Of a stretch of 64,000 nt of DNA, positions 1-64,000 are shown piece by piece. Position numbers and translations under genes: made by a program. How positions within the stretch are numbered: the stretch's first letter is position 1; the number at the start of each line of letters is the position of its first letter. The notes beneath the pieces are model-generated. The model worked only from the letters and a program-made list of their open reading frames with translations, searched no databases and had not been told where the DNA came from. This stretch comes from Patescibacteria group bacterium (lineage in GTDB: Bacteria; Patescibacteriota; Patescibacteriia; SBBC01; CAIJZX01), in assembly GCA_038065275.1 (NCBI GenBank), contig JBBTRH010000007.1, positions 2,873 through 66,872 of the forward strand, given 5' to 3'.

Positions 1-1325
1 AACAGCTCTTCGCGCCGGGCAACCATTTCTTCTTTAGTTTTCGCCTCAACCGTCAAGCGCAGTAGCGGTTCGGTGTTCGACGGCCGGACATTAAACCACC
101 AGGTCGGGTATTCGACGGTCAGGCCGTCAGTTTCGTCTGGTGCGCCGGTGGCGTACACAGCTTTGATCTTGGCGATCGTCCCCGAAATATCGTCAACCTT
201 CGAGTTCACTTCCGCGTCATGGGCGTAGATATCAATGGCGCGGACCAGTTCTGACAGCGGTTTGTCCTGGCCGCTCAAGAAATCAAGTCCGGCCACCATC
301 GCGTCAAGTCCGGAGTCGGCGTAGTAGTGGTCGCGAAAAAAGAAGTGTCCGGAAATTTCGCCGCCGAACGGCGCGTCATGCTGGCGCATGGCCGGTTTCA
401 TGTACGCGTGGCCGACCGCCGAACGGATCGGCTGACCGCCCGCCTTGGTAATTTCTTCGGGGACCATGTGCGAGCAGATCAGGTTGTAAACGATGGCCGA
501 ACCGGGATATAGCTTGAGAAAGTGTTTGGCCAGGAGCGCGGTCATGGCGTCGCCCAAGACGCGTTGGCCGTGTTCATCGGTGAAGAACATCCGATCGGCG
601 TCGGCATCGAACGCCACGCCGACATCCGCTTTGGCGCTTAGCACCGCTGATTTCAATCCATCAAGCGCGCCGGGCGCTAACGGGTTCGGATTGCGGCCGG
701 GAAACGTTCCGTCCGGCTCCATGTTGATGGCCGACCAGGCGAACGGCAGACGAGCCATCACGTCCGGCAGAAAACGGCTGACCGTTCCGTTGCCCGGATC
801 AATGACTACTTTCAGTTTGCGGGCTGACATGAACGTACCGAAAGATAACACCTGTTCAACATAGGCCGGTTGAATGTCGAAATTGGTCAAGGTGCCGGGT
901 CTGGCCGCCTGTTTAGCGAAGCCATCGGCCGCGACTATGTCACCGATTTGCTTGATCCCCTGATCGCCGAACAGCGGGATAGCCTGTTCACGCGTAAATT
1001 TCACGCCGTTCCATTGCGGCGGGTTATGGGACGCGGTCACCATCGCCCCGCCGTCATAGCCGTATTTCCCAACGGCGAAATACAACGCGTCCGTCGTCAC
1101 CACGCCGATGTCAACCACCGCGACGCCGAGACTGCGGATGCCGTCAATCAACGCCGCTTGCAATTCCGGCCCCGAGACGCGTACATCGCGGCCCGTCACT
1201 ACTCGCTTCGGCTTCAAATAAGTCGCGTACGCCTGGCCGATCGCCCGCATGATCTCGGTTGAAAGGTTGTCGCCGACCACGCCGCGAATGTCGTAAGTTT
1301 TGAAGATGGACGAGTCTACTTGCAT
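1..1325 (-). CDS. Phosphomannomutase/phosphoglucomutase (alpha-D-phosphohexomutase), C-terminus cut by window edge
   Basis: Minus-strand ATG at 1325..1323 reads MQVDSSIFKTYDIRGV..., with the phosphoserine loop MVTASHNPPQWNG (TASHNP motif). The ORF runs off position 1 and is therefore missing from the track. The plus-strand ORFs 327-1262 are antisense artefacts. Confidence 0.85.
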   Translation of the reverse strand, partial: MQVDSSIFKTYDIRGVVGDNLSTEIMRAIGQAYATYLKPKRVVTGRDVRVSGPELQAALIDGIRSLGVAVVDIGVVTTDALYFAVGKYGYDGGAMVTASHNPPQWNGVKFTREQAIPLFGDQGIKQIGDIVAADGFAKQAARPGTLTNFDIQPAYVEQVLSFGTFMSARKLKVVIDPGNGTVSRFLPDVMARLPFAWSAINMEPDGTFPGRNPNPLAPGALDGLKSAVLSAKADVGVAFDADADRMFFTDEHGQRVLGDAMTALLAKHFLKLYPGSAIVYNLICSHMVPEEITKAGGQPIRSAVGHAYMKPAMRQHDAPFGGEISGHFFFRDHYYADSGLDAMVAGLDFLSGQDKPLSELVRAIDIYAHDAEVNSKVDDISGTIAKIKAVYATGAPDETDGLTVEYPTWWFNVRPSNTEPLLRLTVEAKTKEEMVARREEL

Positions 1326-1686
1326 AGTGGTAATTATTAATACCCGCTTGGTGTGCCTATCAACTGTGAAATTGGTAATTTACTAGTCCACCCTGAGCCA
1401 TAATCTTTCGAGGCGAAGGGTCTGGGATCAACATTCATACAAGCAGTATATCACGACTATTGACGTCTCGACGACTTCGTGGTAAGAAGCCTTAGCTTCG
1501 AGAAACGCTCGAGGCTTGCCCTTTGACAACGGGCGTTCCGCCTGGCGTACCGACCGGAGGATCCCGTCCCGAGCAAAGCCGAGGGACCGGATGGACCGCG
1601 TCCGTATCGCCACCCGCCTGTCCCGAGCGGAGTCGAGGGATCTCTCCCTTGACACCGCGAATGACATGGCCGGAAAGGAGAACGTA

Positions 1687-2658
1687 ATGAAACGTCCCAA
1701 AGCGTGGTTCGACCGAAGGTACAGTCACAAACACGTTATTCCTCGCTCTGGATGGTCGTTGTGGTTTTTCTTTCTGCTTTTTCTCGCGTTCACTGCCAGT
1801 AGCGTCATCGGCTTGTTCCGGGTTTGGGGTGACGCTTTTCTCGGGGGCACGGCCGCACCAATCACCGTCCTTCGGGCATTTGGACTGACCCTTCTCACCG
1901 GACTCATTATCTCGGCTACAGGGGGTGTGTCCTTTCTTCTGTTTTCCCGGGAGCTGTGGCCCAAGCATATTCGCGGTTACGTTCTGTGGATCTTGACCGG
2001 CTCGAGCGGTCGTGAGTGGCGCGTCGTCACCCCCCGTGGCCAGCGGCCGCGGCTCAAGACGGCTAATCTCTTCGCTCTCGGTGTTCCGCTCGGCGGGTGG
2101 TGGCATTCCGGCCAGATCTGGAACGGCTCGGACCGCCTGACGCTCGACGTGAGGCAAAAATCTGAGTGGATGGGAAAGAAGATCCAAATTCGCGATCCCT
2201 TCTATCATGATTTGGTCTCCACCAGCTACGAGGACACTACCGCCGTGCTCCGACTGCTTCGAGAAAATCCCTCCGGGGCATGGCGTGACATCCTGTACCA
2301 GGCTCAGCTCAAGATCGAAGGCCTGCGGACGGACAACGAGCGGCTACAAAGCCGAATCCGGGGAGATCGAGACCGTATTCTCGGCCTCGAGACTCAACTC
2401 TCTGACTGGAGAGACGCGGCTGACGAGCTCTTCAACAGCCTGATGGGGACGAGTCGGCTCGTTTATTCCAGTGAAGGCCAGGAGATCGCCCGCCGGTGGC
2501 GTGATCAACTGCTCAAGCTCATGCCGGAGAACATGAGCACCTATCTGAAGTACCGCGAGGCCCAGATTCCGCCGACTCGACGGCGTCTGAAAACGACCCG
2601 TGAAGACCCTCCTCACCGGTCATCCGACCACGGTAAAACACCGACGAACGTCGGCTAG
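1687..2658 (+). CDS. Hypothetical membrane protein with C-terminal coiled-coil region
   Basis: ORF 1516..2658 trimmed to Met58 (ATG 1687), which is preceded by GGAAAGGAG at 1672-1680. It has hydrophobic helices (WSLWFFFLLFLAF...) and a heptad-like C-terminus, and is followed by an intrinsic terminator. Confidence 0.55.
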   Translation: MKRPKAWFDRRYSHKHVIPRSGWSLWFFFLLFLAFTASSVIGLFRVWGDAFLGGTAAPITVLRAFGLTLLTGLIISATGGVSFLLFSRELWPKHIRGYVLWILTGSSGREWRVVTPRGQRPRLKTANLFALGVPLGGWWHSGQIWNGSDRLTLDVRQKSEWMGKKIQIRDPFYHDLVSTSYEDTTAVLRLLRENPSGAWRDILYQAQLKIEGLRTDNERLQSRIRGDRDRILGLETQLSDWRDAADELFNSLMGTSRLVYSSEGQEIARRWRDQLLKLMPENMSTYLKYREAQIPPTRRRLKTTREDPPHRSSDHGKTPTNVG

Positions 2659-2673
2659 CACCTCAACTCTATC

Positions 2674-2706
2674 GAGCCGCCGAGCAATCCGCGGCTCGTT
2701 TTTTTT
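2674..2706 (+). terminator. Rho-independent terminator
   Basis: GAGCCGC-N10-GCGGCTC stem followed by a T8 run. Confidence 0.7.
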
Positions 2707-2731
2707 ACGAAAAGTTGCTATACTTTTGCCG

Positions 2732-3553
2732 ATGTTCCTCCATACCTGGCACCCGCAACCATTGATCGCCGCCCTCGGCGGATTTTCCTTTCGCTGGTAC
2801 GGTTTGCTGTTGGCGCTGGCGGCGTTGGTCGGTTTCGGCCTGATTCAACGGATCGGCCGGCGCTACCGGCTCGACGTCAACCGCCTGTTCGACTTGGCGC
2901 TGATCACCCTCGTCGCCGGTTCCATCGGCGCCCGGATCTACCATGTCCTCAACGAATGGACGTACTACTGGGCTCGTCCGACGGAGATGTGGAAGGTCTG
3001 GAACGGCGGCTTGGCCCTACATGGCGGGTTAATCGTCGGCGCCGCGGCGCTGTTCATCATGGCCAGACGCTGGAAATGGAACGCTTGGTTGATCGCCGAC
3101 GTCATGGCTCCGGCGGTAGCCCTCGGCCAAGCTATCGGCCGCTGGGGCAACTACGCCAACCAGGAACTGTTCGGCCGGCCGACCTTGCTTCCTTGGGGCA
3201 TCCCGATCGATCCCCTCAACCGCCCGCCGGCCTACGTGACGCAGACGTATTTCCATCCCACCTTTCTCTACGAATCGCTTGGTCTGTTGGTCATCGCCGT
3301 TTTGCTGTGGCTGATGCACCGGCGTCGGTGGCGGGTGTCGGCTTCGTCACAGCCTCAACCCTACGGCGCTATTGCACTGGCCTATTTCGTCCTGTATTCG
3401 GTCCTGCGCATCAGCACCGAATCGCTTCGCCTCGACCGCACGCCCATCATCGGCGGCGTTCGTTTGCCCATTCTCGTCAGCGGATTGATAATCGTGGTCG
3501 CGCTGGTTATTCTCTTCATCCGCTACCGCCGCACACCTGCCAGTTCCGTTTGA
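2732..3553 (+). CDS. lgt: Prolipoprotein diacylglyceryl transferase
   Basis: Polytopic membrane protein with the Lgt signature GRWGNYANQELFG. Start taken at Met45 of ORF 2600..3553. Confidence 0.85.
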   Translation: MFLHTWHPQPLIAALGGFSFRWYGLLLALAALVGFGLIQRIGRRYRLDVNRLFDLALITLVAGSIGARIYHVLNEWTYYWARPTEMWKVWNGGLALHGGLIVGAAALFIMARRWKWNAWLIADVMAPAVALGQAIGRWGNYANQELFGRPTLLPWGIPIDPLNRPPAYVTQTYFHPTFLYESLGLLVIAVLLWLMHRRRWRVSASSQPQPYGAIALAYFVLYSVLRISTESLRLDRTPIIGGVRLPILVSGLIIVVALVILFIRYRRTPASSV

Positions 3554-3594
3554 CCCCCGTTAGAGGCTTCACTCATAAAACTTATCCGACACGC

Positions 3595-4857
3595 ATGTTG
3601 AACAATTCGAAAAATGCGGCCTCTAGCGGGGTTGATCCTCAATTGAAGAGGTTGCTGAACGCCGAACTCAAGCGTCAACGTGATGGTTTGACATTGATCG
3701 CTTCGGAGAACATTGTTTCGCCGGCGGTCCTGAAGGCGGTCGGCAGTGTCTTAACGAACAAGTACTCCGAAGGCTACCCCGGCAAACGTTATTACGGCGG
3801 CAATCAGTTCATCGACGAAATCGAAAGGCTCGCCATTGCTCGGGCGAAAAAACTTTTTGGCGCCGAACACGCTAACGTCCAGTCCCACGCCGGCGCGATC
3901 GCGAATATCGCCGTGTTTTTTACCTTCTTGAAACCTGGCGACACGATATTGTCGATGAGTCTGCGCGCCGGCGGCCACCTCACTCATGGTTACAAACTCA
4001 ATCTTTCCGGCCAGGTCTACGACGTGGTCCACTACGGCGTCAATGCCGACGGTTTCATCGACTACGATGAAGTCGAGCGCTTGGCGCTTGCCCGGAAACC
4101 AAAACTGATCATCTCCGGCGCCTCGGCCTACCCGCGACAGATCGACTTCAAGCGTTTCGGCGCCATCGCCAAGAAGGTCGGCGCCTATCACCTGGCTGAC
4201 GTGGCTCATGTGGCCGGTTTGATCGTGACCGGTTTACATCCTGATCCAATCCCGTACGCTGATGTCGTTACGACCACCACGCACAAAACATTACGCGGGC
4301 CGCGCGGTGCGATCATCCTCTGTAAAGCCGAGCATGCCGATCTGATCGATAAAGCCGTTATGCCCGGCATTCAGGGTGGTCCGCTTGATCACGTTATTGC
4401 CGGAAAAGCACAGGCTTTCGCCGAAGCGCTGACGCCGGCCTTCAAAAAATACCAACAGCAAGTCATTAAAAACGCGGCGCGAATGGCTGAGACGCTGGCC
4501 GGTCATGGCTTAGCCCTCGCCACCGGCGGCACGGATAACCATCTTATCTTGGCTGATGTCACGCCGATGAATCTCACCGGCGCACAAGCTGAGGTATTAC
4601 TCGAATCGGCGGGAATATACGTCAACAAGAACTTAATCCCGAACGACCCGCGAAAAGCTTTGGACCCCTCCGGCATCCGTCTCGGCACGCCGGCTATCAC
4701 CTCGCGTGGGCTCAAGGAAAAAGATGTCGAAAATTTAGCTCATCTGATATTACAACTGCTCCTAGCGCCCACGAATGCTGTTATCAAACGCCGCGTCGCG
4801 GCCGCTGTTCGAACACTGACCAAGCGTTTTCCACTCTACCCGGGTTTGAAAGCATGA
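3595..4857 (+). CDS. glyA: Serine hydroxymethyltransferase
   Basis: Met214 of ORF 2956..4857, reading MLNNSK..LIASENIVSPAVLKAVGSVLTNKYSEGYPGKRYYGG...TTTTHKTLRGPRG (PLP-lysine region). The N-terminal 213 aa of the tracked ORF are an out-of-context extension. Confidence 0.9.
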   Translation: MLNNSKNAASSGVDPQLKRLLNAELKRQRDGLTLIASENIVSPAVLKAVGSVLTNKYSEGYPGKRYYGGNQFIDEIERLAIARAKKLFGAEHANVQSHAGAIANIAVFFTFLKPGDTILSMSLRAGGHLTHGYKLNLSGQVYDVVHYGVNADGFIDYDEVERLALARKPKLIISGASAYPRQIDFKRFGAIAKKVGAYHLADVAHVAGLIVTGLHPDPIPYADVVTTTTHKTLRGPRGAIILCKAEHADLIDKAVMPGIQGGPLDHVIAGKAQAFAEALTPAFKKYQQQVIKNAARMAETLAGHGLALATGGTDNHLILADVTPMNLTGAQAEVLLESAGIYVNKNLIPNDPRKALDPSGIRLGTPAITSRGLKEKDVENLAHLILQLLLAPTNAVIKRRVAAAVRTLTKRFPLYPGLKA

Positions 4858-4884
4858 TCCCGTTTCGTTCAAATGGATTTCTAA

Positions 4885-4993
4885 TCCCGTTAGAAATGAA
4901 CGAAGATGAACTATTGGTAAAAGCGAGGTTGTATTTACTTCCGCTACATTTTTCAAAAATAACGTTTTATTCATTTCTAACGGGACTAACGGG
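4885..4993. repeat. CCCGTTAGA hairpin element, copy 1
   Basis: Left arm TCCCGTTAGAAATGAA (4885-4900) and right arm TTCATTTCTAACGGGA (4970-4985), followed by a second CTAACGGG that abuts the folD ATG. The spacer is AT-rich. Confidence 0.7.
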
Positions 4994-5797
4994 ATGAGCG
5001 CGATCAAGCTCGACGGCCGCCGCGCGGCTGATCGAATGTTGGTACAATTAAAGAAAAAAATTCGGCGCACGCGGGAACCGATCACGTTAGCCACGATTCT
5101 CGTCGGTTCGCGTTATGATTCATCCCTCTACGTCCGCCTCAAGCGCCGCGCGGCCACTCGCGTCGGGATTAAAACCGAAGCGCATCATCTTCCGGCAACG
5201 ACAAAACAAGCGTCCTTGACGCGCCTGATTCGCGCGCTCAACCACCGCAAAAACATCAGCGGCATTCTACTACAACTCCCTTTGCCACCGCGCCTCGATG
5301 CTGACGCGGCCATCCGCGTCATCGATCCCCGCAAAGATGTTGACGGTTTTCACCCGCGCAACGCCGTAGTTGTTCCCCCGCCGGTAGCCGCCGTCTTGCG
5401 TCTTATCAATCTCGGCCAACCGCCGCGAGGTTCGTTCGCGGCCATCGTCGCCCAGCCGTCAGTTTTTACCGCCCGACTGGCGACCGAACTTGCCCGCCAT
5501 GGTTTTGTTCCGGCTGTCGTTGAACCGCACCGTAATCTGAACCTGGTCACGACCAAAGCCGACATTGTCGTCACCGCGCTTGGTCAGGGCGCGCGCTTGA
5601 CGGCCCGCGACGTCAAGCGTGGCGCGATCATCGTCGATGTCGGAATACGTCGGCACGGTAAAAAAACCATCGGCGATGTTCATCCCTCAGCCTGGAAAAA
5701 AGCTAAGGCCATCAGTCCCGTACCCGGCGGAGTTGGGCCGTTGACGGTCTCCTGCGTCCTCGAAAATACTTATCAGCTGGCCGAACATCAGTCGTGA
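4994..5797 (+). CDS. folD: Bifunctional methylenetetrahydrofolate dehydrogenase/cyclohydrolase
   Basis: KDVDGFHP motif; follows glyA, giving a one-carbon metabolism pair. Confidence 0.9.
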   Translation: MSAIKLDGRRAADRMLVQLKKKIRRTREPITLATILVGSRYDSSLYVRLKRRAATRVGIKTEAHHLPATTKQASLTRLIRALNHRKNISGILLQLPLPPRLDADAAIRVIDPRKDVDGFHPRNAVVVPPPVAAVLRLINLGQPPRGSFAAIVAQPSVFTARLATELARHGFVPAVVEPHRNLNLVTTKADIVVTALGQGARLTARDVKRGAIIVDVGIRRHGKKTIGDVHPSAWKKAKAISPVPGGVGPLTVSCVLENTYQLAEHQS

Positions 5798-5846
5798 TCC
5801 TCCAAAATCTTGGGTTCGAGAAAAAGGAATTGACCGGCGAGCAAGC

Positions 5847-6044
5847 GTGAAGCTCCGCCAGTCGCCGCCTTTGGCGGGATCCCGCTTGCGGCGGTGACAG
5901 GAGCTGGCGGCCTCACCGAGATGCGGTGCGGAGCCACGTAGAAGCCAGGCGCTTTACGTGGCGGAGCGTAACCCCGCACCGGAGGCCGAGCGCACCATAC
6001 TCCTCCACCGACAGAGTCGGTGGCCTCCTGGTGCGCGGGTAAAA
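5847..6044. repeat. GC-rich structured repeat, copy 1 (129-nt core plus 36- and 33-bp insertions)
   Basis: Matches 10281-10409 exactly outside two insertions. The core has several internal stems, including CCACCGAC-AGAG-TCGGTGG and GGTGCGG-N9-CCGCACC. Confidence 0.75.
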
Positions 6045-6074
6045 AAGAACCGCGCCCATCGATCGCGGTTTTTC
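6041..6074. terminator. Bidirectional intrinsic terminator
   Basis: A6-AACCGCG-N9-CGCGGTT-T5. It gives T6 on the minus strand directly after the stop of the 6079..6645 gene. Confidence 0.7.
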
Positions 6075-6078
6075 GTTG

Positions 6079-6645
6079 TCATATCCCCTGGCCGTTGGCC
6101 AAGAGGATGAAATTGCGGAGCGTGACCGAGTCGATCGGCAGTCGAATCGTCGTGCGGAGATACCCGCCCTCATCGGGACGTCCCGTGACGATCGCGACGC
6201 GGCCCGGCGGCCAGGGGTATTTTCCGAAACGATAGATCTCCAACCGAATGCCGTTTGCCGGACGCAACGGGCGGCCGTCGCCGTCAAGGATCCGGAGACT
6301 GATGCCGAGATCAGCCTGATCCTGTTTACCGGCGCGACGAATGAGTCCGGTGAGGAACATCGAATCGACCGGAAACTTGGCCATGACCAGCATGTTTCCT
6401 TCGCTGTCGAGCCGGCCGATGATGTACGCCCAACGGCCCGGCGCCCAGGTAGTCTGGCCGAAACGGGATACTTCCAAGCGGACGCCCGTCGGCGGATGGA
6501 GCGGCTGTCCATTTCCGTCAAGGACCCGGACCCCGACGCACATTTCAACGATTTTGATGTGTCCGCCATCCCTCGCGAATCCGGCTGTCGGATTCACCAT
6601 CGGGCCAAGGAGCAGAATGGCTATCATCCACCGAGACAGATGCAT
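6079..6645 (-). CDS. Secreted hypothetical protein with two internal ~60-aa repeats
   Basis: Signal peptide MHLSRWMIAILLLGPMVNPTAGFA. Two tandem repeats: VRVLDGNGQPLHPPTGVRLEVSRFG... and LRILDGDGRPLRPANGIRLEIYRFG... Confidence 0.7.
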   Translation of the reverse strand: MHLSRWMIAILLLGPMVNPTAGFARDGGHIKIVEMCVGVRVLDGNGQPLHPPTGVRLEVSRFGQTTWAPGRWAYIIGRLDSEGNMLVMAKFPVDSMFLTGLIRRAGKQDQADLGISLRILDGDGRPLRPANGIRLEIYRFGKYPWPPGRVAIVTGRPDEGGYLRTTIRLPIDSVTLRNFILLANGQGI

Positions 6646-6763
6646 CTCGAACCCCCGTTGGACATGAGAAAGATCAGAACGTCGGTAATGTCGGACGGAT
6701 AATAGCGGGTGGACGCTACGTTGTCAATCTTTCGCGGCAAAAAGAAAAACGCCGCGTGGTGGA

Positions 6764-7039
6764 TTACGCGGCGGTGGGGCGGCGAGTTGGCAGTGTCCCG
6801 TACCGGATGCCGTTCGACAGGCGCACGCAATGCGTGCACGCTTGATGGAGTTCCAGAACCGCGTAGGCGGTCCAAACTCGATCAGCGTATTGCCAGACCG
6901 CTTCGAGGTTCCCCTCGATCAGCGACAAGACGGCGCGATCGTTGGCCGCCAGCAAGTCGGCGCGGTAGCCGCCGAGAATCTGGCGGTGGATCGTGTCGAT
7001 TCCTCGCAGGCGACACATAAACTCTTGGAGCTGTTCCAT
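6764..7039 (-). CDS. Hypothetical small protein (91 aa)
   Basis: ATG preceded by GGGAGGAG. A hairpin + T-run terminator overlaps the stop codon. Confidence 0.5.
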   Translation of the reverse strand: MEQLQEFMCRLRGIDTIHRQILGGYRADLLAANDRAVLSLIEGNLEAVWQYADRVWTAYAVLELHQACTHCVRLSNGIRYGTLPTRRPTAA

Positions 7040-7212
7040 GGCTCCTCCCTGAACAGCGGTGTAGCAAAGTCCGTATCATTTCCCTCCCGGTTCTCCGACG
7101 GTGCGATGCAAGGTGCGATGAGGATACACTACGTGATGTTGATGGTGATGTCAAGGCGCTATGAAGAGTGCCGTTGTCGCGGCGTCAACTGCGTGGTACG
7201 CTACATTCCCCT

Positions 7213-8292
7213 ATGTCATTTTCTGTTGGCATCGTTGGTCTGCCCAACGTCGGAAAATCATCGCTGTTTCAAGTGCTGACGAAAAAACAGGTCGACACTT
7301 CGAATTACCCCTTCGCCACCATTGATCCGAACGTCGGCGTCGTGGCCGTGCCGGACCCGCGGCTCGAAGTGTTGACAAAGATGGAAAAATCGGCCAAGAC
7401 GATCGCCACCGCCATCGAATTCGTCGACATCGCCGGCTTGGTCAAAGACGCGCATAAGGGCGAGGGTTTGGGCAATCAATTCCTGGCGAACATTCGCGAA
7501 GTCGATGCTATCACTGAAGTGGTGCGGGCTTTTGATGATCCGAATGTAATCCATGTCGCCGGCAAGATAGACCCCGCGTCTGACACGGCGACGATCGACA
7601 TCGAGCTGGCCATGGCCGACCTAAGCACCATCGCGAAAAGGCTTGACACGTTGACCAAACAAAAAAAGGCCGGATTGGACAAACAACAAACATCGGAACT
7701 GGCGTTGATCGAACGGGTCCACGCTCATCTTAGCGATGGAAAACCGGTTCGTGTTTTGCCTTTGACCGATGAAGAGCGCTCGGAACTGAAATCTCTCAAC
7801 TTGTTGACTATTAAACCGCTGATCTACATCCTCAACGTCAGTGAAAACCAAGTAGCCGCGTCCAGAGCGGAAACGTATGGCTTACCGCCGGAGCAAACTG
7901 TCGTCATCGCCGTGAAAGTCGAGCAGGAATTAGCCGACTTGAGTCCGGCTGATGCCGCCGCGTACCTCAAAGAACTCGGATTATCCGCTTCCGGCCTTGA
8001 CCGGCTGATCCAAACTGCGTACCGAACGCTCGGCCTGGTGACGTTCCTCACCACCGGCCCGGATGAGACACGGGCTTGGACAGTTCCGTCCGGCACGAAA
8101 GCGCCCCAAGCCGCCGCGGTTATCCACACTGATTTCGAACGGCATTTCATCCGCGCCGAAGTGGTAAGTTACCCTGATCTTGTCGCCGCTGGATCATGGG
8201 AGATGGCAAAAACGTCGGGGAAACTCAGAATCGAGGGAAAAACATATGTCATTCGGGATGGTGATGTCGTGTTTTTCCGAGTGAGTGTTTGA
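7213..8292 (+). CDS. ychF: Ribosome-binding ATPase YchF (Obg-like GTPase family)
   Basis: [20 protein letters not shown]1 motif; TGS domain at the C-terminus. Start at Met16 of ORF 7168..8292. Confidence 0.9.
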
Positions 8293-8300
8293 ACGGTTGA

Positions 8301-8403
8301 CCCAGCACCACATTGGCTAAAACAAAAGACTTGCCGATGATTCATTGATTACTACAACGTGACTTCTCAGTAAATCAACAAGTTAACCAATGTGGTGTCT
8401 GGG
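8301..8403. repeat. CCCAGCACCACA inverted-repeat element, copy 1
   Basis: CCCAGCACCACATTGG (8301-8316) and CCAATGTGGTGTCTGGG (8387-8403) flank a 70-bp AT-rich spacer. It starts 9 bp after the ychF stop. Confidence 0.65.
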
Positions 8404-8408
8404 TTAAT

Positions 8409-8508
8409 CCCGTTAGAAGCGGCTAAGCAAAAATTATTGATGAAGTGTTATTATGTGGCCACAAACAGAGTACACTATTTTGGTGCAGGTTTCCCCGCTT
8501 CTAATGGG
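8409..8508. repeat. CCCGTTAGA hairpin element, copy 2
   Basis: CCCGTTAGAAGCGG (8409-8422) and CCGCTTCTAATGGG (8495-8508), followed by TTGACA. Confidence 0.7.
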
Positions 8509-8625
8509 GTTGACAAGCCGTTGCCGTTTGTCGACGGAAGTCGTAGACTTGTACATAGTAGCCCTTTCCATTCCCAGTGATAAACACTCACGGGAGATTT
8601 GCGGCTCACACTTCAAGGAGGACGC

Positions 8626-8769
8626 GTGTTCAAGAGGAGCACGGTTCGCACCACCCAGCACCGCCGTCGGCTGATCCACGGTTACCGTAACCTGCTGGCC
8701 CGCTGGCTGACACCGTTCTGGAGGGTCAAGGACACCCGGCCGATCAGTGCGCGAACGTGAATCGCCCAT
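8626..8769 (+). CDS. Candidate small basic protein (47 aa)
   Basis: GTG start 8 nt after AAGGAGGA (8615-8622), reading MFKRSTVRTTQHRRRLIHGYRNLLARWLTPFWRVKDTRPISART. No homolog recognised, so this is speculative. Confidence 0.25.
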
Positions 8770-8926
8770 CACCCCTCGACACAAATCACCTCGGGGAGGA
8801 GCCTCCGATGCGAAGGCATCAGCTGACGCACACCCACAACCTGCGCTAGCGAGGAGGTGATCCGTATCTTCGCCGGGCTAATTCCCCGGTACGCCATACT
8901 GCCAGTCCGTTCGCGGGCTGGCTTTT

Positions 8927-10138
8927 TCACGTCAATGTCCACTTTCGGATTTGCCGTAACACCCGCGCCCCATCTCGCGCGTAGATAAGCATGTTTGGAT
9001 GAGGAATGTTTAAAATGGTAGCCGACGCATCGGACAGTAGCGGTTCTTGCCTGAATCCTAAGTTTGCGACCGCCTGTTCGATGTCAACGCGAATGTTCCC
9101 GTCGGGAAAAACATACTCCGGCCAGATCATCACCACCCGCGCGCCGGGCCGTAGCTTCGTCGCCCACTGTTCAAAACATCGAAGATACAGCGTTTGTACT
9201 TCTTTAGCCTGCTGACGCAACCACGGTCGCGGTTCATGTCCGCGCAACGGTTTACCCAAATACGGTTCGGTCACGATCACGTCGGCGGCCACATTGATAT
9301 GTCGCGCGTTGCGTGAGGTAATTTCCACCGTAGCCTGAACTTTTGGAAATTCTTTAAAGAGCCAACGGAGATTCTCCTGGCTCTCTCGCACCGCTCGCGA
9401 GTCCGCATCTGTCCCGTAGATTTCTTTCACGCCCATCAACACCGCTTCCTGTAAAATCGTACCCGCACCGCAGAATGGATCGAGCAGGATTGTTTGCTCA
9501 TTGACATTGGCAATATTCAACATCATCTGCGCCAGTTTTGGTGGCACCATGCCGCTCTTGGCGTTCGCGGCCGGGCGGCCGAAGTCGCGTCGGCCATAGG
9601 CTTCGTAATCCTGCACGGCTGTCGTCACGCCGACAATTACCTCCGATGCTGTTTTTACGAATACCAATTCTTTCCCCTTCTCCAACAATCCGTTTTTCTT
9701 CACGGTCACCGCCGACAGTTGCGGTTCGCGAGACGTGACGTACCGCACCGGTCGCCCAGTATGAACTAATTCTTTTTTCAAGCGAAGCCCCTGGCGATTC
9801 CCGGCCGCGCGTTCAGAATTCGACGCGCCGTAGACGCTTAGGCCGAATTCAATGCGGCCGCGGTCAGGAAAGAGTTTCTGCGCCCAGTCTCCGGACAACT
9901 CCTCGATCAGCGTCGTCACCAGATTCGTGGTGATCGGCCAGCGCTCAAGTACGGTCACCTGCTTGACGCTTCCGCCGAGGCGGTCAAGCGCCCGATCGGG
10001 CAATCCGCCCTCATGACGAACAAGCGCGACACTTGTTGACGCCACCGTTACCGCGGCCGACCATGCGGTCGTCATGGCCTCCAATTCCGCCACCGACAGT
10101 TCCGGCTCACGACCCAGGATAAACAGGGTTTCCGACAT
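8927..10138 (-). CDS. THUMP-domain class I SAM-dependent RNA methyltransferase
   Basis: SAM-binding motif LDPFCGAGTIL and catalytic TEPYLG (NPPY-like). THUMP-like N-terminus. Confidence 0.75.
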   Translation of the reverse strand: MSETLFILGREPELSVAELEAMTTAWSAAVTVASTSVALVRHEGGLPDRALDRLGGSVKQVTVLERWPITTNLVTTLIEELSGDWAQKLFPDRGRIEFGLSVYGASNSERAAGNRQGLRLKKELVHTGRPVRYVTSREPQLSAVTVKKNGLLEKGKELVFVKTASEVIVGVTTAVQDYEAYGRRDFGRPAANAKSGMVPPKLAQMMLNIANVNEQTILLDPFCGAGTILQEAVLMGVKEIYGTDADSRAVRESQENLRWLFKEFPKVQATVEITSRNARHINVAADVIVTEPYLGKPLRGHEPRPWLRQQAKEVQTLYLRCFEQWATKLRPGARVVMIWPEYVFPDGNIRVDIEQAVANLGFRQEPLLSDASATILNIPHPNMLIYARDGARVLRQIRKWTLT

Positions 10139-10280
10139 AGGTCGTCAGTATAGCGGAATTGGGCGCTCCTGCCGACTTTCCTGCCCAGCCCCACTTTTAC
10201 GCCCAATGAATCGCTTGATGAAAGGTTTATAAAACGTCTGCCAATACTCGCGGCGCTCACGCGTCGCCGGAAAATCAAGG

Positions 10281-10409
10281 GTGAAGCTCCGCCAGCAGGA
10301 GCTGGCGGCCTCACCGAGATGCGGTGCGGAGCGTAACCCCGCACCGGAGGCCGAGCGCACCATACTCCTCCACCGACAGAGTCGGTGGCCTCCTGGTGCG
10401 CGGGTAAAA
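10281..10409. repeat. GC-rich structured repeat, copy 2
   Basis: 129 nt identical to the copy-1 core. It lies in the rpsF upstream region. Confidence 0.75.
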
Positions 10410-10595
10410 GTGGGGCTGGGCTTGCCAGGTTTTCCGGCTCATGGTACCCTGCGTCCACGATGGTTGTGTCCCGAAGCGCTACGGCCTTCGGGACTCCCCG
10501 CAGATTGTGGGGACCCGCGCGCCATCGATCCGATCGAGGCACACCTTCGACGGTCATGGCGGGCGCCTCCCGCTTATTAGGTATTCATCCACTCC

Positions 10596-11087
10596 ATGCC
10601 ACAGCACTACGAACTCCTCTACATCATACCCGGCACCAAAGGCGAAGACGAAGTCCCGGCTCTGACCGCCCAAATTCACGAGCTACTCAAGACGAATGGC
10701 GCCGCTATCGTCAAGAACGATTTTTGGGGCAAGCGTAAACTGGCTTATGAAATTAATCACATTCGCTATGGCTACTACGACACCGTTGATTTCGACATGG
10801 AATCGACGAAACTCGGCGCCCTGGAACAAGCTCTGCGCTTAAACGCCGGCATCTTACGATCCCAAATCACCAAACGCAAAGTTTTGACGTCCGAACAACA
10901 GACCGCCGCCACCCAGCTTCGCGAACGCATCACCGCCAAGCGCGAAGTGGCCAAAGAGAAAGAAGCCGCGGCCATGCTCAAACCGGCCGCACCGGTCGCC
11001 GCACCGGTCGCACCGGCCCCGGTTGAGACCAAGCAACTCGAAGAAAAGCTGGAGGAGATTCTTGGGTCAGACAAAGTTGAATTTTAA
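10596..11087 (+). CDS. rpsF: 30S ribosomal protein S6
   Basis: MPQHYELLYIIPG...; heads the conserved rpsF-ssb-rpsR arrangement. Confidence 0.9.
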   Translation: MPQHYELLYIIPGTKGEDEVPALTAQIHELLKTNGAAIVKNDFWGKRKLAYEINHIRYGYYDTVDFDMESTKLGALEQALRLNAGILRSQITKRKVLTSEQQTAATQLRERITAKREVAKEKEAAAMLKPAAPVAAPVAPAPVETKQLEEKLEEILGSDKVEF

Positions 11088-11111
11088 ACATCGTTCACTC
11101 ATTACACGCCT

Positions 11112-11564
11112 ATGAGTTTTAGCCTCAACCGCGCCACCATTCTCGGCAATATCACCCGCGACCCCGAGTCGCGGACGACCACCAGCGGCCAGTCAGTCGT
11201 CTCGTTCAGTGTTGCCACCAACCGCCGCTGGAAGGATCAAACCTCGGGCGAACTGAAAGAAGCCACCGAGTTCCATAACTGCGTCGCCTGGAGCAAGCTG
11301 GCCCAGACGATCAGTACCTACGTCCGCAAAGGCAGTAAAGTCTACGTCGAAGGCCGGATCCAGACCCGTTCCTGGGACGACCCGACCGGCGTCAAGAAGT
11401 ACCGCACTGAAATCGTGGCCGATAATCTGATTATGCTCGACAAGAAAGGCGACGCTCCGTCCGGCGCCGCTCCGGCTACTCCAGTCACAGCGCCAGCCGA
11501 TCCTACCGCCCAACCCGCCGCGCCGACCGAGGCCGAGATAAATATTGAAGACATCCCCTTCTAA
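11112..11564 (+). CDS. ssb: Single-stranded DNA-binding protein
   Basis: OB-fold N-terminus; Pro/Ala-rich linker; acidic C-terminal tail ...EDIPF. Confidence 0.9.
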   Translation: MSFSLNRATILGNITRDPESRTTTSGQSVVSFSVATNRRWKDQTSGELKEATEFHNCVAWSKLAQTISTYVRKGSKVYVEGRIQTRSWDDPTGVKKYRTEIVADNLIMLDKKGDAPSGAAPATPVTAPADPTAQPAAPTEAEINIEDIPF

Positions 11565-11587
11565 TTTATAAACGGTCAGCCCATTAA

Positions 11588-11650
11588 CCAACTAACGAGC
11601 TATCAAGCTAACCGTCTAACCGGCTAGCCAGCTAACGAGCTAACCAGCTG
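11588..11650. repeat. GCTAAC-type short tandem/degenerate repeat tract
   Basis: AACCAACTAACGAGCTATCAAGCTAACCGTCTAACCGGCTAGCCAGCTAACGAGCTAACCAGCTG immediately 5' of the rpsR ATG. Confidence 0.6.
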
Positions 11651-11654
11651 CCCC

Positions 11655-11888
11655 ATGCGTCCTAAACCATCTCACGCCCCGCTCAAAGAGCGAACCTGTT
11701 ACCTCTGCGCCAACGTCATCGATGACCTCGACTACAAGGATGTCCGCAGTCTCCAGCGCTTCACCTCGGCCTCGGGCAAGATATTTCCCCGCCGCCGGAG
11801 CGGTGCCTGCATGAAACATCAGCGCGTCATCGCCGAGGCCATCAAACGCGCCCGGATCATGGCCCTGTTGCCGTTCACGACGCACTAA
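11655..11888 (+). CDS. rpsR: 30S ribosomal protein S18
   Basis: 77 aa: [36 protein letters not shown]... Confidence 0.9.
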
Positions 11889-11904
11889 CGTTTGCCGTAC
11901 GGAT

Positions 11905-12468
11905 ATGCTGGACATGAACGATATTCGCGTCGGCACGTTGGTTAAAATCAACCGCCAGCCGTACGTTTGTTTGTGGTCGGACTTCATGCGCACCGCCCAG
12001 CGCAAACCAGTTCGCCGCACCAAGCTGAAGAATCTCATCACCGGCAACATCCTTGAACAGACTTTCAAGCACGGTGATAAAATCGAGGAAGCCGATGTGG
12101 AACGGAGCAAGGCCAGCTATCTGTACTCCGACGCCACCGGTGCCCATTTCATGGACAGCACCAGTTACGAGCAAGTCGCCGTGCCGAAAGAAATGGTCGC
12201 TGAGCAATTACATTTCATGAAAGACGGCACCGAGTACACGCTTGTCAACTTCGAGGGCCAGCCGATCACTGTCGAACTGCCGAAGAAAATCGAACTAAAA
12301 GTGACCGAGACGAACGACGTGGTCCGCGGAGACACGACCGGCGCGGTGCTCAAAGACGCCACTCTCGAAACCGGTCACGTCGTCAAGGTCCCGCAATTTG
12401 TTAAGACCGGCGACGTCATCAGAATAAATACAGAGACCGAAGAGTATACGGAGCGCGTTACCGAATAA
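11905..12468 (+). CDS. efp: Elongation factor P
   Basis: 187 aa with KOW-like N-terminus and the conserved lysine region KNLITGNILEQTFKHGDKIE. Confidence 0.85.
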   Translation: MLDMNDIRVGTLVKINRQPYVCLWSDFMRTAQRKPVRRTKLKNLITGNILEQTFKHGDKIEEADVERSKASYLYSDATGAHFMDSTSYEQVAVPKEMVAEQLHFMKDGTEYTLVNFEGQPITVELPKKIELKVTETNDVVRGDTTGAVLKDATLETGHVVKVPQFVKTGDVIRINTETEEYTERVTE

Positions 12469-12484
12469 TTTCTCCACCAATGTA

Positions 12485-12526
12485 CAGCCACAGGCTCCCC
12501 AGCCTGTGGCTGTTGTTTACGTTTTC
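12485..12526. terminator. Bidirectional intrinsic terminator between efp and recA (convergent)
   Basis: CAGCCACAGGC-TCCCC-AGCCTGTGGCTG followed by a T-rich tract. Confidence 0.65.
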
Positions 12527-13621
12527 TTATTCCTTTTTCTCCGGTTCGCTTGTGGCCGGCTCCGGCACACTCGGCATTCGCCCGATCGCATCGTCCTCGA
12601 TTTGCCGTTCTTTCGCCACCGACAGCACCTTGAGGCGCACTTCTTCCGTCACTTTCGGGTTATCATGAAGGTACTGTTTGCATGCCTCGCGCCCGACGCC
12701 GAGCTTCACCTCGCCGTAGGCCATCGTGTTACCTGATTTGGTCAGCACACCATACTGGAGCGCCGTGTCGAGCACATCGCCTTCGAGATTAATTCCCTGG
12801 TTATACAGAATGTCGAACTCGGCTTGGCGGAATGGGGCGGCGACTTTATTTTTCACCACTTTAGCTTTCGTCCGGTTGCCGACAATCTTGTCGCCGAGTT
12901 TCAGTTGACCGATACGGCGGACTTCAATCCGCACCGAGCAGTAAAACTTCAAGGCCGTGCCGCCGGTGGTTGTTTCCGGGTTGCCGAAGAACACGCCGAT
13001 CTTCATGCGCGTCTGGTTGATGAAGATGACGATAGTTTTTGTTTTGGACACAATGGCGGTCAGCTTGCGGAGCGCCTGGGACATTAAGCGCGCCTGTAAC
13101 CCCATGTGTGAGTCGCCCATTTCGCCTTCAATCTCCGCTTTCGGCGTCAAGGCGGCCACCGAGTCAATTACCACGACATCAACGGCATTCGAGCGCACCA
13201 ATGTTTCCACAATTTCCAGCGCTTGTTCGCCGGAATCCGGCTGTGAGATGAGGAGGTCGTCAATATTGACCCCGAGTTTCTTAGCATAACTTGGGTCAAG
13301 GGCATGCTCGGCGTCAACGAAGGCGGCGGTCCCGCCGAGTTTCTGAACTTCGGCCACGATGTGCTGGGCCAGCGTTGTTTTCCCCGATGCTTCCGGACCG
13401 AAAATCTCAATTACCCGTCCGCGCGGCACGCCGCCCACTCCCAGGGCCAGGTCCAACGACAAACAACCGGTCGAGACGACATCGACGTCCATCGCCCGCG
13501 CTTCGCTGAACTTCATGATCGAGCCTTCGCCGAAGCGTTCGCGAATCTGCTCGACCGCCGCCCAAGCGGCATTATGCTTAACTTCTCCCGCTGAGCGGGA
13601 CTCTTTTTGGCCTTTGGCCAT
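12527..13621 (-). CDS. recA: Recombinase A
   Basis: Walker [12 protein letters not shown] and the canonical RecA core (…[10 protein letters not shown]…IDSVAAL…). Confidence 0.95.
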
Positions 13622-13733
13622 AGTATTGTTCCTTCCGCCGCTCGTCTCCCCACGAATCGGGGGCAGTCGGGGCTTAATAACTATAGGTTAACCGAAGAAA
13701 TACCGAATGTCAAGACTGTCCCTGTGGATAACT

Positions 13734-13913
13734 ACCTCCCCGTAATAAGGTAACACCTTTTCATCCAATAATGCCTATCAAGTAAGTACCTGCACTAAAA
13801 ATCCTCATATCGCACCCCTCCTTGCGAAGGAGGGGTGTGTTGATGTACGTTGCTAGCGCTCATTTAAGATAAAGGGGGTAGAACATTGGGGCGATACTAT
13901 TTGACGGGGAGGT
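13734..13913. mobile_element. MITE-like element family (CCTCCCCCGTCAAATA TIR), copy A
   Basis: Terminal inverted repeats ACCTCCCCGTAATAA and TATTTGACGGGGAGGT. Internal hairpin CACCCCTCCTT-GCGA-AGGAGGGGTG. AT-rich and non-coding. Confidence 0.65.
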
Positions 13914-14003
13914 GGCGTCGATCGCACGTCTGGTGCGTGGGTAAGAACTTAGGGAAAAACGCCAACCGCCGCCCGTCGATCAAACCGGCGGCTTTCTATT
14001 GCC

Positions 14004-14702
14004 CTAACTATTCGTTGTGCTCGCCGGTGCCACAGCCGATTCGACAAGAATATTCCTGATTACCGTCCGCGGTCGGCTGTGTTTCTTAATGGCCGAAATT
14101 TTCAGCGCATTGAGTCCGATATGAAGGTCGATCGATTCATTAAACCGACCGTCACCGGAAGTCTGGACGTCCTGGTCGTTGATGGTCACCGTGGCGTTCG
14201 GGTCGGTCGTACCGCTGATGATCAAAGTCACGGCCGAGGTTGAAATATCCGTCGCCGGTTGCGTGACGGTCAACCGCGGGGGCAGGAAATTCCGCACAGC
14301 TTGGGTGCCGAGGTAGGTGACGGCTATGACCACGATGATGCCGGAGACGATGAAGCGAAGATGGCGCCGCACCCAGGGAAACTCCGTCGATGCTCGCGGG
14401 GTGAGGAGCGGCCGCGCGGTCGGTCCGGTCTTGGCCACCACGGCATATTCTTGCTCGAAGATCCCGACCGCCGTTTCCACGTCCGTCTCCAGCGCTTCCG
14501 CATACCGGCGGACGAACTGCCGAGCATAGACCAGCCCGGGCAAGTCACGATAACGCGATTCCTCGACGGCCGTGAGGTATTTCGAGGTGACGTGAATCCG
14601 CCGTCCGACGTCTTCAACTGACCATCCGGTTTCAGTCCGCAGGGCCCGTAGGCGGTCACCGAGCGTCGCCCCGGCCGTGAGCGGCCGCTTGGTGAACGTC
14701 AT
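14004..14702 (-). CDS. RodZ-like helix-turn-helix membrane protein
   Basis: N-terminal XRE-type HTH (LGDRLRALRTETGWSVEDVGRRIHVTSKYLTAVE), a single TM segment, then an extracytoplasmic domain. Confidence 0.6.
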   Translation of the reverse strand: MTFTKRPLTAGATLGDRLRALRTETGWSVEDVGRRIHVTSKYLTAVEESRYRDLPGLVYARQFVRRYAEALETDVETAVGIFEQEYAVVAKTGPTARPLLTPRASTEFPWVRRHLRFIVSGIIVVIAVTYLGTQAVRNFLPPRLTVTQPATDISTSAVTLIISGTTDPNATVTINDQDVQTSGDGRFNESIDLHIGLNALKISAIKKHSRPRTVIRNILVESAVAPASTTNS

Positions 14703-14775
14703 CCCGTTAGAGCGTTATATTGAAGCATTATTATTCTCATTACGGTCTGATCCGACGATGGCCGCTCTAACGGGA
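14703..14775. repeat. CCCGTTAGA hairpin element, copy 3
   Basis: CCCGTTAGAGCG (14703-14714) and CGCTCTAACGGGA (14763-14775). The element fills the whole 73-bp gap between the ftsK stop and the ATG of the RodZ-like gene. Confidence 0.75.
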
Positions 14776-17049
14776 TCATGCGCGGCCGGCCTCGTCCTCC
14801 CCGCCCCCGACCGGCGTCCGTTCATCGCTGGCTGGACTGTCATCAACGGGCAGGTCTCGCGGGTCGACCGGGATTCCATCCGCCGTGGCCGATACCTGAC
14901 CGGCATAGATTTCCCTAGGCTTGGCGCCGGAGCCGGGGCCGATGAATCCTTGTTGTTCAAGCAGATCCATGATGCGCGCCGCCCGGGCGTAACCGAGGCG
15001 AAGGCGGCGCTGGAGGAGAGTGGTCGAGGCTTTGCCGCTCTGGAGGATGACTTCTCTGGCTTGGGTCATCAGTTCGTCATCCCCGAGATCTTCCATGCTC
15101 CCGCTGATCATCGGCGCGGCTTTTTCGACGATGTCGTTCATATAATCCGGTCGGCCGCGTTGCTTAAGGAACTGGGTCACGCGTTCCACCTCTTTTTCCG
15201 AAACATAGGCGCCCTGCAAACGCTTCGGTTTGCTCAGCTCGGCCGAGACGAAGAGCATGTCTCCTTTGCCTAGCAATTTTTCGGCGCCAGAGGTGTCGAG
15301 AATCGTCCGCGAATCGATCTGCGAGGCGACGCTGAAGGCAATGCGGGCGGTGACGTTGGCCTTGATTAGGCCGGTGATAACATCGACTGACGGCCGTTGC
15401 GTGGCCAAGACGAGGTGGATGCCGACGGCTCGGGCCATTTGCGCCAACCGCACGATCGCGCCCTCGACTTCCTTGGCCGCGACCGACATCAAGTCAGCTA
15501 ACTCATCGATCACCACCACGATATAAGGCAGGTCGTCATTAATGTCTTTACGATAGGAGGCGATGTTGCGCTTGCCGGCGTTCTGGAATAACTGAAACCG
15601 GCGGTCCATTTCGCTGACCACCCAGCGCAGGGCGTTGATGGTCTTGATCGTGTCGGTAATGACCGGTGTTAAGAGGTGCGGGATGTCATTATACAACGAC
15701 AACTCGACTCGTTTTGGATCGACCAAGATGAGCTTCAAATCATCCGGCGAGTTGCTGTAGAGCAAACTCAGAATCAAACCGTTGATTTGCACCGATTTTC
15801 CCGAACCGGTCGCGCCGGCGATCAGCAGGTGCGGCAACGGATCGAGGTTGGCTACCCACGGTTGCCCGGACACGTCTTTGCCCAGTGAGAACGTCAAGTT
15901 CGACTTCCGGTTCTTAAAGTTGTCGGCTGTCAGGATATCGCGCAGATTGACCAGCGCCACGGCCTGATTCGGGACTTCAATGCCGACTAGGGACTTGCCG
16001 GGAATCGGCGCTTCAATGCGAATCGGGTGGGCGGCCAGGGCCAGGGCCAAGTCGTTGTATAGCGACGCGATCTGGGCTAAGCGTACTCCTTCCGACGGTT
16101 TGAGCGTGAACTGGGTGACCGTCGGGCCGACATTGACTTCGCCCATTTCGACCGCAATGCCGAAAGTTTCCAGCGTTTTGCGGATTTTTTCTTTATTCGC
16201 TTCAATGTTGCCGCTGGTCGGCTTGCCGGTCGATAGGTCCAGCAGGTCAAGCGGAATAGTGATCTGCCGCTTCTCTTTTTTCGCCGGTGCTGGCGGCCGG
16301 GGAGCGTCGGCTTCCTCCTCGTCCTCATCGCCGGCGCGATCATCGTCTGCCGGCGCATCAGCGATCGCTTGCTTCGTAAAACCCGGCGCGGCGTTTTCCG
16401 TTGCTTGCTCTTCATGGCCACCGGCATCCAGCGTTAATTTCCGGCGCCACCAGCGGTGACGGACCCAGGCCAAGAATTTCGCCGGCAGGTTCCCGCGATC
16501 GGCTAAGCCGCGCAGGGTCGTGTTGAACATGATCAACAGAGCGATAATAAACAATCCGGCCATGATCAGTCCGGCGGCCACCGCCCCGAACCCTTGGCGG
16601 AGCGGATAGTCCAATAACACGCCCAAGTATCCCCCGCCCTCACCGCCGATCGCCCGGCTGACCGACTCCGCCGCCGGCAGGAACAGTTGCAGGATGCCGG
16701 AGACGCTGATTACGGCTAAAACGAATCCGGCCCACTGGGTGGCGTTGATATGCAAACGCTCGGGAAACAGGAGCAGTGTCCCGACGACCGCTAGGTACAC
16801 CCAAATCACGTAGCGTTGCCAGCCCACCAATGTCCCCAACCCGCCGCTGATGGCGCTACCCAGACCGCTGGCGCCGTTGAAAACGCTCAACGCGCCAACC
16901 GCCGCCAGGATGAACAGCGCGACGATCGTGACGGCGCGGCGAGTTTCAGGAGTTAGCCTAGACCGCGGCGGTTCAGCCGAAACTGGGCGTCCGGATTGTT
17001 GATCGCCGTTGGCACGAGCGCGTCGCGCTGATCGTTTCGACTGAGCCAT
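14776..17049 (-). CDS. ftsK: DNA translocase FtsK
   Basis: N-terminal TM segments; FtsK/SpoIIIE motor with Walker A GATGSGKS; winged-helix C-terminus. Confidence 0.9.
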   Translation of the reverse strand: MAQSKRSARRARANGDQQSGRPVSAEPPRSRLTPETRRAVTIVALFILAAVGALSVFNGASGLGSAISGGLGTLVGWQRYVIWVYLAVVGTLLLFPERLHINATQWAGFVLAVISVSGILQLFLPAAESVSRAIGGEGGGYLGVLLDYPLRQGFGAVAAGLIMAGLFIIALLIMFNTTLRGLADRGNLPAKFLAWVRHRWWRRKLTLDAGGHEEQATENAAPGFTKQAIADAPADDDRAGDEDEEEADAPRPPAPAKKEKRQITIPLDLLDLSTGKPTSGNIEANKEKIRKTLETFGIAVEMGEVNVGPTVTQFTLKPSEGVRLAQIASLYNDLALALAAHPIRIEAPIPGKSLVGIEVPNQAVALVNLRDILTADNFKNRKSNLTFSLGKDVSGQPWVANLDPLPHLLIAGATGSGKSVQINGLILSLLYSNSPDDLKLILVDPKRVELSLYNDIPHLLTPVITDTIKTINALRWVVSEMDRRFQLFQNAGKRNIASYRKDINDDLPYIVVVIDELADLMSVAAKEVEGAIVRLAQMARAVGIHLVLATQRPSVDVITGLIKANVTARIAFSVASQIDSRTILDTSGAEKLLGKGDMLFVSAELSKPKRLQGAYVSEKEVERVTQFLKQRGRPDYMNDIVEKAAPMISGSMEDLGDDELMTQAREVILQSGKASTTLLQRRLRLGYARAARIMDLLEQQGFIGPGSGAKPREIYAGQVSATADGIPVDPRDLPVDDSPASDERTPVGGGEDEAGRA

Positions 17050-17130
17050 ATCCCGTTAGAAGCTATCTGAAAAAAAAGTGAATTGTTTGTTCATACGTGA
17101 TAAGCTTGTTATTACGGCTTCCAACGGGAC
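17050..17130. repeat. CCCGTTAGA hairpin element, copy 4
   Basis: CCCGTTAGAAGC (17052-17063) and GCTTCCAACGGG (17117-17128). It starts 1 bp upstream of the ftsK ATG. Confidence 0.7.
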
Positions 17131-17682
17131 ATGGAAGCGCTTAGGATAGCATAAAAATGGCCTTGCGGCAATCTGATTTGTAATCCTGACGCCCAGGCGA
17201 GGATAGAGTACGCTCGATACTATCCGGTGGCTGAGGAGAAGCTATGCCTCAACACGCCATCTTCACTACATACAGCACACGCTGGGGAGCATGCGCTGTG
17301 GGAAAAGGGGAGAGCTTGCGGAGCAAGAAAACTACTACCTCTTCAAACACCGTCGGCGCCCCCGCCGGCGGTCGCCGAAGAAGAATAAGTGTTACTCACT
17401 GTCAGCCCAAATTTTCCCGGGTCGTCCAATAGATTTAGCTTTCTAGGATCTCAAATTGTCCCTCTCTCAAAGCAAAAATGGGTAAATCCGCTTTATGCTT
17501 CTTCAATTTAGCATCTGCCTTACCCAATCAATGTTCGGCGCATTAATATTCACCCAAACTGTGTCGACCCGGCGTGAATGGGGTCGGCACAGTTTCTGTC
17601 TTTCGTACCCTCACCTGCCCCACTCCTCACCAGACCGCAACCATCCTCACCTATCCCGCCCTCGTGCGGAATGATGCGGTCT

Positions 17683-20600
17683 TTACGTCGCGGCGTTTTG
17701 GGCCGCTAGTTCATTCGCGGCGTTTTGGCGTTGATGAAGTTCGAATCCGGTCCCGGCCGGAATCGGTTTACCGATGATCACATTCTCCTTCAACCCGCGA
17801 AGCGGATCGATCTTACCCGAAACGGCGGCGTCGATTAAGACGCGGGCGGTTTCCTGGAATGAGGCGGCGGACAGCCAGCTTTCGGTGGTCAACGATGATT
17901 TCGTCACGCCGAGCAGGAGCGGTTCAATCTCCGGCGGCGACTTTTTTAGCCTGGCGATCAGCTCGTCGGCGACCGCCCGATCGACGATTTCCCCGACTAC
18001 TAGTTCAGTCCCGCCAGCCGACTTAACGTAGGCGCGGGAGAACATCTGGCGGACGATGATCTCGATGTGCTTGTCATTCAGGTATTGGCCCTGCGACGAA
18101 TAGATGAACTGGATTTCCTTGATGATGTATTTCTGCACCGCCTGACGGCCCTGGAGAACGTAGAGTTCCTGGAGATTAATCGATCCGTCGGTCAAGACGG
18201 CGCCGACATCCACCAGGTCGCCGTCGTTGACCCGCAAGATGGTATTGCCGGCCACGTCGAAGTCGGTCGTCGCTTGATGATCAAACTCGACGTAGGCCGC
18301 GGTAGGAGCGATCTTGACGATGCCGGCGCGTTTGGCCGTCACCGTCTTCTCGCCGATCGTCATCAGTAGCGCGCCGGCACTAACCCGAGCGCCGTCCTTG
18401 ACCTGGAGAACGGCTTTCACCTTGGCCCGCGCCTTCGGCAGGTCATAGCGGTCGTGGCCTGGCGCTTGATGGGCGAGCTTGATCACCCGGTGGTCGCCGC
18501 TGGAATCGATCTGTACTTGACCGGCCACGGTCGCTAACAGGGCCGGCGATTTCACCGGTCGGGCCTCGAACAACTCCTCGACCCGCGGCAAACCTTGAGT
18601 AATGTCATCACCACCGGCCACGCCGCCGGTATGGAACGTGCGCATGGTCAGCTGGGTGCCCGGTTCGCCGATTGATTGGGCAGCAATGATGCCAACGGCG
18701 GTGCCAATCTGCACCAGATCATTCCGGGCCAGGTCGTATCCGTAACAACGCTGGCAAACCCCCCGCACCGCTTTGCAGGACAGGACGGAGCGGATGGTGG
18801 CGGAGGTAAGGCGGGCCTTTTTTAGTTTGGCGACGATTTTCGGCGTCAACAGTTCGCCGTTCTTCACTAGCGTCTTCCCCTTCCCGTCGACCAGATCGGC
18901 CGCCAGCACCCGGCCGCTGATGCGGTGGATGATGTCGTAGCCCATCTCTTCGCTCTCGGCGGTGGTGATGGTGAACCCCTCAGTGTCGCCGCAGTCTTCC
19001 AGGTTGATCACCACATCCTGGGACACATCGACCAGCCGTCGCGTCAGATACCCGGCGTTAGCCGTCTTCAGCGCGGTGTCCGTTAGCCCTTTCCGCGCGC
19101 CGTGCGTGGAAATGAAGTATTCGAGCACATCGAACCCTTCCTTGAAACTGGCCTTGACCGGCAACTCGATAGTCTTCCCCGACGGGTTGCCGACCAACCC
19201 TTTCATGCCCATCATCTGGGTGGTTTGAGCCCACGATCCGCGCGCGCCGGAATTAATCATCATGTACACCGGGCCGAGCTTATTCAGCGTTTCTTTCGAA
19301 GCCGCTTGAATGTCTTCCTTAGCCGTCGTCCAGGTATTGATCACCCGGACATAGCGCTCGGTATCAGTCAGCAAACCGGCTTCGTAGGCTTCTTGAATTT
19401 CCCGGATGCGTTGTTCGGCGCGGGACAGAATGTCGGCTTTCTGGGCGGGGACTTCCAGGTCGCTCATGCCCCAGGAGATGCCGGACTGCGTGACGTATTT
19501 GAATCCGAAGTTCTTGACTGCGTCGAGCAGTTCAACCGTCCGCTCCTGGCCGAGCTCGACGAATGATCGTGAAACCAGCGCCGAGAGGGATTTCTTATCC
19601 ATGTTCTCGTTGATGAATCCGAGTTCCTTCGGCAAGATGCGGTTGAACAGAACGCGGCCGACCGTGGTGGCCATGCGTTCGCCCTCGATCCGGATAGTGA
19701 CCCGGGTCTGGAGGCCGATCCGGCCGGATTCGTAGGCTAGAATAGCCTCATCGGGGTGGGCAAAAGTGTAGTCTTTCTGGTCACCGGATTGAGTCATGTA
19801 GTAGCAACCCAAAACAATGTCCATGTTCGGCGTCATGACCGGCGTGCCGGTCGCCGGCTTGAGGAGGTTTTTCGTCGACATCATCAGGTTGGCCGCTTCC
19901 CACTTGGCCTGTTCGGTCAACGGCACGTGGACAGCCATCTGGTCGCCGTCGAAATCGGCATTAAAGGCACTGCAGACCAGCGGGTGGATCTGGATCGCCT
20001 TGCCTTCGATCAAAATGGGTTTGAAGGCTTGGATACCCAGGCGATGGAGGGTTGGGGCGCGGTTGAGGAGGACGGTCGCGCCCTTCGTCACCCCTTCCAA
20101 GATGTCCCAGACTTCGGGATGTCCGGCCTCAATGTACCGACCGGCGGAGCGGACGTTATGGACGTATTCGCGCTTGATCAACTCGGAGATGACGAACGGC
20201 CGAAAAAGTTCAAGGGCCATCCGTTTCGGCAGGCCGCACTGGTCGAGTCTGAGATACGGACCGATGACAATCACCGAACGGCCGGAGTAGTCGACCCGCT
20301 TGCCCAGGAGATTCTGACGGAACCGGCCTTGTTTGCCTTTCAGCATATCGGCGATTGAACGGAGCATCCGCTTTTGGCCGGTTGAGGCGGTGACCGTCTT
20401 GCCGTGACGGGCGCCGTTGTCGATCAAGGCGTCAACGGCTTCCTGTAGCATCCGTTTTTCGTTGCGGACGATGACTTCCGGAGCGTTAAGCTCAAGTAAT
20501 CGCTTCAGACGGTTATTCCGGTTAATGACCCGGCGGTACAGATCATTCAAGTCAGAGGTGGCGAACCGGCCGCCGTCGAGCTGGACCATCGGTCGGAGAT

Positions 20601-21552
20601 CGGGCGGGATGACCGGCATGACCGTCATGACCATCCACTCGGGCCGGATGCTGTTGGCTTTAAAATTCCTGGTCAGGCGCAGGCGGCGGATAATGCGGCG
20701 CTGTTTCGACTCGGTCGCTTTGGCCACCTCGTCTTCGAGTTGGGCGATCAATGCGTCGAGGTCGATGTTCGACAGCAGATGATGGATGCCTTCAGCGCCG
20801 ATCGAAGCCTCGAAAACATGGCCGTATTTCAGCGACAGGTCTTGGTAGGCTTGCTCCGTCAGGATTTGGAGCGGGGCTAAGTTGTTCAGTTCGCGCCGCG
20901 CCGTGGCCACCGCCTCGTCGAGGAGTTTCAGTTTCTCAATTTTGGCCAGGCTGAGATTCTGGCGGTCGGTCTCAATTTTGGATTTCGCTTTGGCGTCGGT
21001 CGTGCCGAGGATCTGCTGTTTCAACTGATTCGCTTGCTGTTGCCACTCGCCGTCGATCTGCTTCTTTTTCGAGCTGTATTCGCCGTCAAGCTGCTGGAGC
21101 GTTTCATGGCGCAGGTTCTCGTCAACCGCCGTAATGATGAAGTTGGCGAAGTAAATGACTTTCTCCAGGTCCTGGACGCCCAGGTCGAGCATCAGGCCGA
21201 TTTTCGACGGCACGCCGCGCAGGAACCAGATGTGGGACACCGGCGTGGCCAGGTTGATGTGGCCCATCCGTTCGCGCCGGACGACCGACCGGGTGACTTC
21301 GACGCCGCACTTGTCGCAAACGATGCCCTTGTAGCGGATGCGCTTGTACTTGCCGCAGAAACATTCCCAGTCTTTCGAGGGTCCGAAGATTTCTTCGGCG
21401 AACAGTCCGGATTTTTCCGGTTTCTGGGTGCGGTAGTTAATCGTCTCCGGCTTGGTGACTTCGCCGAATGACCAGCGGTGGACGTCTTCCGGCGACGCCA
21501 CTTTCAAGCGGATGGCTTTGAAGTCGACGGCGTGGGTTTCTTCGTAGGGCAT
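17683..21552 (-). CDS. rpoC: DNA-directed RNA polymerase subunit beta'
   Basis: [24 protein letters not shown]..., NADFDGD catalytic motif and zinc-finger cysteines. Start trimmed to Met19 of the tracked ORF by alignment to the conserved N-terminus. Confidence 0.95.
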
Positions 21553-21555
21553 ATG

Positions 21556-21615
21556 ATATATTGGGTAGCTCGTTAGCTGACAAGCTATAGAGCTAACTGC
21601 TAACAAGCTAAAAAG
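21556..21615. repeat. GTTAGC/GCTAAC-type repeat tract in the rpoB-rpoC spacer
   Basis: GGTAGCTCGTTAGCTGACAAGCTATAGAGCTAACTGCTAACAAGCTAAAAAGCTAG. Confidence 0.6.
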
Positions 21616-24600
21616 CTAGGTCACCACTTTCTCTTCTTCCTTGAGCGTCTGGCCCTCTTTTTCTTCGATGAGGACCGGTGATTCTGGTGCGGGTAATTCT
21701 TCAGCGACAAGTGTATCGGGCGGAATCTCGTACTTCCGGTTCGGCCGCTCTTCTTCTTCCGGAGCTACTTGCGCGCCGATCAGGTCAACTTCGAGGCCGA
21801 GACCTTTGAGTTCGCGCACCAAGACATTAAACGATTCGGGAACGTTCAGTCGCTTGATCGGCTCTCCTTTGATGACGGATTCGTAGGCCTTCGAGCGGCC
21901 GGGAACATCGTCGGACTTGATGGTCAGAATTTCCTGCAAGGTCGCGGCCGCGCCGTAGGCTTCCAGGGCCCAGACTTCCATTTCCCCGAAGCGCTGGCCG
22001 CCGAACTGGGCCTTGCCGCCGAGCGGCTGTTGGGTGACTAGCGAGTACGGTCCGATCGAGCGCTGGTGGATCTTGTCCTCGACCAAGTGGTTGAGCTTCA
22101 GGACGTACATCACGCCGACGGTCACCGGCAGGTCGAATGGCTGGCCGGTCCGGCCGTTGTAGACGGTCATCTTGCCGTCCGCGGGCAAGCCAGCTGACCG
22201 TAAGAGCTCTTGAATTTTCGTCTCCGGCAGGCCGTCGAGCACCGGCGAGGCGACGTGGAGCCCCAGGCGCTTGGCGGCGATACCGAGGTGGGTCTCAAGG
22301 ATCTGACCGAGGTTCATGCGCGAAGCCACGCCCAGCGGATTAAGAATGATATCGACCGGCGTACCGTCAGCCAAGTAGGGCAGATCTTCGACCGCCACAA
22401 TGCGGGAGATGACGCCCTTGTTCCCATGACGACCGGCCATTTTATCACCCACCTGGATCTTCCGGAGCTGGGCCACCGACACCTGGATCTGCTTGATCAC
22501 GCCGGCCGGGAGTTTGTCGCCTTTGTCGCGGGAGAAGATTTTGATGTCGACGACTTTGCCGTGCTCGCCGTGTTCGAGATAGAGTGATGAGTCTTTGACG
22601 TCCTTAGCCTTGTCGCCGAAGATGGCGCGGAGTAGCTTCTCCTCGGCCGACAGCTCAGTTTCCCCTTTGGGCGTAATTTTGCCGACTAGGATATCGCCCG
22701 AAGCGACTTGGGCGCCGATGCGGACAATGCCCTCGTCGTCAAGGTCCTTGAGTTTCTCTTCGGAGATGTTCGGGATGTCGCGGGTGACAATTTCCGGGCC
22801 GAGTTTGGTATCGCGGACGTCGATAGTATAGTCTTCAATGTGGATCGACGTGTACCGGTCCTGGTGGACGACGCGCTCGGAGATGAGGATGGCATCTTCG
22901 TAATTGCCGCCCTCCCAGGGGATGAAAGCCACGACCAGGTTTTGACCGAGGGCCAGTTCGCCGTTCTCGGTGGCCGCGCCGTCCGCCAAGAGCGTGCCCT
23001 TGGCCACCGACTGACCCGGCTTGACGACCGGCTTCTGGTTAATCGACGTCGAGGCATTGGAGCGGAAGAAATTGCGCAGGTGGTAGCTACGGACATTACC
23101 ATCGTCTTCCATCACCTGCACCTCACTCGCTTGGACCTTGATGACTCGACCGGCTTTCTGGGTCAAGACGACCTGCCCGGAATCGGCCGCCGCTCGGCTT
23201 TCGACGCCGGTGCCGACGATTGGCGCTTCCGGCTTAATGCAGGACACGGCTTGTCGCTGCATATTCGTACCCATCAAGGCCCGCACCGCGTCGTCATGTT
23301 CAAGAAATGGGATTAAGGCGGTGGCAATGGAGACGATCTGTTTGGGTGAGACGTCCATGTAGTCGACGGTCTCGACCGCCGCCATAGTCGGTTCGCCGTG
23401 CCGGCGGACTTCGACTTTCTCCTGAACAAAGTACCCGTGCTCGTCGAGCGCGGTGGTCGCCGCGGTGGTGACGTGGCGTTCCTCCGTGAAGGCATCGAGG
23501 TAGAGCACGTCCTTCGTCGCTCGCGGTTTGACCGGGATCGTCTGCCGATTGGTGTCCTTGAGCCGCTTGGCCTGGGCCGGGGATATTTTTTCGCCCGACT
23601 TAACGACGTTGTCGAAATCTTCACGGGCTATTTCACCGATCGCCGCTTCACCGTCATTCGGCACGTCGTGAACGACCTTGCGGAATGGCGTCTCGATAAA
23701 GCCGTAATCGTTGACCCGGGCGTAGCTGGCTAGGTGGCCGACCAAGCCGATGTTCGGGCCTTCCGGGGTAGCGATCGGGCAAATGCGGCCGTAGTGCGTG
23801 CGATGGACGTCGCGGACGTCGAACCCGGCCCGTTCGCGAGACAGGCCGCCGGGGCCCATGGCTGAGAGGCGGCGCTTATGCTCAAGCTCAGCCAGCGGGT
23901 TCGTCTGGTCCATGAACTGCGACAGCTGGGAACTCATGAAGAATTCCTTGATGGCGCCGATCACCGGCCGGGCGTTGATCAGCTGGTTGGGAGTCAGGGT
24001 GTTAATGTCGAGCGTCGACATCCGGTCTTTAATGATCCGCTCCATCCGCGCCAGCCCGACCCGGAATTTGTTCTGGACCAGCTCGCCGATGGCGCGGACG
24101 CGGCGGTTGCCGAGATGGTCGATGTCGTCCGGTTCCTGCTGGGAGTTATTCAAGCGGATGATTTGCTTGACGATTTCGATAATGTCCTGCCGCTGGAGGA
24201 CGCGGAACTCGGGCGTGATCGGGAAATCAAAATTGAAACGGGTGTTCAGTTTGTAGCGGCCGACCCGGCCGAAGTCGTAGCGGTCAAAGGAGAAGAACAT
24301 CTTGTGGATCAGGTCGCGGGCGTTATCGATGGTCGCCAGGTCGCCCGGACGGATCCGCTTGTAGACTTCTTTCAATCCTTCCGCTTCGTCGTGTGACACA
24401 TCCTTAGCGATCGTCGCGGCCAAGTATTTGACCTTCGGGTTCGTGTCCACGTCTTTAAACAGCTCGAATTGTTCGGCATCCGTCGGCGTGCCGAAAGCAC
24501 GCAAGAGCGCGGTGATCGGCACCTTGCGCTTGCGGTCGATTTTGACGGTGATGACGCCGTTGACGTCCGTTTCGAGTTCCAACCAAGCGCCGCGGTTGGG

Positions 24601-25077
24601 AATGATCTTGGCTCCGTAGTAGCGGCGGCCGCGGATGCTTTCGGCGGTAAAAAAGACGCCGGCTGAGCGGATCAGCTGGCTGACAACCACGCGTTCGATG
24701 CCGTTGACGATGAACGTCCCGCGATCGGTCATCAGCGGAAAGTCACCGAGGTAGATTTCTTGTTCCTTTATTTCGCCAGTCTTCTTGTTCACCAGGCGGA
24801 CCTGAACGCGCAACGCCGCTTCGTAGGTGACGTTCTTGGTCTTAGCCGTCACCTCGTCGAACTTCGGTTCGTCGAGGTAATAATCAAGGAAGGACAGCTC
24901 CAGGTCGCGGCCGATGAAGTCGCGCACCGGCGAGATCTCGGCAAACAGCTCCTTCAGTCCGTCGCGGAAGAACCAGTCGTAGCTTCGTTGCTGGATTTCG
25001 ATCAGGTTCGGCAACGACGTCGCTTCGTGCAACGTCGTGAAGTACTTCCGCTCGGCCACTGTCGCTTGGTCAGACAT
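21616..25077 (-). CDS. rpoB: DNA-directed RNA polymerase subunit beta
   Basis: 1153 aa with canonical rpoB blocks; immediately upstream of rpoC. Confidence 0.95.
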
Positions 25078-25282
25078 GAAGAAAATACCCCATCCTCTCC
25101 TGGGCCGGAGAGTGGTTACGATTGCTCAGATTCCGCCCCGCACCAAGGGACGGCGGGCGCTCAAAGGCGCCGAGTATACGCTCAAAATATGGCTCAAAAT
25201 ACGCTAACTGATAATAACAACATTGTGCGTCCCTGTCAAGGATAAATGTGATAGGTTGTCAATACACAAATATTTAGCTAAT

Positions 25283-25394
25283 GTTAGCCCCGTTAGAGGT
25301 GATAGCGAAAACAAGGTGGAGATTAGTTGTCGTTATCCACAGCAATGTGGCGTATTAAAAAAAGTAATTACATTCGCCTCTAACGGGGTTAGCC
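25283..25394. repeat. CCCGTTAGA hairpin element, copy 5
   Basis: GTTAGCCCCGTTAGAGG (25283-25299) and CCTCTAACGGGGTTAGCC (25377-25394). A candidate promoter TTGTCA-N17-TAATGT (25256-25284) abuts its left arm. Confidence 0.7.
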
Positions 25395-25598
25395 ATCCTT
25401 TTTCGTCATGGTGTACAGCAACAAAAAACTATCCCCAATTATATCCAGAAGGTATCCACAGGAGGTAATTTCATAAATACACCTAATAATAACCGGCGAA
25501 AGTTGGTCCTGAGGAGCTATCGCTGGGGCACACCAATGGAGGCGGTGATCAGCGCCTCCCCATTGCCGACCCCCATTTCAATGCGTTAAGGTGTAGAC

Positions 25599-27002
25599 AT
25601 GGCTAATCAACTCTTCACTCCCGATTTGGCCCACTGGGTTTTTTCCCAAGCCTGGTTCCCTAAAGAACAAGAGTCGGCCTGGCACGAGCTCTGGTCGCCG
25701 GAACTATGGCCGGAGAATGATCGTCCGACCGATGAGACGCTGGAGATTTTTTTGAACCAGTGGATCATCTATGACCGGCCCACGTCGACGCACCATCGCA
25801 CGCCGCTTGAATTGTTCATCGATGCCAAGGTCAAACAGCGGCCGGTCGAGCGATCGGTGTTTGAAGGTTTCAAACGAAGTTGGGTCGGCGCGTTCGGCCT
25901 TGAGGCCATTCAGCCGCTCCAATCTATGCTCCTGCTCGACCTAGCCAGCGGGCGCCGATTCGAAGTTCAGGAACAGCAGGGCACCGTCGGCCCCCAAGTC
26001 GGCGACGTGCTGTTAGCCCGGATCCTCCCCTTCGGGCAGACCTTTCTCATCGGCGCCTCGTACGGGTTAGTCCAACAACCGGAGGCCGTGGCCATGCGGT
26101 ACACTTGGGATCGTTTGCGGCGGGACGGGCCGCTCCCGCCGTTAACCGCGCCGCAGTTGGCCCCGTTTATCATTCAACCGACGCCGGCCCTCCGGAAGTG
26201 GCAACTGATCGTCGAGTTGGATGATTTTTTGCGGGCGAAAAAGTACGCCGCTCAATCGGCGACGGCCATCGTCCGCGAGTTTGAGCGGCTCGACGATCCT
26301 AACGGGGTTCTCCGTCGCTTGCTGAACGAGGTGCCGCTGAAAACAACGGCCGAAGTAAACACCCTGTCGAGGCTCATCATCGAACTGTGGAACGCCTTTC
26401 AAGCGAAGGTTCCGCGGCGCGGCGAACCGGGTGCCGGCCCGATCGAAACGGCCATCATCCACGATCTGCTAACCAAGATGCAAGTTGAACAACCGACGTC
26501 CCACCTGAACGATTCCGACCAGGCGAAACGTTTCGGCGAGGAATGGTACCAACGCTACCTGCATCTCCCCCAGGCCGAGTTGCACGGACGCACGCCATGG
26601 CAGATGATCCTCGCCGAGCGGCAGGAGCGGGGCAATCCGGATACGGGCTGGCATTACGAATTCTCGGCCCAGCCCGTACCCAACCCGGCGGTCGCGAAAT
26701 TTCAACGATTGCTCGACAACGCCGTGGCGGCCCATCAAGACAAAAAATTCGGCCCCGCGCTCCGCCAGTACAAAAAATTATTATCCTACGGCGACGACCA
26801 GGTACCGGAAATCTGGCGGATCTACGGGAACGCCGGCGCTTGTGCCTGCGAACTCAACGACTTTGACGCGGCGGAAGAGTATTTCAAAAAAGCGCTTCGC
26901 CTCAATCCAAACTACAGTTTGGCTAAGAAAAATTTACGGCGGCTAAAGAAATTTCGCGCCTCGGGGCAACAGCCGCCGGGCGCTAACCGCCCAACCGCTT
27001 GA
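25599..27002 (+). CDS. Hypothetical protein with C-terminal TPR-like repeats
   Basis: 467 aa. The C-terminal region (…YKKLLSYGDD…AEEYFKKALRLNPNYSLAKKNL) looks like TPR. No catalytic motif recognised. Confidence 0.55.
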   Translation: MANQLFTPDLAHWVFSQAWFPKEQESAWHELWSPELWPENDRPTDETLEIFLNQWIIYDRPTSTHHRTPLELFIDAKVKQRPVERSVFEGFKRSWVGAFGLEAIQPLQSMLLLDLASGRRFEVQEQQGTVGPQVGDVLLARILPFGQTFLIGASYGLVQQPEAVAMRYTWDRLRRDGPLPPLTAPQLAPFIIQPTPALRKWQLIVELDDFLRAKKYAAQSATAIVREFERLDDPNGVLRRLLNEVPLKTTAEVNTLSRLIIELWNAFQAKVPRRGEPGAGPIETAIIHDLLTKMQVEQPTSHLNDSDQAKRFGEEWYQRYLHLPQAELHGRTPWQMILAERQERGNPDTGWHYEFSAQPVPNPAVAKFQRLLDNAVAAHQDKKFGPALRQYKKLLSYGDDQVPEIWRIYGNAGACACELNDFDAAEEYFKKALRLNPNYSLAKKNLRRLKKFRASGQQPPGANRPTA

Positions 27003-27133
27003 CACCCTGGTCGACGTCGAATACTATACCTTCAAGGTAAGTCGGTGGCGGAAAGTATGCGCCTCTATGTTAAAGAGCGCGGTGTTCGAGCGTGTTTGCC
27101 GTCCCATAAGCCTTCGCCGATTTCCATGATCCC

Positions 27134-28939
27134 ATGCGCGCCATCCTAAAAAAACATTTCGGGTACGAGGAATTTCGGCCCTTGCAAGCTGATATTATCA
27201 CTCATGTCCTGGCCCGGCGCGATGCGTTAGTCTTGATGCCGACCGGCGGAGGTAAGTCGCTGTGTTTTCAATTGCCGGCCCTAATGTCTGCGGGAATGAC
27301 CATCGTCGTTTCGCCGCTCATCTCGCTGATGAAAGATCAGGTCGACGCATTGCGAGCGAACGGCATCGCCGCCGCCCAGATCAACAGCGCCGTTGAGGGC
27401 GCCGCCATCGGCGAGATCAAACGACAAGCCGAGTCGGGACGGATAAAATTATTATATGTCGCGCCGGAACGATTAGCGATCCCGTCATTTCGGGCCTGGC
27501 TTAAAACTCTCGCTGTCTCGCTCATCGCGATTGACGAGGCGCATTGTATTTCCGAATGGGGCCACGATTTTCGACCGGATTATCGTACCTTGTGCACGCT
27601 CCGGCCGTATTTCCCCGGCGTATCGGTGTTGGCTCTGACCGCCACCGCAACCGACCGCGTGCGGCGGGACATAATCAAGCAATTGCGCCTCAGCCAACCG
27701 CGGATATTCGTGTCCAGTTTCAATCGCCCCAACCTGACCTACACCGTGCGGCCAAAGCGCAACGCCTTCCCAGTGTTGGTCGATTTACTGCGCCAAGACC
27801 CCCACGCCAGCGCGATCATTTATTGTTTTTCCCGCACCGGCACGGAAAAACTGGCTGACAAACTTAGGCGGCAGGGTTTTGTAGCCGAAGCCTACCACGC
27901 CGGTTTAGACAGCGAGACCCGCCGCCAGACGCAAGAACGGTTTATCCGCGATGAAACGCGGATCATCGTCGCCACCATTGCTTTCGGGATGGGGATTGAT
28001 AAACCGGATGTACGGTTGGTCATCCATTATGACCTGCCTAAATCCGTCGAAAATTACTATCAAGAGACCGGCCGCGCTGGACGCGACGGGTTGCCGAGCC
28101 AGTGTTTTCTTTTCTGGTCGTACGGCGACGTGATGAAGCATCGTTTTTTCATTCGAGAAATTGAGAATCCAGCCGAGCAACAGCGGGTCGAGGAAAAATT
28201 ACAGCAGATGGTACAGTATTGCGAACAACGGTCGTGCCGCCGACAATTCTTGCTGAACTATTTCGGAGAACAGTGGACGGCGGACGATTGTCGGGGCTGT
28301 GACATTTGTTTACCGTCAGTAGCGCCGGATGTAGCATCAATGCCGGCCCCGACCTTCGATCGCGAACTCTTTGAACAACTGCGGCAACTGCGCACTATGC
28401 TGGCCGACCAGCGCCGCGTGCCGCCCTTCGTCATTTTCGGCGACCGCAGTTTGCAGGAAATGGCGACCTATTATCCGCAAAACCTCGCCAGTTTCGCCCG
28501 CCTTTATGGCGTCGGCCAACGCAAAATCACCGACTTCGGCCCGCAATTTGTCCAGCTGATCCGCCGCCACGCCGCCGATAAAAACCTCAAAGAACTGGCC
28601 CGTCCGATTTGGCGCGAACGTGAAGCCGCCGACACGGATATTGTTAGCGCCACGTACGAGGAAACTAAGGCCCTGGTCAAACAAAAACTTTCCATCGCCG
28701 AGATAGCCAAGCGGCGCGGTTTAGTAACCGGCACTATAATGGGGCATCTCGAAAAAATTCACCGGATCGACCCGGCGCTCAACCTGGATTACCTGCGGCC
28801 GGAATCGACGCGCCTGGCAAAGATAACAGCCGCTTTCAAAAAAACTGGCGGCATGAGTTTGTCGCCGGTGCGTGAAATCCTGGGCGAGGAATATTCTTAT
28901 GACGAGTTGCGGTTGGCGAGGATGTTTGTGCGGTCGTAA
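27134..28939 (+). CDS. recQ: ATP-dependent DNA helicase RecQ
   Basis: Helicase motifs (LVLMPTGGGKSLCFQLPAL, DEAH-box region, RQC zinc cysteines, C-terminal HRDC). Confidence 0.9.
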   Translation: MRAILKKHFGYEEFRPLQADIITHVLARRDALVLMPTGGGKSLCFQLPALMSAGMTIVVSPLISLMKDQVDALRANGIAAAQINSAVEGAAIGEIKRQAESGRIKLLYVAPERLAIPSFRAWLKTLAVSLIAIDEAHCISEWGHDFRPDYRTLCTLRPYFPGVSVLALTATATDRVRRDIIKQLRLSQPRIFVSSFNRPNLTYTVRPKRNAFPVLVDLLRQDPHASAIIYCFSRTGTEKLADKLRRQGFVAEAYHAGLDSETRRQTQERFIRDETRIIVATIAFGMGIDKPDVRLVIHYDLPKSVENYYQETGRAGRDGLPSQCFLFWSYGDVMKHRFFIREIENPAEQQRVEEKLQQMVQYCEQRSCRRQFLLNYFGEQWTADDCRGCDICLPSVAPDVASMPAPTFDRELFEQLRQLRTMLADQRRVPPFVIFGDRSLQEMATYYPQNLASFARLYGVGQRKITDFGPQFVQLIRRHAADKNLKELARPIWREREAADTDIVSATYEETKALVKQKLSIAEIAKRRGLVTGTIMGHLEKIHRIDPALNLDYLRPESTRLAKITAAFKKTGGMSLSPVREILGEEYSYDELRLARMFVRS

Positions 28940-28961
28940 AGCCCTGGGGGATTCATCGTCG

Positions 28962-29142
28962 ACCTCCCCCGTCAAATAATAATGACAACCTTTGTTACAC
29001 AGAATAAACTACGCAATTAACAAAATCGTTGCCCCCCAACGCACCCCTCCTTCGTAAGGAGGGGTGTTTAAGACAAAACCGAAGACGTTTTTAACGATGC
29101 TGGTAATAGAAAGCACGAATGTTACTATTTGACGGGGGAGGT
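28962..29142. mobile_element. MITE-like element, copy B
   Basis: TIRs ACCTCCCCCGTCAAATA and TATTTGACGGGGGAGGT. Internal hairpin CGCACCCCTCCTTCGTAAGGAGGGGTG. It sits exactly between the recQ stop and the NUDIX gene stop. Confidence 0.7.
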
Positions 29143-29681
29143 CAACGTCGCACTTCCAGAACCCCTAATGCCATCAACCCCCGATACGCCGTTTCGCCGT
29201 CGGTCATTTTTCCTTCGGCCAGCATTGTGAAAAACGTTTTCATTGACACGGTTACGACTTCGATGGCTTCGTATTCGTCATTCTTCGGTTTTTGCGCCGC
29301 TTTCGCATTGGTGAATAAAAAATGGTGGCGCCAGCCGTCTGACCATCCATCATTAGATGTTCTGCCTAATGAGCGGCTATGTCCACGATATCCGGTTTCT
29401 TCAAGAACTTCACGAATCACCGCTTGCCTCGGTGTCTCGCGGCGGTCGATCCTTCCGCCTGGAAGTTCAAACATTACTCGTTCGACGCCGGGGCGGAATT
29501 GTTTCGCAATCACTACCTTGTTGTCAGGCGTAATAACCAGAGCGCAAACAATGTTCGGCCTATTGATTGTATAAAAGTCTCCCACTGCGCCATTCGGCAA
29601 CCGGAAACGCTTTTTTCGAAGTGACCGGAAGCGATTGATTTTGATAACGCGGTCGCTGATTTTTTCCCAGGCCAATCTCAT
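29142..29681 (-). CDS. NUDIX hydrolase
   Basis: Nudix box …RQAVIREVLEETGY…. Confidence 0.8.
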   Translation of the reverse strand: MRLAWEKISDRVIKINRFRSLRKKRFRLPNGAVGDFYTINRPNIVCALVITPDNKVVIAKQFRPGVERVMFELPGGRIDRRETPRQAVIREVLEETGYRGHSRSLGRTSNDGWSDGWRHHFLFTNAKAAQKPKNDEYEAIEVVTVSMKTFFTMLAEGKMTDGETAYRGLMALGVLEVRR

Positions 29682-31003
29682 GACCCGTTTGACAGCATCT
29701 TCCGCACCGTCTCGACATCACTCCACTCCATTTTCTGTCCCCTGACCATCATCGACGTCTCCGAACCCATGCCGGTAATTGCAATCACATCCCCCGGTTG
29801 AGCGAGTTTTATCGCGTGATGTATGGCTTCTTTGCGATCCAGGATAATTTCCGCCTTCCCCTGTTGATCAACGGGCAGACCGTCATAAATCGTAGCGCAA
29901 ATCTGTTGCGGATCTTCATCATACGGGTCGTCCGTAGTTAAAATAATCTTGGCACAGTATCGCGCGGCAATCTTCCCCAGTTCCGGGCGTTTCCAGGCGT
30001 CCCGTCCGCCGCCGGCCGCACCGAAGACAGCAATGATGCGCTTCGCACCGTCTGATTTCAGCGATTGATAGAATTGTTCAAGCGCGGCGGGTGTCAGCGC
30101 ATAATCAACCACTACTCGCCACGGTCGGCCGGTGGCTATTTCTTCGCTTCTTCCCGGCACCGCCTGTGCGCTAGCCAGCCCCTTAACGATCGCTTCCCAC
30201 TCCAGCCCCAAGGCGCGGCCGACGGCGATGGCTTGCAACGCGTTACGGACATTGTATTCGCCGGACAACGGTAGCGTGAAATCGCGGCCGTCAACGGTGA
30301 ACATCATCCCGTCCGCCGTCGGCCGCGCGCCGCTCCCCGCAATGACCGTCATTTTCCCTTCGGCATCCGCTATCGTTCGGTGATGACTTAACGTTGTTCC
30401 ATAGTGCTTTTCGGCCCAAAATTTCAGGTAATAGTCGTGTGACGCATCGTCGAGATTAACGACGGTGACTTTGGGAATGGCGGCGCCAAACAAGTGCTTG
30501 TCGCCGCTACGGATAATCGAGGTGAAGAGCAGGCCTTTAGCTTGCCGATAGGCTTCGAACGAACCGTGTGTCTTGATGTGCTCGGGCGTAAGATTGGTGA
30601 TCACCGCCACGTCGAAGTCGACGTCGGTATGGCGGTACTGAACCAGCCCTTCCGACGACGCCTCAACGACCGCGTAGCGACAGCCAGCCTGGACCATTCG
30701 TCGCAGGAGCCGCTGTAGTTGAAACGGGTCGGGCATGGTCAGGTGCGATTCGTTGAGCCAGCGCTGTTCGCCAATCTGAAACACCGCCGACGTCGACAAC
30801 CCGACCGGCGCGCCGCTCGCGCCGAGCACATCGGCGATCAGCGACGCCGTAGTGGTTTTGCCGTCAGTCCCGGTCACGCCAACCACAATTATATGGCGCG
30901 ACGGCCGTCCGTACCGCCAGCCAGCCAGAAGCGCCAGCAAGTGATGGTACTGCCGGCGGATAGTCGGCGGAGCTAGGCGCTTTAGTGTTCCCAGCGCGGG
31001 CAT
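29678..31003 (-). CDS. Mur ligase family protein (MurE-like UDP-MurNAc-tripeptide synthetase)
   Basis: VVGVTGTDGKTTT ATP-binding motif and the C-terminal TTDDPYDEDP (DNPR-EDP-like) motif. It overlaps the NUDIX gene by 4 bp. Confidence 0.75.
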   Translation of the reverse strand: MPALGTLKRLAPPTIRRQYHHLLALLAGWRYGRPSRHIIVVGVTGTDGKTTTASLIADVLGASGAPVGLSTSAVFQIGEQRWLNESHLTMPDPFQLQRLLRRMVQAGCRYAVVEASSEGLVQYRHTDVDFDVAVITNLTPEHIKTHGSFEAYRQAKGLLFTSIIRSGDKHLFGAAIPKVTVVNLDDASHDYYLKFWAEKHYGTTLSHHRTIADAEGKMTVIAGSGARPTADGMMFTVDGRDFTLPLSGEYNVRNALQAIAVGRALGLEWEAIVKGLASAQAVPGRSEEIATGRPWRVVVDYALTPAALEQFYQSLKSDGAKRIIAVFGAAGGGRDAWKRPELGKIAARYCAKIILTTDDPYDEDPQQICATIYDGLPVDQQGKAEIILDRKEAIHHAIKLAQPGDVIAITGMGSETSMMVRGQKMEWSDVETVRKMLSNGS

Positions 31004-31008
31004 AGGAA

Positions 31009-31263
31009 TTAAGCGAACGATTCCGGGGTCAACTCCTGATCGTCGCTCAAGCGCACCGTGAACGAAAAATCCTTGTTACGCACGAGATCGTAACGCCGGC
31101 CCTGGAAAATTAATGTGGTGATGCCGTAACGCTTGGCCGTGTAGAACAATCCTTCGACCACGTCGTGATCGGCATTCTTGAGGTAGACGATGGCGTCTTT
31201 ATCTCCCTCAACTTGGTGGACGTTGATCAGCTCGCGGCGCGGTTTATCATTCGGCAACGGCAT
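31009..31263 (-). CDS. Small hypothetical protein, paralog 4 of 4
   Basis: 84 aa (LINVHQVEGDKDAIVYLKNADHDVVEGLFYTAKRYG...). Confidence 0.55.
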   Translation of the reverse strand: MPLPNDKPRRELINVHQVEGDKDAIVYLKNADHDVVEGLFYTAKRYGITTLIFQGRRYDLVRNKDFSFTVRLSDDQELTPESFA

Positions 31264-31312
31264 AGGTCGCTAGTCTAGCAAACATGGCGTCGCCTGGCCA
31301 GCGCGGGGATTA

Positions 31313-31552
31313 TCAGATCACCAGGTCGTCGTCCGCGGCGATAATCGTGTAACTGTTGTCGCGATCATGATTAATAACATACGCTGTACCGCGAACATGA
31401 AACGTACTCTGTCCGCGCCGCTTGGCTCGGTAGAGAAGCTCTTCCGTCCGCAGGTGACTGCCCTCCTTGAGGTAATCTATGGCGTCCTGATCGCCGTGGA
31501 GACGATGGACGACGATGTATTCTTCGTCAGTCTGGCGGTAGGGTTTTTTCAT
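31313..31552 (-). CDS. Small hypothetical protein, paralog 3 of 4
   Basis: 79 aa (YIVVHRLHGDQDAIDYLKEGSH...), clearly similar to paralog 4. Confidence 0.55.
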   Translation of the reverse strand: MKKPYRQTDEEYIVVHRLHGDQDAIDYLKEGSHLRTEELLYRAKRRGQSTFHVRGTAYVINHDRDNSYTIIAADDDLVI

Positions 31553-31554
31553 GC

Positions 31555-31785
31555 TTAGAGAATCCCCTGGACGAACGAGCCCGGCTCAAGCGTGAAAGTG
31601 TGGTCGGGATGGCGGCGAAGGATGCGTTCCTGTCCGTCGAGAATGAGGCGGGATTGCCCATGTTCCTGGGCCTCAGCGAACAGTCGGTTAAGGTAGGCGG
31701 CCGATTGCCGGCGGAGAATTAGGGCCAGCTCCGGATCGCCGATGACGATGTGCCCCTGAATGTTCGTGCGTTTAAAACCAGCCAT
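31555..31785 (-). CDS. Small hypothetical protein, paralog 2 of 4
   Basis: 76 aa; overlaps the previous ORF by 14 bp; same pattern. Confidence 0.5.
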   Translation of the reverse strand: MAGFKRTNIQGHIVIGDPELALILRRQSAAYLNRLFAEAQEHGQSRLILDGQERILRRHPDHTFTLEPGSFVQGIL

Positions 31786-32017
31786 GGGAGACGTTGGTCG
31801 CTACGACGACGAATGCGCCGTTTTCGCCGTCTACCAAGCTGAACTTGCGGTGGTCCTCGTCCTCGAAGGCGACTTCTTTTTGTGCCTCAACTTGCTTGAA
31901 CAACTCCAGCGCCTCGTCTTGGCTGAGTTTGTAGGCTAGATGCTTAACCCCGAAAAACGACCGCTCGTCGTCGCAGGTGACGCGATGACCGTGGACGGTC
32001 AGCTGGTGGTTGCTCAT
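31772..32017 (-). CDS. Small hypothetical protein, paralog 1 of 4
   Basis: 81 aa, first gene of an overlapping four-gene array, sharing the pattern hVH..G...A..YLK....L....EL...A...G...F. Confidence 0.5.
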   Translation of the reverse strand: MSNHQLTVHGHRVTCDDERSFFGVKHLAYKLSQDEALELFKQVEAQKEVAFEDEDHRKFSLVDGENGAFVVVATNVSHGWF

Positions 32018-32080
32018 ATGGATCGTATGAGATGATGAAGCCTACCGCCATCGTAGCACTATCGCAAAAAAATGCCAGTT

Positions 32081-32219
32081 AAAAAGGAGAGACACACTGG
32101 TGAGAGTGTGTCGTGGTAAGTAGGGGGGTTGATTGAGGTGGCCGTGGGGCGAAGGTTTTTTGGGAGCTTGGTGCTTCCGGAAACCATTTCGCTCGAGAGC
32201 TACCTCATTTCCTACTTAC
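32081..32219 (-). ncRNA. Candidate small structured RNA (~139 nt), class unknown
   Basis: A near-consensus sigma70 promoter lies just upstream on the minus strand. The transcript begins GUAAGUAGG, and a 9-bp terminal helix GUAAGUAGG/CCUACUUAC encloses the body. It ends with GACACACU-CUCACC-AGUGUGUC plus UCUCCUUUUU. No convincing ORF. Confidence 0.5.
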
Positions 32220-32225
32220 AGCTGA

Positions 32226-32254
32226 ATTATAGACCTATACGGTTTCTACGTCAA
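32226..32254 (-). promoter_or_regulatory. Sigma70-type promoter TTGACG-N17-TATAAT for the candidate sRNA
   Basis: On the minus strand, TTGACG (32254-32249), a 17-nt spacer, then TATAAT (32231-32226). Confidence 0.55.
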
Positions 32255-32316
32255 GAGGTATTTTTCTTAGGAAAAACCAGGTGTTTTCTACCGCCGTGTA
32301 TCCAAAAAAAGGTTAT

Positions 32317-32346
32317 CCACAAAAAGACCTCGGAATTTCTTCCGAG
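32317..32346 (-). terminator. Intrinsic terminator of the exonuclease gene
   Basis: Minus strand: CCTCGGAA-GAAA-TTCCGAGG followed by TCTTTTTGT. Confidence 0.65.
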
Positions 32347-32358
32347 GCGCAAGCACTA

Positions 32359-32964
32359 TCATGCCGATTGACGACGGGCGTTCAACCGGGCGTCGATCTG
32401 AACTTCGTATCGAGCGCCGGCCAGCCCGCGGTGCGGTTTGGCTTCTTCACCCAGTCCGAGGTACGCGCCGACGGACGAGAGTGACAACTTGGTGATGCGG
32501 CCGGCCAGGAAATCCGGCCGCAGGGCTTCGCTGGCCTTGGTCATCAGGCAGTGCCAGTGGTAGTCGCCCCGCCATTCCCGACCGTAGCGGTAGAAATAGT
32601 CGGCCAGCCAGCGGAACTCGAAGCTGACGTTATACGCCCAGGGCACACATCCGGCGCAGAACGCGTTGAGCTGATCAAGCGCCTGCTCCGCCAGAATCGC
32701 GTCAACCCACTCGGCGAAGGTGAAACCGTTGTAGCGATGGTACGACAGCTCCTCTTCCGACCTGCCGAACGGATTGGCGACCCCGAACATGAGGTTGAGT
32801 TCGGCCAGCGCGTCGCCGCTGACCGGATCGACTTTCACCAGTCCGGCTTCACAGACCTCGCCCCCTTCGGCCAGGCTGTCGCCGGTGGTTTCCAGATCAA
32901 TAAAGACCCTTGGCAAAGCGATGAAATCGGCCGTGCCGCTGACACGGTTGGGGCGCATACTCAT
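32359..32964 (-). CDS. DEDDh-family 3'-5' exonuclease (DnaQ-like)
   Basis: Exo I motif VFIDLETTG. The C-terminal H-x4-D-like region is HRGLAGARYE. Confidence 0.75.
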   Translation of the reverse strand: MSMRPNRVSGTADFIALPRVFIDLETTGDSLAEGGEVCEAGLVKVDPVSGDALAELNLMFGVANPFGRSEEELSYHRYNGFTFAEWVDAILAEQALDQLNAFCAGCVPWAYNVSFEFRWLADYFYRYGREWRGDYHWHCLMTKASEALRPDFLAGRITKLSLSSVGAYLGLGEEAKPHRGLAGARYEVQIDARLNARRQSA

Positions 32965-33063
32965 TTATGTGCCTCCCTGTGAAAGATCAAACCCAAAAAG
33001 CATGGCTGGACAATACTCTATCTTTAGCAGAAGTCAAGCGCGTGTGTAAGACACCGTCGCCCT

Positions 33064-33250
33064 ACCTCCCCCGTCAAATAGTAACATTCGTACTTTCTAA
33101 TGCCATCATCTATACAAAACGTTTTTGGTTTTATCATAAACCCCCCTCCTCCCGCGCGGGCGGGAGGAGGGGTGCGTTTGGGGCAACGATTTCGCTAAAT
33201 GTGTAATTTATTTTGTAATTCAGACAATCAGTAACATTTGACGAGGGGGG
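33064..33250. mobile_element. MITE-like element, copy C (inverted relative to copy B)
   Basis: TIRs ACCTCCCCCGTCAAATA (33064-33080) and CATTTGACGAGGGGGG (33235-33250). Its interior is the reverse complement of copy B: GTAACATTCGTACTTTCTAATGCCATCATC versus GATGCTGGTAATAGAAAGCACGAATGTTAC, and the GGGAGGAGGGGTGCGTTTGGGGCAACGATTTCG block. Confidence 0.7.
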
Positions 33251-33254
33251 CGGG

Positions 33255-33959
33255 CTACGTCGTAGTCTGCAATGCCGCCTCAATCTTCGGAATGTCCGTC
33301 GGCGCCGTCAGGTCGAGCCAACGGTCTTCCAGCGCGACGACCTCGACCGCTTCGCGTCCGGCGATGACATTAATCGCGTCCGTAATTTCGTATTCGCCGC
33401 GCGGCGAAGGTTGTAATTGTTCGATGATCGGGAAAATAGCCGGGGTAAACAGGTACAGGCTGGCGTTGATTAAATCACCGACGAACTCGGTCGGTTTTTC
33501 AATAATTTTATCGAGCGTGCCGTCCGGTTTCTGTTTGAGAATGCCCATTCCTTGCCACTGCGGCGTCCGGTAGCCGCCGATAATCATCTGTCCGTCATAC
33601 CGCGTCATCTTCCGCAGGTCATTGACGCTGTAAAGGTTATCACCGGCGATGACGGCGAAAGGTTTGCCTCCGACCGCGGATTTAACGTTCTCTACGGCGG
33701 CGGCCGTACCGTAACGTTCATGGAAGCGGTGCTGTTCCGCTAAGCGAATGTCCGGCACATTTTTGTACATCGAAAAAGTATGGCCGTTGTGGCCGATGAG
33801 GATGACCAGGTCGGTAAACCCGGCTTGGCGGAGCCGGTCGAGCGTGTAGTCGAGGAACGGCCGCCCGAGCACCGGCAACAGGTGTTTCGGCTTATCCGAC
33901 GCTAAATCTTTCATTCGCGTGCCGCGCCCGGCGGCCATGATGACGACGGTGGAGACCAT
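33255..33959 (-). CDS. Sugar-phosphate nucleotidyltransferase (glucose-1-phosphate thymidylyl/uridylyltransferase-like)
   Basis: N-terminal MAAGRGTRM (G-x-G-T-R) nucleotidyltransferase motif. Confidence 0.75.
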   Translation of the reverse strand: MVSTVVIMAAGRGTRMKDLASDKPKHLLPVLGRPFLDYTLDRLRQAGFTDLVILIGHNGHTFSMYKNVPDIRLAEQHRFHERYGTAAAVENVKSAVGGKPFAVIAGDNLYSVNDLRKMTRYDGQMIIGGYRTPQWQGMGILKQKPDGTLDKIIEKPTEFVGDLINASLYLFTPAIFPIIEQLQPSPRGEYEITDAINVIAGREAVEVVALEDRWLDLTAPTDIPKIEAALQTTT

Positions 33960-33975
33960 GTGTAAAAAATAGTTG

Positions 33976-34500
33976 CTACATTCCTAAAGATATCGACTGA
34001 CCGTTCAGTATCGCCAGATCTCTTATGACGCTCCGTAATTCTTCATCACTCGTCGGGCCGATTGTTGCCGTTTCTTCTTGCGACACCCATTTAAATTCGG
34101 AATGATTATCGGGCTGGAGGGTGATCTTTTCGATCGGATCAATACACCTCGCAAAGTATACCACCTCGATGGAATGAGAACCCTTGATCTCGTTGGTATA
34201 TGTAAAGGCCGCGTACGGATCGCCAACGTTGATGTGCGCCCCCAGCTCTTCCCGCACCTCTCGCTTCAAACCCTCGACAATGTCCTCGCCCCAGTTGATA
34301 TGACCGCCTGGAAGTTCAAATACGCCTGGCAGGAATTTCTTGGTAGCCGCCCGTTTCGCGACCAACACTTTTTCCACCCCATCGATATTGTGGTGAATCA
34401 GCGCACAGGCGGTTATCACTTGCTGACCACGGGCTGGGGTTTCGCTGTCGTGGGAAGTTTTGCTCATAATATTGGCTACTGTACGAACGTCGGAAAACAT
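33976..34500 (-). CDS. NUDIX hydrolase
   Basis: Nudix box GLKREVREELGA. Confidence 0.8.
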   Translation of the reverse strand: MFSDVRTVANIMSKTSHDSETPARGQQVITACALIHHNIDGVEKVLVAKRAATKKFLPGVFELPGGHINWGEDIVEGLKREVREELGAHINVGDPYAAFTYTNEIKGSHSIEVVYFARCIDPIEKITLQPDNHSEFKWVSQEETATIGPTSDEELRSVIRDLAILNGQSISLGM

Positions 34501-34622
34501 CGTAGTCTGTACATTGTTTTCCGCGCCAGGTGGTGCCCTCTAGAACCTCTAATCGATCGCCGCACGAAGCCCCTGTCCTCGAGTGGAATCGACGCCTCGC
34601 AGTGATCCGTCCCGCCCCAGCC

Positions 34623-34697
34623 TGGTGCCCCCCAGAGGAATCGAACCTCTATCGCGAGATCCGGAATCTCGTGTCCTATCCGTTGAACGAGGGAGGC
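34623..34697 (-). tRNA. tRNA-Arg(CCG)
   Basis: The minus strand folds as a cloverleaf. Acceptor GCCUCCC/GGGGGGC (one G-U). D-arm GUUC/GGAC. Anticodon stem CGAGA/UCUCG with loop UUCCGGA, giving anticodon CCG. T-arm AGAGG-UUCGAUU-CCUCU. Discriminator A and an encoded CCA. 75 nt. Confidence 0.85.
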
Positions 34698-34843
34698 CCA
34701 GGCTGGGGCGGGATATCCGTTGAACTACGAGGGCACGGGTCTTGTGCGGGATGTGCGTTGCCGGGCGAAGCCGGGTCCGGCTCCGCCGGAAACGAGGGAG
34801 GCATCATCTAGTGCGGAACGGAAACAGCTTATCAGAAGTTTTC

Positions 34844-35851
34844 CTATTCATCAACCCCGCCCCGCATGCGCTTGGCCAACCGGTATGCCTGGTACCACTG
34901 TGGTTGCAGAATGGCGTTCAGTGACAACGGAAAAACGATCTGCCGTCCGCTAAACCCGCGTTTAAATCGTGTGATACCGGCCCATTTATGCGTCGGTTCA
35001 TCATCCGGCGCTATCCCCCACAGGTCGTATTCTTTCACTCCACGTTGGTGAGCCTGCTTGATCGTCTCCCACTGCAACAGATATGGCACCATGGCCTCTT
35101 TTGTGCTGTCATCGGAGCCACCATGCAGATAGGTAGCCGTCCGGCCGTGCCAGATGATCATATGCGCGGATCGAACAGCACCGTTATATTCTCCAAGAAT
35201 GAGTTCGGCCATGCCCGCCGTTTGTAGCACGGTGAACAGTTGGCGGTAGTATTGATCCTGATGCAATCGGATGCCCTGCCGCTGAGCAGTTTGATGCATT
35301 AAACCGAGAAACGTTTCCAGGTCTTGAAGCTCAGTACTCCATCGCACCGTCACCTTTTTCTTTTCCGCCAAACGAATATTGTAACGGGTTTTCGGATGCA
35401 TCGAGGCCAGTAGATCATCAGGCGATTGGGCCGTATCAATGACCAGGGTTTGTTGCGGTTGTAACGTTGTGCCCAATGTATATTTTCCGGCTAACTGCGT
35501 CACGTCATCGGCAAAATGATAAATTCCCGGATCAACTTTGACATACATAGCATTCTCTTTTTCTCCCAGACTCCGCATCGCAACGAACAGTGTTCGAGCG
35601 ACTTCCGACCTATCAGCCAGCGGGCCACGCGGACAGTATAAGTACGTTTTTCTGAGCAGTAGCTCGTGTCCGATCACTAACGCCGAACCGACCAACCGGT
35701 TTTCATCGAAAGCTCCCAGCCACCATATTGGCCGTCCGAGTACATGCTGAAACTCACCCCAAGTCCAGGATTGTAAAAATGGTTGCAACGGCTGGCGTCC
35801 GACCAGATCGTGTAGTGCCTCTTTGTCGTCAAGCGTACGGACGGTGACCAT
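34844..35851 (-). CDS. FemAB-family peptidyltransferase (peptidoglycan interpeptide-bridge formation)
   Basis: 335 aa with two GNAT-like halves and FemAB-like composition (…HGGSDDSTKEAMVPYLLQWETI…). Confidence 0.65.
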   Translation of the reverse strand: MVTVRTLDDKEALHDLVGRQPLQPFLQSWTWGEFQHVLGRPIWWLGAFDENRLVGSALVIGHELLLRKTYLYCPRGPLADRSEVARTLFVAMRSLGEKENAMYVKVDPGIYHFADDVTQLAGKYTLGTTLQPQQTLVIDTAQSPDDLLASMHPKTRYNIRLAEKKKVTVRWSTELQDLETFLGLMHQTAQRQGIRLHQDQYYRQLFTVLQTAGMAELILGEYNGAVRSAHMIIWHGRTATYLHGGSDDSTKEAMVPYLLQWETIKQAHQRGVKEYDLWGIAPDDEPTHKWAGITRFKRGFSGRQIVFPLSLNAILQPQWYQAYRLAKRMRGGVDE

Positions 35852-35855
35852 AGTT

Positions 35856-36410
35856 TTATCCGACGCGTTTCAGGGCTTGTTTGACGCGCTGTTCGATCGG
35901 CAGGGCCGGCGACGTCGTGGCGGCGGCTTCGCGGGCTTCTCGGCTCGTGTAACCGAGATTGACCAGCGCGTCAATGACGGTGCCCATGGCGCTATCGCCG
36001 GCCGCTTCATCGCGAACCAGTTTTCCTTTCAGGTCGACGATGATCCGCTCGGCGGTTTTGGTGCCGACGCCGGAAACTTTCGTCAGCAATCCGGCTTGAC
36101 CGCGTTCAATGGCCGCTTCCAAATCTTCGACGCTGGCCGCCGACAGCACCCCGAGCGCCAGGCGCGGCCCGACGCCGGACACGGTTAGGAGCTTCTCAAA
36201 GAGACGTCGCTCCGCGGCGCTCGCGAAGCCGTAGAGTTCAAGCGCATCTTCCCGCACGTGGAGATGGGTCGTCAACGCGGCTTCACTGCCGACCGGAAAC
36301 TGTTCCAGCGTGCGCGGCAACACAAAGAGACGGAACCCAACGCCGTGGACATCAACGGTCAGCGACCGCTCGTCGTGGGCCGTCACCAGGCCGCGGAGCG
36401 AAGCCAGCAT
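35856..36410 (-). CDS. ruvA: Holliday junction branch-migration protein RuvA
   Basis: OB domain at the N-terminus, two HhH motifs (LLTVSGVGPRLA, LTKVSGVGTKTAERI) and the C-terminal domain III. Confidence 0.9.
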   Translation of the reverse strand: MLASLRGLVTAHDERSLTVDVHGVGFRLFVLPRTLEQFPVGSEAALTTHLHVREDALELYGFASAAERRLFEKLLTVSGVGPRLALGVLSAASVEDLEAAIERGQAGLLTKVSGVGTKTAERIIVDLKGKLVRDEAAGDSAMGTVIDALVNLGYTSREAREAAATTSPALPIEQRVKQALKRVG

Positions 36411-36412
36411 CG

Positions 36413-38047
36413 CTAGGTGCTCCCCAACCGCAGACCGTTCTTCACCGTCCGCGGGAAGACGAAATAGTTCTGGATCTGCTCGAACTTTTTCTTCAGGCCG
36501 CTGTAACGGAAGACGCGGAGGCCGGGATCGCCGTTCCGGTATGTCCCGGTGATGATTTCTTCGCGGCCGTCGCGGTTGACATCCAGGACGGTCAACGTCA
36601 CGCCGCCCCGGTAGGCCTTCGACGTCGGCAAGAAGTGCGCTCGGAGTTTGCCGTTGATATCGAAGACGTTGATGTCCGAGTAATACCCCGGTCCGCCGAC
36701 GGTGATGATGTTCGCCCGGCCAGTGCCGAAGACGTCGCCGCTGGCCACGGTCAGCCCCGAAGTAAACTGGATGGGGTAGGGATTAAAGCGACGCACCACT
36801 TTCAGCTCATTCTTGTCATTCAGGTTGAGAATCGTTACTGAGCGGCCGTTGAGGCGCGGGGCCACGATGATCTCCGCCCGGGCATCGCCATCGAGATCGC
36901 CAGTTGCAATCGAGTACCCTTGACGCTGGGTCCGGTCGTAGGCGAACCCTTGGGCCAAGCTGGTGAATTTTTTCGTGGTCTGGTTATAAGTCCAAATACG
37001 AATCTGCGGGTAAGACTTGGCCGGAACGGTGATGAGCTCGTCAACACCGTCAGCGTTCACGTCGCCCGCCGCGACCGCCACCCCGGTTTTCCGCTCGGTG
37101 GAATAGGGATTGAAGCTGGTGACGAGCCGGCCGTCAGGCGTAAACACTTTCACCAGCGGGTCAGTGCCGGCGCCGGTTCCGACAATGACGTCGGCTTGAT
37201 GGTCCCCGGTGACGTCCCCCGCGGCGACGTTAATCCCGTTTCGATCTGATTTGGCGAACGCGTTGAACTGCTTGGTCGTTTTTTTCGTGACGGGGTCAAT
37301 CACCCGCACTGTCGGTTCGCGACCCGGAGCCAAACCGGCCACGATGATGTCCTTGATAACATGCACCGGTCCGCCGCCGGTCGGTGACGGTTTGTCGGGT
37401 GAAACAACAGGCCCAACGCATGATTGCTTGATCAGCGGCACGTCGAGTCCGGCCGGACAACCGTTGGTGGCGGTGCAAGTCCGGCTCTGGGTGCCGCTGA
37501 CACAGGCCGTCCATTCCGAACAGGTATAGGTTGGAACGCACGCCTGCAACGTGGCCGCGGTGGTTTTCGTAGCCACGTTAGACATGGTCGAGACGTTGCC
37601 GGCCTCATCGGTCGACTTCAAAGCGAAGAAGTACGTGGTGGCCGGTTGGAGGTTGGTGACCGTGGCGGTCTCGGTCGTGCCGGCCGGAGCCGGGATTGGC
37701 GGCCCAAGTACCAAGATGGCTGAATCGAAGGATGCTTCGGTGATCGGACTGGCGGCGTACCGCAGGTTGTAGCTGGTTGCTTGGCCGACGTTGCCGTCGT
37801 CACCAGGCGCCGTCCAGGTCAGCGTCACGGCCGTGGCCGTTGATGGCGCCGATTGTTCGCTGACCGGGCCCGGGATGAACAAAAACCCGGCGCCCGGACT
37901 GACGAACAGGGCGGTGCCGAGCGCCAGCGAGATGAGGCTGAGGGAAATGGCAATCAAGCCAATCGACACTTGATGGACGGTGTTGATTCGTTGCTTGGTG
38001 GCGATTTCTGTGCGGCGCGGGGGCATAAAGAATCGTGATAATAGCAT
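36413..38047 (-). CDS. Cell-surface protein with a fibronectin type III domain and FG-GAP/VCBS-like repeats
   Basis: N-terminal TM/signal anchor, FN3-like segment (…LTWTAPGDDGNVGQATSYNLRY…), then repeated GDVxxDGxxEII propeller blades. Start at the first in-frame ATG (Met6 of the tracked ORF, which begins at a TTG). Confidence 0.7.
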   Translation of the reverse strand: MLLSRFFMPPRRTEIATKQRINTVHQVSIGLIAISLSLISLALGTALFVSPGAGFLFIPGPVSEQSAPSTATAVTLTWTAPGDDGNVGQATSYNLRYAASPITEASFDSAILVLGPPIPAPAGTTETATVTNLQPATTYFFALKSTDEAGNVSTMSNVATKTTAATLQACVPTYTCSEWTACVSGTQSRTCTATNGCPAGLDVPLIKQSCVGPVVSPDKPSPTGGGPVHVIKDIIVAGLAPGREPTVRVIDPVTKKTTKQFNAFAKSDRNGINVAAGDVTGDHQADVIVGTGAGTDPLVKVFTPDGRLVTSFNPYSTERKTGVAVAAGDVNADGVDELITVPAKSYPQIRIWTYNQTTKKFTSLAQGFAYDRTQRQGYSIATGDLDGDARAEIIVAPRLNGRSVTILNLNDKNELKVVRRFNPYPIQFTSGLTVASGDVFGTGRANIITVGGPGYYSDINVFDINGKLRAHFLPTSKAYRGGVTLTVLDVNRDGREEIITGTYRNGDPGLRVFRYSGLKKKFEQIQNYFVFPRTVKNGLRLGST

Positions 38048-38132
38048 ACTGAAAAACCGCAAAAATGTGAAGGGGGGTCAACTGAAGGAATTTTCTAAAG
38101 CACCCGAGAAAATTGATGGATGTTTTTTAACG

Positions 38133-40730
38133 TTAGGGTTTACCTCTTATTTTCTTCGGATAAAGCTTTTTAGCTTGACCGATGACTTCCTTCGCCGCCC
38201 AGTCAGGAGCATCACCGAAACTTTCCAAGTTCGTTCCGTCCGGCGCATATGTTGATACGACTTGTCGGGCACCGGATCCGATGCCTCCAGCTTTCACAAT
38301 CGCGCCTAAAGATTTCAGCGACTCTTTGGCGGCAATGGTCGTGGCCGGATTATCACTGCCGCCATCGGCTGAAACCAAGACTAATCGTAAACGTTCCTTG
38401 CCTGAAGTATGTTCACTCGCGTCTTCTTGAATCATTCGTCGAACGGTCTGCAATCCCAAGTGATCGGGAGTTCCGCCGCCGACATTCTCCTGCAAAGATC
38501 TCCAAACCCTGGCTTGTTCTTTCGGCCCCCATGATGTGCCGAGCGGCAATTCCACCTTACCCGATCCACCTTGAAAACTCACTAACGCCACGCGCAAATC
38601 CAGCGGAGAAATCAACTTAATTTTCTGTCGTTTGAACTCCTGGGCCGCCCCGTACATGGAATCCATCATCAGGAACACGAACGTTTGCTGATCTTCCCAT
38701 TTCGGCCGACCACTGCTTGGATCGGTCTCAGACATGGACCCGCTTTTATCAACCGTCAAAAATGCATCAAACCCGCCGTAAATTTGTTCACGTTCCACCT
38801 TTCGTTCGTACTTGGAAAAACCCGACGGATCAGCCTCGCCGGCCGCCATATCCAAAACCGTTTCCACCGGATCAACGAGTTCCTGACCGCGAGAAAGTCT
38901 GATGGGTGCGGTGTATCTAATTCGGTTTACTAAATTATCTTGAATGACTTTTTGCCATTCCGCCAGCAACCGTGATCGAATATTCCGTCCTTGGTTGTCT
39001 CTCTTTTCTCGTGCTTCGGAAATCTTTCTCATAATTACCTTGGCCTCTTCTGGCGTACAATCGGCCTCGGCGGCAAAACGAAGTGCGGCCAGCTCCTCCG
39101 GCGCTCGCTCTTTCTGCTCCAGGGCTCGCTCAGCATCAGCCATCAGTTTTTCCAGCTGTTCGTCACTTAACACTTCCGCCTCTTGTTCGCCAAAATCACC
39201 TTCAAAAGCATCATCAGATTTTTCTTCGTCCGTTTCTTGGACGTCCATGTTTGGATCACCCGGCGGGGTGGCGTCTAATCTCTGCCAACGCTGGCCATCC
39301 CAGGCTTCCGCCCAGGCATGCGCCGTGCCGGAAGACATCACGGTGGCATTCTGCTTATCTTTTACTTTAACATAATGGCCGGATACCAGACACGATGGAA
39401 TTCCTATTCGGCGCAATAAAGCCACAAAGTAGGTGTTGGCGACATCGCAATCCGCCTGCCGGTGTTGCTCGATGCGTGAAAAGTATTCATTCGGGTCGCC
39501 GGACCGATAAACCGCATTGAAACTGGAATCATTGGAGTATTTTAGTGTGCTTCTGACAAAAGCCTTCAACGCCCGAGCTTTATCAAGAGCTGATTGATTG
39601 GATCTTACAATTTCTTCCAACTTACGTTGAGTTTCAGGAGAAAGAACTTCTGTCCCTGGCTGTGGCGCACTGGGGGCAACTTCTAAAACCGGTGTTGTAT
39701 TTTTACCAATCTCGGCTGAAAAAGAAATGAGTCCACGTTGCTTACTGGCGTCGATAATGAAACTGCCATGTCCATCACTTTTCACCGGCAAGACTTCACC
39801 ACCATGGGTCCGGATGGTTTGGACATCAGGCGCGTATCCATAAGGCATCGGAAGAATGGTTCTCTTGCCTCCATGTATCGTTCCGGCTACGGTTTTCCTG
39901 GTTTTTGCATCAAGCGACGTTTCTTCAACATCAGCAAGCGAGCTAGCCGACTTCTCCCAGCGCATGGCTCGATTGTTCCAGGTGTCAAAATCATCACCAC
40001 GGTAATACCCGCCGTAGAATGGTCGGACAGTGAAATATGCGCCCGGTTCATTCTCTTTGGATCGTTCCATCTCCTCCATGCTTGGGGTCAACGTGTCCTC
40101 TTGCGGCGGCGGAACATTCAAATCGGGTTGCTCCTGTTTCTGTTTCATGACTTCCGGCGGCGGTGGCTCCTGGGCTTTCGCTCGAGCTTCTTCCGTATCA
40201 CGAGATTCCAACCAATCCAGTGCTCCGGCTAATCGTGATTCAAACCATTGAAATTTGCTCCCGTAACTGATATTCCCTGAAGCCATCAGTTCAGAAACAT
40301 CAACCTCTCCTTCGGTCGATTGGCTCTTTACAATCCGGGTAAAAATCCGCTCCACCTCCGGGCGAACTTTTGGCATCGGCTGACCCAACTGCTTTGCCCG
40401 AAAACAAGAGAGGAGTTCGTTAACCCGATTTGGTTCAAGGCCAGTTGGTTCAGTTTGAGCCATGACTTCCGCCTGTAAGGCTTCAGTGTTTTCTGGGGAC
40501 GCCCTGACCGATCGATCGTATGCGCCGAGGGTTTCAAAAACGTGTTTCGCCGTCCGGGCTGATTTGCTCCGCTTGCCCAGCGATTGCCAAGAGCGCAGGC
40601 CGGCAATTCCCTCTCTTGATTGTAGGGCCTGGCCGATAGCCGCATTTTTGGCCTGGCGAAAAGCGTCTTTGGCGTCAAAACTGGCGATCTCTGGTTGTTC
40701 GGGATGACGACTTAATTCCGGGTTAGACAT
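38133..40730 (-). CDS. Large protein with transglutaminase-like cysteine-protease core and C-terminal von Willebrand factor A domain
   Basis: TGc core …QADCDVANTYFVALLRRIGIPSCLVSGHYV…GTAHAWAEAWDGQRWQRLDATP (Cys-His-Asp). vWA with MIDAS motif VDKSGSMS. Its start overlaps the RT stop by 8 bp. Confidence 0.75.
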   Translation of the reverse strand: MSNPELSRHPEQPEIASFDAKDAFRQAKNAAIGQALQSREGIAGLRSWQSLGKRSKSARTAKHVFETLGAYDRSVRASPENTEALQAEVMAQTEPTGLEPNRVNELLSCFRAKQLGQPMPKVRPEVERIFTRIVKSQSTEGEVDVSELMASGNISYGSKFQWFESRLAGALDWLESRDTEEARAKAQEPPPPEVMKQKQEQPDLNVPPPQEDTLTPSMEEMERSKENEPGAYFTVRPFYGGYYRGDDFDTWNNRAMRWEKSASSLADVEETSLDAKTRKTVAGTIHGGKRTILPMPYGYAPDVQTIRTHGGEVLPVKSDGHGSFIIDASKQRGLISFSAEIGKNTTPVLEVAPSAPQPGTEVLSPETQRKLEEIVRSNQSALDKARALKAFVRSTLKYSNDSSFNAVYRSGDPNEYFSRIEQHRQADCDVANTYFVALLRRIGIPSCLVSGHYVKVKDKQNATVMSSGTAHAWAEAWDGQRWQRLDATPPGDPNMDVQETDEEKSDDAFEGDFGEQEAEVLSDEQLEKLMADAERALEQKERAPEELAALRFAAEADCTPEEAKVIMRKISEAREKRDNQGRNIRSRLLAEWQKVIQDNLVNRIRYTAPIRLSRGQELVDPVETVLDMAAGEADPSGFSKYERKVEREQIYGGFDAFLTVDKSGSMSETDPSSGRPKWEDQQTFVFLMMDSMYGAAQEFKRQKIKLISPLDLRVALVSFQGGSGKVELPLGTSWGPKEQARVWRSLQENVGGGTPDHLGLQTVRRMIQEDASEHTSGKERLRLVLVSADGGSDNPATTIAAKESLKSLGAIVKAGGIGSGARQVVSTYAPDGTNLESFGDAPDWAAKEVIGQAKKLYPKKIRGKP

Positions 40731-41805
40731 AATCAGTATTTAGTCCGAGGCTTAGGCGAAGTTTCTCCCGCAGGTTATAGCTTTTCAACTGCGCCAGTAA
40801 ACCAATGTATGAAGCGAGCTGTTTCCCGACCAGACTCTGATATCCTTGGCTAGCCGCGTCGCCAGCCACCGCCAACGATGCCCTCCGCAATCTGATTCTC
40901 GGTACCAACCCATAAGGAAAAGCTACGGCTCCCAACATATCAACTCCCTGACTTAAACTACGGATAATGATTTTCTCGTCTGGTAAGGTTAAGTGGAGTC
41001 GAGTACGTAAAAAATCTTTCGCTTTCTGCGATACCTCGATTAAATGATTTTTATTCGCGGACACGATGTAAAAGTCGTCATTATACCGAGCGTAGCAACG
41101 AATATCACACACTTGTTTCATGAAGTAATCGAACTCATGCAAATAGATATTGGCGAATACTTGGGAAGTAAGGTTGCCGAGCGGAATCCCACGACCGCCA
41201 CTTCTCGAGTCCGAGCCTCGAAGTCGAGGACTGACATCTCCGGCGGAGCCGGATCCGGCTTCGCCGGAAAAACTGTTAATAATTGTCCGGCACAGTCGGA
41301 TATATTGCGGATCCTTCACTTGGCGACGGATGAGTGACAGTAAAATCTGATGATCGACGCTCCCGAAAAAGTTAGCGACGTCTCCGTGAAAAACATAGAC
41401 CTCTCGAGAAAAACTCTTGCTTTCCTGCCGCAAAAAATCCCAGATCCGGCTGATAGCCGCTTGCGTGCCCTTTCCCAGCCGACACGAATATGAATCAAAA
41501 AAGAATTGCCGATCGAACAGCGGGCACAAGGCCGAATATATCGCTTGGTGCACAATTCGATCCCGCACCGTCGCTTTATGAATAGAACGAAATTTAGGAT
41601 CTCGAACATAAAATCGGTTGTACTCGTCGTGCCGGTACGTTCCCGACTTAAGCTCTTTCGACAACTGCATCAGCTCCGATTCTAAATGGCGCTCGAAATC
41701 GATAACATCCCGTCGTTCCTGTTTTCCGCGTCGAAACCGTCTCCAGGCAAGATAGAGATTATCAAATCCTATTAACCCACTAAATGTTTGCAAACTATAT
41801 GTCAC
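40723..41805 (-). CDS. Diversity-generating retroelement reverse transcriptase
   Basis: RT motifs RSIHKATVRDRIVHQAIY, SYSCRLGKGTQAAI, FHGDVANFFGSVDH, the DGR-type motif GIPLGNLTSQVFANIYL (with the [I/L]GxxxSQ signature) and catalytic YARYNDDFYIV. GTG start with no ribosome-binding site. The gene has lower GC than its surroundings. Confidence 0.85.
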   Translation of the reverse strand: MTYSLQTFSGLIGFDNLYLAWRRFRRGKQERRDVIDFERHLESELMQLSKELKSGTYRHDEYNRFYVRDPKFRSIHKATVRDRIVHQAIYSALCPLFDRQFFFDSYSCRLGKGTQAAISRIWDFLRQESKSFSREVYVFHGDVANFFGSVDHQILLSLIRRQVKDPQYIRLCRTIINSFSGEAGSGSAGDVSPRLRGSDSRSGGRGIPLGNLTSQVFANIYLHEFDYFMKQVCDIRCYARYNDDFYIVSANKNHLIEVSQKAKDFLRTRLHLTLPDEKIIIRSLSQGVDMLGAVAFPYGLVPRIRLRRASLAVAGDAASQGYQSLVGKQLASYIGLLAQLKSYNLREKLRLSLGLNTDYV

Positions 41806-42164
41806 AAGATTCTTTCGACCCGCCGGTCGTTATAAAGATTTATAAAACCTATCAGATTTTCATTCCGCTACTGGCGAATTTCCCGAAACCGCAACGATAT
41901 ACTCTCGGACAGGTGATTGATCGTTCCCTTTTAAGCATGTTGGAATACATCTTTGAGGCCAATGCTATGCCGCTACCCTTGCGAGAGTCCTTACTCCTCC
42001 GAGCGATGGCGAAATGCGAATTGACAAAGATACTTATTCGGCTGTCATGCGAGAGTAGCATCATCAATAACACGCAGTACTTCCAACTCATGTCTAATCT
42101 TCAGGAGGTTGGTAAAATGCTGGGAGGATGGATCAAATACATTCGCCATCTGCCGGTAAAGTAA
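41784..42164 (+). CDS. avd: Avd-like four-helix-bundle protein (accessory variability determinant candidate)
   Basis: 126 aa with …FPKPQRYTLGQVIDRSLLSMLEYIFEAN… and C-terminal …EVGKMLGGWIKYI, matching the layout of the four-helix-bundle (bAvd) family. It ends 12 bp before the TR but is on the opposite strand, and its start overlaps the RT start head-to-head. Confidence 0.55.
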   Translation: MFANYMSQDSFDPPVVIKIYKTYQIFIPLLANFPKPQRYTLGQVIDRSLLSMLEYIFEANAMPLPLRESLLLRAMAKCELTKILIRLSCESSIINNTQYFQLMSNLQEVGKMLGGWIKYIRHLPVK

Positions 42165-42175
42165 TGACTGTTCTC

Positions 42176-42299
42176 ACAACGACCGCGGGGCGGGCACCCA
42201 ACTTCGGGTTCGAATTGTCAGCGTCGTTCCAGTTCACGTTGACCTGCCTATCCTGCGGATTCCAGTTGGCATTGGCGACCTTCGATGACGACACGCGGC
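42176..42299 (-). repeat. DGR template repeat (TR)
   Basis: 124 bp; in minus-strand sense rich in AAY codons (…AAT GCC AAC TGG AAT…AAC GTG AAC TGG AAC…). It differs from the VR at 18 positions, 17 of them TR adenines. Non-coding; the overlapping tracked ORFs are rejected. Confidence 0.9.
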
Positions 42300-42513
42300 C
42301 ACGCCCCGTATTCCTTGATCCATCCATACGCGCGGAGCCTTCCGCAGAAAACCCCTGACCGATATTCCCACAAGGAACGTCGTTGTGCTTCACTTGTTCA
42401 TCCCGCCCGGAGCCAACACTGTTGGATCTCCGATTCGGTGGAATGAGAGTCGGCGAACCAATCTCTCACATACGTATGTCGTACAGGAGGGTGGCTTCAT
42501 AAGCCGAAAATGG

Positions 42514-43164
42514 CTATCTGATTATTCTGTTGGCAATGATCGGTACTTCCCGTAAAAAATACTTCTTTACCTGCGCCCAGGTAGCGTCAAAATATATTTC
42601 CGGGTTTGGGTCGGTTTCGGCGTCTTCAAAAAAGACCAAGCTCTTCAAAATGTGGTGGTAATTGTGAGCCACCGACGGATACTGAATTTTCAATCTCTTA
42701 ATAATGTCCTCCAAGGATTCAACATTATTGGCGCACCAGTACAAATCAAAATAATCTCTTTTTTTACCGCGCTGTGAGATGGCGGTGATCTTCATGACCG
42801 CGATATCAAGCTGATTCAGTATCCGGATCGATCCGTAACGGAGAAAATTTTGTTTTGGGAGAAAGAATGGGTAGGCGATGAAACTTATTTTGCTTTTGGA
42901 CAGCTCGCCGTAAATGGTATTTTTTTCTTCCACGGTCGTCTCCCAGTTTTTATAGCGGGCAAAGTTCGATAGCAACTTTTTGGTATCAAAATCTGAATCG
43001 AGCGTAAAAAAATCTAAATCCAGAGACCGACGATGGCCGGCCTGAAGCGCCAGAGCCGTTCCGCCCGCCAAATACCATCCCGACGTAGTAAGCCATTGCT
43101 GTTGAGACAAAAAATCAAGTGCCTTCCTAGTGCGGTGCGGTAATGTTTGGTATTGCCAGTTCAT
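42514..43164 (-). CDS. AbiEii/AbiGii-family nucleotidyltransferase (type IV toxin-like)
   Basis: LAGGTALALQAGHRRSLDLDFF motif typical of DUF1814/AbiEii nucleotidyltransferases; AT-rich. Confidence 0.65.
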   Translation of the reverse strand: MNWQYQTLPHRTRKALDFLSQQQWLTTSGWYLAGGTALALQAGHRRSLDLDFFTLDSDFDTKKLLSNFARYKNWETTVEEKNTIYGELSKSKISFIAYPFFLPKQNFLRYGSIRILNQLDIAVMKITAISQRGKKRDYFDLYWCANNVESLEDIIKRLKIQYPSVAHNYHHILKSLVFFEDAETDPNPEIYFDATWAQVKKYFLREVPIIANRIIR

Positions 43165-43385
43165 GCTTTGAGTAGAAGTGTCCAGAGCGCCCTAGTCCTC
43201 GGTCGCAGACTTCGGGAACGTGTGATTATTTTTTTTAGCAGTTTTTGATCATAAAAATCCAAGACCCACCGCGCCTCTTTATCGTTCCCAAAATCAGCCA
43301 CCCGTTCAACAATATATTGGGCGTTCTTACGCGGATCAATATTTTTGGGATCAACATCCCAAAATAGCGTCGGCCTAAATTTCAT
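43161..43385 (-). CDS. Small hypothetical protein (possible cognate partner of the AbiEii-like gene)
   Basis: 74 aa; 4-bp overlap with the downstream nucleotidyltransferase gene suggests translational coupling. Confidence 0.4.
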   Translation of the reverse strand: MKFRPTLFWDVDPKNIDPRKNAQYIVERVADFGNDKEARWVLDFYDQKLLKKIITRSRSLRPRTRALWTLLLKA

Positions 43386-43458
43386 ATCACTATCAGTATA
43401 TCAGATTGCAAGCTCATTCGAAATGATAAATAATAAAGAAAAGTCTAGCCATTAAAAC

Positions 43459-46140
43459 TTAAAGTATCTCAACAACGACCGCGGGGCGGGCACCCAACCC
43501 CGGGCCCGACCTGCCAGCGTCGCTCCAGCTCACGCTGACCCGCCTACCCCGCGGATCCCAGTGGGCATCGGCGACCCCCGATGACGACACGCGGCTGTCT
43601 AATAGCCATGACCATTGAGATTTGGTCGCATCGTCGTCATAAGCGTCGAAACTGTGATTATTATGCTCTTCAAGTTCACGGCGTTGAAGAAGAAGATATT
43701 CGGACATCGTTAAGCCATTCCACTTTTTTTGTTGAAACAGCGTTTCCAGTTGATCCGGCGTTTTACCCTTCGTTTCCGACGGAACTGGTCTTGATTGGTA
43801 CATTAGCATATATGCTTTCACCGGACGGTTACGGGTTTGTGATTGTTTTGTTCCCTCGGCAATGTATGGATCGCCGTATTGATCGGGGGCGGACAAGCCG
43901 GTATGAGGTTTTTTAGCCATCTGCTCAATAACGGCGTTGATGGATCGCCCTTGAAGTTCGGCCTGCGGCAATATCATCGCCTTATCAAACCCCATTTTCA
44001 GCGCTTCTCGAATTCGCGCTTCGCCCTCCGGGGAGAATCGAATTTCTTTCGGCAGATTGTCGACAAAGTCGTAGAGGTCGTGTTCTTCATAGAACTCCTC
44101 CGAAACGCGCCGTGTTTCCGTAACGTCAAGCTTGATTTCCTTTCCTTCAAACCTTTCGGCAAAAGTCAACGAGGCGGCTGCCCATTCGCGTCGCAGGACT
44201 CGTTGGTCAACTAACTCAATGCCTGCTTCGCCCTCCATCACGACTTTACCCTGATGCGCGCCTTTTCCAACTCCTAACATACGCCATGGTCGTTTGCTAC
44301 GGTCTCCTTTTTTCATCCACTGCGACCGGCCGCCCGTTTGTTCGGGACTGTACACCACTTCCGTGCCGTCAGCTAAAAACTTGCTGGCCTCAACCGGTTT
44401 CGGGGCCTCTTTTAATGTTTCGGCTTCTCGCGGTACGCGCGGAGACAGAGCGCCGATTTCTTGCGGGGTGAGAAATCGATGTCCGCCTTCGGTATGAATG
44501 GAGTCCACCGATTCATCCAGCCGATAGGCCTGAAGAAATTTCCCTAGCAGGACGCGATCTTCCGACGGTAAACCCTTCCGGCCGGCCCATTCGTGCAACT
44601 GGTGGGTCAGAAACTCGGTCAGGCTTTGCCGGCGCATGCTGTGAAGCGCTTTCCGGTAGGCGCCGAGCCAGGACAAGACCAGGCCGGTATCAAGCACCGC
44701 CGCCCGCAGGTAGGAGGCTTCCCTTTCCGTCGGGGTCAAGGCGTTGGCTTGGCCGGTATAGCTACGCTGGATGTCGGCCATAAGATTAGCAAACCGCCAC
44801 AGCGTTCCGCCGGCTTCTGGCTGGGTTTTTAGTTCCTGGCGCTTAACATTGGTGGTGGCGTCCACCACGTCTTCATATTCCGGCGCAAGTTCCTCGGCCG
44901 GTAGACGAAGACGGCCGTTTTGGTCCATCAGTCCGGCCGTCAGCAATTCGTAGAGTTCCGGATTTTCCGGCGTCTGTGGCTGGTAGCCGATTTCTATTTC
45001 CCCCAACTCGCGAGCGACTTCAATCGGCAGATCCGACCGGTCGGGGTGTTTTTCCGACGGCAGGTTGGCCGAGCCGATAAACCCGAACTCGGACGAAAGC
45101 CGCTCAACCCGGCCGGCCCAAGCCGCGAAGGTGATGGCCTCGCCCGGCCGGCGGCCGGAGATCTGTTTGATCAGCGACCGCAGAGCATCCGGTGGATAGC
45201 CGTTCATTTCATCCATGTAGAAAATACCGCCCGGCCCTGGTTCCGTGCTGCGCGAGGTTTCCTTGCCGGTTAAGGCCTGACCCAGCTGACCGTAGTGGAT
45301 GTACGATCCTTCGCCGTCAATGGCTTTCGAACCCAGCAAAGGACGAATGTCGGATTTGGCCTCTTCCCCGACTTCAAGCGGGGATCGACCGACCAGGCGT
45401 CGGGATGCGTTCCTGGCGAGCGCGGTTTTTCCTGTCCCGGTTTCGCCGACAAGAAGGAGCGGGCGATTTTGGTTGAAGATGACCAGATACTCGATCATTT
45501 TCTCAAAATGTTGTTCGCGCGACGGAGTCCAGGCGAATCCTTCGGTTCGGAGTTGGTCGTTGTATTCCACCATGCGCTCAAACGACAACCGAGCCGCAAA
45601 CTCAGGGCTTTGATGTTCCAAAGAATCCAATCGCCGTTCTTGCGCCTCGATCTGCGCGGATAACTCACCAAGGCGGATTTGCGTCAGTTCGTCAGGGTCG
45701 CGGTCGCGATGCCGGAAAACAGTGCGGTAGAGTTTTTCTCTCTCGGCGAGGTACGAGTCGCGAGTGTCGCGCAGCTTTCGAAAATCAACCATCGGTTCGG
45801 CCAGCTTGATCCTTTCTTCGTACCACTGACGTAATTTTTCCATGAATGCTTTTTGTGTTTCTGGATTGTGCCACCGCTGTGCGATGGCATCTTTGACGGT
45901 AGCTATCCTATCAGGGCCTGGATGCTCTTCGTGCCGCCGGCGACCGTAGTCTTCCCACAACGCAAAAAGCTCTTCCGCTCCTCGAACCGCCTCGGAGTTG
46001 AAGACGGAAGTCTCCGGCGATCCTTGCGGTTCTGCCCCTTGCGGTGAGCGCGTCGAACCCGTGGTCTCGGGAGGGAGCGGTTCTACCTCTTGCTCGATTC
46101 TTTCCCAAATTGGATGGGTACCGCCTCGTTCAGAGCTCAT
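43459..46140 (-). CDS. DGR target: AAA+ ATPase (AAA_5/MoxR-like) with C-terminal C-type-lectin-like variable domain
   Basis: Walker A LLLVGETGTGKTALA and Walker B IFYMDEMNG. The VR forms the last 41 codons. Start set at Met14 (MSSERGG…) of the tracked ORF. No signal peptide. Confidence 0.8.
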   Translation of the reverse strand: MSSERGGTHPIWERIEQEVEPLPPETTGSTRSPQGAEPQGSPETSVFNSEAVRGAEELFALWEDYGRRRHEEHPGPDRIATVKDAIAQRWHNPETQKAFMEKLRQWYEERIKLAEPMVDFRKLRDTRDSYLAEREKLYRTVFRHRDRDPDELTQIRLGELSAQIEAQERRLDSLEHQSPEFAARLSFERMVEYNDQLRTEGFAWTPSREQHFEKMIEYLVIFNQNRPLLLVGETGTGKTALARNASRRLVGRSPLEVGEEAKSDIRPLLGSKAIDGEGSYIHYGQLGQALTGKETSRSTEPGPGGIFYMDEMNGYPPDALRSLIKQISGRRPGEAITFAAWAGRVERLSSEFGFIGSANLPSEKHPDRSDLPIEVARELGEIEIGYQPQTPENPELYELLTAGLMDQNGRLRLPAEELAPEYEDVVDATTNVKRQELKTQPEAGGTLWRFANLMADIQRSYTGQANALTPTEREASYLRAAVLDTGLVLSWLGAYRKALHSMRRQSLTEFLTHQLHEWAGRKGLPSEDRVLLGKFLQAYRLDESVDSIHTEGGHRFLTPQEIGALSPRVPREAETLKEAPKPVEASKFLADGTEVVYSPEQTGGRSQWMKKGDRSKRPWRMLGVGKGAHQGKVVMEGEAGIELVDQRVLRREWAAASLTFAERFEGKEIKLDVTETRRVSEEFYEEHDLYDFVDNLPKEIRFSPEGEARIREALKMGFDKAMILPQAELQGRSINAVIEQMAKKPHTGLSAPDQYGDPYIAEGTKQSQTRNRPVKAYMLMYQSRPVPSETKGKTPDQLETLFQQKKWNGLTMSEYLLLQRRELEEHNNHSFDAYDDDATKSQWSWLLDSRVSSSGVADAHWDPRGRRVSVSWSDAGRSGPGLGARPAVVVEIL
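43472..43595 (-). repeat. DGR variable repeat (VR) inside the 3' end of the AAA+ ATPase gene
   Basis: 124 bp aligning with the TR end to end. It encodes …RVSSSGVADAHWDPRGRRVSVSWSDAGRSGPGLGARPAVVV, against TR-encoded …RVSSSKVANANWNPQDRQVNVNWNDADNSNPKLGARPAVVV. Both share a GC-rich 3' block GGTGCCCGCCCCGCGGTCGTTGT. Confidence 0.9.
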
Positions 46141-46166
46141 AATGATTGAAAAGTATGTGACATAAA

Positions 46167-46271
46167 CCCAGCACCACAATGGTTGATTCGTTGTTATTTC
46201 TGAAAAAAGTGCAGTCTTTACTCACGTATACGTATTTTTTTTAGTTCGCATTATACCATTGTGGTGCTGGG
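46167..46271. repeat. CCCAGCACCACA inverted-repeat element, copy 2
   Basis: CCCAGCACCACAATGGT (46167-46183) and ACCATTGTGGTGCTGGG (46255-46271), a perfect 17-bp IR around a 71-bp AT-rich spacer. It lies in the divergent region between the DGR target gene and uvrB. Confidence 0.7.
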
Positions 46272-46418
46272 TAAACGTTGCAACTTACACCATAATCGTT
46301 CTTTTGTCAATCTAGATTTTTTTATTCTGTTCGACTGCTATTATAGCAGAGATTGGGAGAAAAATCAAGTTTTTTCTTCAAGACCTATATGCCATAGACA
46401 TGGTAGGCTACCCGCATC

Positions 46419-48503
46419 ATGCCCCCGCCGCGGTTCCAACTCGCCGCTCCTTTCCAGCCGACCGGCGACCAGCCGGCGGCGATCGCCAAGTTGGTGTCCG
46501 GATTGCGGGCCGGCCACCAAGCCCAGACGCTCCTCGGCGTGACCGGGTCGGGCAAGACCTTCACCATGGCTAATGTCATCGCGGAGCTCAACCGACCGGC
46601 GCTGATTATTTCCCATAATAAAACCTTGGCCGCGCAATTGGCCAGCGAGTTTAAGGACTTTTTCCCGCACAACGCCGTCGACTATTTCGTCTCGTATTAC
46701 GATTACTACCAACCCGAGGCGTACATGCCGCAGAAAGATTTGTACATCGAAAAAGAATCGCAGATCAACGAGGAAATCGACCGCTTGCGCAACGCCGCCA
46801 CGCGCGACTTGCTCAGCCGCCGCGACGTGATTATCGTGGCTTCCGTGTCCTGCATCTACGGCCTCGGCAGTCCGACGGCTTACCGGCAAGCGGCGATTTC
46901 CGTCGCCCGCGGTCAGCGCTTGCCGCGCCTGCCGTTCCTCAGGCAATTGAACTCGGCGCTCTACCAGCGGAACGACTACGACCTGACCCGCGGAACGTAT
47001 CGCGTCCGCGGCGAGGTGATTGACATCGTTCCGGCCTATGCCCAGGACTTGATCCGTCTTGAATTCGATGATCACGCCCTCCGGCGCATCTCAACGGTTG
47101 ACCAGCTGACCGGTCGAGTCGCCGCGGAGCATCAACGCATCACCATTTTTCCCGGCCGGCAGTTCGTGACTCAAGCCGCACAGTTGCCGGCCATCGCTCA
47201 AGCTATCCGAGCTGAGTTAGCCGTACGGGTAAAAGAGTTTGAGCGACTGCATAAGCCCCTCGAAGCCGAGCGGATCGCCCAGCGGACGAATTTCGACCTG
47301 GAGATGCTCCTCGCCACCGGCCTCACCGGCGGCATTGAGAACTACTCGCGGTACTTCGACGGCCGCCAACCGGGTCAGCCGCCAGCGACGTTGTTCGAAT
47401 ACTTCCCCGCCCCCGCCAAGGCTATGGCGAGCGGGCCCAAAGATTTCCTCCTGTTCATCGATGAGTCCCACATGACTATCCCCCAATTCCGCGCCATGTA
47501 TGAGGGCGACCGGGCGCGGAAACAGACGCTTGTTGATTACGGTTTTCGCCTGCCCTCGGCGCTCGACAACCGTCCCTTGAAGTTTGAGGAGTTCCTGAGT
47601 CGCATCCACCAACGGGTGTTCGTCTCGGCCACGCCGGCGCCGTATGAAATCCAAGAATCGCAACAAGTGGTCGAGCAACTCATTCGGCCGACCGGCCTGC
47701 TCGATCCGGCCGTCGCAATTCGTCCGACCGAACACCAGGTTGATGACCTGCTGAAAGAAATCAAAGCGGTGACCGGCCGGGGTCAGCGGGTGATCATTAC
47801 TACCCTCACCAAGCGCATGGCCGAGGACCTGACCGAGTACCTCCAGGAGTTGCAGATCAAGGTCCAGTACCTCCACTCCGACGTCGAGACTTTTGAACGG
47901 CTGGAAATCCTGCGCGACTTGCGACTCGGCGTCTATGACGTGGTGGTCGGCATCAATCTCCTCCGCGAGGGGCTTGATTTGCCCGAAGTGTCGCTGGTAG
48001 TCATTCTCGACGCCGACAAAGAAGGGTTCCTCCGTTCGGAAACCGCCCTAATGCAGGTCATGGGCCGGGCGGCCCGTCATGTCGAGGGCCGCGTGGTCAT
48101 GTACGCCGACGCGGTCACCGGCTCGATGCGACGGGCGATCGACGAAACCAAGCGCCGCCGCGCCACCCAGGAATCGTACAACTGGCGACACGGCATCACG
48201 CCGAAGACCATCGAGAAGGCCGTCCGCGAGGACCGCCTGGCCGGTCGGAAGCGCGAGGTGGAAGATGTCCCGACCATCGCCGCCGCTGACGTCCCGCCCG
48301 ACGAACTGCCTTTTCTCATCAAGACGCTCACCAATCAAATGGACTTAGCCGCTAAGAACCTCGAATTTGAAAAGGCGGCCGCCCTGCGGGATGAAATAAC
48401 CAAGCTTGAAAAAAGCCTGCCGCCGAAAGCCCGGACAAGGGGCGGTTTGCGGAGCAGCGGCCGGGGCAAGAACGTTCGGCGGCGGTCAATTGGCCGACGG
48501 TAG
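46419..48503 (+). CDS. uvrB: Excinuclease ABC subunit B
   Basis: GVTGSGKTFTMANVI Walker A, helicase motifs, and the C-terminal UvrB/UvrC interaction region. Confidence 0.95.
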   Translation: MPPPRFQLAAPFQPTGDQPAAIAKLVSGLRAGHQAQTLLGVTGSGKTFTMANVIAELNRPALIISHNKTLAAQLASEFKDFFPHNAVDYFVSYYDYYQPEAYMPQKDLYIEKESQINEEIDRLRNAATRDLLSRRDVIIVASVSCIYGLGSPTAYRQAAISVARGQRLPRLPFLRQLNSALYQRNDYDLTRGTYRVRGEVIDIVPAYAQDLIRLEFDDHALRRISTVDQLTGRVAAEHQRITIFPGRQFVTQAAQLPAIAQAIRAELAVRVKEFERLHKPLEAERIAQRTNFDLEMLLATGLTGGIENYSRYFDGRQPGQPPATLFEYFPAPAKAMASGPKDFLLFIDESHMTIPQFRAMYEGDRARKQTLVDYGFRLPSALDNRPLKFEEFLSRIHQRVFVSATPAPYEIQESQQVVEQLIRPTGLLDPAVAIRPTEHQVDDLLKEIKAVTGRGQRVIITTLTKRMAEDLTEYLQELQIKVQYLHSDVETFERLEILRDLRLGVYDVVVGINLLREGLDLPEVSLVVILDADKEGFLRSETALMQVMGRAARHVEGRVVMYADAVTGSMRRAIDETKRRRATQESYNWRHGITPKTIEKAVREDRLAGRKREVEDVPTIAAADVPPDELPFLIKTLTNQMDLAAKNLEFEKAAALRDEITKLEKSLPPKARTRGGLRSSGRGKNVRRRSIGRR

Positions 48504-48563
48504 CTGACACTTGCGCTCCTGGCGGAACGTGCTAAGATAGCCCCCGTTCTTTGTCATTTCTCC

Positions 48564-48683
48564 TTGTCCGACGAAGCCTTCTTGTCCACCGAAGCTTCAG
48601 CGTAGGTGGAGGCGTAGTCGGGCTTGTCCGACGAAGCCTTCTTGTCCACCGAAGCTTCAGCGTAGGTGGAGGCGTAGTCGGGC
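48564..48683. repeat. Perfect tandem duplication of a 60-bp unit
   Basis: TTGTCCGACGAAGCCTTCTTGTCCACCGAAGCTTCAGCGTAGGTGGAGGCGTAGTCGGGC occurs twice. Each unit contains the hairpin CCACC-N14-GGTGG. The array sits between a candidate promoter (TTGCGC-N16-TAAGAT, 48511-48538) and the M16 peptidase start. Confidence 0.85.
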
Positions 48684-48714
48684 TAAACCCGAAACCCGCT
48701 AGGAGGTGATCGCC

Positions 48715-49995
48715 GTGAGCCGGCTGTCCCAACGGAAATTGGCCAACGAATTTACCGTCATTTACGACCCCTTCGTCAGTTTGACCGTCGGGGTGGCCCT
48801 GGCCGTCATCGGCGGTTATCGCGACGACCAGGAGCGGCCGGGCATCCGCCACGCGCTTGAGCATAAACTCTGGCGTTCGACCCGGTTGCATCCGACCGGG
48901 ATGTCGTTCGCCCGTCATTGGGAACGGTTCACCCCGATGCTCCACGCCGAAACCGACAAATCGTCAGTGGTGTTCCACTGCGAGACGTCCCACCGGCATG
49001 TCCGGCCGGCTATCCGACTGATGGCCGAGATCGCTAAGCATCCGACCTTCCCGGCGGAACAAGTCCGGAAAGAAACGGAGCGGCTCCAAGAGGAGCGCGG
49101 CGACGAGGAAGACTCTCCCGAAACGAGATTGAACGAGGTGCTGGACCGGCTGATGTTCGCCGGCGACGGGCTCGGGCGCTCGGTTGATCGCGGCCACGCT
49201 ACCGTCGGCCAGTTCCGGCCCGCGGAACTGCGGACCCTCTACCGGCAGAAATTCGTCGGCCAACGCTTGGCGCTGATCGTGTCCGGAGGATTCACCCGTG
49301 ACCTGGTCGAACCGCTTATCACCCGGCTGTTCTCCGACCTCCCGCCCGGAACGGTTCACCAGTCGGCGGCGCTGAATTACCGCCGGCTCCGCGGCGGCAT
49401 CCGCCTGACCAGGGCCGAGTGCCAGAAACTGACGTTCCTGATCGGTTTCCCGACTTTCGGATTCGACCAGGAGTTGCCACGGATAGCCCTGGGCGTGATC
49501 CGCAACCACTTTTCCTCCCGGATCACTTCACGGCTGGGGATGAAGTTGGACGCCGCCGGGTTCGTTTACAGTTCCACCGACTCTTTGTGGTTCTGGCGTG
49601 ATGTCGGTCAATACTACTTTCAGGTTCCCCTCTTCCCCGAGAAGTTTTCCCGGGCCCTGGAAATCATCGCCGCTGAGCTCAATCTCCTCCGGGCCGAAGG
49701 CGTCACGGCTGACGACTTGGACCACGCCAAACATAACCTGGCCATGGAGGCCGGGGTCCGGTTCACCAAGCCGGAGGACGCCGCGCCGTTCTACGGCCGG
49801 GGGTGGGTGAATTGCGGCGGAGCGCCGGTACTCTCCGCCCCCCGTTACCGGCGGGTACTTGGGCGCGTCGATTGTCGCCTGACCCGCCGGGTAGCACGAA
49901 TGATCTTTACGAATGGGCGACTGGTTCTCGTCGCCCACGGACCGATCCCGAAGCTGACCAAGACGCAGATCCGTTCCTTACTGCGACTGCGTTGA
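48715..49995 (+). CDS. M16-family zinc metallopeptidase (pitrilysin-like)
   Basis: Inverted zinc motif HALEHKLW (HxxEH). GTG start 8 nt after AGGAGG. Confidence 0.75.
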   Translation: MSRLSQRKLANEFTVIYDPFVSLTVGVALAVIGGYRDDQERPGIRHALEHKLWRSTRLHPTGMSFARHWERFTPMLHAETDKSSVVFHCETSHRHVRPAIRLMAEIAKHPTFPAEQVRKETERLQEERGDEEDSPETRLNEVLDRLMFAGDGLGRSVDRGHATVGQFRPAELRTLYRQKFVGQRLALIVSGGFTRDLVEPLITRLFSDLPPGTVHQSAALNYRRLRGGIRLTRAECQKLTFLIGFPTFGFDQELPRIALGVIRNHFSSRITSRLGMKLDAAGFVYSSTDSLWFWRDVGQYYFQVPLFPEKFSRALEIIAAELNLLRAEGVTADDLDHAKHNLAMEAGVRFTKPEDAAPFYGRGWVNCGGAPVLSAPRYRRVLGRVDCRLTRRVARMIFTNGRLVLVAHGPIPKLTKTQIRSLLRLR

Positions 49996-49996
49996 C

Positions 49997-50024
49997 CCCT
50001 GTACCCACGGGGGTTTTTCTTAAA
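49997..50024 (+). terminator. Intrinsic terminator after the M16 peptidase gene
   Basis: CCCCTGTACCCACGGGGG followed by TTTTTCTT. Confidence 0.65.
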
Positions 50025-50391
50025 AAAATACCCGCCGGTCGTGTGCCGAAGACCGAACACGCGACCGGACGGGGTTTAGGGGTACTGTTGGCTCCCTCGG
50101 GAGCCAGAGGGGGGGGAACCCCGATCAGATTCAAAGAGCTCTGGAGCCAGAGGGTGCGGACGTCGATCTCACCGGGCTAGAAGCAGCCCGACGAGATCAT
50201 GTAGCGGCAGACCGCCTCCTGGAGGGTATACCAGAAGGGGATGAAAACCTGCACTTCCCCGTTGATGTCCCAGTCGGCGAGCGCCTTGCCTGCCGCCGCT
50301 GACATGACTGCCGTCGCTACCAGCGTCCGCCGCAGCTTCAGGAATTTCCGCACACGTATCACCTCCTCTCCTCTGGAATAGCCAGCTCCGG

Positions 50392-51156
50392 CTACGGTCC
50401 GACGCTGGCTCGTTGCGCCAGTACTGGATTCCGCTCCAGGGTGAGTTGCCGGCCGATCACGCTGATCTGGATACCGACAATATCCTTAAAGTCGAAGTCC
50501 CGGCCGGCATTCTGGAAACCGACAAGAAACGTGTTCGTTGTCGGTCGATCCTGGTACAACGGACTTTTGTCCCAGAGCTGCCGAAGCTCGGCTTGACTGT
50601 AGAGAATCTTCCAACTAAGCATGGCCTTCATCTGCCAGCAGTGATGCTCGATGACCGAACTTGGATTGCTCACCGTGGGCCGCGGTTCCGGCAGCGTTAC
50701 TGGTCCGATCGAGGACACCACCCGACCATCGGATAGCCGTATGGTCACCTTGTCCTTGTCTGATGCTCGCCAACTCGGACGCCCAGACTGAGGGAAGGGG
50801 CCCGTGACGGACATATTGACGATGAGGAACGTCAGGTTCTCGAGCGGATGGTACTGCTGATCCTTGAGTACGATCCGTTTCCAGAAGTAACCGCTCGACG
50901 TGCCCCGCGCCCACTTTTCCCAGGCATTCGGTCCGCAGTTGACGCACGAGTTCCGGGCGGCGTGTTGCGTGTCCGAAAAGCTCAGTCGCCGTCCGCGGTA
51001 CATCGCTCCGGAATCGACGGTGACCTCGAGGGTATCGTCGCCGGCGGTCGAGAAATACAGTTTCCCGCGCCAAGGAGCCTGCTCATACGAACTGGCCCGC
51101 GCCTCCGACAGCAGTCCGGCTGCCAGCACCAATATCAGCAACCACCGCCATCTCAT
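50392..51156 (-). CDS. Secreted hypothetical protein
   Basis: Start at Met24 (MRWRWLLILVLAAGLLSEARA signal peptide) with GAGGTG upstream. ATGA overlap with the upstream membrane-protein gene. Confidence 0.55.
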   Translation of the reverse strand: MRWRWLLILVLAAGLLSEARASSYEQAPWRGKLYFSTAGDDTLEVTVDSGAMYRGRRLSFSDTQHAARNSCVNCGPNAWEKWARGTSSGYFWKRIVLKDQQYHPLENLTFLIVNMSVTGPFPQSGRPSWRASDKDKVTIRLSDGRVVSSIGPVTLPEPRPTVSNPSSVIEHHCWQMKAMLSWKILYSQAELRQLWDKSPLYQDRPTTNTFLVGFQNAGRDFDFKDIVGIQISVIGRQLTLERNPVLAQRASVGP

Positions 51157-51626
51157 ACGGCACCTCGCGATCCGGGGCTGATCAGCGGCGCCGGAGCGAC
51201 GCTGTGTTTGCGGGTGACCAACCAACTCGCCGTGATGAAACCAGCGAGTTGCATGAACTTATCAACCAGCGGCCATGTCGGCCAACTACGTTGCAACTGT
51301 TCGCCGACAGTCACCAAATAGATGAGGTTGAACAGGGTGTAAACGACCAGGATCAGACTGGTCGTCAGGTACAGCTCGACGAACTTCGACCAGCGCGGCG
51401 CATTGGGGTTCACGACGTGCATGAACTTCCAGACCAGACCGGTCCAGAGGAACAGCCCTATCGAGAAACCGATGACTGTGCCGAGCATGTCTTTCCCCAG
51501 ATCGAATCGGAGCAATCCGTAGGCGTCGAACGCCCAGCGCTTGATGACCTGCGTGACCGTCAGCACGATCATCATCAAGATGATGAGAGACGGATTGCCA
51601 GCCATCGCAGTCCTTTGAGGATCCAT
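51153..51626 (-). CDS. Hypothetical integral membrane protein (about 4 TM)
   Basis: Start at Met9 (MDPQRTAMAGNPSLIILMMIVL…), preceded by AAGGAGA. Confidence 0.55.
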   Translation of the reverse strand: MDPQRTAMAGNPSLIILMMIVLTVTQVIKRWAFDAYGLLRFDLGKDMLGTVIGFSIGLFLWTGLVWKFMHVVNPNAPRWSKFVELYLTTSLILVVYTLFNLIYLVTVGEQLQRSWPTWPLVDKFMQLAGFITASWLVTRKHSVAPAPLISPGSRGAV

Positions 51627-51983
51627 GGTTGATTCTCCTTTTGTTGTCAAAGATCGCCGGAACCCAGCGATCTATGGGGTCTGCCTATGCTAAATAGTCG
51701 CTAATGCTGGGTTTCTACCCCCACCCTACTCCTCCACTTTTCGTTCGTCAAGGCAACTCCCCCCTCACGAACGGCGTGGACATGAAAAAGGGTGCTGGTG
51801 TCAACGGCTGATGGAGGTGCCAGACTCACCGTTGACGTTCTCTCCGTCGGAGGGGCCTCCGGCAGCGGAGGGGGGACCTCGACATCAGGGACGGATCGGC
51901 GGATCGCGGGTCCAGCCGATTTTAGTCCAACCAGCACCCAACAATTACAGTATAGCCCTCCGGCTGGTAGCTGGCTATATCGC

Positions 51984-52012
51984 TTGATGGACACCACAGG
52001 TTGTGGTACACT
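51984..52012 (+). promoter_or_regulatory. Candidate sigma70 promoter of rpsT
   Basis: TTGATG-N17-TACACT, about 35 nt upstream of the rpsT ATG. Confidence 0.4.
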
Positions 52013-52048
52013 CCGCCTGCTTGGCTGTTTATTTATTCCTGACTCGTC

Positions 52049-52309
52049 ATGCCCACTACTACCGCCGCCGCTAAAGCTTACCGCCAGAATCTTAAAGCTC
52101 GGGCGCGCAACGCGATCGTCAAGCATCAACTGAAAAAACTCCAGGTCCGGCTCCGGAAAGCGCTCACCGCCAACCAGACCGACCAGGTGAAGACCGTCGC
52201 TCAGGAACTCGTCCGTGCCTACGACAAAGCGGCCCAGAAGAAGGTCATCACTCGGAACACCGCGGCCCGCAAGAAGTCGCGGTTAGCCGCCGCGTTGCGG
52301 TCAGCCTAG
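52049..52309 (+). CDS. rpsT: 30S ribosomal protein S20
   Basis: 86 aa, basic: MPTTTAAAKAYRQNLKARARN…. Confidence 0.9.
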   Translation: MPTTTAAAKAYRQNLKARARNAIVKHQLKKLQVRLRKALTANQTDQVKTVAQELVRAYDKAAQKKVITRNTAARKKSRLAAALRSA

Positions 52310-53301
52310 CGTTCAATCAGAATCAGATCGAGCAACGTCTCTGCGTCGAGCGGCGACGTTTTAAGATCGTGGTCAATCTCAAGCAGGCGATGGTGGAGAT
52401 CGCGTAGTTCAGCGGGCCGGAAATGCGATGTCTGGGCTAACGCTTTTTGGACGACGTACGGGTGCAGGCTAAGTTCGGCCGCGATCGCCGCCGGGCTGAG
52501 GCCGCGTTCCTTGGTCCGCTGCACCTGCCACAAATTACGGACATGGCTGGCCAGCGTGGCGATCAGGGCGAACTCGTTCGATCCGGCGGACAATTCGCGG
52601 TGCAGTAACTCAAGCGCCCGCGCGGTCTGACGCTGGCCAAGCGCGTCGGTCAAGGCAAAGATGTCGCTGGCGTATTCGCTCTTGACCATGGCGTCGACAT
52701 CGGCCACGGTCACGACGCGGCCGGCGGCGTAGGCCAACAGCTTCTCCAGTTCCGTCGCCATCCGCCAGGAATCCCGATTGCACAGCGCCACCAGGCGCTG
52801 GGCCGCGGCGGGATCGAGCAGGCCGGCTTGTGCTTGAGCTTCCCGGCCCAGCCAGGCCACGGCTTGCGCCGCCGTCAGCTGGGCGAATGTTTCACGTTTT
52901 TCCTTCGGCAGGACCAGTTGGCCGGGCGCTGTTCGTCCGGTAGTTTTGGCGCGTGACCCCGCCGCCGGTCGCCTGGCGGAACGCTCCGGCTCTGCCAGCA
53001 GGTCACGAATAACAACCACTACGTCGCTGTCCTTCGCCGCGACCGGTTCGAGTAGCGACGACAAGCGGTCTGGTTTGAGCGGCCCGTCAGGCGCATAGCG
53101 GTCAAGGGCGACAAATCGTTTGGCCGCAAAAAAACCCGTCGTCGTGACGGCGGTCCGCAGTTCTTCCAGGCTCGTCGTGGCGCCGTCGAGCGTCACGGTA
53201 TTGAACCCGCGCGGATCGTGCTTGGCTACGAATGCCGACCGCAGTTCGGCCAGTCGTTGGGCTGAACGGTAGGTGTCGGCGCCGGTCAGGTGGATGGTCA
53301 T
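52306..53301 (-). CDS. holA: DNA polymerase III subunit delta
   Basis: Start at Met22 (MTIHLTGADTYRSAQRLAEL…), typical HolA N-terminus. The tracked N-terminal extension reads through hairpin element copy 6. Confidence 0.75.
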   Translation of the reverse strand: MTIHLTGADTYRSAQRLAELRSAFVAKHDPRGFNTVTLDGATTSLEELRTAVTTTGFFAAKRFVALDRYAPDGPLKPDRLSSLLEPVAAKDSDVVVVIRDLLAEPERSARRPAAGSRAKTTGRTAPGQLVLPKEKRETFAQLTAAQAVAWLGREAQAQAGLLDPAAAQRLVALCNRDSWRMATELEKLLAYAAGRVVTVADVDAMVKSEYASDIFALTDALGQRQTARALELLHRELSAGSNEFALIATLASHVRNLWQVQRTKERGLSPAAIAAELSLHPYVVQKALAQTSHFRPAELRDLHHRLLEIDHDLKTSPLDAETLLDLILIER

Positions 53302-53402
53302 CCCGTTAGAGGTGATGGAAATAAGAACATATCGAACTGCTTCTGGTGGATGCTTGGAGTGCACCTAATGGAAATAACATAGTATTCGTCACCTCTAACG
53401 AG
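53302..53402. repeat. CCCGTTAGA hairpin element, copy 6
   Basis: CCCGTTAGAGGTGA (53302-53315) and TCACCTCTAACGAG (53389-53402). It begins at the base after the holA ATG. Confidence 0.7.
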
Positions 53403-53521
53403 ATCATGGCGTTGACCTCATCAGAGACAGTTTCCGTCCAACCGGACAATAAGACGACTATGCGTAACGAGGAAACAATGGTTGGGTTTGAACATGATCA
53501 TGCCCACGCTAATGGAGTTGG

Positions 53522-53617
53522 CCCCGTTAGAGGCGAAAGTTGTTTGCCTCAGTTAGCTGGTGCGATTCCGGACGCCGGAAAGATCAACCGTTCTCTTGAT
53601 ATCAGCGTCTAACGGGG
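53522..53617. repeat. CCCGTTAGA hairpin element, copy 7
   Basis: CCCCGTTAGAGGCG (53522-53535) and CGTCTAACGGGG (53606-53617), immediately followed by TTGACA. Confidence 0.7.
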
Positions 53618-53646
53618 TTGACAATCGGTCTTCCTTCTGCTAGCAT
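53618..53646 (+). promoter_or_regulatory. Sigma70-type promoter TTGACA-N17-TAGCAT
   Basis: The -35 hexamer directly abuts the right arm of hairpin copy 7. The gene starts about 55 nt downstream. Confidence 0.5.
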
Positions 53647-53704
53647 CAGGCGTTATCGTAACAGTATCACGGTTGGAACACAACGCACCTTCAAGGAGGA
53701 ACGC

Positions 53705-53956
53705 ATGATCCATCTGTCGCGGTATCATCGCTGGCGGTTGCGCCAGTTGGGCCTGACGGCGCGATCCGGCTCACCCGACAAGTGTTCCGGGGCTGATCTC
53801 GACCGGGTACTTCCGCGGCATTTCCCGCTCTCTCTAACCAGTGAGACCAGTGATCCGCCGGCTGGTGCCGATGCGCCGCACACGAATCAGGAACTGAACG
53901 TGATCATCAGCGGCTCGGCCGGAGGAATTCTCCCACCGCGTCTGCGCCAGAAGTAG
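53705..53956 (+). CDS. Hypothetical protein (83 aa)
   Basis: Met30 of the tracked ORF, preceded by AAGGAGGA. Low-complexity sequence, so it may be non-functional. Confidence 0.35.
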   Translation: MIHLSRYHRWRLRQLGLTARSGSPDKCSGADLDRVLPRHFPLSLTSETSDPPAGADAPHTNQELNVIISGSAGGILPPRLRQK

Positions 53957-53968
53957 CGGGGACGACTC

Positions 53969-54070
53969 ATGCATCTTGGTCAACTGCTCTTCCTGATCGC
54001 GGTCGCCGCCGCGATTCTCCCGGTCTTTCGCCTGATCTGGAATCACGGTGACCGCTTCCCCAAGCGCTGA
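53969..54070 (+). CDS. Candidate 33-aa hydrophobic micropeptide
   Basis: MHLGQLLFLIAVAAAILPVFRLIWNHGDRFPKR: one predicted TM helix, ending inside the terminator. Confidence 0.25.
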   Translation: MHLGQLLFLIAVAAAILPVFRLIWNHGDRFPKR

Positions 54071-54094
54071 TTACAAGATCGGCGCTCTTTTTTC
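54063..54094 (+). terminator. Intrinsic terminator
   Basis: AGCGC-N14-GCGCT followed by a T6 run. Confidence 0.6.
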
Positions 54095-54140
54095 TGTGGA
54101 CAGTTACATGTTGACATTGATGGGGAAGTAAGAATAGACT

Positions 54141-54438
54141 ACCAATAACCGTGTGTCGTTTCCTTCGCTCCCTTTGCGGGGCCACGGAATCGGCGTGCGG
54201 ATGTCCGCAGGCGTCTTCCCCTTTCTCCAATTGTGGAGAGTGGCACATGAAGTGTCATTGTTGCTGGGACCACCCCGGCTAGCGCCGCCGCCTCGGCAAC
54301 ACAGCTCGTCCCCTAGCTCACGACCATCCGACCTCCTTCGGGAGGACTACGACCGCCGGGTCCGCTACAGTCGCCCTTCGGGGCCGCTCCAGGACCACAA
54401 AGTCATCGAAAGGCCGCTGTGAGCTAGGGGTCTTTTTT
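54141..54438 (+). ncRNA. Candidate structured RNA (~300 nt), class unknown
   Basis: Putative promoter TTGACA (54111-54116)-N18-TAGACT (54135-54140). GC-rich body with two UUCG-capped hairpins (CCUCC-UUCG-GGAGG; GCCC-UUCG-GGGC), a UGUUGC/GCAACA stem, and a 12-bp long-range helix CCCCTAGCTCAC (54310-54321) / GTGAGCTAGGGG (54419-54430) that ends in a T8 run. No RNase P, tmRNA or SRP hallmark was found. The overlapping 89-aa ORF is Pro/Arg-rich and unconvincing. Confidence 0.3.
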
Positions 54439-54774
54439 ATACTCCTCCCCTGTACTGGAGGGGATGGGGAGGAAGTGAAGCCGAGCGAAGCGAGAGCTGA
54501 ACGACGGAGAGGGGTCGGTATGCCGGGAATTATTGTTCGTTCTCGACATCGCTTTCTTCGTCACCTAGGGCAGGAGCCTCGTTCGATTCGTTATCCCCGA
54601 CGTCGCCCGTCACGACTTCGGGTGTTTCCGGTTTTTCGTCGTCTGGCGGATCTTTCACGTATTCCCGACCCACCCGATCGTCGACTTCATGTTCAGTTTC
54701 CTCGTCCTCAAACCCCGTATCCTTTGGCTCGCGATCTTCTGGACCCATTGTTGTATACTTAAGTTGATAAAGCG

Positions 54775-55359
54775 TTATTGGTTCATCATCCCCTTAAGCG
54801 ATTTGACGACCGAGGTCAGGACCATCACCCCGTCTTCTCCGCCGAGGTGGCGTTTCTGGTGCTCGATGACCAGTTTAGCCCCGAGTTCCCTGACGAAGAG
54901 TTTGCCGGCCTCTACCGGGACATATTGATCGTCGTCGGACATGATGGCGGTCAGGTTTTCAAAATGCGAACGAATCTTCGGCCAGTTTAGCGGCCGTTCG
55001 AGCCAGGGCGTCGCGACCGCGGCCGCTTCTTCGTCTTCCATCGCCACCGGTTTGAGCGTCACCCATCCGGCCACTAGCACCACCCCGCCAACTTTCACTC
55101 CCGCCGGCAAGGTTTCGAGATAGCGCAATATCGCCTGACAGCCGATGCTGTGGCCAACCATGAATGTTTGCTCATCGGCCCGACCGACAACGTGTTTGAG
55201 AAACGGCACCCAGGTGTCGATGGTCGGATGAGCCGGATCGGGCATGGCCGGCACATGAACTTCAACGCCCTCTGCCTCAAGTTTTTTCTTCAACCAGGGA
55301 AACCAGCCCTCCTGCGGCGATCCTTCCCAGCCGTGAATAATAAATACCCTCTTAGTCAT
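54775..55359 (-). CDS. Alpha/beta-hydrolase-fold serine hydrolase (YdeN/RBBP9-like)
   Basis: MVGHSIGCQA (GxSxG nucleophile elbow); about 190 aa with a small alpha/beta fold. Confidence 0.7.
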   Translation of the reverse strand: MTKRVFIIHGWEGSPQEGWFPWLKKKLEAEGVEVHVPAMPDPAHPTIDTWVPFLKHVVGRADEQTFMVGHSIGCQAILRYLETLPAGVKVGGVVLVAGWVTLKPVAMEDEEAAAVATPWLERPLNWPKIRSHFENLTAIMSDDDQYVPVEAGKLFVRELGAKLVIEHQKRHLGGEDGVMVLTSVVKSLKGMMNQ

Positions 55360-55481
55360 ATATTAATTAGAGGCCGTCCTTGCCCCGCACCCGACGAGCG
55401 GCTGAGGAGCGGTGCGGGGCCAACCGTGGATGATGAAAACTCGTTGTTTCATGATTTATCGTCCGTAGTCAACACCCCTCC

Positions 55482-58256
55482 TTAGTCGAGGAGGGGTTTC
55501 TGCGCGAGGGCGCAGAAAAGGGGTGGGCATTTCGCCTCCCCCCAATTCTTCCCCACCCCCACCCCCACCTCAATCGGCACATTCAATGTGTACACACTAT
55601 CCATCGTCTTCTGCAGAAACTTGCTCACCCTTTCAACGTCATCAACCGGCGCCTCGACCACCAATTCATCATGCACCTGCAGTAACAACCTGGCCTGGGG
55701 GCTGATTTTTGGCAATTCGGCGTGCACTTTAATCATCGCCATCTTCATCAGGTCCGCCGCCGTCCCCTGGATCGGCGCGTTAATGGCTTGCCGTTCGGCC
55801 GACGCCACCAACATTCCATTCGATGAGTTTATTTCCGGAAAATACCGTCGTCGGCCGAACAACGTTTCCACGTAGCCTTTTTCATGAGCCAGTTTCTTGG
55901 TGTTGTCAATCCAGGTTTTGATGTTCTGGTGGATGGCGAAGTACTTGTCGATGAATTCCTTGGCCTGCTGGCGCGAAATTCCTTCGCCCTGGGCCAGGCC
56001 GACGTACCCGAGACCGTAGATGATGCCGAAGTTCACCGCCTTGGCCGCCCGGCGCATCTGGTGCGTCACTTTATCGAGCGGCACGCCGTTGATGTTGGCG
56101 GCGGTGCGGGCGTGAATGTCTTCGCCTTTTCGAAAAGATTCCATCATGGCCTCGTCCTTCGCCATCGAGGCCACGATACGCAATTCAATTTGCGAATAGT
56201 CAGCCGACAGCAGGCGGAAACCGCGTTCGGCGATGAAGGCTTTGCGGATTTCCGCGCCGAGTTCGGTGCGAATCGGAATGTTTTGCAGATTTGGATCGGA
56301 CGAGGATAGCCGGCCGGTGGCGGCGACGGTTTGGTTGTAGCTCGTGTGCACTCGGCCGGTTTTTTCGTTCACCAATTCGGGCAAGGCGTCGATATAGGTT
56401 GACAGAAGTTTCGCCAGTTCTCGCTGTTGAGAAATCAGCGGGATAATCGGATGACGGTCCTTCATTTTCTCCAGTTCATCGGCCGCCGTCGAGACGCCGG
56501 TTTTCGTTTTTCCTAATCCGGCCGTCGAGATTTTTAGTGTTTCAAACAACACCTCTTTCAACTGGAGCGGTGAGTTGATGTTAAACTCGTGTCCGGCGAG
56601 TTCATAAATCTTCGATTCGATCTTCTTCAGGTCGCCGCGTATGCGCTTCGACATGGCCGCTAAAAATTCCGTATCAATTTTGATGCCGGCTAGTTCCATG
56701 TCGGTCAGGACTCGCACCAACGGCATCTCCATTGATTCAAAGACGCCGCTGACGTCCGCCGCCTCAAGTTTCGGCCGGAGCCGTTCCACTAAGCGCCAGG
56801 TAAAATCCGCGTCTTCGCTCGAATACCACGACAGTTTTTCGAGCGGCACGTCGGCCATCGAAAGTTGCTTTTTTCCTTTCGGCCCAATCAGCGCCTGAAT
56901 CGGCATCATTTCGTACCCGAACTCCGTAAAGGCCAGTGCGTCGAGGGAGTGCTGGCGCGTGCCAGGGTTTAGCAAATATGACGCCAGCATCGAATCGAAA
57001 CTCATCGGATTCAGTCGAATATCGCTCATGGCCAACACCGCAGCATCAAATTTCATATTATGCCCGTACTTCTCTGTTTTTTCATCCTCCAGGATTGGTT
57101 TAAGAGTTTTCAGCCATTCTGGCTTCGCTACTACATACCAACCCTCTCCGGCTTCCCAGGAAAAACTAAGTCCAAGAAGTTTCGCTCTCCAAGGATCAAG
57201 TCCGGTCGTTTCAGTATCAACAGCAAATTCACTTTTTCTCCCCAATTCACCAATGAACTTTCCCCACGTCGCCTCATCATTCACCAGGGTATATTTGTGT
57301 CCCTCTTTCTTCGGCGCCGGCGCGGACAAATCGAAGCGCATGGCCGCTTGTTTGCCTGTCTTGGCGTCGATCTCCGGCAGTTTTGTCAGGAGCGACTTAA
57401 AATTTAAATCCTGAAACATGCTCACGACTTTCGACCGGTCATAATGCTTGATGGCGGCGGTGTTGACATCAAAATCAATCGGCACGTCGCGCTTGATGGT
57501 GGCAAGTTTTTTCGACAAGAACGCGTCGGTCTTGTGCGACAGCAATTTTTCACGAATCAACCCGCGAATAGCTTGAGATTTTCTTGTATTGTCAGCCAGC
57601 GCGGTGTAGAGATCTTCCAGGGTATCGAAGTTTTGCAGTAATTCAGTGGCCGTCTTTTCGCCAATGCCTTTGACTCCCGGAATGTTGTCCGCGGCGTCGC
57701 CACGCAGGGCTTTGTAGTCGATGATTTGGTCCGGTCGCAAACCGTATCGCTCCTTCACCCCGGCCGAATCGTACAGAGCGGTGTCGCTCAATCCTTTGCG
57801 CATGGTGAAGACCTTGGTGTGCTCGTCGACTAACTGCATCGTGTCCATGTCGCCGGTCAAAATGACTTTCTCAACCCCCTTAGCCTCTTTGGTGATAGTC
57901 CCAATGACATCGTCCGCCTCAAAACCCTGTTGTTCGTAGATCGGAATATTGAAGCTCTTGACCATCTCCTTGACCCGCGGAATCTGCTCGTACAATTCAT
58001 CCGGCGCTTTGACTCGCGTGGCTTTATATTCCTTGTACATCTCGTCCCGGAACGTCGGCCCCTTCAAGTCAAATGTGGCCACGATGTGCGTCGGCTTCAG
58101 CTCTTTCCAGGCTTTTAACAACGACGAAGCAAACCCGTAGACCGCGTTCACCTGCTCACCCTTCACGTTCGTCAACGGCGGCAACGCATGAAAACTCCGG
58201 TGTACTAAAGCATTCCCATCAATGATTAAGAGTTTCTGCTTAGCGGGCATGAGCAC
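55482..58256 (-). CDS. polA: DNA polymerase I
   Basis: 5'-3' exonuclease N-terminus, 3'-5' exo domain, and polymerase motifs including RRAAKAVNFGIIYG and HDELV. Confidence 0.95.
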   Translation of the reverse strand: MLMPAKQKLLIIDGNALVHRSFHALPPLTNVKGEQVNAVYGFASSLLKAWKELKPTHIVATFDLKGPTFRDEMYKEYKATRVKAPDELYEQIPRVKEMVKSFNIPIYEQQGFEADDVIGTITKEAKGVEKVILTGDMDTMQLVDEHTKVFTMRKGLSDTALYDSAGVKERYGLRPDQIIDYKALRGDAADNIPGVKGIGEKTATELLQNFDTLEDLYTALADNTRKSQAIRGLIREKLLSHKTDAFLSKKLATIKRDVPIDFDVNTAAIKHYDRSKVVSMFQDLNFKSLLTKLPEIDAKTGKQAAMRFDLSAPAPKKEGHKYTLVNDEATWGKFIGELGRKSEFAVDTETTGLDPWRAKLLGLSFSWEAGEGWYVVAKPEWLKTLKPILEDEKTEKYGHNMKFDAAVLAMSDIRLNPMSFDSMLASYLLNPGTRQHSLDALAFTEFGYEMMPIQALIGPKGKKQLSMADVPLEKLSWYSSEDADFTWRLVERLRPKLEAADVSGVFESMEMPLVRVLTDMELAGIKIDTEFLAAMSKRIRGDLKKIESKIYELAGHEFNINSPLQLKEVLFETLKISTAGLGKTKTGVSTAADELEKMKDRHPIIPLISQQRELAKLLSTYIDALPELVNEKTGRVHTSYNQTVAATGRLSSSDPNLQNIPIRTELGAEIRKAFIAERGFRLLSADYSQIELRIVASMAKDEAMMESFRKGEDIHARTAANINGVPLDKVTHQMRRAAKAVNFGIIYGLGYVGLAQGEGISRQQAKEFIDKYFAIHQNIKTWIDNTKKLAHEKGYVETLFGRRRYFPEINSSNGMLVASAERQAINAPIQGTAADLMKMAMIKVHAELPKISPQARLLLQVHDELVVEAPVDDVERVSKFLQKTMDSVYTLNVPIEVGVGVGKNWGEAKCPPLFCALAQKPLLD

Positions 58257-58351
58257 ATTCTACCACGATGGGAGTACGAGTTGTAGGATTTAGGATTTAA
58301 GACTTAAGAATTAAGCTTTTGCGCGAAACGTTTTCCAACCTTCCGCTTAAA

Positions 58352-58440
58352 TCATAAAATCCTACAACTTACACCTTACAACCTAAACCCTACAACCTAT
58401 ATCCTACAAACCACAACTTACAATTTTAATCCTACAACCT
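58352..58440. repeat. Tandem ~14-bp repeat array (TAAATCCTACAACC-like)
   Basis: About 7 degenerate units of YYTACAAC spaced 13-15 bp, immediately 3' of the four-helix-bundle gene. An inverted partial copy (GTTGTAGGATTTAGGATTTAAG…) lies at about 58280-58320. Confidence 0.7.
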
Positions 58441-58785
58441 CTCCAACGCTTGCTCAAGCCGAAAAAGCATCCTCGAACATACCTCAAAGTCGTTGTAGAA
58501 CTGAATAAAGTCTTTCTTCGGGACATAACCTTTGTTGAACGCTATGCGTAGATGGTGTTTCGTCTCTCGTGTTTCACCCTGGGCGCGACTGATGCATTCC
58601 GTATAGATATTGGTGTGCTTATTGCCGAATCCCTCGGCCAGGTTGGCCGCCACCGAATTTGACGATCGTCGCAGTTGTGAACCCAGTTCATACACTTCAA
58701 ATTTCGGAAACGTCATCGTTAAGTCATGCACCCGTATCACCAAATCAACGAGCCTCCGATAAACCTCTAAATCCTCAACTCTCAT
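58432..58785 (-). CDS. Four-helix-bundle protein (23S rRNA IVS protein / Avd-like family), second copy in this window
   Basis: 117 aa: …FPKFEVYELGSQLRRSSNSVAANLAEGFG…FIQFYNDFEVCSRMLFRLEQ. It is flanked on both sides by 14-bp tandem repeat arrays. Confidence 0.7.
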   Translation of the reverse strand: MRVEDLEVYRRLVDLVIRVHDLTMTFPKFEVYELGSQLRRSSNSVAANLAEGFGNKHTNIYTECISRAQGETRETKHHLRIAFNKGYVPKKDFIQFYNDFEVCSRMLFRLEQALERL

Positions 58786-58789
58786 GTCA

Positions 58790-58848
58790 TAGTATCCTTC
58801 AACCTAAATCCTACAACCTCAATCTTACAACTTAAATCCTACAACGTT
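58790..58848. repeat. Tandem ~14-bp repeat array (TAAATCCTACAACC-like), upstream copy
   Basis: CCTTCAACCTAAATCCTACAACCTCAATCTTACAACTTAAATCCTACAACG. The last unit overlaps the stop codon of the metalloprotease gene. Confidence 0.7.
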
Positions 58849-59990
58849 CTTCCCCCACCGATCGGCAACGGTTTGGCCGTCCGTGGAAAGTCTACTCTGA
58901 CTGTCAGCTTCTCCGGCGTCGCATCTAGGGTGGTCAAACGCACGCCGGACTGAAGATCAGTGAAGCTCGCGCCGAGTCGCAGGATATTCACGCGGACATA
59001 GGCCGGCGGCGTTGGATCAACAAGAAAGGTTTTTCCGCCGTCACCGCTAATGTGTAGCAAGGCACCGGAAAATACCGCCGGGTCATCCAAACTAAGGTCA
59101 TATCCGATGGGCTGGCGATACTCGACCGACAATACTGTCCCGTCACCGCGCGATATGTTCAGCGCCTTCACGCCGGGGGACAACGATTCAAGTGGTAACA
59201 GGTTGTAGGTGCCGGAAACTGGAGCCGTCAACACATCGCCTTCGTTAAGCCACCCCAATTGTTGTTTGTGCAATGCGTCAAAGTGTCCGCCCATCGTCTC
59301 GTAGGCGCCGCCCATCAGATCAAAGTGATCGCCGTATTCCCAGACCGGACACTGCGAAACAGTCATCACCGCCAGGTCGCAGTTGAGCAACCCGGCGTGG
59401 TGAAGCCCCAGACCATGCCCTAACTCATGAGCCAAGCTGTAGAGGGTCGCGGCGCTGGCGCGGATGACGGCCCGACTGCCGGTCACCGTCCCGTCAGGGG
59501 TTAGGAAGGGTGTAGCGCCGATAAGCGATGCGCCATCACCGCAAGTGGCATTCGTATATGGCGCAACAACGATGAAATGCTGGTAGTCGAGAAAGTGAAC
59601 GTTGGCGCCGCTGGTAGCCAGAGCATTGACCGCCGTCAGGATCAGGTCTCTGATGGCGCACGTCGAGTCGATCGGCAACTGGTACCAGCCGTGGACTTCG
59701 CCGTCAAGCTGGAAACGGCCGTAAGAATTCTCGCGGTAGTATCCGCTGACGCTCGGCACTGAACTGCCGAACATCAGCGTCTGGATCGAGGTCTGATCAA
59801 TTCCCGTCGGCGGCGTTTGGCCGGCAAAGTACGTTAGCATCACCAGGGCACGGTGCGTCGCAACGCCAGCGGTAAACCCATCGTCCCCTGAGCCATCAAT
59901 GACCAGCGCCTCGGCCCTGAAGACCGGCGTGGGCCAGAGTAAGAGCAGAACGATGGCCGGAACCGCCAGGCATCGTTTAGCCGGGTTCAT
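58839..59990 (-). CDS. Secreted zinc metalloprotease (zincin HExxH…H)
   Basis: Signal peptide; LAHELGHGLGLHH zinc-binding motif. Confidence 0.75.
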   Translation of the reverse strand: MNPAKRCLAVPAIVLLLLWPTPVFRAEALVIDGSGDDGFTAGVATHRALVMLTYFAGQTPPTGIDQTSIQTLMFGSSVPSVSGYYRENSYGRFQLDGEVHGWYQLPIDSTCAIRDLILTAVNALATSGANVHFLDYQHFIVVAPYTNATCGDGASLIGATPFLTPDGTVTGSRAVIRASAATLYSLAHELGHGLGLHHAGLLNCDLAVMTVSQCPVWEYGDHFDLMGGAYETMGGHFDALHKQQLGWLNEGDVLTAPVSGTYNLLPLESLSPGVKALNISRGDGTVLSVEYRQPIGYDLSLDDPAVFSGALLHISGDGGKTFLVDPTPPAYVRVNILRLGASFTDLQSGVRLTTLDATPEKLTVRVDFPRTAKPLPIGGGRTL

Positions 59991-62157
59991 GGGGGCGGCC
60001 GCGTCCTTTCCGCCAAGCCACCCAGGCCGGTTTCGCCCCGGCCCCTAACCCCCCGAGCGCCGCCAACGCCCAGTACCACAGCGTCTGGTTCCGCGATGCC
60101 GCCGGCGCGGTCATCGTTGGCGCGGGCGCGACCGTGGCCGCCCCGAGCACGCGTTCAACGCGGAGATCGTTCTGCATCCGCGGCAGGATCCGCACGCCGC
60201 TGGTCGACACGCCGACCACGCCAACCGCATCAACCGTATCACCGGCTTTAACTTTCGGCCGGACAATGCCGGTCGACGACTTCAGGTACAGCGATACCGG
60301 CCCGCTGCCGTCGTCGATTTCGATCCGGTTGCCGCTGGCTAAACTGACCACCCCTTTGACGTGGACCAGTTGATCGGCTTGGTCCGGCCCGACCTCATCG
60401 GTCGTCACCGTCGGCGGAGTCGGGACCGCCGGAGCGGAGGTTAGGATGCGCAAGCTGTGGGCGGCGACGCTGACGTACCGCCGGCCGTTCTTCAGCCGGA
60501 CGGTGCCGGTCGCTTCGACCTCCTGCCCAAGCTGAATGCTCTTTTCACCGTTGGGAATGGCCAGGCTCACTCCGCCGGCGTCGCTTTGGACATAGGCCAG
60601 CGTTGCCCCGAGCGCGTCGCGCGGCACGGTGACGATGCCGCTGACTATCACCCGATCACCCGAGTCAAGCTCTTGCACCTGGGTCAATGATACCCGTTCG
60701 GCCGGCGGTTCGGTTGACGCCGTTTTCTTAGTGCTGATCGTTTTCTTTTTCGTCGCGGCACCCTTGGTCGCGCTTGAAGCGCTTTTCGGCGCGCTCGACT
60801 TATCCACGGCCACATTCGCCAGAACGTTGATCGCGCCCGGGGTTGGTTTGCCTGTCCACGACCAGGCGTCGCCGAACCGCGCCCACGTTTTTCCTTCGGC
60901 CGCGGCGCCGTAAGTCGCCCGATCAAGTTCCGCGCCGTCGCTGTCGACGAATCGCACCGTCGCGCCGCCGTTATTCAAAGTCAGATGCGTTTCCGATTTC
61001 GGCAACAATAGCCGCGCGCCGCGCGCCACTGTTTTCCCCGCCGGTATTTTGTACGACCGCGTGGCCGTAGTGAATACCGCGCACGCGCCGGTGGTGACCT
61101 CTTCATCGCCGTCATTAACCAATTCGATAAATTCGCCGCTATCGACGCCGGGCGGGTTCGGATACAGCTCTGAAATATGCAACTCAAGACACGAAGTGGC
61201 CGGGGCCGTCGCCGCTGTTTTCCCCGCCTCTGCTGGGGAGAGGTTAGGGGCGGTGGGAGTCGGGGACGGTGCGGCAACGGGCGTGGCCGGAGTATTTTCG
61301 ATCGTCGCTTTGGCCGTGTCGCTGGCCGAATCACTCCCGTCGTTTACCGCCAGGGTCACTGCATACGCGCCCGCCGCCGCGTAGATGTGCTTCGGGGTAG
61401 CTTCAGTGCTGGACACCCCATCACCGAACGACCAGGCATAGGTCAACGGCTGGCCTTCCGGGTCGGACGAATCACTGCCGTCGAAGTTCAGCTCCTGGCC
61501 GACGGTTCCGGTTTGATCCGGACCGGCATGGGCGGCCGGCAGGCCATTGGAATTGACACTGCCCGGCGTGCCGAGCTCGACGGCGGACGGTTTGAATCCG
61601 AGACCTCGGCTGGCCGCGTGCCAATTCGAGGCTTGCGTACCGTCGCCGGGTACGGGATTGCGTTCCATGCTGGCGTACAGCTTTTTAGCGCTGTCATAGG
61701 CGCCGGATAACGGGTTGCCGACGCCGTCATCGACCGTATCAACGAGCGTTTTCGCCGCATCGTAGAGTTTAATCTGCAAGGCGGTGTTGCTCAACGCGAC
61801 GTCGGTCGTGACGTAATCGGGAACGACGCTAAGGACCGAGTTGGCGCTGGTGACGGCGTAGTTGCTGATCAGGAATATACCCCCCGGGGGTATATTTTTC
61901 CCGGCGGGAATAGCCAGCATCGGCGCTTCAGCCCCGCCGCTCTTCTTCGTTAGCGTCCAATTCGAGAGATCGACCGGCTGATCAGTGACATTGCGAAGTT
62001 CAATCCACTCATCCGCCGACGAGGCCGACGACCCCATCCACATCAGCTCGTTGATGACGACCGTCGGTCCGTCGGCCTGGACGCGGCCGGAACCAAGCCC
62101 GGCCGGCATGGCCAGGGCGCTGAAAACCGCGATAATACTGAGAATTCTGGATAGCAT
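59977..62157 (-). CDS. Cell-surface protein with two lamin-tail domains and a PKD domain
   Basis: Signal peptide. LTD motifs (VINELMWMGS…DEWIELRN…DLSNWTL; ISELYPNPPG…EFIELVN). PKD (LNFDGSDSSDPEGQPLTYAWSFGDG). Pro/Thr linkers and a C-terminal TM anchor plus basic tail. Confidence 0.75.
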   Translation of the reverse strand: MLSRILSIIAVFSALAMPAGLGSGRVQADGPTVVINELMWMGSSASSADEWIELRNVTDQPVDLSNWTLTKKSGGAEAPMLAIPAGKNIPPGGIFLISNYAVTSANSVLSVVPDYVTTDVALSNTALQIKLYDAAKTLVDTVDDGVGNPLSGAYDSAKKLYASMERNPVPGDGTQASNWHAASRGLGFKPSAVELGTPGSVNSNGLPAAHAGPDQTGTVGQELNFDGSDSSDPEGQPLTYAWSFGDGVSSTEATPKHIYAAAGAYAVTLAVNDGSDSASDTAKATIENTPATPVAAPSPTPTAPNLSPAEAGKTAATAPATSCLELHISELYPNPPGVDSGEFIELVNDGDEEVTTGACAVFTTATRSYKIPAGKTVARGARLLLPKSETHLTLNNGGATVRFVDSDGAELDRATYGAAAEGKTWARFGDAWSWTGKPTPGAINVLANVAVDKSSAPKSASSATKGAATKKKTISTKKTASTEPPAERVSLTQVQELDSGDRVIVSGIVTVPRDALGATLAYVQSDAGGVSLAIPNGEKSIQLGQEVEATGTVRLKNGRRYVSVAAHSLRILTSAPAVPTPPTVTTDEVGPDQADQLVHVKGVVSLASGNRIEIDDGSGPVSLYLKSSTGIVRPKVKAGDTVDAVGVVGVSTSGVRILPRMQNDLRVERVLGAATVAPAPTMTAPAASRNQTLWYWALAALGGLGAGAKPAWVAWRKGRGRPHEPG

Positions 62158-62541
62158 TTTGGTGACTCCTTTCCTAGGGAGCCACCAAAATTTGTCTATG
62201 TGGACAGTATACCCCAGCGCCGGAAAACGTCAAGTGGCACCGTGAGTCCCGTCCCAGTGGTGCCGCTAGTCGCCGCCCCTCCAACGGCGAGCAGGCCGGG
62301 CGCGCCTTGGAGTTTACCCCGCACCAGAATGGTGCGGGGACGATTTTCCCGCCACCTAAATCCAGGTGATTATGTGGGCGGGATCCCGCTTCGCGGGATA
62401 ATCCTTCGACTCGCTCCGCTCGCTCAGGACACGGTTTTTCTACGGATTCCGAATTAGTACAGATTCGGAATTCGTAGGTAAAGTCTATTCGACTTTACCT
62501 TCCTGTGGTGAGCCGGGCCGAACCATGACGGCAAATTCCTA

Positions 62542-63285
62542 TTATAATTTTCGAGCTAATTCTTTATATGCTGTAATGATATATGGCATTTGAGGAATGA
62601 TAGTTTTAATATCAACATCGACAAGAGGATTGTGTGCAGATACATCTCCAAGAAATTTTATTCCTTTAATTTCTCGTGCAGTTTTGGAAGTAAGAAAGGG
62701 CGCTCCATGGATCTTTTCAGAAGAAGCACTGTTTATCATTGTTTCCAATCCTACCAAACCACCGGGCTTGGTACGGTCTTCTAATTTTGATCCGAGACGG
62801 TTTCTGTTGAATGAAATATAAATCAACTTCTCTAAAACTTTACGAAGCAGAAAGGCAGTACAGTTACCGCTCTTCCCAAAGTTTAACTGCAAATCTTCAA
62901 GTTCAACATTGAAATTCCTTTTCAATTTTTTTACAAGTGACTCAGAAAATAATTCACTTTCTGCGGTAACAGCTTTGCTTCCGCCGGCTGCCAATTTTAA
63001 GGCTTTGGCGCGGAGAACACTTGAAAGAACCCATAGATTGCCAATCAAGCCCTCTTTCTTGATAGCTTGGATAATTCCCTCCATCATGAATTTCTGCATG
63101 TATGTCTGCACATGATTGGGCTTCAATTTTTTCCCAAATCTTTCCTTCACTCTTAGGATAAGTGCCGGGCTAGTAACTGGGGTATCAAAAAATCCTTCGA
63201 GAATAAGAGTTCTAATAAATTCGTGTTTACCCTTTGCCCGTAAAGAAAGTTTTTTAGCCCTTTCTTTTAGTGCTTTTGCCGTCAT
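62542..63285 (-). CDS. Hypothetical protein in a low-GC block
   Basis: 247 aa, lysine-rich; about 40% GC against about 60% upstream. Confidence 0.45.
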   Translation of the reverse strand: MTAKALKERAKKLSLRAKGKHEFIRTLILEGFFDTPVTSPALILRVKERFGKKLKPNHVQTYMQKFMMEGIIQAIKKEGLIGNLWVLSSVLRAKALKLAAGGSKAVTAESELFSESLVKKLKRNFNVELEDLQLNFGKSGNCTAFLLRKVLEKLIYISFNRNRLGSKLEDRTKPGGLVGLETMINSASSEKIHGAPFLTSKTAREIKGIKFLGDVSAHNPLVDVDIKTIIPQMPYIITAYKELARKL

Positions 63286-63294
63286 ATTTGCTTG

Positions 63295-63645
63295 TCATTT
63301 ACGTACAACATATTTCCAATTCTTATCGTCCTTGTCGCGAAAACGCGTTAAAACTCTTTCGCGTACTAAATTCAACAGCCCCATCGATATTGTAGATCTT
63401 GAATAATGCCTTCCTTCTTGCCGCAGAAATTCAATAATTTCTGTCAATTGTTTTGGTGAGTCAATTTTTCCTTCTTCAACCAGCAGGCGAATTCCGCCGG
63501 TAGCGCCGGACATATCTTTATTCTGTGATTTAGGAGTTTTGTGTACCCCTACTGATCTGTGAGTAGCAGGCACACCCGCAAGCGATGCAAGCTCTATTAC
63601 CAGAGTGTTAATTTGTTTAGCAATTATTTGTGGGTCTTTTTTCAT
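63295..63645 (-). CDS. Hypothetical winged-helix-like small protein
   Basis: 116 aa; paralogous to the next ORF (…QLTEIIEFLRQEGRHYSRSTISMGLLNLV…). Confidence 0.4.
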   Translation of the reverse strand: MKKDPQIIAKQINTLVIELASLAGVPATHRSVGVHKTPKSQNKDMSGATGGIRLLVEEGKIDSPKQLTEIIEFLRQEGRHYSRSTISMGLLNLVRERVLTRFRDKDDKNWKYVVRK

Positions 63646-63659
63646 ATAATTTTTTAAAA

Positions 63660-63971
63660 TTAACGTTGACGATACCTAAATGGGCCCTTTCCATCGGCAG
63701 CTTCGTTACGCCCAATAATCTTTTTTCTGATTAGGAGTAAAAGCGGTTTCATTAGTGACGTTGTTGGTTTGTTAACACCTTCGAGTCGGAGCTTCTTCTG
63801 GATTTCAGAGATAGTGCGCGGCTCTTTGAAAAATCCGTCCTGAACCAGATCGAATATTTCGCCGGTAAGACCGGAGAATTCCTGCCCGGCATTTTTTTCT
63901 TTTGTTGCCCTTTTAATTTTCGGGGCATTGCCCCCCAGAGAAGATTTAAGTTCTAATAAAAGTGCCTCCAT
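63660..63971 (-). CDS. Hypothetical winged-helix-like small protein
   Basis: 103 aa (…RTISEIQKKLRLEGVNKPTTSLMKPLLLLI…); low GC. Confidence 0.4.
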   Translation of the reverse strand: MEALLLELKSSLGGNAPKIKRATKEKNAGQEFSGLTGEIFDLVQDGFFKEPRTISEIQKKLRLEGVNKPTTSLMKPLLLLIRKKIIGRNEAADGKGPFRYRQR

Positions 63972-64000
63972 TTTTGCTATGATTTCGACGTTTCTGTCCA

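Follow-up and report, generated by a model that had tools for sequence, protein, structure and literature searches.

The window, the whole 64,000-nucleotide stretch of a Patescibacteria group bacterium analysed here, carries eight complete hairpin elements with the arms CCCGTTAGA and TCTAACGGG, lying close to lgt, glyA, folD, ftsK, rodZ, rpoB and holA. On the two strands together there are 12 exact matches to the 9-mer CCCGTTAGA, far above the chance level of 0.47 expected from shuffled sequence, and none of 100 shuffles reached 12. Allowing one mismatch revealed four missing partner arms at 3622, 8500, 17120 and 53394. The original prediction listed seven copies, all of which are real and lie within 1-6 bp of the positions first assigned to them; a supposed half-site at 3554-3567 is in fact an eighth complete copy, with its right arm TCTAGCGGG at 3622-3630. 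A search with up to two mismatches per arm returned these eight elements only (11 overlapping hits, against 2.5 in shuffles). Each copy follows the consensus Y-CCCGTTAGA-NNN ... NNN-TCTAACGGG-R, spans 74-103 bp and folds with the arms as the closing stem (8 of 8, z -2.9 to -6.2). The interiors cluster at ~75 or ~100 bp and are AT-rich, with a GC content of 0.30-0.53 against ~0.57 for the window. No similarity was found between the interiors of the eight copies (z -1.2 to 3.0), which have only their ends in common. The predicted layout, an inverted core around an AT-rich, non-conserved spacer, is borne out by the paired arms and the mutually dissimilar interiors.

We number the copies c1 to c8. 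The first, c1 (3554..3631), sits between the lgt stop codon (3551-3553) and glyA. Its left arm reads CC-CCCGTTAGA-GGC (core 3556-3564) and its right arm GCC-TCTAGCGGG-G (core 3622-3630, with one T:G mismatch), and TTGA is repeated at 3550-3553 and 3632-3635. Copy c2 (4885..4985, 101 bp) has the arms T-CCCGTTAGA-AATGAA and TTCATT-TCTAACGGG-A, is flanked by CTAA at 4881-4884 and 4986-4989, and is nested in an older short element (4858..4994), whose right arm it interrupts. This older element, read directly from the sequence and from a one-mismatch site at 4985-4993, is degraded and split by c2 (T-CCCGTTTCG...TTTCTAA[c2]CGGG-A), and it occupies a former ATGA overlap between the glyA stop and the folD start (TGA 4855-4857; folD ATG 4994-4996). 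Copy c3 (8408..8509) has the arms T-CCCGTTAGA-AGCGG and CCGCT-TCTAATGGG-G, with one G:T pair in the core and a terminal T:G. It lies between TTAA at 8404-8407 and TTGA at 8510-8513, and its right flank reads TTGACA, resembling a -35 box.

Copy c4 (14702..14775, 74 bp) is inserted in the ATGA overlap of the ftsK stop and the rodZ start, both genes being on the minus strand. TCA, which reads TGA on the gene strand, forms a 3-bp repeat at 14699-14701 and 14776-14778, and the A of the rodZ ATG pairs with the terminal T14702. Copy c5 (17051..17129) separates the ftsK ATG (17047-17049, minus strand) from a conserved extended -10 promoter and is flanked by CATA at 17047-17050 and CATG at 17130-17133 (TATG and CATG on the gene strand); its core has one mismatch, a G:U on the ftsK sense strand. 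Copy c6 (25288..25388), ~210 bp upstream of rpoB, has a perfect TTAG repeat at 25284-25287 and 25389-25392. Copy c7 (53301..53403) adjoins the holA start codon (ATG 53299-53301, minus strand), with the right core TCTAACGAG and TCA at 53298-53300 and 53404-53406. Copy c8 (53522..53617) is flanked by TTGG at 53518-53521 and TTGA at 53618-53621, and its right flank, TTGACA-N17-TAGCAT, is a consensus-type promoter. The complementary extensions AAATGAA/TTCATTT and AGCGG/CCGCT read as first described, whereas the third, given as GGTGA/TCACC, has one mismatch in c6 (GGTGA/TCGCC).

Reference genomes, when scanned, showed the same architecture at more than 119 loci. Nearly all of these belong to MAGs of Patescibacteria, Planctomycetota, Desulfobacterota-like bacteria and Omnitrophota, and several uncultured phyla besides that of the window thus carry these ends. 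Some genomes hold identical or near-identical copies (three in L015; L006, L011 and L068 in DX4.bin27; L094). The 3-4 bp direct repeats, which the first reading of the sequence overlooked, flank all eight window copies and recur in the relatives. Across 137 elements from other genomes the central flank dinucleotide NN is repeated only directly in 74 and only in inverted form in 6, and flank positions -5 to -2 are directly repeated with 62-77% identity. Where the TNNA repeat is perfect, in 73 cases, the positions further out in the flank are consistent with a 4-bp duplication. The duplicated target is usually T-N-N-A, 4 bp and sometimes 3 bp long, with CTAA, TATG and TGA also seen.

Empty sites were found for three of the window copies. 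The ATGA overlap of ftsK and rodZ that holds c4 is intact in L123, L124, L125, L126, L127, L129 and L145. The c5 site is uninterrupted (TGCTATACT-N10-TATG-GCT) in L123, L126, L127 and L129, and the c6 site upstream of rpoB has a CTAA target (GGCTAATATTAGCC), with a single GGCTAAT in L123. Nested insertions at CTAA were seen twice, in c2 and in L146. The flanking duplications together with the empty sites in related genomes identify the elements as insertions, of the kind made by MITE-like non-autonomous transposons. The original prediction had held that the core was not a simple transposon terminal repeat; the direct repeats, the three empty sites and the copies with identical interiors contradict this, and the core is the terminal inverted repeat of the elements, in which 10 bp are invariant and 3 more bases are matched.

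The host is a candidate-phyla-radiation bacterium, and insertion into its genome has been exact, at start codons, at overlapping stops and starts and at promoter -35 boxes. Among the relatives, 43 of 125 elements (34%) abut a start codon exactly (ORFs of at least 80 codons), compared with 5% of RTNNAY control sites, and among T:A-ended elements 29 of 37 do so. Placement upstream of a -35 box was observed for c3, c8, L014, L086 and L105. The surviving copies occupy positions where the target duplication preserves the signal of the host. When the site is a start codon, the duplication contains TG, and the last purine of the element restores the A or G of ATG/GTG. In an ATGA stop/start overlap one duplicate keeps the stop and the other the start, and directly upstream of a -35 hexamer a TTGA duplication leaves TTGACA whole. 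Use of CTAA in the arm of another element as a target gives the nested copies.

We consider it likely that the CCCGTTAGA/TCTAACGGG hairpins are miniature, non-coding, MITE-like transposable elements and not regulatory RNA genes. A DDE-type transposase acting in trans would recognise the invariant CCCGTTAGA ends and make 4-bp staggered cuts, with transposition continuing only in elements that have two identical ends, and the interior may need only flexibility and a suitable length to join them. Bacterial MITEs such as Correia/NEMIS, RUP, ERIC, Bcr1 and Nezha have been reviewed (PMC3733652). Like these, the elements described here are short and non-coding, carry terminal inverted repeats and target duplications, and would depend on a transposase supplied in trans; they are intergenic, often adjoin coding sequence and form strong hairpins when transcribed. 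They lack coding capacity, and their length is within the MITE range of 70-300 bp. There are also differences. The conserved terminal repeat is just 10-13 bp, whereas those of MITEs are 15-30 bp (PMC3733652), the interiors are unrelated even within one genome while the same end occurs in several phyla, insertion is base-exact at start codons, ATGA overlaps and -35 boxes, and no parent IS is known. Eight copies with unrelated interiors in one genome are unusual for a MITE family, and an identical 10-bp end across phyla is unusual for transposase-specific repeats; both observations count against this assignment.

The 1.1 Mb of element loci, which are small parts of each genome, contained no long element with these ends that could be an autonomous partner, and no parent IS or transposase with the same ends was found there or in the window. 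No transposase or integrase was seen among the window ORFs checked. With less confidence, the enzyme might be of the piggyBac/IS1380 type, with CC(C) termini and 4-5 bp duplications. Shared features are the 4-bp duplication (4-5 bp in IS1380), a T...A target comparable to the TTAA of piggyBac, CC(C) ends with TAGA a few bases in, and precise loss that restores the target. The piggyBac end is CCCTAGAAAG, and the verified ISEcp1 end is CCTAGATTCTACGT, against CCCGTTAGAAAT in the hairpin family. In contrast to piggyBac, the target here is TNNA, including CTAA, TATG and TGA, and not strictly TTAA; the end similarity spans only a few bases, and no such transposase was found near any copy. A phmmer search with the piggyBac and ISEcp1 transposases gave no match among 3,887 ORFs from these loci, again small parts of each genome. 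We treat the piggyBac/IS1380 link as a lead only.

Selection for a stem had also been proposed, and this stands in part. In 145 arm pairs the terminal pair is C:G in 85 and T:A in 48. Position +1 is A:T in 83, G:C in 27 and T:A in 18; position +2 is A:T in 81, G:C in 42 and C:G in 10; and position +3 is T:A in 59, C:G in 23, G:C in 17 and A:T in 11. Complementarity at the terminal, +1, +2 and +3 positions is 92, 91, 92 and 75%, and beyond +3 pairing in a fixed register falls to background. The arms do covary at these four positions, with a score of 0.272 compared with 0.138 in shuffled pairs, a value reached by none of 500 shuffles, and in L039 a T:A pair within the core has been replaced by G:C through compensatory change. 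At the variable positions G:T pairs are equally rare on the sense and antisense strands (4 and 4, against 171 Watson-Crick pairs). Because there is no G:U strand bias at these positions, the covariation looks like DNA-level inverted-repeat identity and not an RNA helix. If only identical-ended elements keep transposing, an apparent stem covariation would arise at the DNA level. In the window and L128, 5 of 5 core mismatches that can be oriented relative to an adjacent gene are G:U on its sense strand, a small sample that gives a hint of RNA-level constraint and counts against a purely transposon reading.

The arms also persist. In the c4 orthologue of L128 both 16-nt arms are identical although the flanking coding sequences are ~65-75% identical in an alignment read by eye, and the interior has 69% identity in a lenient global alignment, against 52% in shuffles (z=3.8). 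At two orthologous sites the arms were kept while the interiors drifted, which argues for selection on the arms. Perfect arms at an orthologous site are more than neutral decay of a MITE can account for, a further point against the MITE assignment; they would require either selection at the level of the host or recurrent insertion there. It is possible, though we say this with less confidence, that old copies in this lineage are now under host-level constraint because they have become the 5' UTR or intercistronic spacer of essential genes.

A bolder reading, which we regard as rather unlikely, is that a conserved enzyme, common to Patescibacteria, Planctomycetota, Desulfobacterota and Omnitrophota, recognises the invariant ends, and that the hairpin is removed or bypassed in RNA by cleavage at the stem base, giving a leaderless or nearly leaderless mRNA that starts at the recreated R-UG. 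Such a mechanism would account for the exact fit to start codons, for the arm conservation seen at the orthologous essential-gene sites (ftsK, rodZ) and for core mismatches that are only sense-strand G:U. The elements would then be boundary-safe insertions behaving like introns of gene borders, and not merely tolerated parasites.

REPINs offer another comparison, in which a single-stranded DNA hairpin would be moved by a single-copy HUH/Y1 transposase of RAYT type and, as for REP doublets, inherited vertically as a long-kept population. The anatomy described in PMC3116915 fits, with two conserved ends, a less conserved spacer of relevant length and pairing, and compensatory changes. REPINs and RAYTs (PMC3116915, PMC3337134) share with our elements inverted conserved ends, a poorly conserved spacer of preferred length (~70 nt), long persistence at fixed loci, seen here in the orthologous copies with conserved arms, and arrangements that are nested or of higher order. 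In 45 of 137 elements there are shorter hairpins, of 27-45 bp, and a third core-like motif in the interior, which points the same way, as do Y1_Tnp genes in three of the element loci. However, two of these genes have different REPs of their own on either side (GTAGGGTGGGC... in L028, ACAAGGTTCAACCTTGT in L065), the Y1 gene of L027 has no adjacent copy of the CCCGTTAGA element, and no Y1 gene was found linked to the elements at the loci examined. The ends of REPINs are REP palindromes tagged with GTAG or CGTC, whereas the arm CCCGTTAGA-NNN lacks self-complementarity and has neither tag. HUH-type transposition, as in IS200/IS605, is not expected to duplicate its target, yet variable 3-4 bp duplications with matching empty sites are present here. 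The description of REPINs in PMC3116915 does not use the term 'target site'. Taken together, we find a REPIN-like origin unlikely.

A host RNA structure, in the form of a conserved stem-loop acting from 5' leaders or intercistronic regions on mRNA processing, stability or translation, appears quite unlikely as the primary identity of the elements. The placement of c5 between its conserved promoter and the ftsK AUG agrees with the original suggestion of a 5' leader, and the ftsK-rodZ transcription unit includes c4. The leader idea does not hold generally, because other copies lie between genes or upstream of -35 boxes; in the latter position c3, c8, L014, L086 and L105 would not be transcribed with the gene. 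The strong predicted stems, the arms conserved in orthologues, the sense-strand G:U core mismatches and SD-like motifs just inside the gene-facing arm (8 of 46, compared with 1 of 46 at the opposite end) favour such a role. Against it stand the insertion shown by duplications and empty sites, the unbiased covarying positions and an invariant 9-mer unexpected for a purely structural helix. Rfam gave no match at the gathering score across the whole window, nor at E<=0.1 around c3, c5, c7 and c8, and no description of the CCCGTTAGA element was found in the searched literature or Rfam. A host RNA role is plausible only as a secondary, acquired one. Rickettsia palindromic elements are likewise small palindromic mobile elements that survive at or in essential genes of reduced genomes; unlike those, which are translated in frame, 42 of 46 gene-abutting copies here contain stop codons in the gene frame, and 4 of 46 are open against a 23% background. 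No bias towards lengths that are multiples of three was detected in the elements.

Paired operator half-sites, through which a DNA-binding regulator would loop AT-rich intergenic DNA, could account for the inverted invariant 9-bp core, the few preferred spacings and the frequent position near promoters or start codons. We judge this very improbable, as copy-specific matched extensions, target duplications and nested copies are not expected of a regulator site and the same promoters lack the element in sister genomes. Integron-type attC sites bounding gene cassettes, with boxes R''(RYYYAAC)...R'(GTTRRRY), resemble the elements in being imperfect inverted repeats (57-140 bp) around a variable centre and in the core GTTAGA/TCTAAC, but are the most improbable candidate since the polarity is reversed (GTT...AAC here, AAC...GTT in attC), copies are scattered among housekeeping genes in conserved synteny, no integrase is among the window ORFs checked and the direct repeats were created by insertion.

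The window also contains a second family of the same architecture, with an AT-rich interior in its first copy. This copy (8301..8403) has the terminal repeats CCCAGCACCACATTGG/CCAATGTGGTGTCTGGG, is flanked by TTGA at 8297-8300 and TTAA at 8404-8407, and directly adjoins c3. The second (46167..46271) has the repeats CCCAGCACCACAATGG/CCATTGTGGTGCTGGG and a perfect 4-bp duplication, TAAA, at 46163-46166 and 46272-46275. The family has CCC...GGG ends (CCCAG...CTGGG), 4-bp TNNA duplications and a length of ~100 bp.

The window contains 12 copies of the core CCCGTTAGA, where chance would give 0.47. With one mismatch allowed, every plus-strand core has a minus-strand partner 54-83 nt downstream, and the paired arms delimit eight elements: c1 (3554-3631), c2 (4885-4985), c3 (8408-8509), c4 (14702-14775, 74 bp), c5 (17051-17129), c6 (25288-25388), c7 (53301-53403) and c8 (53522-53617). 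The seven copies predicted are all present, and what had been taken for a half-site is the complete element c1, with right arm TCTAGCGGG. No further decayed copies were found in the window at up to two mismatches per arm. The host is a Patescibacteria (CPR) MAG from Hainich groundwater, near Kerfeldbacteria. On folding, the arms form the closing helix in all eight elements (z -2.9 to -6.2), enclosing AT-rich interiors with a GC content of 0.30-0.53 against about 0.57. These interiors resemble neither one another nor any other available sequence, and an origin as captured host DNA was rejected, since none matches elsewhere in the window or in the fetched loci.

The hairpin elements are insertions, a point that the prediction had missed. 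A short direct repeat flanks every copy in the window (8/8): TTGA/TTGA at c1, CTAA/CTAA at c2, TTAA/TTGA at c3, TCA/TCA at c4, CATA/CATG at c5, TTAG/TTAG at c6, TCA/TCA at c7 and TTGG/TTGA at c8. Empty sites were found in relatives. The c4 site is the ATGA overlap of ftsK and rodZ in loci L123, L124, L125, L126, L127, L129 and L145 from other genomes, and in the window c4 sits exactly at this overlap, ...GCGCA TGA [T CCCG...CGGG A] TGA CGTTC, where the ftsK stop survives in one repeat of the duplication and the rodZ start in the other. Upstream of ftsK, four relatives carry the empty c5 site as TGCTATACT-N10-TATG-GCTCAG; here TGCTATACT is an extended -10 lying 10 nt from the ftsK ATG, a leaderless-type arrangement, and TATG is the point of insertion in the window. 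The c6 site, upstream of rpoB, is a single GGCTAATATTAGCC in L123, compared with GGCTAAC[c6]GCTAACATTAGC in the window.

When representative genomes of GTDB were scanned for the paired-core pattern, at least 119 loci were returned. By our own arithmetic (31 spacings x 4^-18 x 596e9) chance would give about 270 matches in 596 Gb; in contrast to this expectation, the matches carry outer and inner complementarity and flank repeats, features absent from the pattern. Among the matches listed, 92% of elements have complementary bases just outside their cores, and the three positions inside are complementary in 91, 92 and 75%, none of which the pattern required. The flanks of these listed matches form a direct repeat at -5 to -2 with consensus T-N-N-A, the central NN being direct-only in 74 cases and inverted-only in 6. 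L(-1) pairs with R(+1) in 92% of the elements listed and a 4-bp duplication fits best; 5-bp and 6-bp models were rejected, with outer flanks matching directly in only 44-50% of the same elements. Nearly all hosts among the matches listed are Patescibacteria, Planctomycetota including anammox bacteria, Desulfobacterota-like bacteria, Omnitrophota and a few Nitrospirota MAGs, and none belongs to the cultured phyla that dominate the GTDB collection. Two main peaks, at 76-78 and 99-100 bp, stand out in the core-to-core lengths of the same matches, beside a lesser one at 92-93 (search range up to 102). Copies sharing an interior occur within some genomes, and a few viral contigs also carry copies. 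A metagenome scan with a c4-specific pattern returned the same organism only. In a single case, a Saccharibacteria MAG (L043, 4972-5126), the element interior is a complete tRNA-Thr(CGT); its acceptor stem continues the element stem, and the partial 3' half of a second tRNA follows, likewise ending in TCTAACGGGG.

Over 145 arm pairs among the matches listed, the stem comprises 13 bp, with nine invariant pairs and four that covary. In these pairs the covarying terminal position is C:G in 85 and T:A in 48, and positions +1, +2 and +3 each show three or four Watson-Crick types. The covariation score is 0.272, compared with 0.138 in shuffles, and none of 500 shuffles reaches this value. Pairing past +3 is at background in a fixed register, with single copies extending further, and locus L039 carries a compensatory T:A to G:C change within the core. 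The covarying stem that had been predicted therefore holds, on this difference in score; the accompanying claim that it is no simple TIR gives way to the direct repeats and empty sites. In gene-abutting elements G:T pairs number four antisense and four sense beside 171 Watson-Crick pairs, and such rare, strand-symmetric G:T is a signature of DNA inverted-repeat identity, not of an RNA helix. Counting against a DNA-only reading, all five orientable core mismatches in the window and in the related locus L128 are G:U when read on the neighbouring gene's sense strand, a small sample.

The insertions favour gene borders. Among the matches listed, 43 of 125 elements directly adjoin a start codon (counting ORFs of 80 codons or more), against 5% of control RTNNAY sites, and 16 of the 125 separate a stop from the start that follows. 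The terminal purine of a start-abutting element is the first base of ATG or GTG, and 29 of 37 T:A-ended elements among the matches listed are found at a start codon. A further common flank is TTGA|CA, a -35 hexamer (c3 and c8 in the window; L014, L086, L105 and L143). The CTAA of another element's arm is also a target, giving nested elements: c2 lies within an older short element, at the place where glyA and folD formerly overlapped by ATGA, and the ftsK/rodZ junction of L146 shows the same kind of nesting. The pattern is that whichever signal was hit is rebuilt by the 4-bp duplication together with the purine/pyrimidine end. At another border, L144 carries a 180-bp insert (10380-10558) between rpoB and rpoC, where the window has a gap of only 9 bp. 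The insert finishes with CTTCTAACGGA-ATG at the rpoC start and looks like a decayed copy of the hairpin element.

L128 (FtsK identity 76%) has elements at both the c4 and c5 sites. Both 16-nt arms of c4 are identical between the two genomes, the flanking coding DNA being about 65-75% identical as judged by eye from the alignment; the c4 interiors reach 69% identity when aligned globally under lenient settings, where shuffles give 52% (z=3.8). At c5 there are four arm differences and the interior has mostly drifted. The L146 junction carries a c4-type element that shares the c4 left arm (CCCGTTAGAGCG) and is unrelated in its interior, and its nested element has the 16-nt arms and 99-bp length of window c2, again with an unrelated interior. 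In a neighbour-joining tree of 1,676 residues the window and L128 are sisters in just 3/300 bootstraps, and L128 groups with L129, which is without both elements. This leaves two alternatives: either the copies are old and several lineages have lost them precisely, which restored ATGA and TATG, or members of the same subfamilies went into identical sites more than once. Under either alternative the arms are kept and the interiors free, which requires the arms to be under selection, acting on the element, the host or both. Frozen arms with drifting interiors at orthologous sites offer a tractable case for asking which of these is selected.

Several consequences for expression were considered. 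An N-terminal in-frame extension, as in RPEs, was rejected, since the frame is open in only 4/46 cases among the matches listed compared with a 23% background; element length shows no multiple-of-three bias. A Shine-Dalgarno or leaderless -10 reading of TCTAACGGG-ATG also fails, as the spacing to ATG varies and the hexamer is without the conserved A2/T6. An SD-like motif 9-15 nt 5' of the start is enriched at gene-facing ends (8/46, against 1/46 opposite ends and 10/186 sites elsewhere, among the matches listed), and is absent from most gene-facing ends; -10-like motifs at these ends showed no significant enrichment. In the c4 loop, TGCT(A/T)TCA(C/A)T is conserved between the window and L128, 16 nt upstream of the rodZ ATG, and may be an internal promoter. 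The right arm read in frame gives Ser-Asn-Gly-Met (SNGM; TCT AAC GGG ATG), and ORF finders extend genes upstream through it in many loci (among them L029, L087 and L099) and at window 52306-53364. Automatic annotations of element-bearing genomes probably hold false N-terminal extensions.

A second family in the window, with ends CCCAGCACCACAWTGG, lies at 8301-8403 (duplication TTGA/TTAA; adjoining c3, with TTAA in common) and 46167-46271 (TAAA/TAAA). Its duplications are 4 bp long (TNNA), its interiors are AT-rich and measure about 70 bp, and it was not found in any of the 146 fetched loci. Its architecture is that of the c1-c8 family, and the enzyme is probably of the same type.

What moves the elements was sought in 1.1 Mb of loci. 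A link to RAYT was rejected: approximate queries found three Y1 genes in the loci, two confirmed by Pfam, and none is linked to an element: two lie between REPs of their own that differ from it, and no copy adjoins the third. Long-range core pairs in these loci revealed no long element with family ends, and the ORFs inspected included no transposase beside solo ends or between paired copies. Nor did a general search for inverted CCC...GGG repeats, 0.6-3.5 kb apart and bordered by a 4-bp duplication, give a candidate. Using phmmer, we found neither a piggyBac-like ORF (with an approximate query) nor an ISEcp1-like ORF in the loci or the window ORFs checked. The target duplication argues for a mobiliser that would be a DDE enzyme making 4-bp staggered cuts. 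Resemblance to the piggyBac/IS1380 family is offered as a lead only, by analogy with its CC(C) ends, TAGA a few bases inside, T...A-type 4-bp targets and apparent precise loss; the ends compared were the verified ISEcp1 left end, CCTAGATTCTACGT, and what we take to be the piggyBac end. A prokaryotic piggyBac-like transposase with precise excision, if that is the enzyme, would be of practical interest too.

Genomes of the candidate phyla radiation are very small and densely packed with genes, and mobile DNA is thought to be scarce in them. The 64-kb window nevertheless holds ten hairpin transposons of two families at the borders of the essential genes rpoB, ftsK, rodZ, holA, glyA and folD. Targets of 4 bp whose duplication restores start codons, stop/start overlaps and -35 boxes provide a route for colonising a compact genome. 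The elements fit the structural definition of MITEs, non-autonomous mini-transposons, as summarised in PMC3733652, save that no parent IS is known. Like REPINs (PMC3116915), they have conserved ends, a preferred spacer length, compensatory changes and long persistence; unlike REPINs, they are without a palindromic tagged REP or a linked RAYT and have a target duplication. No Rfam family matches them, and literature searches with the motif itself, and with MITEs in Planctomycetes, the candidate phyla radiation or Patescibacteria, found no description. We rate the family as cross-phylum hairpin-MITEs with a 10-bp invariant end, free interiors and base-exact placement at gene-border signals, a variant not previously described in the literature searched. 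The common 10-bp end is a cross-phylum marker of a mobilome shared by uncultured groundwater and sediment lineages.

Other features of the region were also observed. The rpoC-ftsK spacer (window 17130-17683; L128 6878-7603) is about 630 bp in the window, 720 bp in L128 and 115 bp in L123 and L129; c5 and a conserved promoter account for only part of the extra DNA, and a 95-aa ORF is called in L128. On the minus strand at 38133-41805, where GC is 0.48-0.50 within a low-GC stretch of about 38-44 kb, a 360-aa RVT_1 reverse transcriptase gene lies directly upstream of that for an 865-aa Transglut_core/VWA protein, which together look like a diversity-generating retroelement locus. Nearby are a 28-nt inverted pair (41986-42013 and 42142-42169) and an AbiEii toxin gene (42514-43164). 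At 48563-48684 a 60-bp unit is perfectly duplicated in tandem, with several ORFs overlapping on both strands. Directly after c8, at 53618-54775, there is a near-consensus promoter, TTGACA-N17-TAGCAT; the roughly 1.1 kb that follows contains no convincing ORF, gave no Rfam hit at E<=0.1 and may be an unannotated RNA or small-protein region. The heptamer CCTACAA and its complement TTGTAGG form arrays (58279-58440 and 58794-58845) that look like iterated binding sites, one at each end of a 117-aa ORF (58432-58785).

Follow-up and report, generated by a model that had tools for sequence, protein, structure and literature searches.

Two copies of a GC-rich sequence with strong folding potential lie in the window (the whole 64,000-nt stretch of DNA analysed here), one after folD and one near rpsF, raising the question of whether this repeat is a small RNA gene, a protein-binding leader such as an S6:S18 autoregulatory site, or another kind of mobile structured element. 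Our analysis points to the last of these. With a probability of about 0.75, judging from sequence features, the module belongs to the IS200/IS605 type of transposable elements, as a non-autonomous member without genes (a palindrome-associated transposable element, PATE), whose top strand corresponds to the minus strand of the window.

The repeat, its empty site and its target

The 129-nt repeat noticed in the sequence-only reading is real. Positions 10281-10409 and 5847-6044 match at 100% once two clean insertions in copy 1 are set aside, one of 36 nt (ins1) and one of 33 nt (ins2), the latter bordered by a direct repeat of GCGGAGC. The same reading placed copy 1 3' of folD and predicted GC stems, and both points held, with folding far better than that of shuffled sequences on both strands (z -3.9 to -6.2). 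The repeat was recovered from ENA, Logan and NCBI assemblies that are independent of one another (L001, L004, L008, L010, L011, L013) and several contigs end exactly at it, which excludes an assembly artefact. L001, L004, L008 and L010 carry the same insertion as copy 2, while the contigs L010-L013 end at or inside copy 1. Identity from copy to copy is 98-100%, with adjacent genes only 70-90% identical between strains. The search for further copies met an additional insertion outside the window, the third, in contig L007.

The exact boundaries come from L009, a sister strain (Hainich H43) with a precise empty site at copy 1 and 96-99% identity to the window on both sides. L009 joins window position 5848 to 6039 with an overlap of 2 nt (GT/AC), reading GCAAGC-GT-AAAAAAG where the window reads GCAAGC-GT[...]GT-AAAAAAG. 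The extent first given to the module, up to 6044 and 10409, is therefore right as a repeat and too long as an element: the true ends are 6038 and 10403, and the final GTAAA(A) is target-site DNA. The copies and their targets are as follows.

5847-6038, minus strand: long copy (copy 1), 192 nt, between the folD stop codon and the terminator, delimited by comparison with the L009 empty site
10281-10403, minus strand: short copy (copy 2), 123 nt, identical to copy 1 outside the insertions, with bounds transferred from the copy 1 empty site
6039-6043, minus strand: target TTTAC of copy 1, still present in the L009 empty site
10404-10408, minus strand: target or left cleavage motif TTTAC (GTAAA on the plus strand) of copy 2, flanking DNA outside the element

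On the active (top) strand, the window minus strand, the short copy reads 5'-CCGCGCACCAGGAGG...GGCGGAGCTTCAC-3'. The 5' flank on this strand is TTTAC in all three insertions (TTTTTTAC, CACTTTTAC and AATGTTTAC; only three sites are known), and these occupy three independent contexts: after folD, between the promoters of a methyltransferase gene and rpsF, and in L007. The 3' flanks are unrelated (GCTTGC, CCTTGA and TTACCT). The element itself ends in TTCAC, similar to the target, and the junction overlap of 2 nt arises because target TTAC and element end TCAC both carry AC. Target-site duplication is absent, as L009 and the window differ by a 192-nt insert with only the 2-nt ambiguity. No terminal inverted repeats were detected by the repeat finder, and the top-strand ends (CCGCGCACC... 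and ...GGAGCTTCAC) are not complementary. A classical MITE was rejected on these two absences. At the copy 2 site the close relative L003 has no module; it does not provide a clean empty site there because its spacer differs. Presence or absence of the element is polymorphic across strains at two sites.

End hairpins, guides and the insertions in copy 1

Each end of the element carries a hairpin preceded by the same tetranucleotide, and a third hairpin lies between them.

10368-10392, minus strand: left-end module, from pattern search and folds, with guide GAGG (10392-10389), hairpin IP_L (10388-10370) and then AG
10281-10312, minus strand: right-end module, from pattern search, with guide GAGG (10312-10309), hairpin IP_R (10308-10289) and then AG and CTTCAC
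10322-10346, minus strand: central hairpin CGGTGCGG / CCGCACCG, between the end modules, from folds and covariance-model alignment

The left-end module reads GAGG-CCACCGAC-TCT-GTCGGTGG-AG (6003-6027 in copy 1) and the right-end module GAGG-CCGCCAGC-TCCT-GCTGGCGG-AG. IP_L and IP_R are paralogous and point the same way, their stems differing by three compensatory changes. Both are perfect 8-bp helices with no evident counterpart of the extrahelical base of IS608. The foot of IP_L lies 15 nt from the left cleavage point and that of IP_R 8 nt from the element end, where the right cleavage motif is T-C-A-C. Pattern search of the window found no other occurrence of the two-hairpin GAGG...AG arrangement. 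When the guides are set against the cleavage sites in the IS608 register, the right guide matches TCAC at 3/3 Watson-Crick pairs (G-C, A-T, G-C) and the left guide matches TTAC with two Watson-Crick pairs and one G.T (G.T, A-T, G-C); in this register G1:C2 and G2:C1 are taken from the IS608 literature, while G4:C4 is our own deduction from published sequences.

The two insertions are hairpins as well.

5862-5897, no strand assigned: ins1, a 36-nt hairpin TCGCCGCC...GGCGGTGA with the inner palindrome GCGGGATCCCGC, no duplication
5935-5967, no strand assigned: ins2, 33 nt, a hairpin CACGTA...TACGTG plus the second GCGGAGC, in the central hairpin loop of copy 1

Both sit at predicted hairpin tips, with ins1 a single base pair away from the tip of the copy 1 IP_R, and the inner 26 nt of ins2 occur once in the window. 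In each case (36 and 33 nt) a hairpin was gained or lost at a hairpin tip, which divides the copies into a long and a short subfamily. For ins2 the direction could equally be a loss, the short form having discarded an ancestral ins2 by slippage between the 7-nt repeats. A divergent relative had also been proposed at 62240-62420, but homology to the module was not supported: the covariance model of the module scored 10.4 bits there (E 0.2), no better than matches inside coding regions. The exact short blocks in common are GGCGGGATCCCGCTT, a 15-mer found in ins1 and at 62377-62391, together with CCGCYAGTCGCCGCC and ACCCCGCACC.

Genomic setting and alternative readings

The surroundings of both copies bear on what the module could do in place.

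10422-10450, plus strand: rpsF promoter TTGCCA-17-(TG)G-TACCCT, downstream of copy 2, with position and spacing kept in relatives
10147-10175, minus strand: divergent promoter of a Trm11-like methyltransferase gene, TCGGCA-17-TATACT, conserved in L003
10183-10199, no strand assigned: left arm of a perfect 17-nt inverted repeat, GCCCAGCCCCACTTTTA, which encloses copy 2 and an 81-nt spacer
10405-10421, no strand assigned: right arm, TAAAAGTGGGGCTGGGC, overlapping the TTTAC target
6048-6074, no strand assigned: bidirectional terminator-like hairpin CCGCG-N9-CGCGG with A and T runs at its sides, read from the sequence

Copy 2 lies between the divergent promoters and outside both transcription units. 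Counterparts of the rpsF promoter are found in four relatives, among them L003 (TAACCT), L005 (TTGCCA...TAAAGT) and L006 (TTGTCA...TAGAGT), and the ATG of the methyltransferase gene follows 8 nt past its -10 element. A 161-aa ORF in public gene calls, which spans the element and both promoters, is spurious. The 17-nt arm stem is also present in L003, there without the element, and this family of arm hairpins hosts two of the three insertions. At copy 1 the terminator-like hairpin, missed by a simple terminator scan because its loop is 9 nt, is intact in the L009 empty site, and its minus-strand T run supplies the TTTAC target. The top strand of both window copies lies on the G-rich, gene-rich minus strand (n=2; replication direction from skew and gene orientation), the GC skew of the plus strand being -0.034 and negative in 7/8 bins.

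With the conserved rpsF promoter lying downstream of it, copy 2 falls outside the rpsF leader, in which it had been placed. Proximity (187 nt upstream of the rpsF ATG) and GC-rich helices are the only likenesses to a ribosomal-protein leader, and there is next to no chance that the module is an S6:S18 or other autoregulatory leader of the rpsF-ssb-rpsR operon: it is missing from the close relative L003 and from L005 and L006, the identical sequence stands after folD and in the unrelated L007 locus, and 10452-10595 is occupied by a distinct conserved, structured 5'UTR with compensatory changes. A small structured RNA gene or cis-regulatory RNA in several copies, spread by duplication, would account for the strong folding on both strands and for both indels falling at hairpin tips, where they would be tolerated because the functional core is spared. 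Read on the plus strand, the sole substitution in L007 replaces a G-C pair by G.U, and the glyA-folD transcript would include copy 1 in its 3' end, before the terminator. We nevertheless consider such an RNA very unlikely. No Rfam family matches the module, even with the cutoff relaxed to E<=10 (best local E-values 0.7-9, scores far below gathering thresholds; the only match in the window is a tRNA), promoter and terminator scans found neither a promoter nor a terminator of its own, copy 2 is outside both transcription units, and close strains lack the module at one or the other site. Positive evidence for a small RNA gene, including conservation across relatives, was not obtained, and a 5-nt flank that never varies and absence without a scar are expected of transposition and not of gene duplication.

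Spread between strains by homologous recombination or gene conversion, without transposition, is suggested by the mosaic structure of these populations, as L004 and L008 match the window at 100% in the surroundings of copy 2 and at only 21-75% a few hundred bases away. Recombination between strains, however, moves alleles at a single locus and fails to explain how one 123-nt sequence came to lie at three loci that are not homologous, placed to the base beside TTTAC and with no extended common flanking homology, and we regard it as very unlikely. Somewhat more room, though still little, is left for a miniature element moved by other machinery with a 2-nt core GT, whether IS110/IS1111-like, an unknown recombinase or a REP/RAYT-type unit. 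The 2-nt junction overlap, the lack of terminal inverted repeats, the strong target specificity and the preference for hairpin-rich intergenic DNA are consistent with this, and RAYTs are also HUH Y1 enzymes working on hairpins. Against it, direct-repeat hairpins that share one 5' tetranucleotide able to pair at either cleavage site are specific to IS200/IS605, the overlap is simply explained by the AC common to TTAC and TCAC, and IS1111 has subterminal inverted repeats, of which the module has none. REP/REPIN sequences and their RAYT (TnpA-REP) (PMC3479197, PMC8266576) resemble the module in their GC-rich extragenic hairpins, conserved 5' tetranucleotide and presumed handling by an HUH Y1 enzyme. 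REPs differ in being 20-40 nt long, very numerous and typically paired in inverted orientation, whereas the module is a 123-nt unit with direct-repeat hairpins, distinct left and right ends, a defined target and two copies in 64 kb. Membership in this group was rejected.

The IS200/IS605 model and known systems

The suggestion of another mobile structured element is the one that gained support, from the polymorphism at two sites, the third insertion, the constant 5-nt target and ends of the IS200/IS605 type. The PATE reading builds on observed boundaries, a scar-free empty site, paralogous direct hairpins and complementary guides. PATEs of Haloquadratum walsbyi and Geobacillus stearothermophilus are gene-less IS200/IS605 derivatives. 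By definition they lack both inverted terminal repeats and a target duplication, carry palindromes near the two ends that resemble each other, have a targeting sequence of 4-5 bp at the 5' end, and keep the greater distance on the 5' side (PMC3119063; PMC10055086). The module likewise has no inverted terminal repeats or target duplication, lies 3' of a short targeting oligonucleotide (TTTAC), and has guides and similar subterminal palindromes in direct orientation, the 5' one farther from its end than the 3' one. Its strain-specific insertions with contiguous empty sites and copies >90% identical are those of a 'homogeneous PATE'. The palindrome of ins1 inside IP_R recalls SMR-A repeats, haloarchaeal sequences that target PATE palindromes and disable PATE ends, although SMR-A is ~110 bp and ins1 36 nt. 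The module differs from described PATEs in its host, a groundwater lineage of Patescibacteria (Kerfeldbacteria-like), and in that the parental IS and transposase are postulated only. No sequence match to described elements was found. The element is of an ordinary kind in an unusual host.

IS608, the model member of the IS200/IS605 family from Helicobacter pylori (PMC3201880, PMC5934647, PMC5027513), shares with the module insertion 3' of (T)TTAC, a related tetranucleotide at the right end (TCAC here, TCAA in IS608), a guide of four nucleotides abutting each hairpin foot on its 5' side in the same pairing register to the cleavage sites, asymmetric left and right distances (15/8 nt here, 19/10 nt in IS608) and scar-free donor resealing. 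The orientation may also fit the lagging-strand template (n=2, direction from skew). In contrast to IS608, the module has neither tnpA nor tnpB and is 123-192 nt long, its guides are GAGG at both ends rather than AAAG and GAAT, its stems are perfect GC-rich 8-bp helices, and there is an extra outer stem around IP_L.

Under the PATE model a Y1 HUH transposase (TnpA), the product of a gene at another genomic location, would act in trans, binding IP_L and IP_R on single-stranded DNA. The GAGG 5' of each hairpin would base-pair with the tetranucleotide to be cut, which is TTAC in the flank on the left and TCAC where the element ends on the right. Excision would release the top strand as a circle, the donor being resealed without a scar in the state seen in L009, and this circle would insert again 3' of a TTTAC in the template of the lagging strand. 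We infer three parts of the model, namely the enzyme, the route through single-stranded DNA and present-day activity; neither tnpA, tnpB nor iscB was found in the 64-kb window or the other loci examined, Pfam annotation included. A stand-alone omega-RNA role has been reported for some PATEs. We hold it doubtful that the minus-strand transcript here is such an RNA for a TnpB/IscB encoded elsewhere and, separately, that ins1 is a bacterial counterpart of SMR-A. By analogy, a structured scaffold could end in ...GCUUCAC, with the right flank supplying the guide and TTTAC serving as transposon-adjacent motif (TAM).

Overall, a testable mobile-element model replaces the regulatory reading as an rpsF leader or small RNA. 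In a streamlined Patescibacteria lineage from groundwater, elements of the single-strand 'peel-and-paste' type seem to have moved recently; they give rise to insertion polymorphisms from well to well and to breaks at defined places in metagenome assemblies. An omega-RNA role or an SMR-A counterpart, if true, would be the first for Patescibacteria. The defined ends (the TTTAC target, GAGG guides and two hairpins) offer a handle for locating the cognate TnpA in uncultivated genomes, and possibly may also lead to a TnpB with its omega-RNA.

Copies and boundaries of the GC-rich module

The repeated GC-rich module lies in a neighbourhood of glyA, folD (4994-5797), ychF and rpsF-ssb-rpsR-efp, with two further genes:

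6079-6645, minus strand: 188-aa secreted-type ORF
8927-10138, minus strand: Trm11-like methyltransferase gene

The methyltransferase has homologues annotated as Patescibacteria or Candidatus Kerfeldbacteria, and identical contigs come from Hainich groundwater 0.2-um filtrates. Sequence comparison bore out the two-copy identity described by the sequence-only reading: copy 2 (10281-10409, near rpsF) equals copy 1 (5847-6044, near folD) apart from ins1 (5862-5897, 36 nt) and ins2 (5935-5967, 33 nt), which copy 1 carries in addition; ins2 has the direct repeat GCGGAGC on both sides. The module is also structured, as had been claimed, and folds far better than shuffled controls on both strands, as RNA (z -3.9 and -5.1) and as DNA (z -5.5 and -6.2). 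Each extra segment is itself a hairpin and sits at the tip of a predicted hairpin. The proposed Rfam search identified no family at either gathering or permissive thresholds: the whole window at gathering thresholds gave one tRNA and no match to the module, and the two module regions matched no family at E<=10.

We found the repeat in independent ENA, Logan and NCBI assemblies, and several contigs (L002, L004, L010-L013) end exactly at or inside it, among them L011, which corresponds to window 6015-10310 and has a copy at either end. Contig breaks at the repeat, together with its presence in independent assemblies, are what a genuine dispersed repeat usually produces. Two relatives, L004 (NCBI GCA_038061955.1) and L008, match the window at 98-100% identity across most of 6170-7500 and 9870-10500, with identity down to 21-76% at 7570-7770 and 8170-9570; the latter block includes the spacer between ychF and the methyltransferase gene, as well as two thirds of that gene at its 3' end. 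From the aligned sequences, this mosaicism suggests recombination between diverged populations.

The boundaries were defined by an empty site. In L009, a Hainich H43 contig found via the 188-aa ORF, only 89 nt separate folD from that ORF. The site reads ...GACCGGCGAGCAAGC-GT-AAAAAAGAACCGCG... in L009 and ...GCAAGC-GT[GAAGCTCC...GCGCGG-GT]AAAAAAG... in the window. BLAST connects window positions 5848 and 6039 in L009, overlapping by 2 nt, and the flanks are 96-99% identical. From the empty site, the insert therefore spans 5847-6038 (192 nt) in copy 1 and 10281-10403 (123 nt) in the short form. The trailing TAAAA that had been counted as module is target DNA.

A search for further copies, as had been suggested, yielded one new locus: a metagenome 24-mer scan returned only two contigs, both from Hainich H43, namely L008, the orthologue of the rpsF site, and L007, with a third copy that is 98.4% identical in an unrelated context. 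At all three known insertions TTTAC lies directly 5' of the element on the minus strand (5' flanks TTTTTTAC, CACTTTTAC and AATGTTTAC), and the 3' flanks are unrelated (GCTTGC, CCTTGA and TTACCT). Two of the three, copy 2 and L007, are inside members of a repeat family that we call arms; at copy 1, the T run in the terminator that follows folD provides TTTAC.

8300-8406: arms member without the element
46167-46271: arms member without the element
10183-10199/10405-10421: arms member hosting copy 2
L007 531-547/747-763: arms member hosting the third copy

Arms members have 17-nt inverted arms (ACCCAGCACCACWWTGG and its variants or complement) around interiors of 70-80 nt that are mostly AT-rich and not conserved between members, and they often lie directly upstream of a -35 box. 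The family could consist of small mobile repeats, or of hairpins that bind a protein or act as insulators. A further structured repeat of dispersed type (GGGGTCTTTTTTATACTCCTCCCCTGTACT..GGGGATGGGGAGGAAGT) occurs at 54427-54476 in the window and 387-434 in L007 (94% identical), followed at both loci by a differing variable hairpin and then GACGACGGAGAGGGGT.

Copy 2 and the rpsF promoter region

An alignment of the methyltransferase-rpsF spacer of four relatives shows a conserved promoter.

10422-10450: rpsF promoter TTGCCA-17-TACCCT, conserved in sequence and spacing, with TG upstream of the -10 element
10175-10147: divergent methyltransferase promoter TCGGCA-17-TATACT, on the other side of copy 2

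The rpsF promoter varies among relatives (TAACCT in L003, TTGCCA...TAAAGT in L005, TTGTCA...TAGAGT in L006), with TG upstream of each -10 element. It lies downstream of copy 2, and with the methyltransferase promoter on the opposite side, copy 2 is thus between two divergent promoters. The placement of this copy in the rpsF leader is therefore not upheld, since it is upstream of the conserved promoter and outside the 5'UTR. L003, whose flanks match the window at 91-98% identity, retains the CCAGCCCCAC...GTGGGGCTGG stem that encloses copy 2, with no module inside.

The real rpsF 5'UTR (10452-10595, plus strand) is conserved in L003, L005 and L006. Its separate structure combines a domain of two hairpins with a TGGGCGGGTC...ACCCGCTTATT hairpin just 5' of the ribosome-binding site, with compensatory changes at 9 of 26 predicted pairs. 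It has no Rfam match and may be the real ribosomal-protein (S6:S18-type) leader. A 161-aa ORF (10072-10557, minus strand), annotated as a gene by public assemblies (L001, L010; protein P0121), overlaps the element together with the arms hairpin and the two promoters; it lacks homologues and is almost certainly not a real gene.

Anatomy of the element and searches for relatives

On the minus strand, all three insertions read TTTAC | CCGCGCACCAGGAGG-CCACCGAC-TCT-GTCGGTGG-AGGAG ... GGTGAGG-CCGCCAGC-TCCT-GCTGGCGG-AGCTTCAC | flank, without terminal inverted repeats and without target duplication. The left and right subterminal hairpins, IP_L and IP_R, are 8-bp paralogous direct repeats, each with GAGG abutting the foot on the 5' side and AG abutting it on the 3' side; their stems differ at three positions, and the changes are compensatory. 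The foot lies 15 nt from the cleavage point on the left and 8 nt on the right. A hairpin-module pattern for finding copies is GAGGCCRCCRRC-N3-4-GYYGGYGGAG; the degenerate pattern that describes both hairpins matches, within the window, the element copies only.

Other searches were negative. An exact 22-mer scan of GTDB species genomes and viral contigs gave no match to the module, and a scan of GTDB genomes guided by the neighbouring methyltransferase protein gave nothing, indicating that the host lineage is absent from that collection. With spurious module-derived ORFs as bait, two word-index protein searches produced no candidates, and an exhaustive representative protein search turned up nothing but the 161-aa ORF of the window itself. 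Plasmids and phages searched with BLASTN gave no matches; a degenerate hairpin-module scan of viral contigs gave four matches, all by chance inside coding DNA; and a covariance model run with filters off on the window and six relatives' loci recovered known copies only.

The region at 62240-62420, previously proposed as a divergent relative, does share exact short blocks with the ins1 region (GGCGGGATCCCGCTT and CCGCYAGTCGCCGCC, 15 nt each) and with the module (ACCCCGCACC), and its plus strand carries TTTAC-CCCGCACCAG, which resembles the left end of the element. However, the covariance model R1, built from the module, scores it in the noise (10.4 bits, E 0.2, no better than in-gene matches), and GAGG-hairpin modules are absent. 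We treat it as a hairpin-rich spacer with shared sub-motifs rather than a copy. It is hairpin-dense and lies upstream of an LTD/PKD-domain protein gene (59977-62157, minus strand).

Several other repeats were seen in the window. Two inverted-repeat pairs (28999-29142 / 33064-33216; 37 and 55 nt, 84-87% complementary, ~4 kb apart) enclose NUDIX, Mur-ligase and exonuclease genes, with a second NUDIX gene just outside; they could mark where a larger element ends or have arisen when a promoter region was duplicated in inverted orientation. Direct and inverted arrays of a 14-nt AT-rich unit (AAATCCTACAACYT) at 58280-58319, 58357-58438 and 58792-58859 lie upstream of a polA-like gene (55482-58256, minus strand), and a perfect 60-nt tandem duplication (48563-48682) separates uvrB (end 48503) from an M16 peptidase gene (start 48706). 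A 124-nt direct repeat, 85% identical (42176-42299 and 43472-43595), lies either side of an AbiEii-family toxin gene (42514-43164, minus strand) that adjoins a large AAA_5 ATPase gene (43459-46179); the region may be a small defence or toxin-antitoxin islet.

Comparison with IS200/IS605-type elements

In IS608, the paradigm of the IS200/IS605 family, TnpA binds subterminal top-strand hairpins, cleaves on the left 3' of TTAC, a flanking sequence located 19 nt 5' of the IP_L foot, and on the right 3' of TCAA, 10 nt 3' of the IP_R foot, and the donor is resealed without gain or loss (PMC3201880, PMC5934647, PMC5027513). The tetranucleotide that adjoins each hairpin foot on the 5' side (G_L AAAG, G_R GAAT) recognizes the cleavage site through base pairing, and in the crystal structure G1 pairs with C2 and G2 with C1 (PMC3201880, PMC5934647, PMC5027513); from both published end sequences we infer a G4:C4 pair. 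In this register, GAGG of the present element would pair with TCAC at the right end (G-C, A-T, G-C) and with TTAC at the target (G.T, A-T, G-C).

Palindrome-associated transposable elements (PATEs), the gene-less members of this type, are defined as having near-terminal palindromes that resemble each other, lacking inverted terminal repeats and target duplication, and being too short for a transposase; their 5' end carries a 4-5-bp targeting sequence, the palindrome at that end lies farther from the terminus than the 3' one, and insertions are strain-specific (PMC3119063; PMC10055086). The element agrees with every point of this definition. [quoted passage not shown] No tnpA, tnpB or iscB was found in the 64-kb window or any fetched locus. 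Scar-free excision would leave a donor joint reading GCAAGCGTAAAAAAG at the folD site, and the RE-LE junction of the excised circle would read ...GAGCTTCAC|CCGCGCACC....

Other explanations were considered. A diversity-generating (DGR) template/variable repeat pair was rejected because the copies are identical and non-coding, the attL/attR ends of an island because the core gene ychF lies between the copies, and a retron msr/msd because there is no reverse transcriptase. A classical MITE delimited by the 17-nt arms was also rejected, as arms exist without the module and the module without arms. Among the three readings offered earlier, the mobile structured element is supported, and the small RNA gene and protein-binding leader are not. 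On three insertion sites, we put the probability that the module is an IS200/IS605-type PATE at about three in four.

Of the three loci, rpsF and L007 carry the short form and folD the long form. Within the H43 population, L008 shows an occupied rpsF site and L009 an empty folD site; the latter suggests that the long folD copy arrived already long. From this distribution and the H43 site states, long and short subfamilies likely coexist. Segment ins1 lies one base pair from the IP_R tip with no duplication; ins2 occupies the loop of the central hairpin, and its 7-nt repeat would suit an insertion there as well as a slippage deletion from the short form. In Haloquadratum, small palindromic repeats (SMR-A) are inserted in near-terminal palindromes of PATEs (PMC3119063; PMC10055086); ins1 in IP_R is analogous but much smaller. 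Overall, the element would represent a known kind in an unusual host.

Follow-up and report, generated by a model that had tools for sequence, protein, structure and literature searches.

Three non-coding segments, named A, B and C, of the 64-kb window (the whole stretch of DNA analysed here) are probably copies of a small, non-autonomous mobile element family, MITE-like in kind and specific to a Patescibacteria lineage from groundwater. The family is a new one of a well-known kind of element. The window derives from the Patescibacteria MAG GCA_964359265.1, from Hainich groundwater; a second metagenome from groundwater (OBEQ01; GCA_900206355.1 / PRJEB22302) contains four further members, all at unrelated loci. 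Copies occupy unrelated loci in two related lineages, and sites occupied in one are unoccupied in relatives. The element-lacking comparators are all distant (55–72% protein identity), so that ‘unoccupied’ is not distinguishable from ancient loss, except at the junction of one outside member, L071. An earlier, sequence-only reading had proposed a MITE-like family and had considered the alternative that only these copies exist, without insertion signatures. Instead, further copies were present at unrelated loci, the three window sites were empty in relatives and the L071 junction was exact, all of which bear the proposal out.

A repeat family with conserved ends and a central hairpin

The full element is 187–197 bp long, lacks coding capacity (as had been claimed) and has a GC content of 44–50% versus 56% for the host. 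The three segments in the window span this size range, are intergenic, and have in common their terminal inverted repeats (TIRs) and a CCCCTCCT/AGGAGGGG hairpin. The TIRs bounding the element are ∼17–23 bp long, with the consensus (CCT)ACCTCCCCCGTCAAATAGTA, and at its centre lies a perfect GC-rich palindrome, CACCCCTCCT(C/T)..(A/G)AGGAGGGGTG. The presence of these repeats in the window, beyond chance, was confirmed. The 17-mer ACCTCCCCCGTCAAATA, with up to three mismatches, matched three times (at 28962, 29126 on the minus strand, and 33064) against a shuffle expectation of 0.11, and three matches were reached in none of 100 shuffles. A combined pattern consisting of a relaxed TIR, 50–75 nt and CCCCTCCT gave four matches, including all three copies, while CCCCTCCT-N(2-20)-AGGAGGGG occurred four times (13815, 29044, 33143 and 55475); 0.00 were expected in both cases. 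The earlier description of three full copies with shared TIRs and an internal hairpin therefore stands in outline, but the quoted 17-mer is exact at only three of the six ends, and the exact CACCCCTCCTT/AAGGAGGGGTG hairpin is found in A and B only, C containing a longer version.

In an alignment of the seven members, mean pairwise identity was 86% in the left TIR, 93% in the hairpin stem and only 52–54% in the interiors. Identity across pairs of copies ranged from 39 to 77%: 76–77% among L061, L065 and L068, 71% between B and C, and 59–67% across lineages. Copies thus cluster by lineage, which fits amplification inside each lineage. Copy A had an overall identity of just 48–51% with B and C, and what it shares with them is the ends and the hairpin. 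Near-identical copies, which would point to current activity, were not found among the known members. As single-stranded DNA, copy B folds at −47 kcal/mol (z = −9.0); as RNA, the copies have minimum free energies of −62 to −97 kcal/mol, copy A showing a folding z-score of −3.0.

Sites of the three copies in the window

Copy A was assigned to the minus strand, an orientation based on a weak interior alignment. Its match to the family profile covers positions 13723–13925 (nhmmer E = 2.5e-39), with a core at 13734–13913. Both ends have CCCC in place of CCCCC. The left TIR (13732–13749, plus strand; CTACCTCCCCGTAATAAG, with four C rather than five) has decayed further (ACCTCCCCGTAATAAG), while the right TIR (13896–13913, plus strand) reads ACTATTTGACGGGGAGGT, with four G rather than five. 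The central hairpin (13813–13837), CACCCCTCCTT-GCG-AAGGAGGGGTG, has a perfect 11-bp stem. According to Pfam, copy A is flanked by a RodZ-like gene (14004–14702, minus strand) and recA (12527–13621, minus strand), and is placed between the stop codon of the former (14004) and the promoter and start (13621) of the latter. In the relative L084 the element is absent and the rodZ-recA spacer measures 154 nt, versus 382 nt in the window; the recA promoter and 5′-UTR are conserved between the two.

Copy B (28962–29142, minus strand) is the only one of the three in which both TIRs are exact. The perfect 17-bp repeats, at 28962–28978 and 29126–29142, form part of an inverted repeat that reaches 26 nt at 92% identity (28957–28982 versus 29122–29147), and the central hairpin (29042–29066) is CACCCCTCCTT-CGT-AAGGAGGGGTG. 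Its neighbours are the convergent genes recQ (27134–28939, plus strand; stop at 28939) and NUDIX (29142–29681, minus strand), whose TGA stop codon (29142–29144) has one base, an A, in common with the terminus of copy B. The 202-nt gap between these genes is almost wholly element. In L113 the convergent recQ and NUDIX genes share a 27-nt overlap, with no element.

Copy C (33061–33254, plus strand) has an intact left TIR (33061–33083, CCTACCTCCCCCGTCAAATAGTA), in which the quoted 17-mer is exact, and a degenerate right TIR (33235–33254, CATTTGACGAGGGGGGCGGG). Its long-form central hairpin (33143–33172; 13-bp stem, CCCCTCCTCCCGC-GCGG-GCGGGAGGAGGGG) is, on the minus strand, the top terminator-like site of the region. 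Copy C adjoins the TAG stop codon (33255–33257) of an NTP_transferase gene (33255–33959, minus strand); just beyond its other end lies a promoter-like site (33037–33010, minus strand) for an RNase_T-type exonuclease gene (32359–32964, minus strand). The two genes are spaced 5 nt apart in a relative, versus 290 nt in the window. The proposal that B and C are reverse complements of each other was borne out, one arm of 55 nt being 87% identical and another of 37 nt 84%; in opposite orientation the two copies are about 71–77% identical, 71% across the whole gapped alignment. The gene contexts given earlier for the three copies agree with the Pfam assignments, but they had been listed in an order differing from that of the copies.

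Members outside the window and the L071 junction

The four outside members are L061, L065 (at the 3′ end of a GtrA gene), L068 (its locus being that of L109, with the rodZ ortholog 1.1 kb away) and L071 (at the 3′ end of a cupin gene), the last having lost one end and carrying, in its hairpin loop, a nested insertion of 50 nt. An nhmmer search with the family profile recovered every member (E = 1e-39 to 1e-60) and gave no match in newly fetched loci totalling ∼235 kb (∼130 kb from relatives, the remainder chance viral hits). While the 64-kb window holds three copies, another 20 kb from the same MAG holds none. Scans for the exact TIR across 185,579 species genomes and IMG/VR returned only single, scattered matches at chance level. 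A literature search found no paper describing MITEs in Patescibacteria.

At L071, the point where DNA homology to the orthologous loci ends coincides exactly with the TIR's first base (ACCTCC). The cupin terminates as IHAEK|TSPVK*, the tail being encoded by the TIR, while its orthologs in L105 and L106 (the latter from the window's own MAG) run on as EPANAGG.../EPSHH... and the gene is intact in L106. The GtrA homolog of L065 likewise ends in PTSPVK*. Elements lie at, or within, the terminal codons of genes, where the TIR provides the frame ACC TCC CCC GTC AAA TAG/TAA (TSPVK*).

Movement of the element would depend on a transposase encoded elsewhere that recognises the TIRs. The sequence-only reading had suggested looking for such a gene, but neither an autonomous element nor a transposase carrying these TIRs was found in the window, where TIR matches occur only at the three copies, or in any fetched locus. 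Transposition of copy B may have left an 8-bp target-site duplication: the direct repeat CATCGTCG (28954–28961, plus strand)/CAACGTCG (29143–29150, plus strand) is identical at seven of eight positions and lies at zero offset from the TIR ends. A match of at least 7/8 has a chance of ∼4e-4 at a fixed position and of 0.011 per copy when 25 boundary offsets are allowed; over these offsets and six copies, one 7/8 match has roughly a 6% chance. Of the target-site duplications that the sequence-only reading suggested looking for, this is the one candidate; none was seen at the other copies, L065 lacking one despite equally perfect TIRs. Most copies appear to be old and in decay. ‘MITE-like’ is supported as the right level of claim, given that no transposase with matching TIRs was found, that no duplication was seen at copies other than B, and that the copies are old (39–77% identity). 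Once transcribed, the element is predicted to fold into a long TIR-versus-TIR stem plus the central hairpin, and could therefore play a secondary role as a terminator, an RNA 3′-end hairpin or an RNase III target between close-packed genes.

Comparison with known elements

The Correia elements of Neisseria (CREE/NEMIS) are non-coding, 100–160 bp long, with TIRs of ∼20–26 bp, and lie in intergenic regions beside gene ends. Their transcripts form a long TIR–TIR stem that is cut by RNase III in Neisseria, and can terminate or stabilise mRNAs. They duplicate a TA target, exist as hundreds of near-identical copies, and carry an IHF site and outward promoters. The present family resembles them in being short (∼190 bp) and non-coding, in its TIRs and the stem these form, in its intergenic sites at gene ends and in encoding no transposase. 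Unlike Correia elements, it shows no TA duplication (copy B is flanked by G|A...T|C), has few copies that are 39–77% identical, and contains a GC palindrome at its centre that is strongly conserved. Inspection of the family's flanks revealed no outward hybrid promoter.

ERIC/IRU sequences of enterobacteria and the RUP of Streptococcus pneumoniae are MITE-like imperfect palindromes of ∼100–130 bp in transcribed intergenic regions. ERIC and RUP can alter mRNA fate, and RUP is partnered by an element of the IS630-Spn1 type, with TA duplication; to our knowledge, ERIC is confined to Proteobacteria. The present elements are also imperfect palindromes in intergenic regions whose presence varies between related genomes at orthologous sites, but their ends are different, they are longer, and they occur in Patescibacteria. 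Rickettsia palindromic elements enter genes in frame, and translation reads through them. The addition of TSPVK* to the cupin and the GtrA homolog is similar in that a palindromic repeat enters a coding sequence and joins the protein; here, in contrast, the TIR carries a stop codon, so insertion truncates the 3′ end of the gene.

Alternative explanations

The elements might be REPIN-like, that is, single-stranded DNA foldbacks moved in trans, without target-site duplication, by a domesticated single-copy RAYT (a Y1/HUH tyrosine transposase). They share with REP/REPIN systems an extragenic foldback structure, conserved inverted ends, a less conserved spacer, a general absence of target-site duplications and a single-copy, syntenic RAYT in the same genome. 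A Y1_Tnp/RAYT gene (Pfam E = 2e-12) lies 285 nt from the L071 element and has orthologs in L105 and in L106 (contig 9 of GCA_964359265.1, the MAG of the window); both lineages that bear the element carry it. Its distant homologs are annotated as Pseudomonas REP-associated tyrosine transposases, and the constant gyrB...RAYT-cupin synteny indicates a single-copy, vertically inherited gene, as RAYTs are. The conserved ends pair as a long stem in which copy-specific terminal bases remain complementary (five outer pairs change on both sides, a covariation score matched in only one of 500 shuffles), and the GGTAGG termini contain GTAG. This explanation nevertheless seems unlikely. REP units are short palindromes of 20–40 nt that normally flank the RAYT gene, whereas the TIR arms are not themselves palindromic and the RAYT of L105, L106 and L107 has no family copy within 10 kb. 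The hairpin that does precede the RAYT genes, including that of the same MAG, is a different one (variable stems, conserved TTTCCA/TGGAAA loop) and is absent from the window. In L071 the cupin gene stands between the RAYT and the element, and the orthologous site in L105 and L106 is unoccupied, so the adjacency amounts to one insertion among seven loci. The candidate 8-bp duplication at copy B is not expected from HUH transposition either.

Two other explanations place the function in the transcript. The repeats could be a host cis-acting module (a bidirectional terminator or insulator, or an RNA-processing cassette) that selection maintains between tightly packed genes and whose ends and hairpin are conserved for their function in the transcript. 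Conservation of the hairpin (93%) and left end (86%) far exceeds that of the interiors (52–54%) and extends to the very divergent copy A, and the hairpin shows compensatory changes (CCAC..GTGG versus CCGC..GCGG; C-G versus T-A at the stem base). The CCCCTCC/GGAGGGG stem accounts for four of the 11 perfect hairpins in the window with stems of at least 9 bp, and also stands alone just after stop codons, once in the window and twice in L084. The hairpin of copy C is the region's best terminator-like site on the strand of the upstream gene, and in A, C and L068 sigma-70-type promoters are located 7–23 nt beyond the element. Yet related lineages do not share sites, relatives lack the element at all three loci, its orientation with respect to the upstream gene is mixed (3 versus 3), and the truncated or replaced C-termini of the cupin and GtrA look like insertion damage rather than design. 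Moreover, the hairpins of A and B have no proper U-tract, and terminator-like sites show no enrichment relative to shuffles. Nor would a role in the transcript explain the spread of ∼190 bp of related sequence to unrelated loci, and we consider a host module quite improbable. That the copies are small structured RNA genes of ∼190 nt, with the ‘TIRs’ as a closing stem, is very improbable indeed. A stable consensus fold (a 24-bp closing helix plus the central helix) has 89% of cells paired versus 47–54% with the partners slid, and folding z-scores range from −3 to −9; but both strands fold equally well, as DNA-level symmetry predicts for a palindromic element. No Rfam family matched at gathering score or with a meaningful E-value, a conserved internal promoter or terminator is absent, and copies differ in their orientation to neighbouring genes. 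Conservation of the interiors is poor and indels abound there, L071 having in addition its nested loop insertion and a lost end, and copies extend into the 3′ ends of coding sequences. A mobile, MITE-like element family is therefore the reading that we prefer.

A solo hairpin at 55474–55497, ACCCCTCCT-TAGTCG-AGGAGGGGT, lacks TIRs and overlaps the stop codon of a 924-aa ORF (55482–58256, minus strand). The sequence-only reading had taken positions 55468–55500 for a TIR-less fragment of the element, a view that found no support: the likeness to the family is limited to the stem, and the nhmmer match (E = 0.009) covers only the hairpin columns. In the relative L084, similar solo hairpins directly follow stop codons twice, with no family copy detected at the locus. 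The hairpin in the window need not, therefore, be an element fragment; it is probably an independent gene-end hairpin.

Anatomy of the copies in the window

Three segments of the window, A (13734-13913), B (28962-29142) and C (33061-33254), had been named as copies of one repeat family in a sequence-only reading of this DNA. Inspection of the sequence at these coordinates confirmed that they are present and mutually related, and Pfam assignments agreed with the neighbouring genes proposed there. Copy A lies between the stop codon of a RodZ-like gene (HTH_25) and the start of recA, copy B between the convergent recQ and NUDIX genes; copy C is flanked by genes for an NTP-transferase and an RNase_T-type exonuclease, both transcribed from the same strand. 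The terminus of B has one base, the A, in common with the TGA stop codon of the NUDIX gene, and the NTP-transferase gene has its TAG immediately next to the decayed end of C. The 17-mer ACCTCCCCCGTCAAATA was found three times in the window at up to three mismatches (once at each end of B and once in C, at its left end; 0.11 occurrences expected from shuffled sequences), and the hairpin core CCCCTCCT-N(2-20)-AGGAGGGG four times (0.00 expected). A relaxed pattern combining the terminal inverted repeat (TIR) and the hairpin matched A, B and C.

Copies B and C are indeed reverse complements of each other, over their whole length and not only in their interiors (two arms, 55 and 37 nt long, with 87% and 84% identity, respectively), with 71% identity across a gapped alignment. 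Copy A has diverged much further (its identity to B and C is 48-51%) and retains only its ends and a perfect 11-bp hairpin; both its ends have four C/G, where the other copies have five. The TIRs said to be shared by all three are intact at both ends of B only (17/17 exact, within an inverted repeat extending to 26 nt at 92%), the right end of C and the left end of A being decayed. Further, the end proposed as a 17-mer proved to be part of a longer consensus, (CCT)ACCTCCCCCGTCAAATAGTA. Among all the family members identified, only B and L065, a locus in the groundwater metagenome OBEQ01 whose TIRs are perfect over 21 nt, lack a decayed end; the others have one each. The element is 187-197 bp long, save for a copy of 225 bp (OBEQ01 locus L071) that carries an insert. 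Coding potential was rejected: the only 'ORF' string common to the copies, PLLPRARGRRG, is the translated hairpin, and no start codon is conserved.

The right TIR of C differs at the strain level between the window (33236-33252, GACGAGGGGGGCG) and the Hainich H43 contig L072 (636-652, GACGAGGGAGGC), the L072 version being closer to the consensus.

Distribution of the family

When metagenomes were scanned with the TIR and hairpin pattern, A and C were retrieved in their Hainich versions, along with four new members in OBEQ01 (GCA_900206355.1, PRJEB22302), at loci L061, L065, L068 and L071. The family thus comprises seven distinct loci in two related groundwater lineages. The OBEQ01 carrier is taken to be a related Patescibacterium because L109, which includes L068, encodes a RodZ ortholog 69% identical to that of the window. 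The seven members could be aligned over their full length; mean pairwise identity is high in the left TIR (86%) and the hairpin stem (93%) but only 52-54% in the two interiors. Copies clustered by lineage (76-77% identity among L061, L065 and L068, 71% between B and C, and 59-67% across lineages), a pattern that fits amplification within each lineage after their split.

A family profile HMM detected no further copy in ∼235 kb of newly fetched loci, of which ∼130 kb came from loci of relatives and the remainder from chance viral hits, and which included 20 kb from another contig of the metagenome-assembled genome (MAG) to which the window belongs (GCA_964359265.1, Hainich groundwater). The window was assigned to this Patescibacteria MAG and to ERZ1292631, ERZ1292638 and ERZ1292640 by means of identical proteins and the names under which NCBI lists them. 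Scanning a one-genome-per-species collection, from which the source species is evidently absent, for exact TIRs gave 29 single matches scattered over unrelated taxa; these were attributed to chance since no hairpin lay nearby. Most of the 51 metagenome matches were discarded, as they represented one conserved 72-nt stretch of a human gut organism and a second group of 96 nt, both lacking a profile match. In viral contigs, 10 single matches were obtained, to which the family profile aligned weakly (E = 0.01-0.06) and in TIR columns only; a BLAST search against plasmids found none.

An intergenic TIR-like inverted pair, CCTCCCCTGTCGAAT / ATTTGACGGGGGAGG, with a 12-nt spacer was observed in a Thermoflexales MAG (JAUQXC010000912.1, locus L011, 1590-1645). 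It agrees with the end of B over at least 21 nt and no transposase adjoins it. The pair could be a chance occurrence or the trace of a related element in another phylum.

Orthologous sites with and without the element

Orthologous sites in relatives were compared with the occupied sites. In L113, the recQ/NUDIX locus of OBEQ01, the two genes converge as they do at site B, with their 3′ ends overlapping by 27 nt; in the window they lie 202 nt apart, and almost all of this distance is element. At site C, the NTP-transferase and exonuclease genes are separated by 290 nt in the window and by 5 nt on the 97.6-kb P0042 contig of a relative (ERZ1426827), a comparison made on gene coordinates and not on aligned bases. 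At site A, the rodZ-recA spacer measures 382 nt in the window versus 154 nt in the comparator locus L084, and the alignment between the two covers a highly identical recA promoter (TTGACA...) and 5′-UTR and ends near the element boundary.

The sharpest of these putative insertion cases is that of L071, in a cupin gene adjoining a gene for a REP-associated tyrosine transposase (RAYT). The cupin C-terminus reads ...IHAEK-TSPVK*, in which TSPVK* is the TIR read in frame (ACC TCC CCC GTC AAA TAA), that is, five codons and a stop. DNA homology to the equivalent loci L105 (a relative) and L106 (the window's own MAG), both unoccupied, ends exactly at the first base of ACCTCC and is regained where the next gene begins; a deletion has removed ∼110 nt of host DNA together with the other end of the element. 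A GtrA homolog at L065 also ends in PTSPVK*. The comparators used for occupied and unoccupied sites are distant (55-72% amino-acid identity), and what they show is that presence of the element is specific to a lineage, not that it moved recently.

The recA promoter (TTGACA) and 5′-UTR beside copy A (window 13622-13733, minus strand; L084 5470-5580) are ∼85-90% conserved and in both genomes include a CCCCGACTG.CCCCGATT.GTGGGG hairpin, while the RodZ proteins of these genomes are only 70% identical. This conservation suggests a regulated recA leader.

A candidate target-site duplication

With boundaries set at ACCTCC/GGAGGT, copy B is flanked by the 8-bp sequences CATCGTCG and CAACGTCG, which are identical at seven of eight positions and flush with the TIRs. 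The probability of such a match by chance is ∼4e-4 at a fixed position and ∼6% when scanning of the boundaries over six copies is allowed for. If the element is excised in silico together with one copy of the repeat, the two stop codons lie 13 nt apart and the NUDIX gene regains the same end (LEVRR, TGA); the reconstructed unoccupied site reads recQ...GGGGGATT-CAWCGTCG-CACTTCC...NUDIX. The flanks of C matched at six of eight positions, only when the boundaries were shifted. Those of A, L061, L065 and L068 showed no duplication above random expectation, even though the TIRs of L065 are as perfect as those of B.

A TA duplication was absent (the B junctions are ...CGTCG/ACCTCC...GGAGGT/CAACG), and a search of the flanks of the copies for TA, other short duplications or a conserved target motif found none. 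The TA within CCTACC/GGTAGG belongs to the inverted repeat, where B has GA/TC instead. The pentamer CGTCG occurs near five of the six element ends in the window. It was rejected as a target motif: its frequency in this genome is high (∼5.8 per kb on both strands), the OBEQ01 copies lack it, and its presence near the ends in part reflects the candidate duplication at B.

Folding and terminal complementarity

In every copy the ends can pair as a stem of ∼22-30 bp, in addition to the central hairpin, with minimum free energies as RNA of -62 to -97 kcal/mol (z-scores of -9.0 for B folded as ssDNA and -3.0 for A as RNA). Across the alignment, 89% of cells were paired, versus 47-54% when partners were slid. 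Seven pairs showed changes on both sides, giving a covariation score matched in only one of 500 shuffles. Two of these pairs lie in the hairpin (C-G/T-A at the stem base, and CCAC..GTGG versus CCGC..GCGG in the inner stem); the other five are the outermost pairs, at which the terminal bases are copy-specific yet complementary (CGTTGA/TCGACG in B, GCA/TGC in L061, CCGG/CCGG in L068). These termini could correspond to subfamily-specific TIR tips, to insertion into palindromic targets, or to a foldback intermediate. An Rfam covariance scan of the window found only a tRNA and nothing for the element at the gathering score; a permissive scan of B gave sub-threshold noise only.

Gene-end hairpins and possible effects on transcription

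The sequence-only reading had also listed a TIR-less fragment at 55468-55500. The hairpin present there (55474-55497) shares only its stem with the family and need not be a fragment of it. The same stem motif occurs alone in L084 (2293-2316 and 10132-10155), 22 and 12 nt past stop codons, at a locus without a family copy by profile. These three solitary ACCCCTCC..GGAGGGG hairpins have no U-tract and either lie 12-22 nt past a stop codon or overlap one; in their stem, AGGAGG, which resembles a strong Shine-Dalgarno (SD) sequence, is paired with CCTCCT, which resembles an anti-SD. Since the motif occurs alone in L084 and is carried by four of the 11 perfect hairpins of the window with stems of at least 9 bp, the hairpin at 55474-55497 is regarded as a gene-end hairpin of a class that appears typical of the lineage. 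Either the element bears such a hairpin, or the solitary ones are remnants left after loss of the arms.

The hairpin of C passed a terminator scan on the minus strand (13 pairs, tail GGTTTATGAT) and ranked first among the terminator-like sites that the region has on the strand carrying the upstream gene of C; those of A and B failed. A promoter-like site, TTGACT-16-TATTGT, lies just outside C, before the exonuclease gene, and promoters of a similar kind, with TTGACA, are located 7-23 nt beyond A and L068; the one at A is older than the element, as it is conserved in L084. Reading of the flanks revealed no properly spaced -10 box at any end that could form an outward hybrid promoter with the TTGACG inside the TIR. 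Neither terminator-like nor promoter-like sites were enriched over shuffles, and the orientation of the element relative to upstream genes is mixed. A role as terminator, insulator or RNase III substrate is therefore plausible only as a secondary consequence of the element.

Classification and the search for a transposase

In its behaviour, and by most of its features, the element can be classed as a bacterial miniature inverted-repeat transposable element (MITE) similar to Correia, ERIC and RUP. This assignment is based on its small size, its TIRs, its dispersed copies and their presence/absence differences; like bacterial MITEs in general, it is shorter than ∼500 bp and has no coding capacity. 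It differs from Correia, RUP and IS630-type MITEs in lacking their TA target duplication. The genomes of Patescibacteria (candidate phyla radiation, CPR) are small and densely packed with genes, and are usually said to contain little mobile DNA; no description of MITEs in Patescibacteria or CPR was found in the literature. The insertion of this family at gene ends indicates that elements of this sort do have a part in shaping them: C-termini have been altered, and at one occupied site the neighbouring genes are separated by 290 nt, compared with 5 nt in a relative. As it stands the family is a useful annotation, and it offers a marker by which strains can be followed through time series from an aquifer; only the terminal complementarity and a possible link to RAYT could add something beyond the known kind of MITE.

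Neither the window, nor the fetched loci, nor the exact-TIR matches (29 in a genome collection without the source genome and 10 viral, all single) yielded an autonomous IS with these TIRs and a transposase, and no DDE transposase with matching ends was found in the material searched. A Y1_Tnp/RAYT protein is encoded 285 nt from the element at L071. The window's own MAG encodes a RAYT that is 52% identical to it (P0089, contig CAYHSG010000009.1, locus L106; Y1_Tnp by Pfam). The gene order gyrB...RAYT-cupin is kept in L105 and in L106/L107, which indicates a single-copy, vertically inherited gene, as RAYTs are.

A RAYT raises the possibility that the family is the first REPIN-like system in Patescibacteria, a ∼190-nt foldback moved as ssDNA and without target duplication by a single-copy RAYT, with the conserved termini and the central CCCCTCC hairpin as recognition structures. 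This would account for the copy-specific complementary terminal bases and for slow amplification within lineages, and the one adjacency among seven loci and the general lack of target-site duplications speak for it; if true, the REPIN-RAYT relationship would extend well beyond Proteobacteria. REPs and REPINs normally flank their RAYT, however, and this is not so for the family: the profile had no match in L105-L108, and no copy lies within 10 kb of the RAYT in L105-L107. Only L071 has a copy near the gene, and there the cupin gene lies between the two. REP units are short palindromes flanked by a conserved tetranucleotide of the GTAG type; the TIR arm itself is non-palindromic, and C, L061, L065 and L068 have a GTAG inside their GGTAGG termini, which B lacks. 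As the element does not flank the gene, mobilization by RAYT was kept only as a minority alternative to a MITE of the known kind, and we consider it unlikely.

The RAYT genes are preceded by another type of hairpin, with 9-10-bp stems of differing sequence and a conserved TTTCCA/TGGAAA loop, clustered just upstream of the syntenic gene (L107 9724-9749, 9809-9834 and 9920-9943; L105 9913-9938; L071 467-492). One directly precedes the RAYT -35 box and that of L071 lies within the RAYT ORF; none occurs in the 64-kb window. These hairpins are candidates for REP-like partners of this RAYT, or for its operators. In L106, an N-run scaffold gap (9780-9789) falls within the hairpin-rich region upstream of RAYT; the ENA contig L107 spans it.

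Other repeats in the window

A second intergenic repeat is present at 5898-6044 and 10296-10409 (plus strand); folD precedes one copy, and the other is flanked by a UPF0020 methyltransferase gene and rpsF. The copies are 100% identical over 37 and 84 nt, the 5898-6044 copy having a 33-nt insert, and have a strong structure, with -56 and -62 kcal/mol over 114 nt. The repeat had no Rfam match and was not found in the relatives' loci; a diversity-generating retroelement was rejected, as no reverse transcriptase lies nearby. Arrays of 14-nt periodic repeats of the CCTACAAC type occupy 58280-58438 and 58782-58859, with an inverted partner at 58280-58319, in an AT-richer stretch adjoining the start of a 924-aa ORF. 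A 60-nt unit is perfectly duplicated in tandem at 48563-48682. Finally, a 124-nt direct repeat (42176-42299 and 43472-43595; 85% identity, 1.3 kb apart) sits in a stretch of lower GC content at 38-44 kb.
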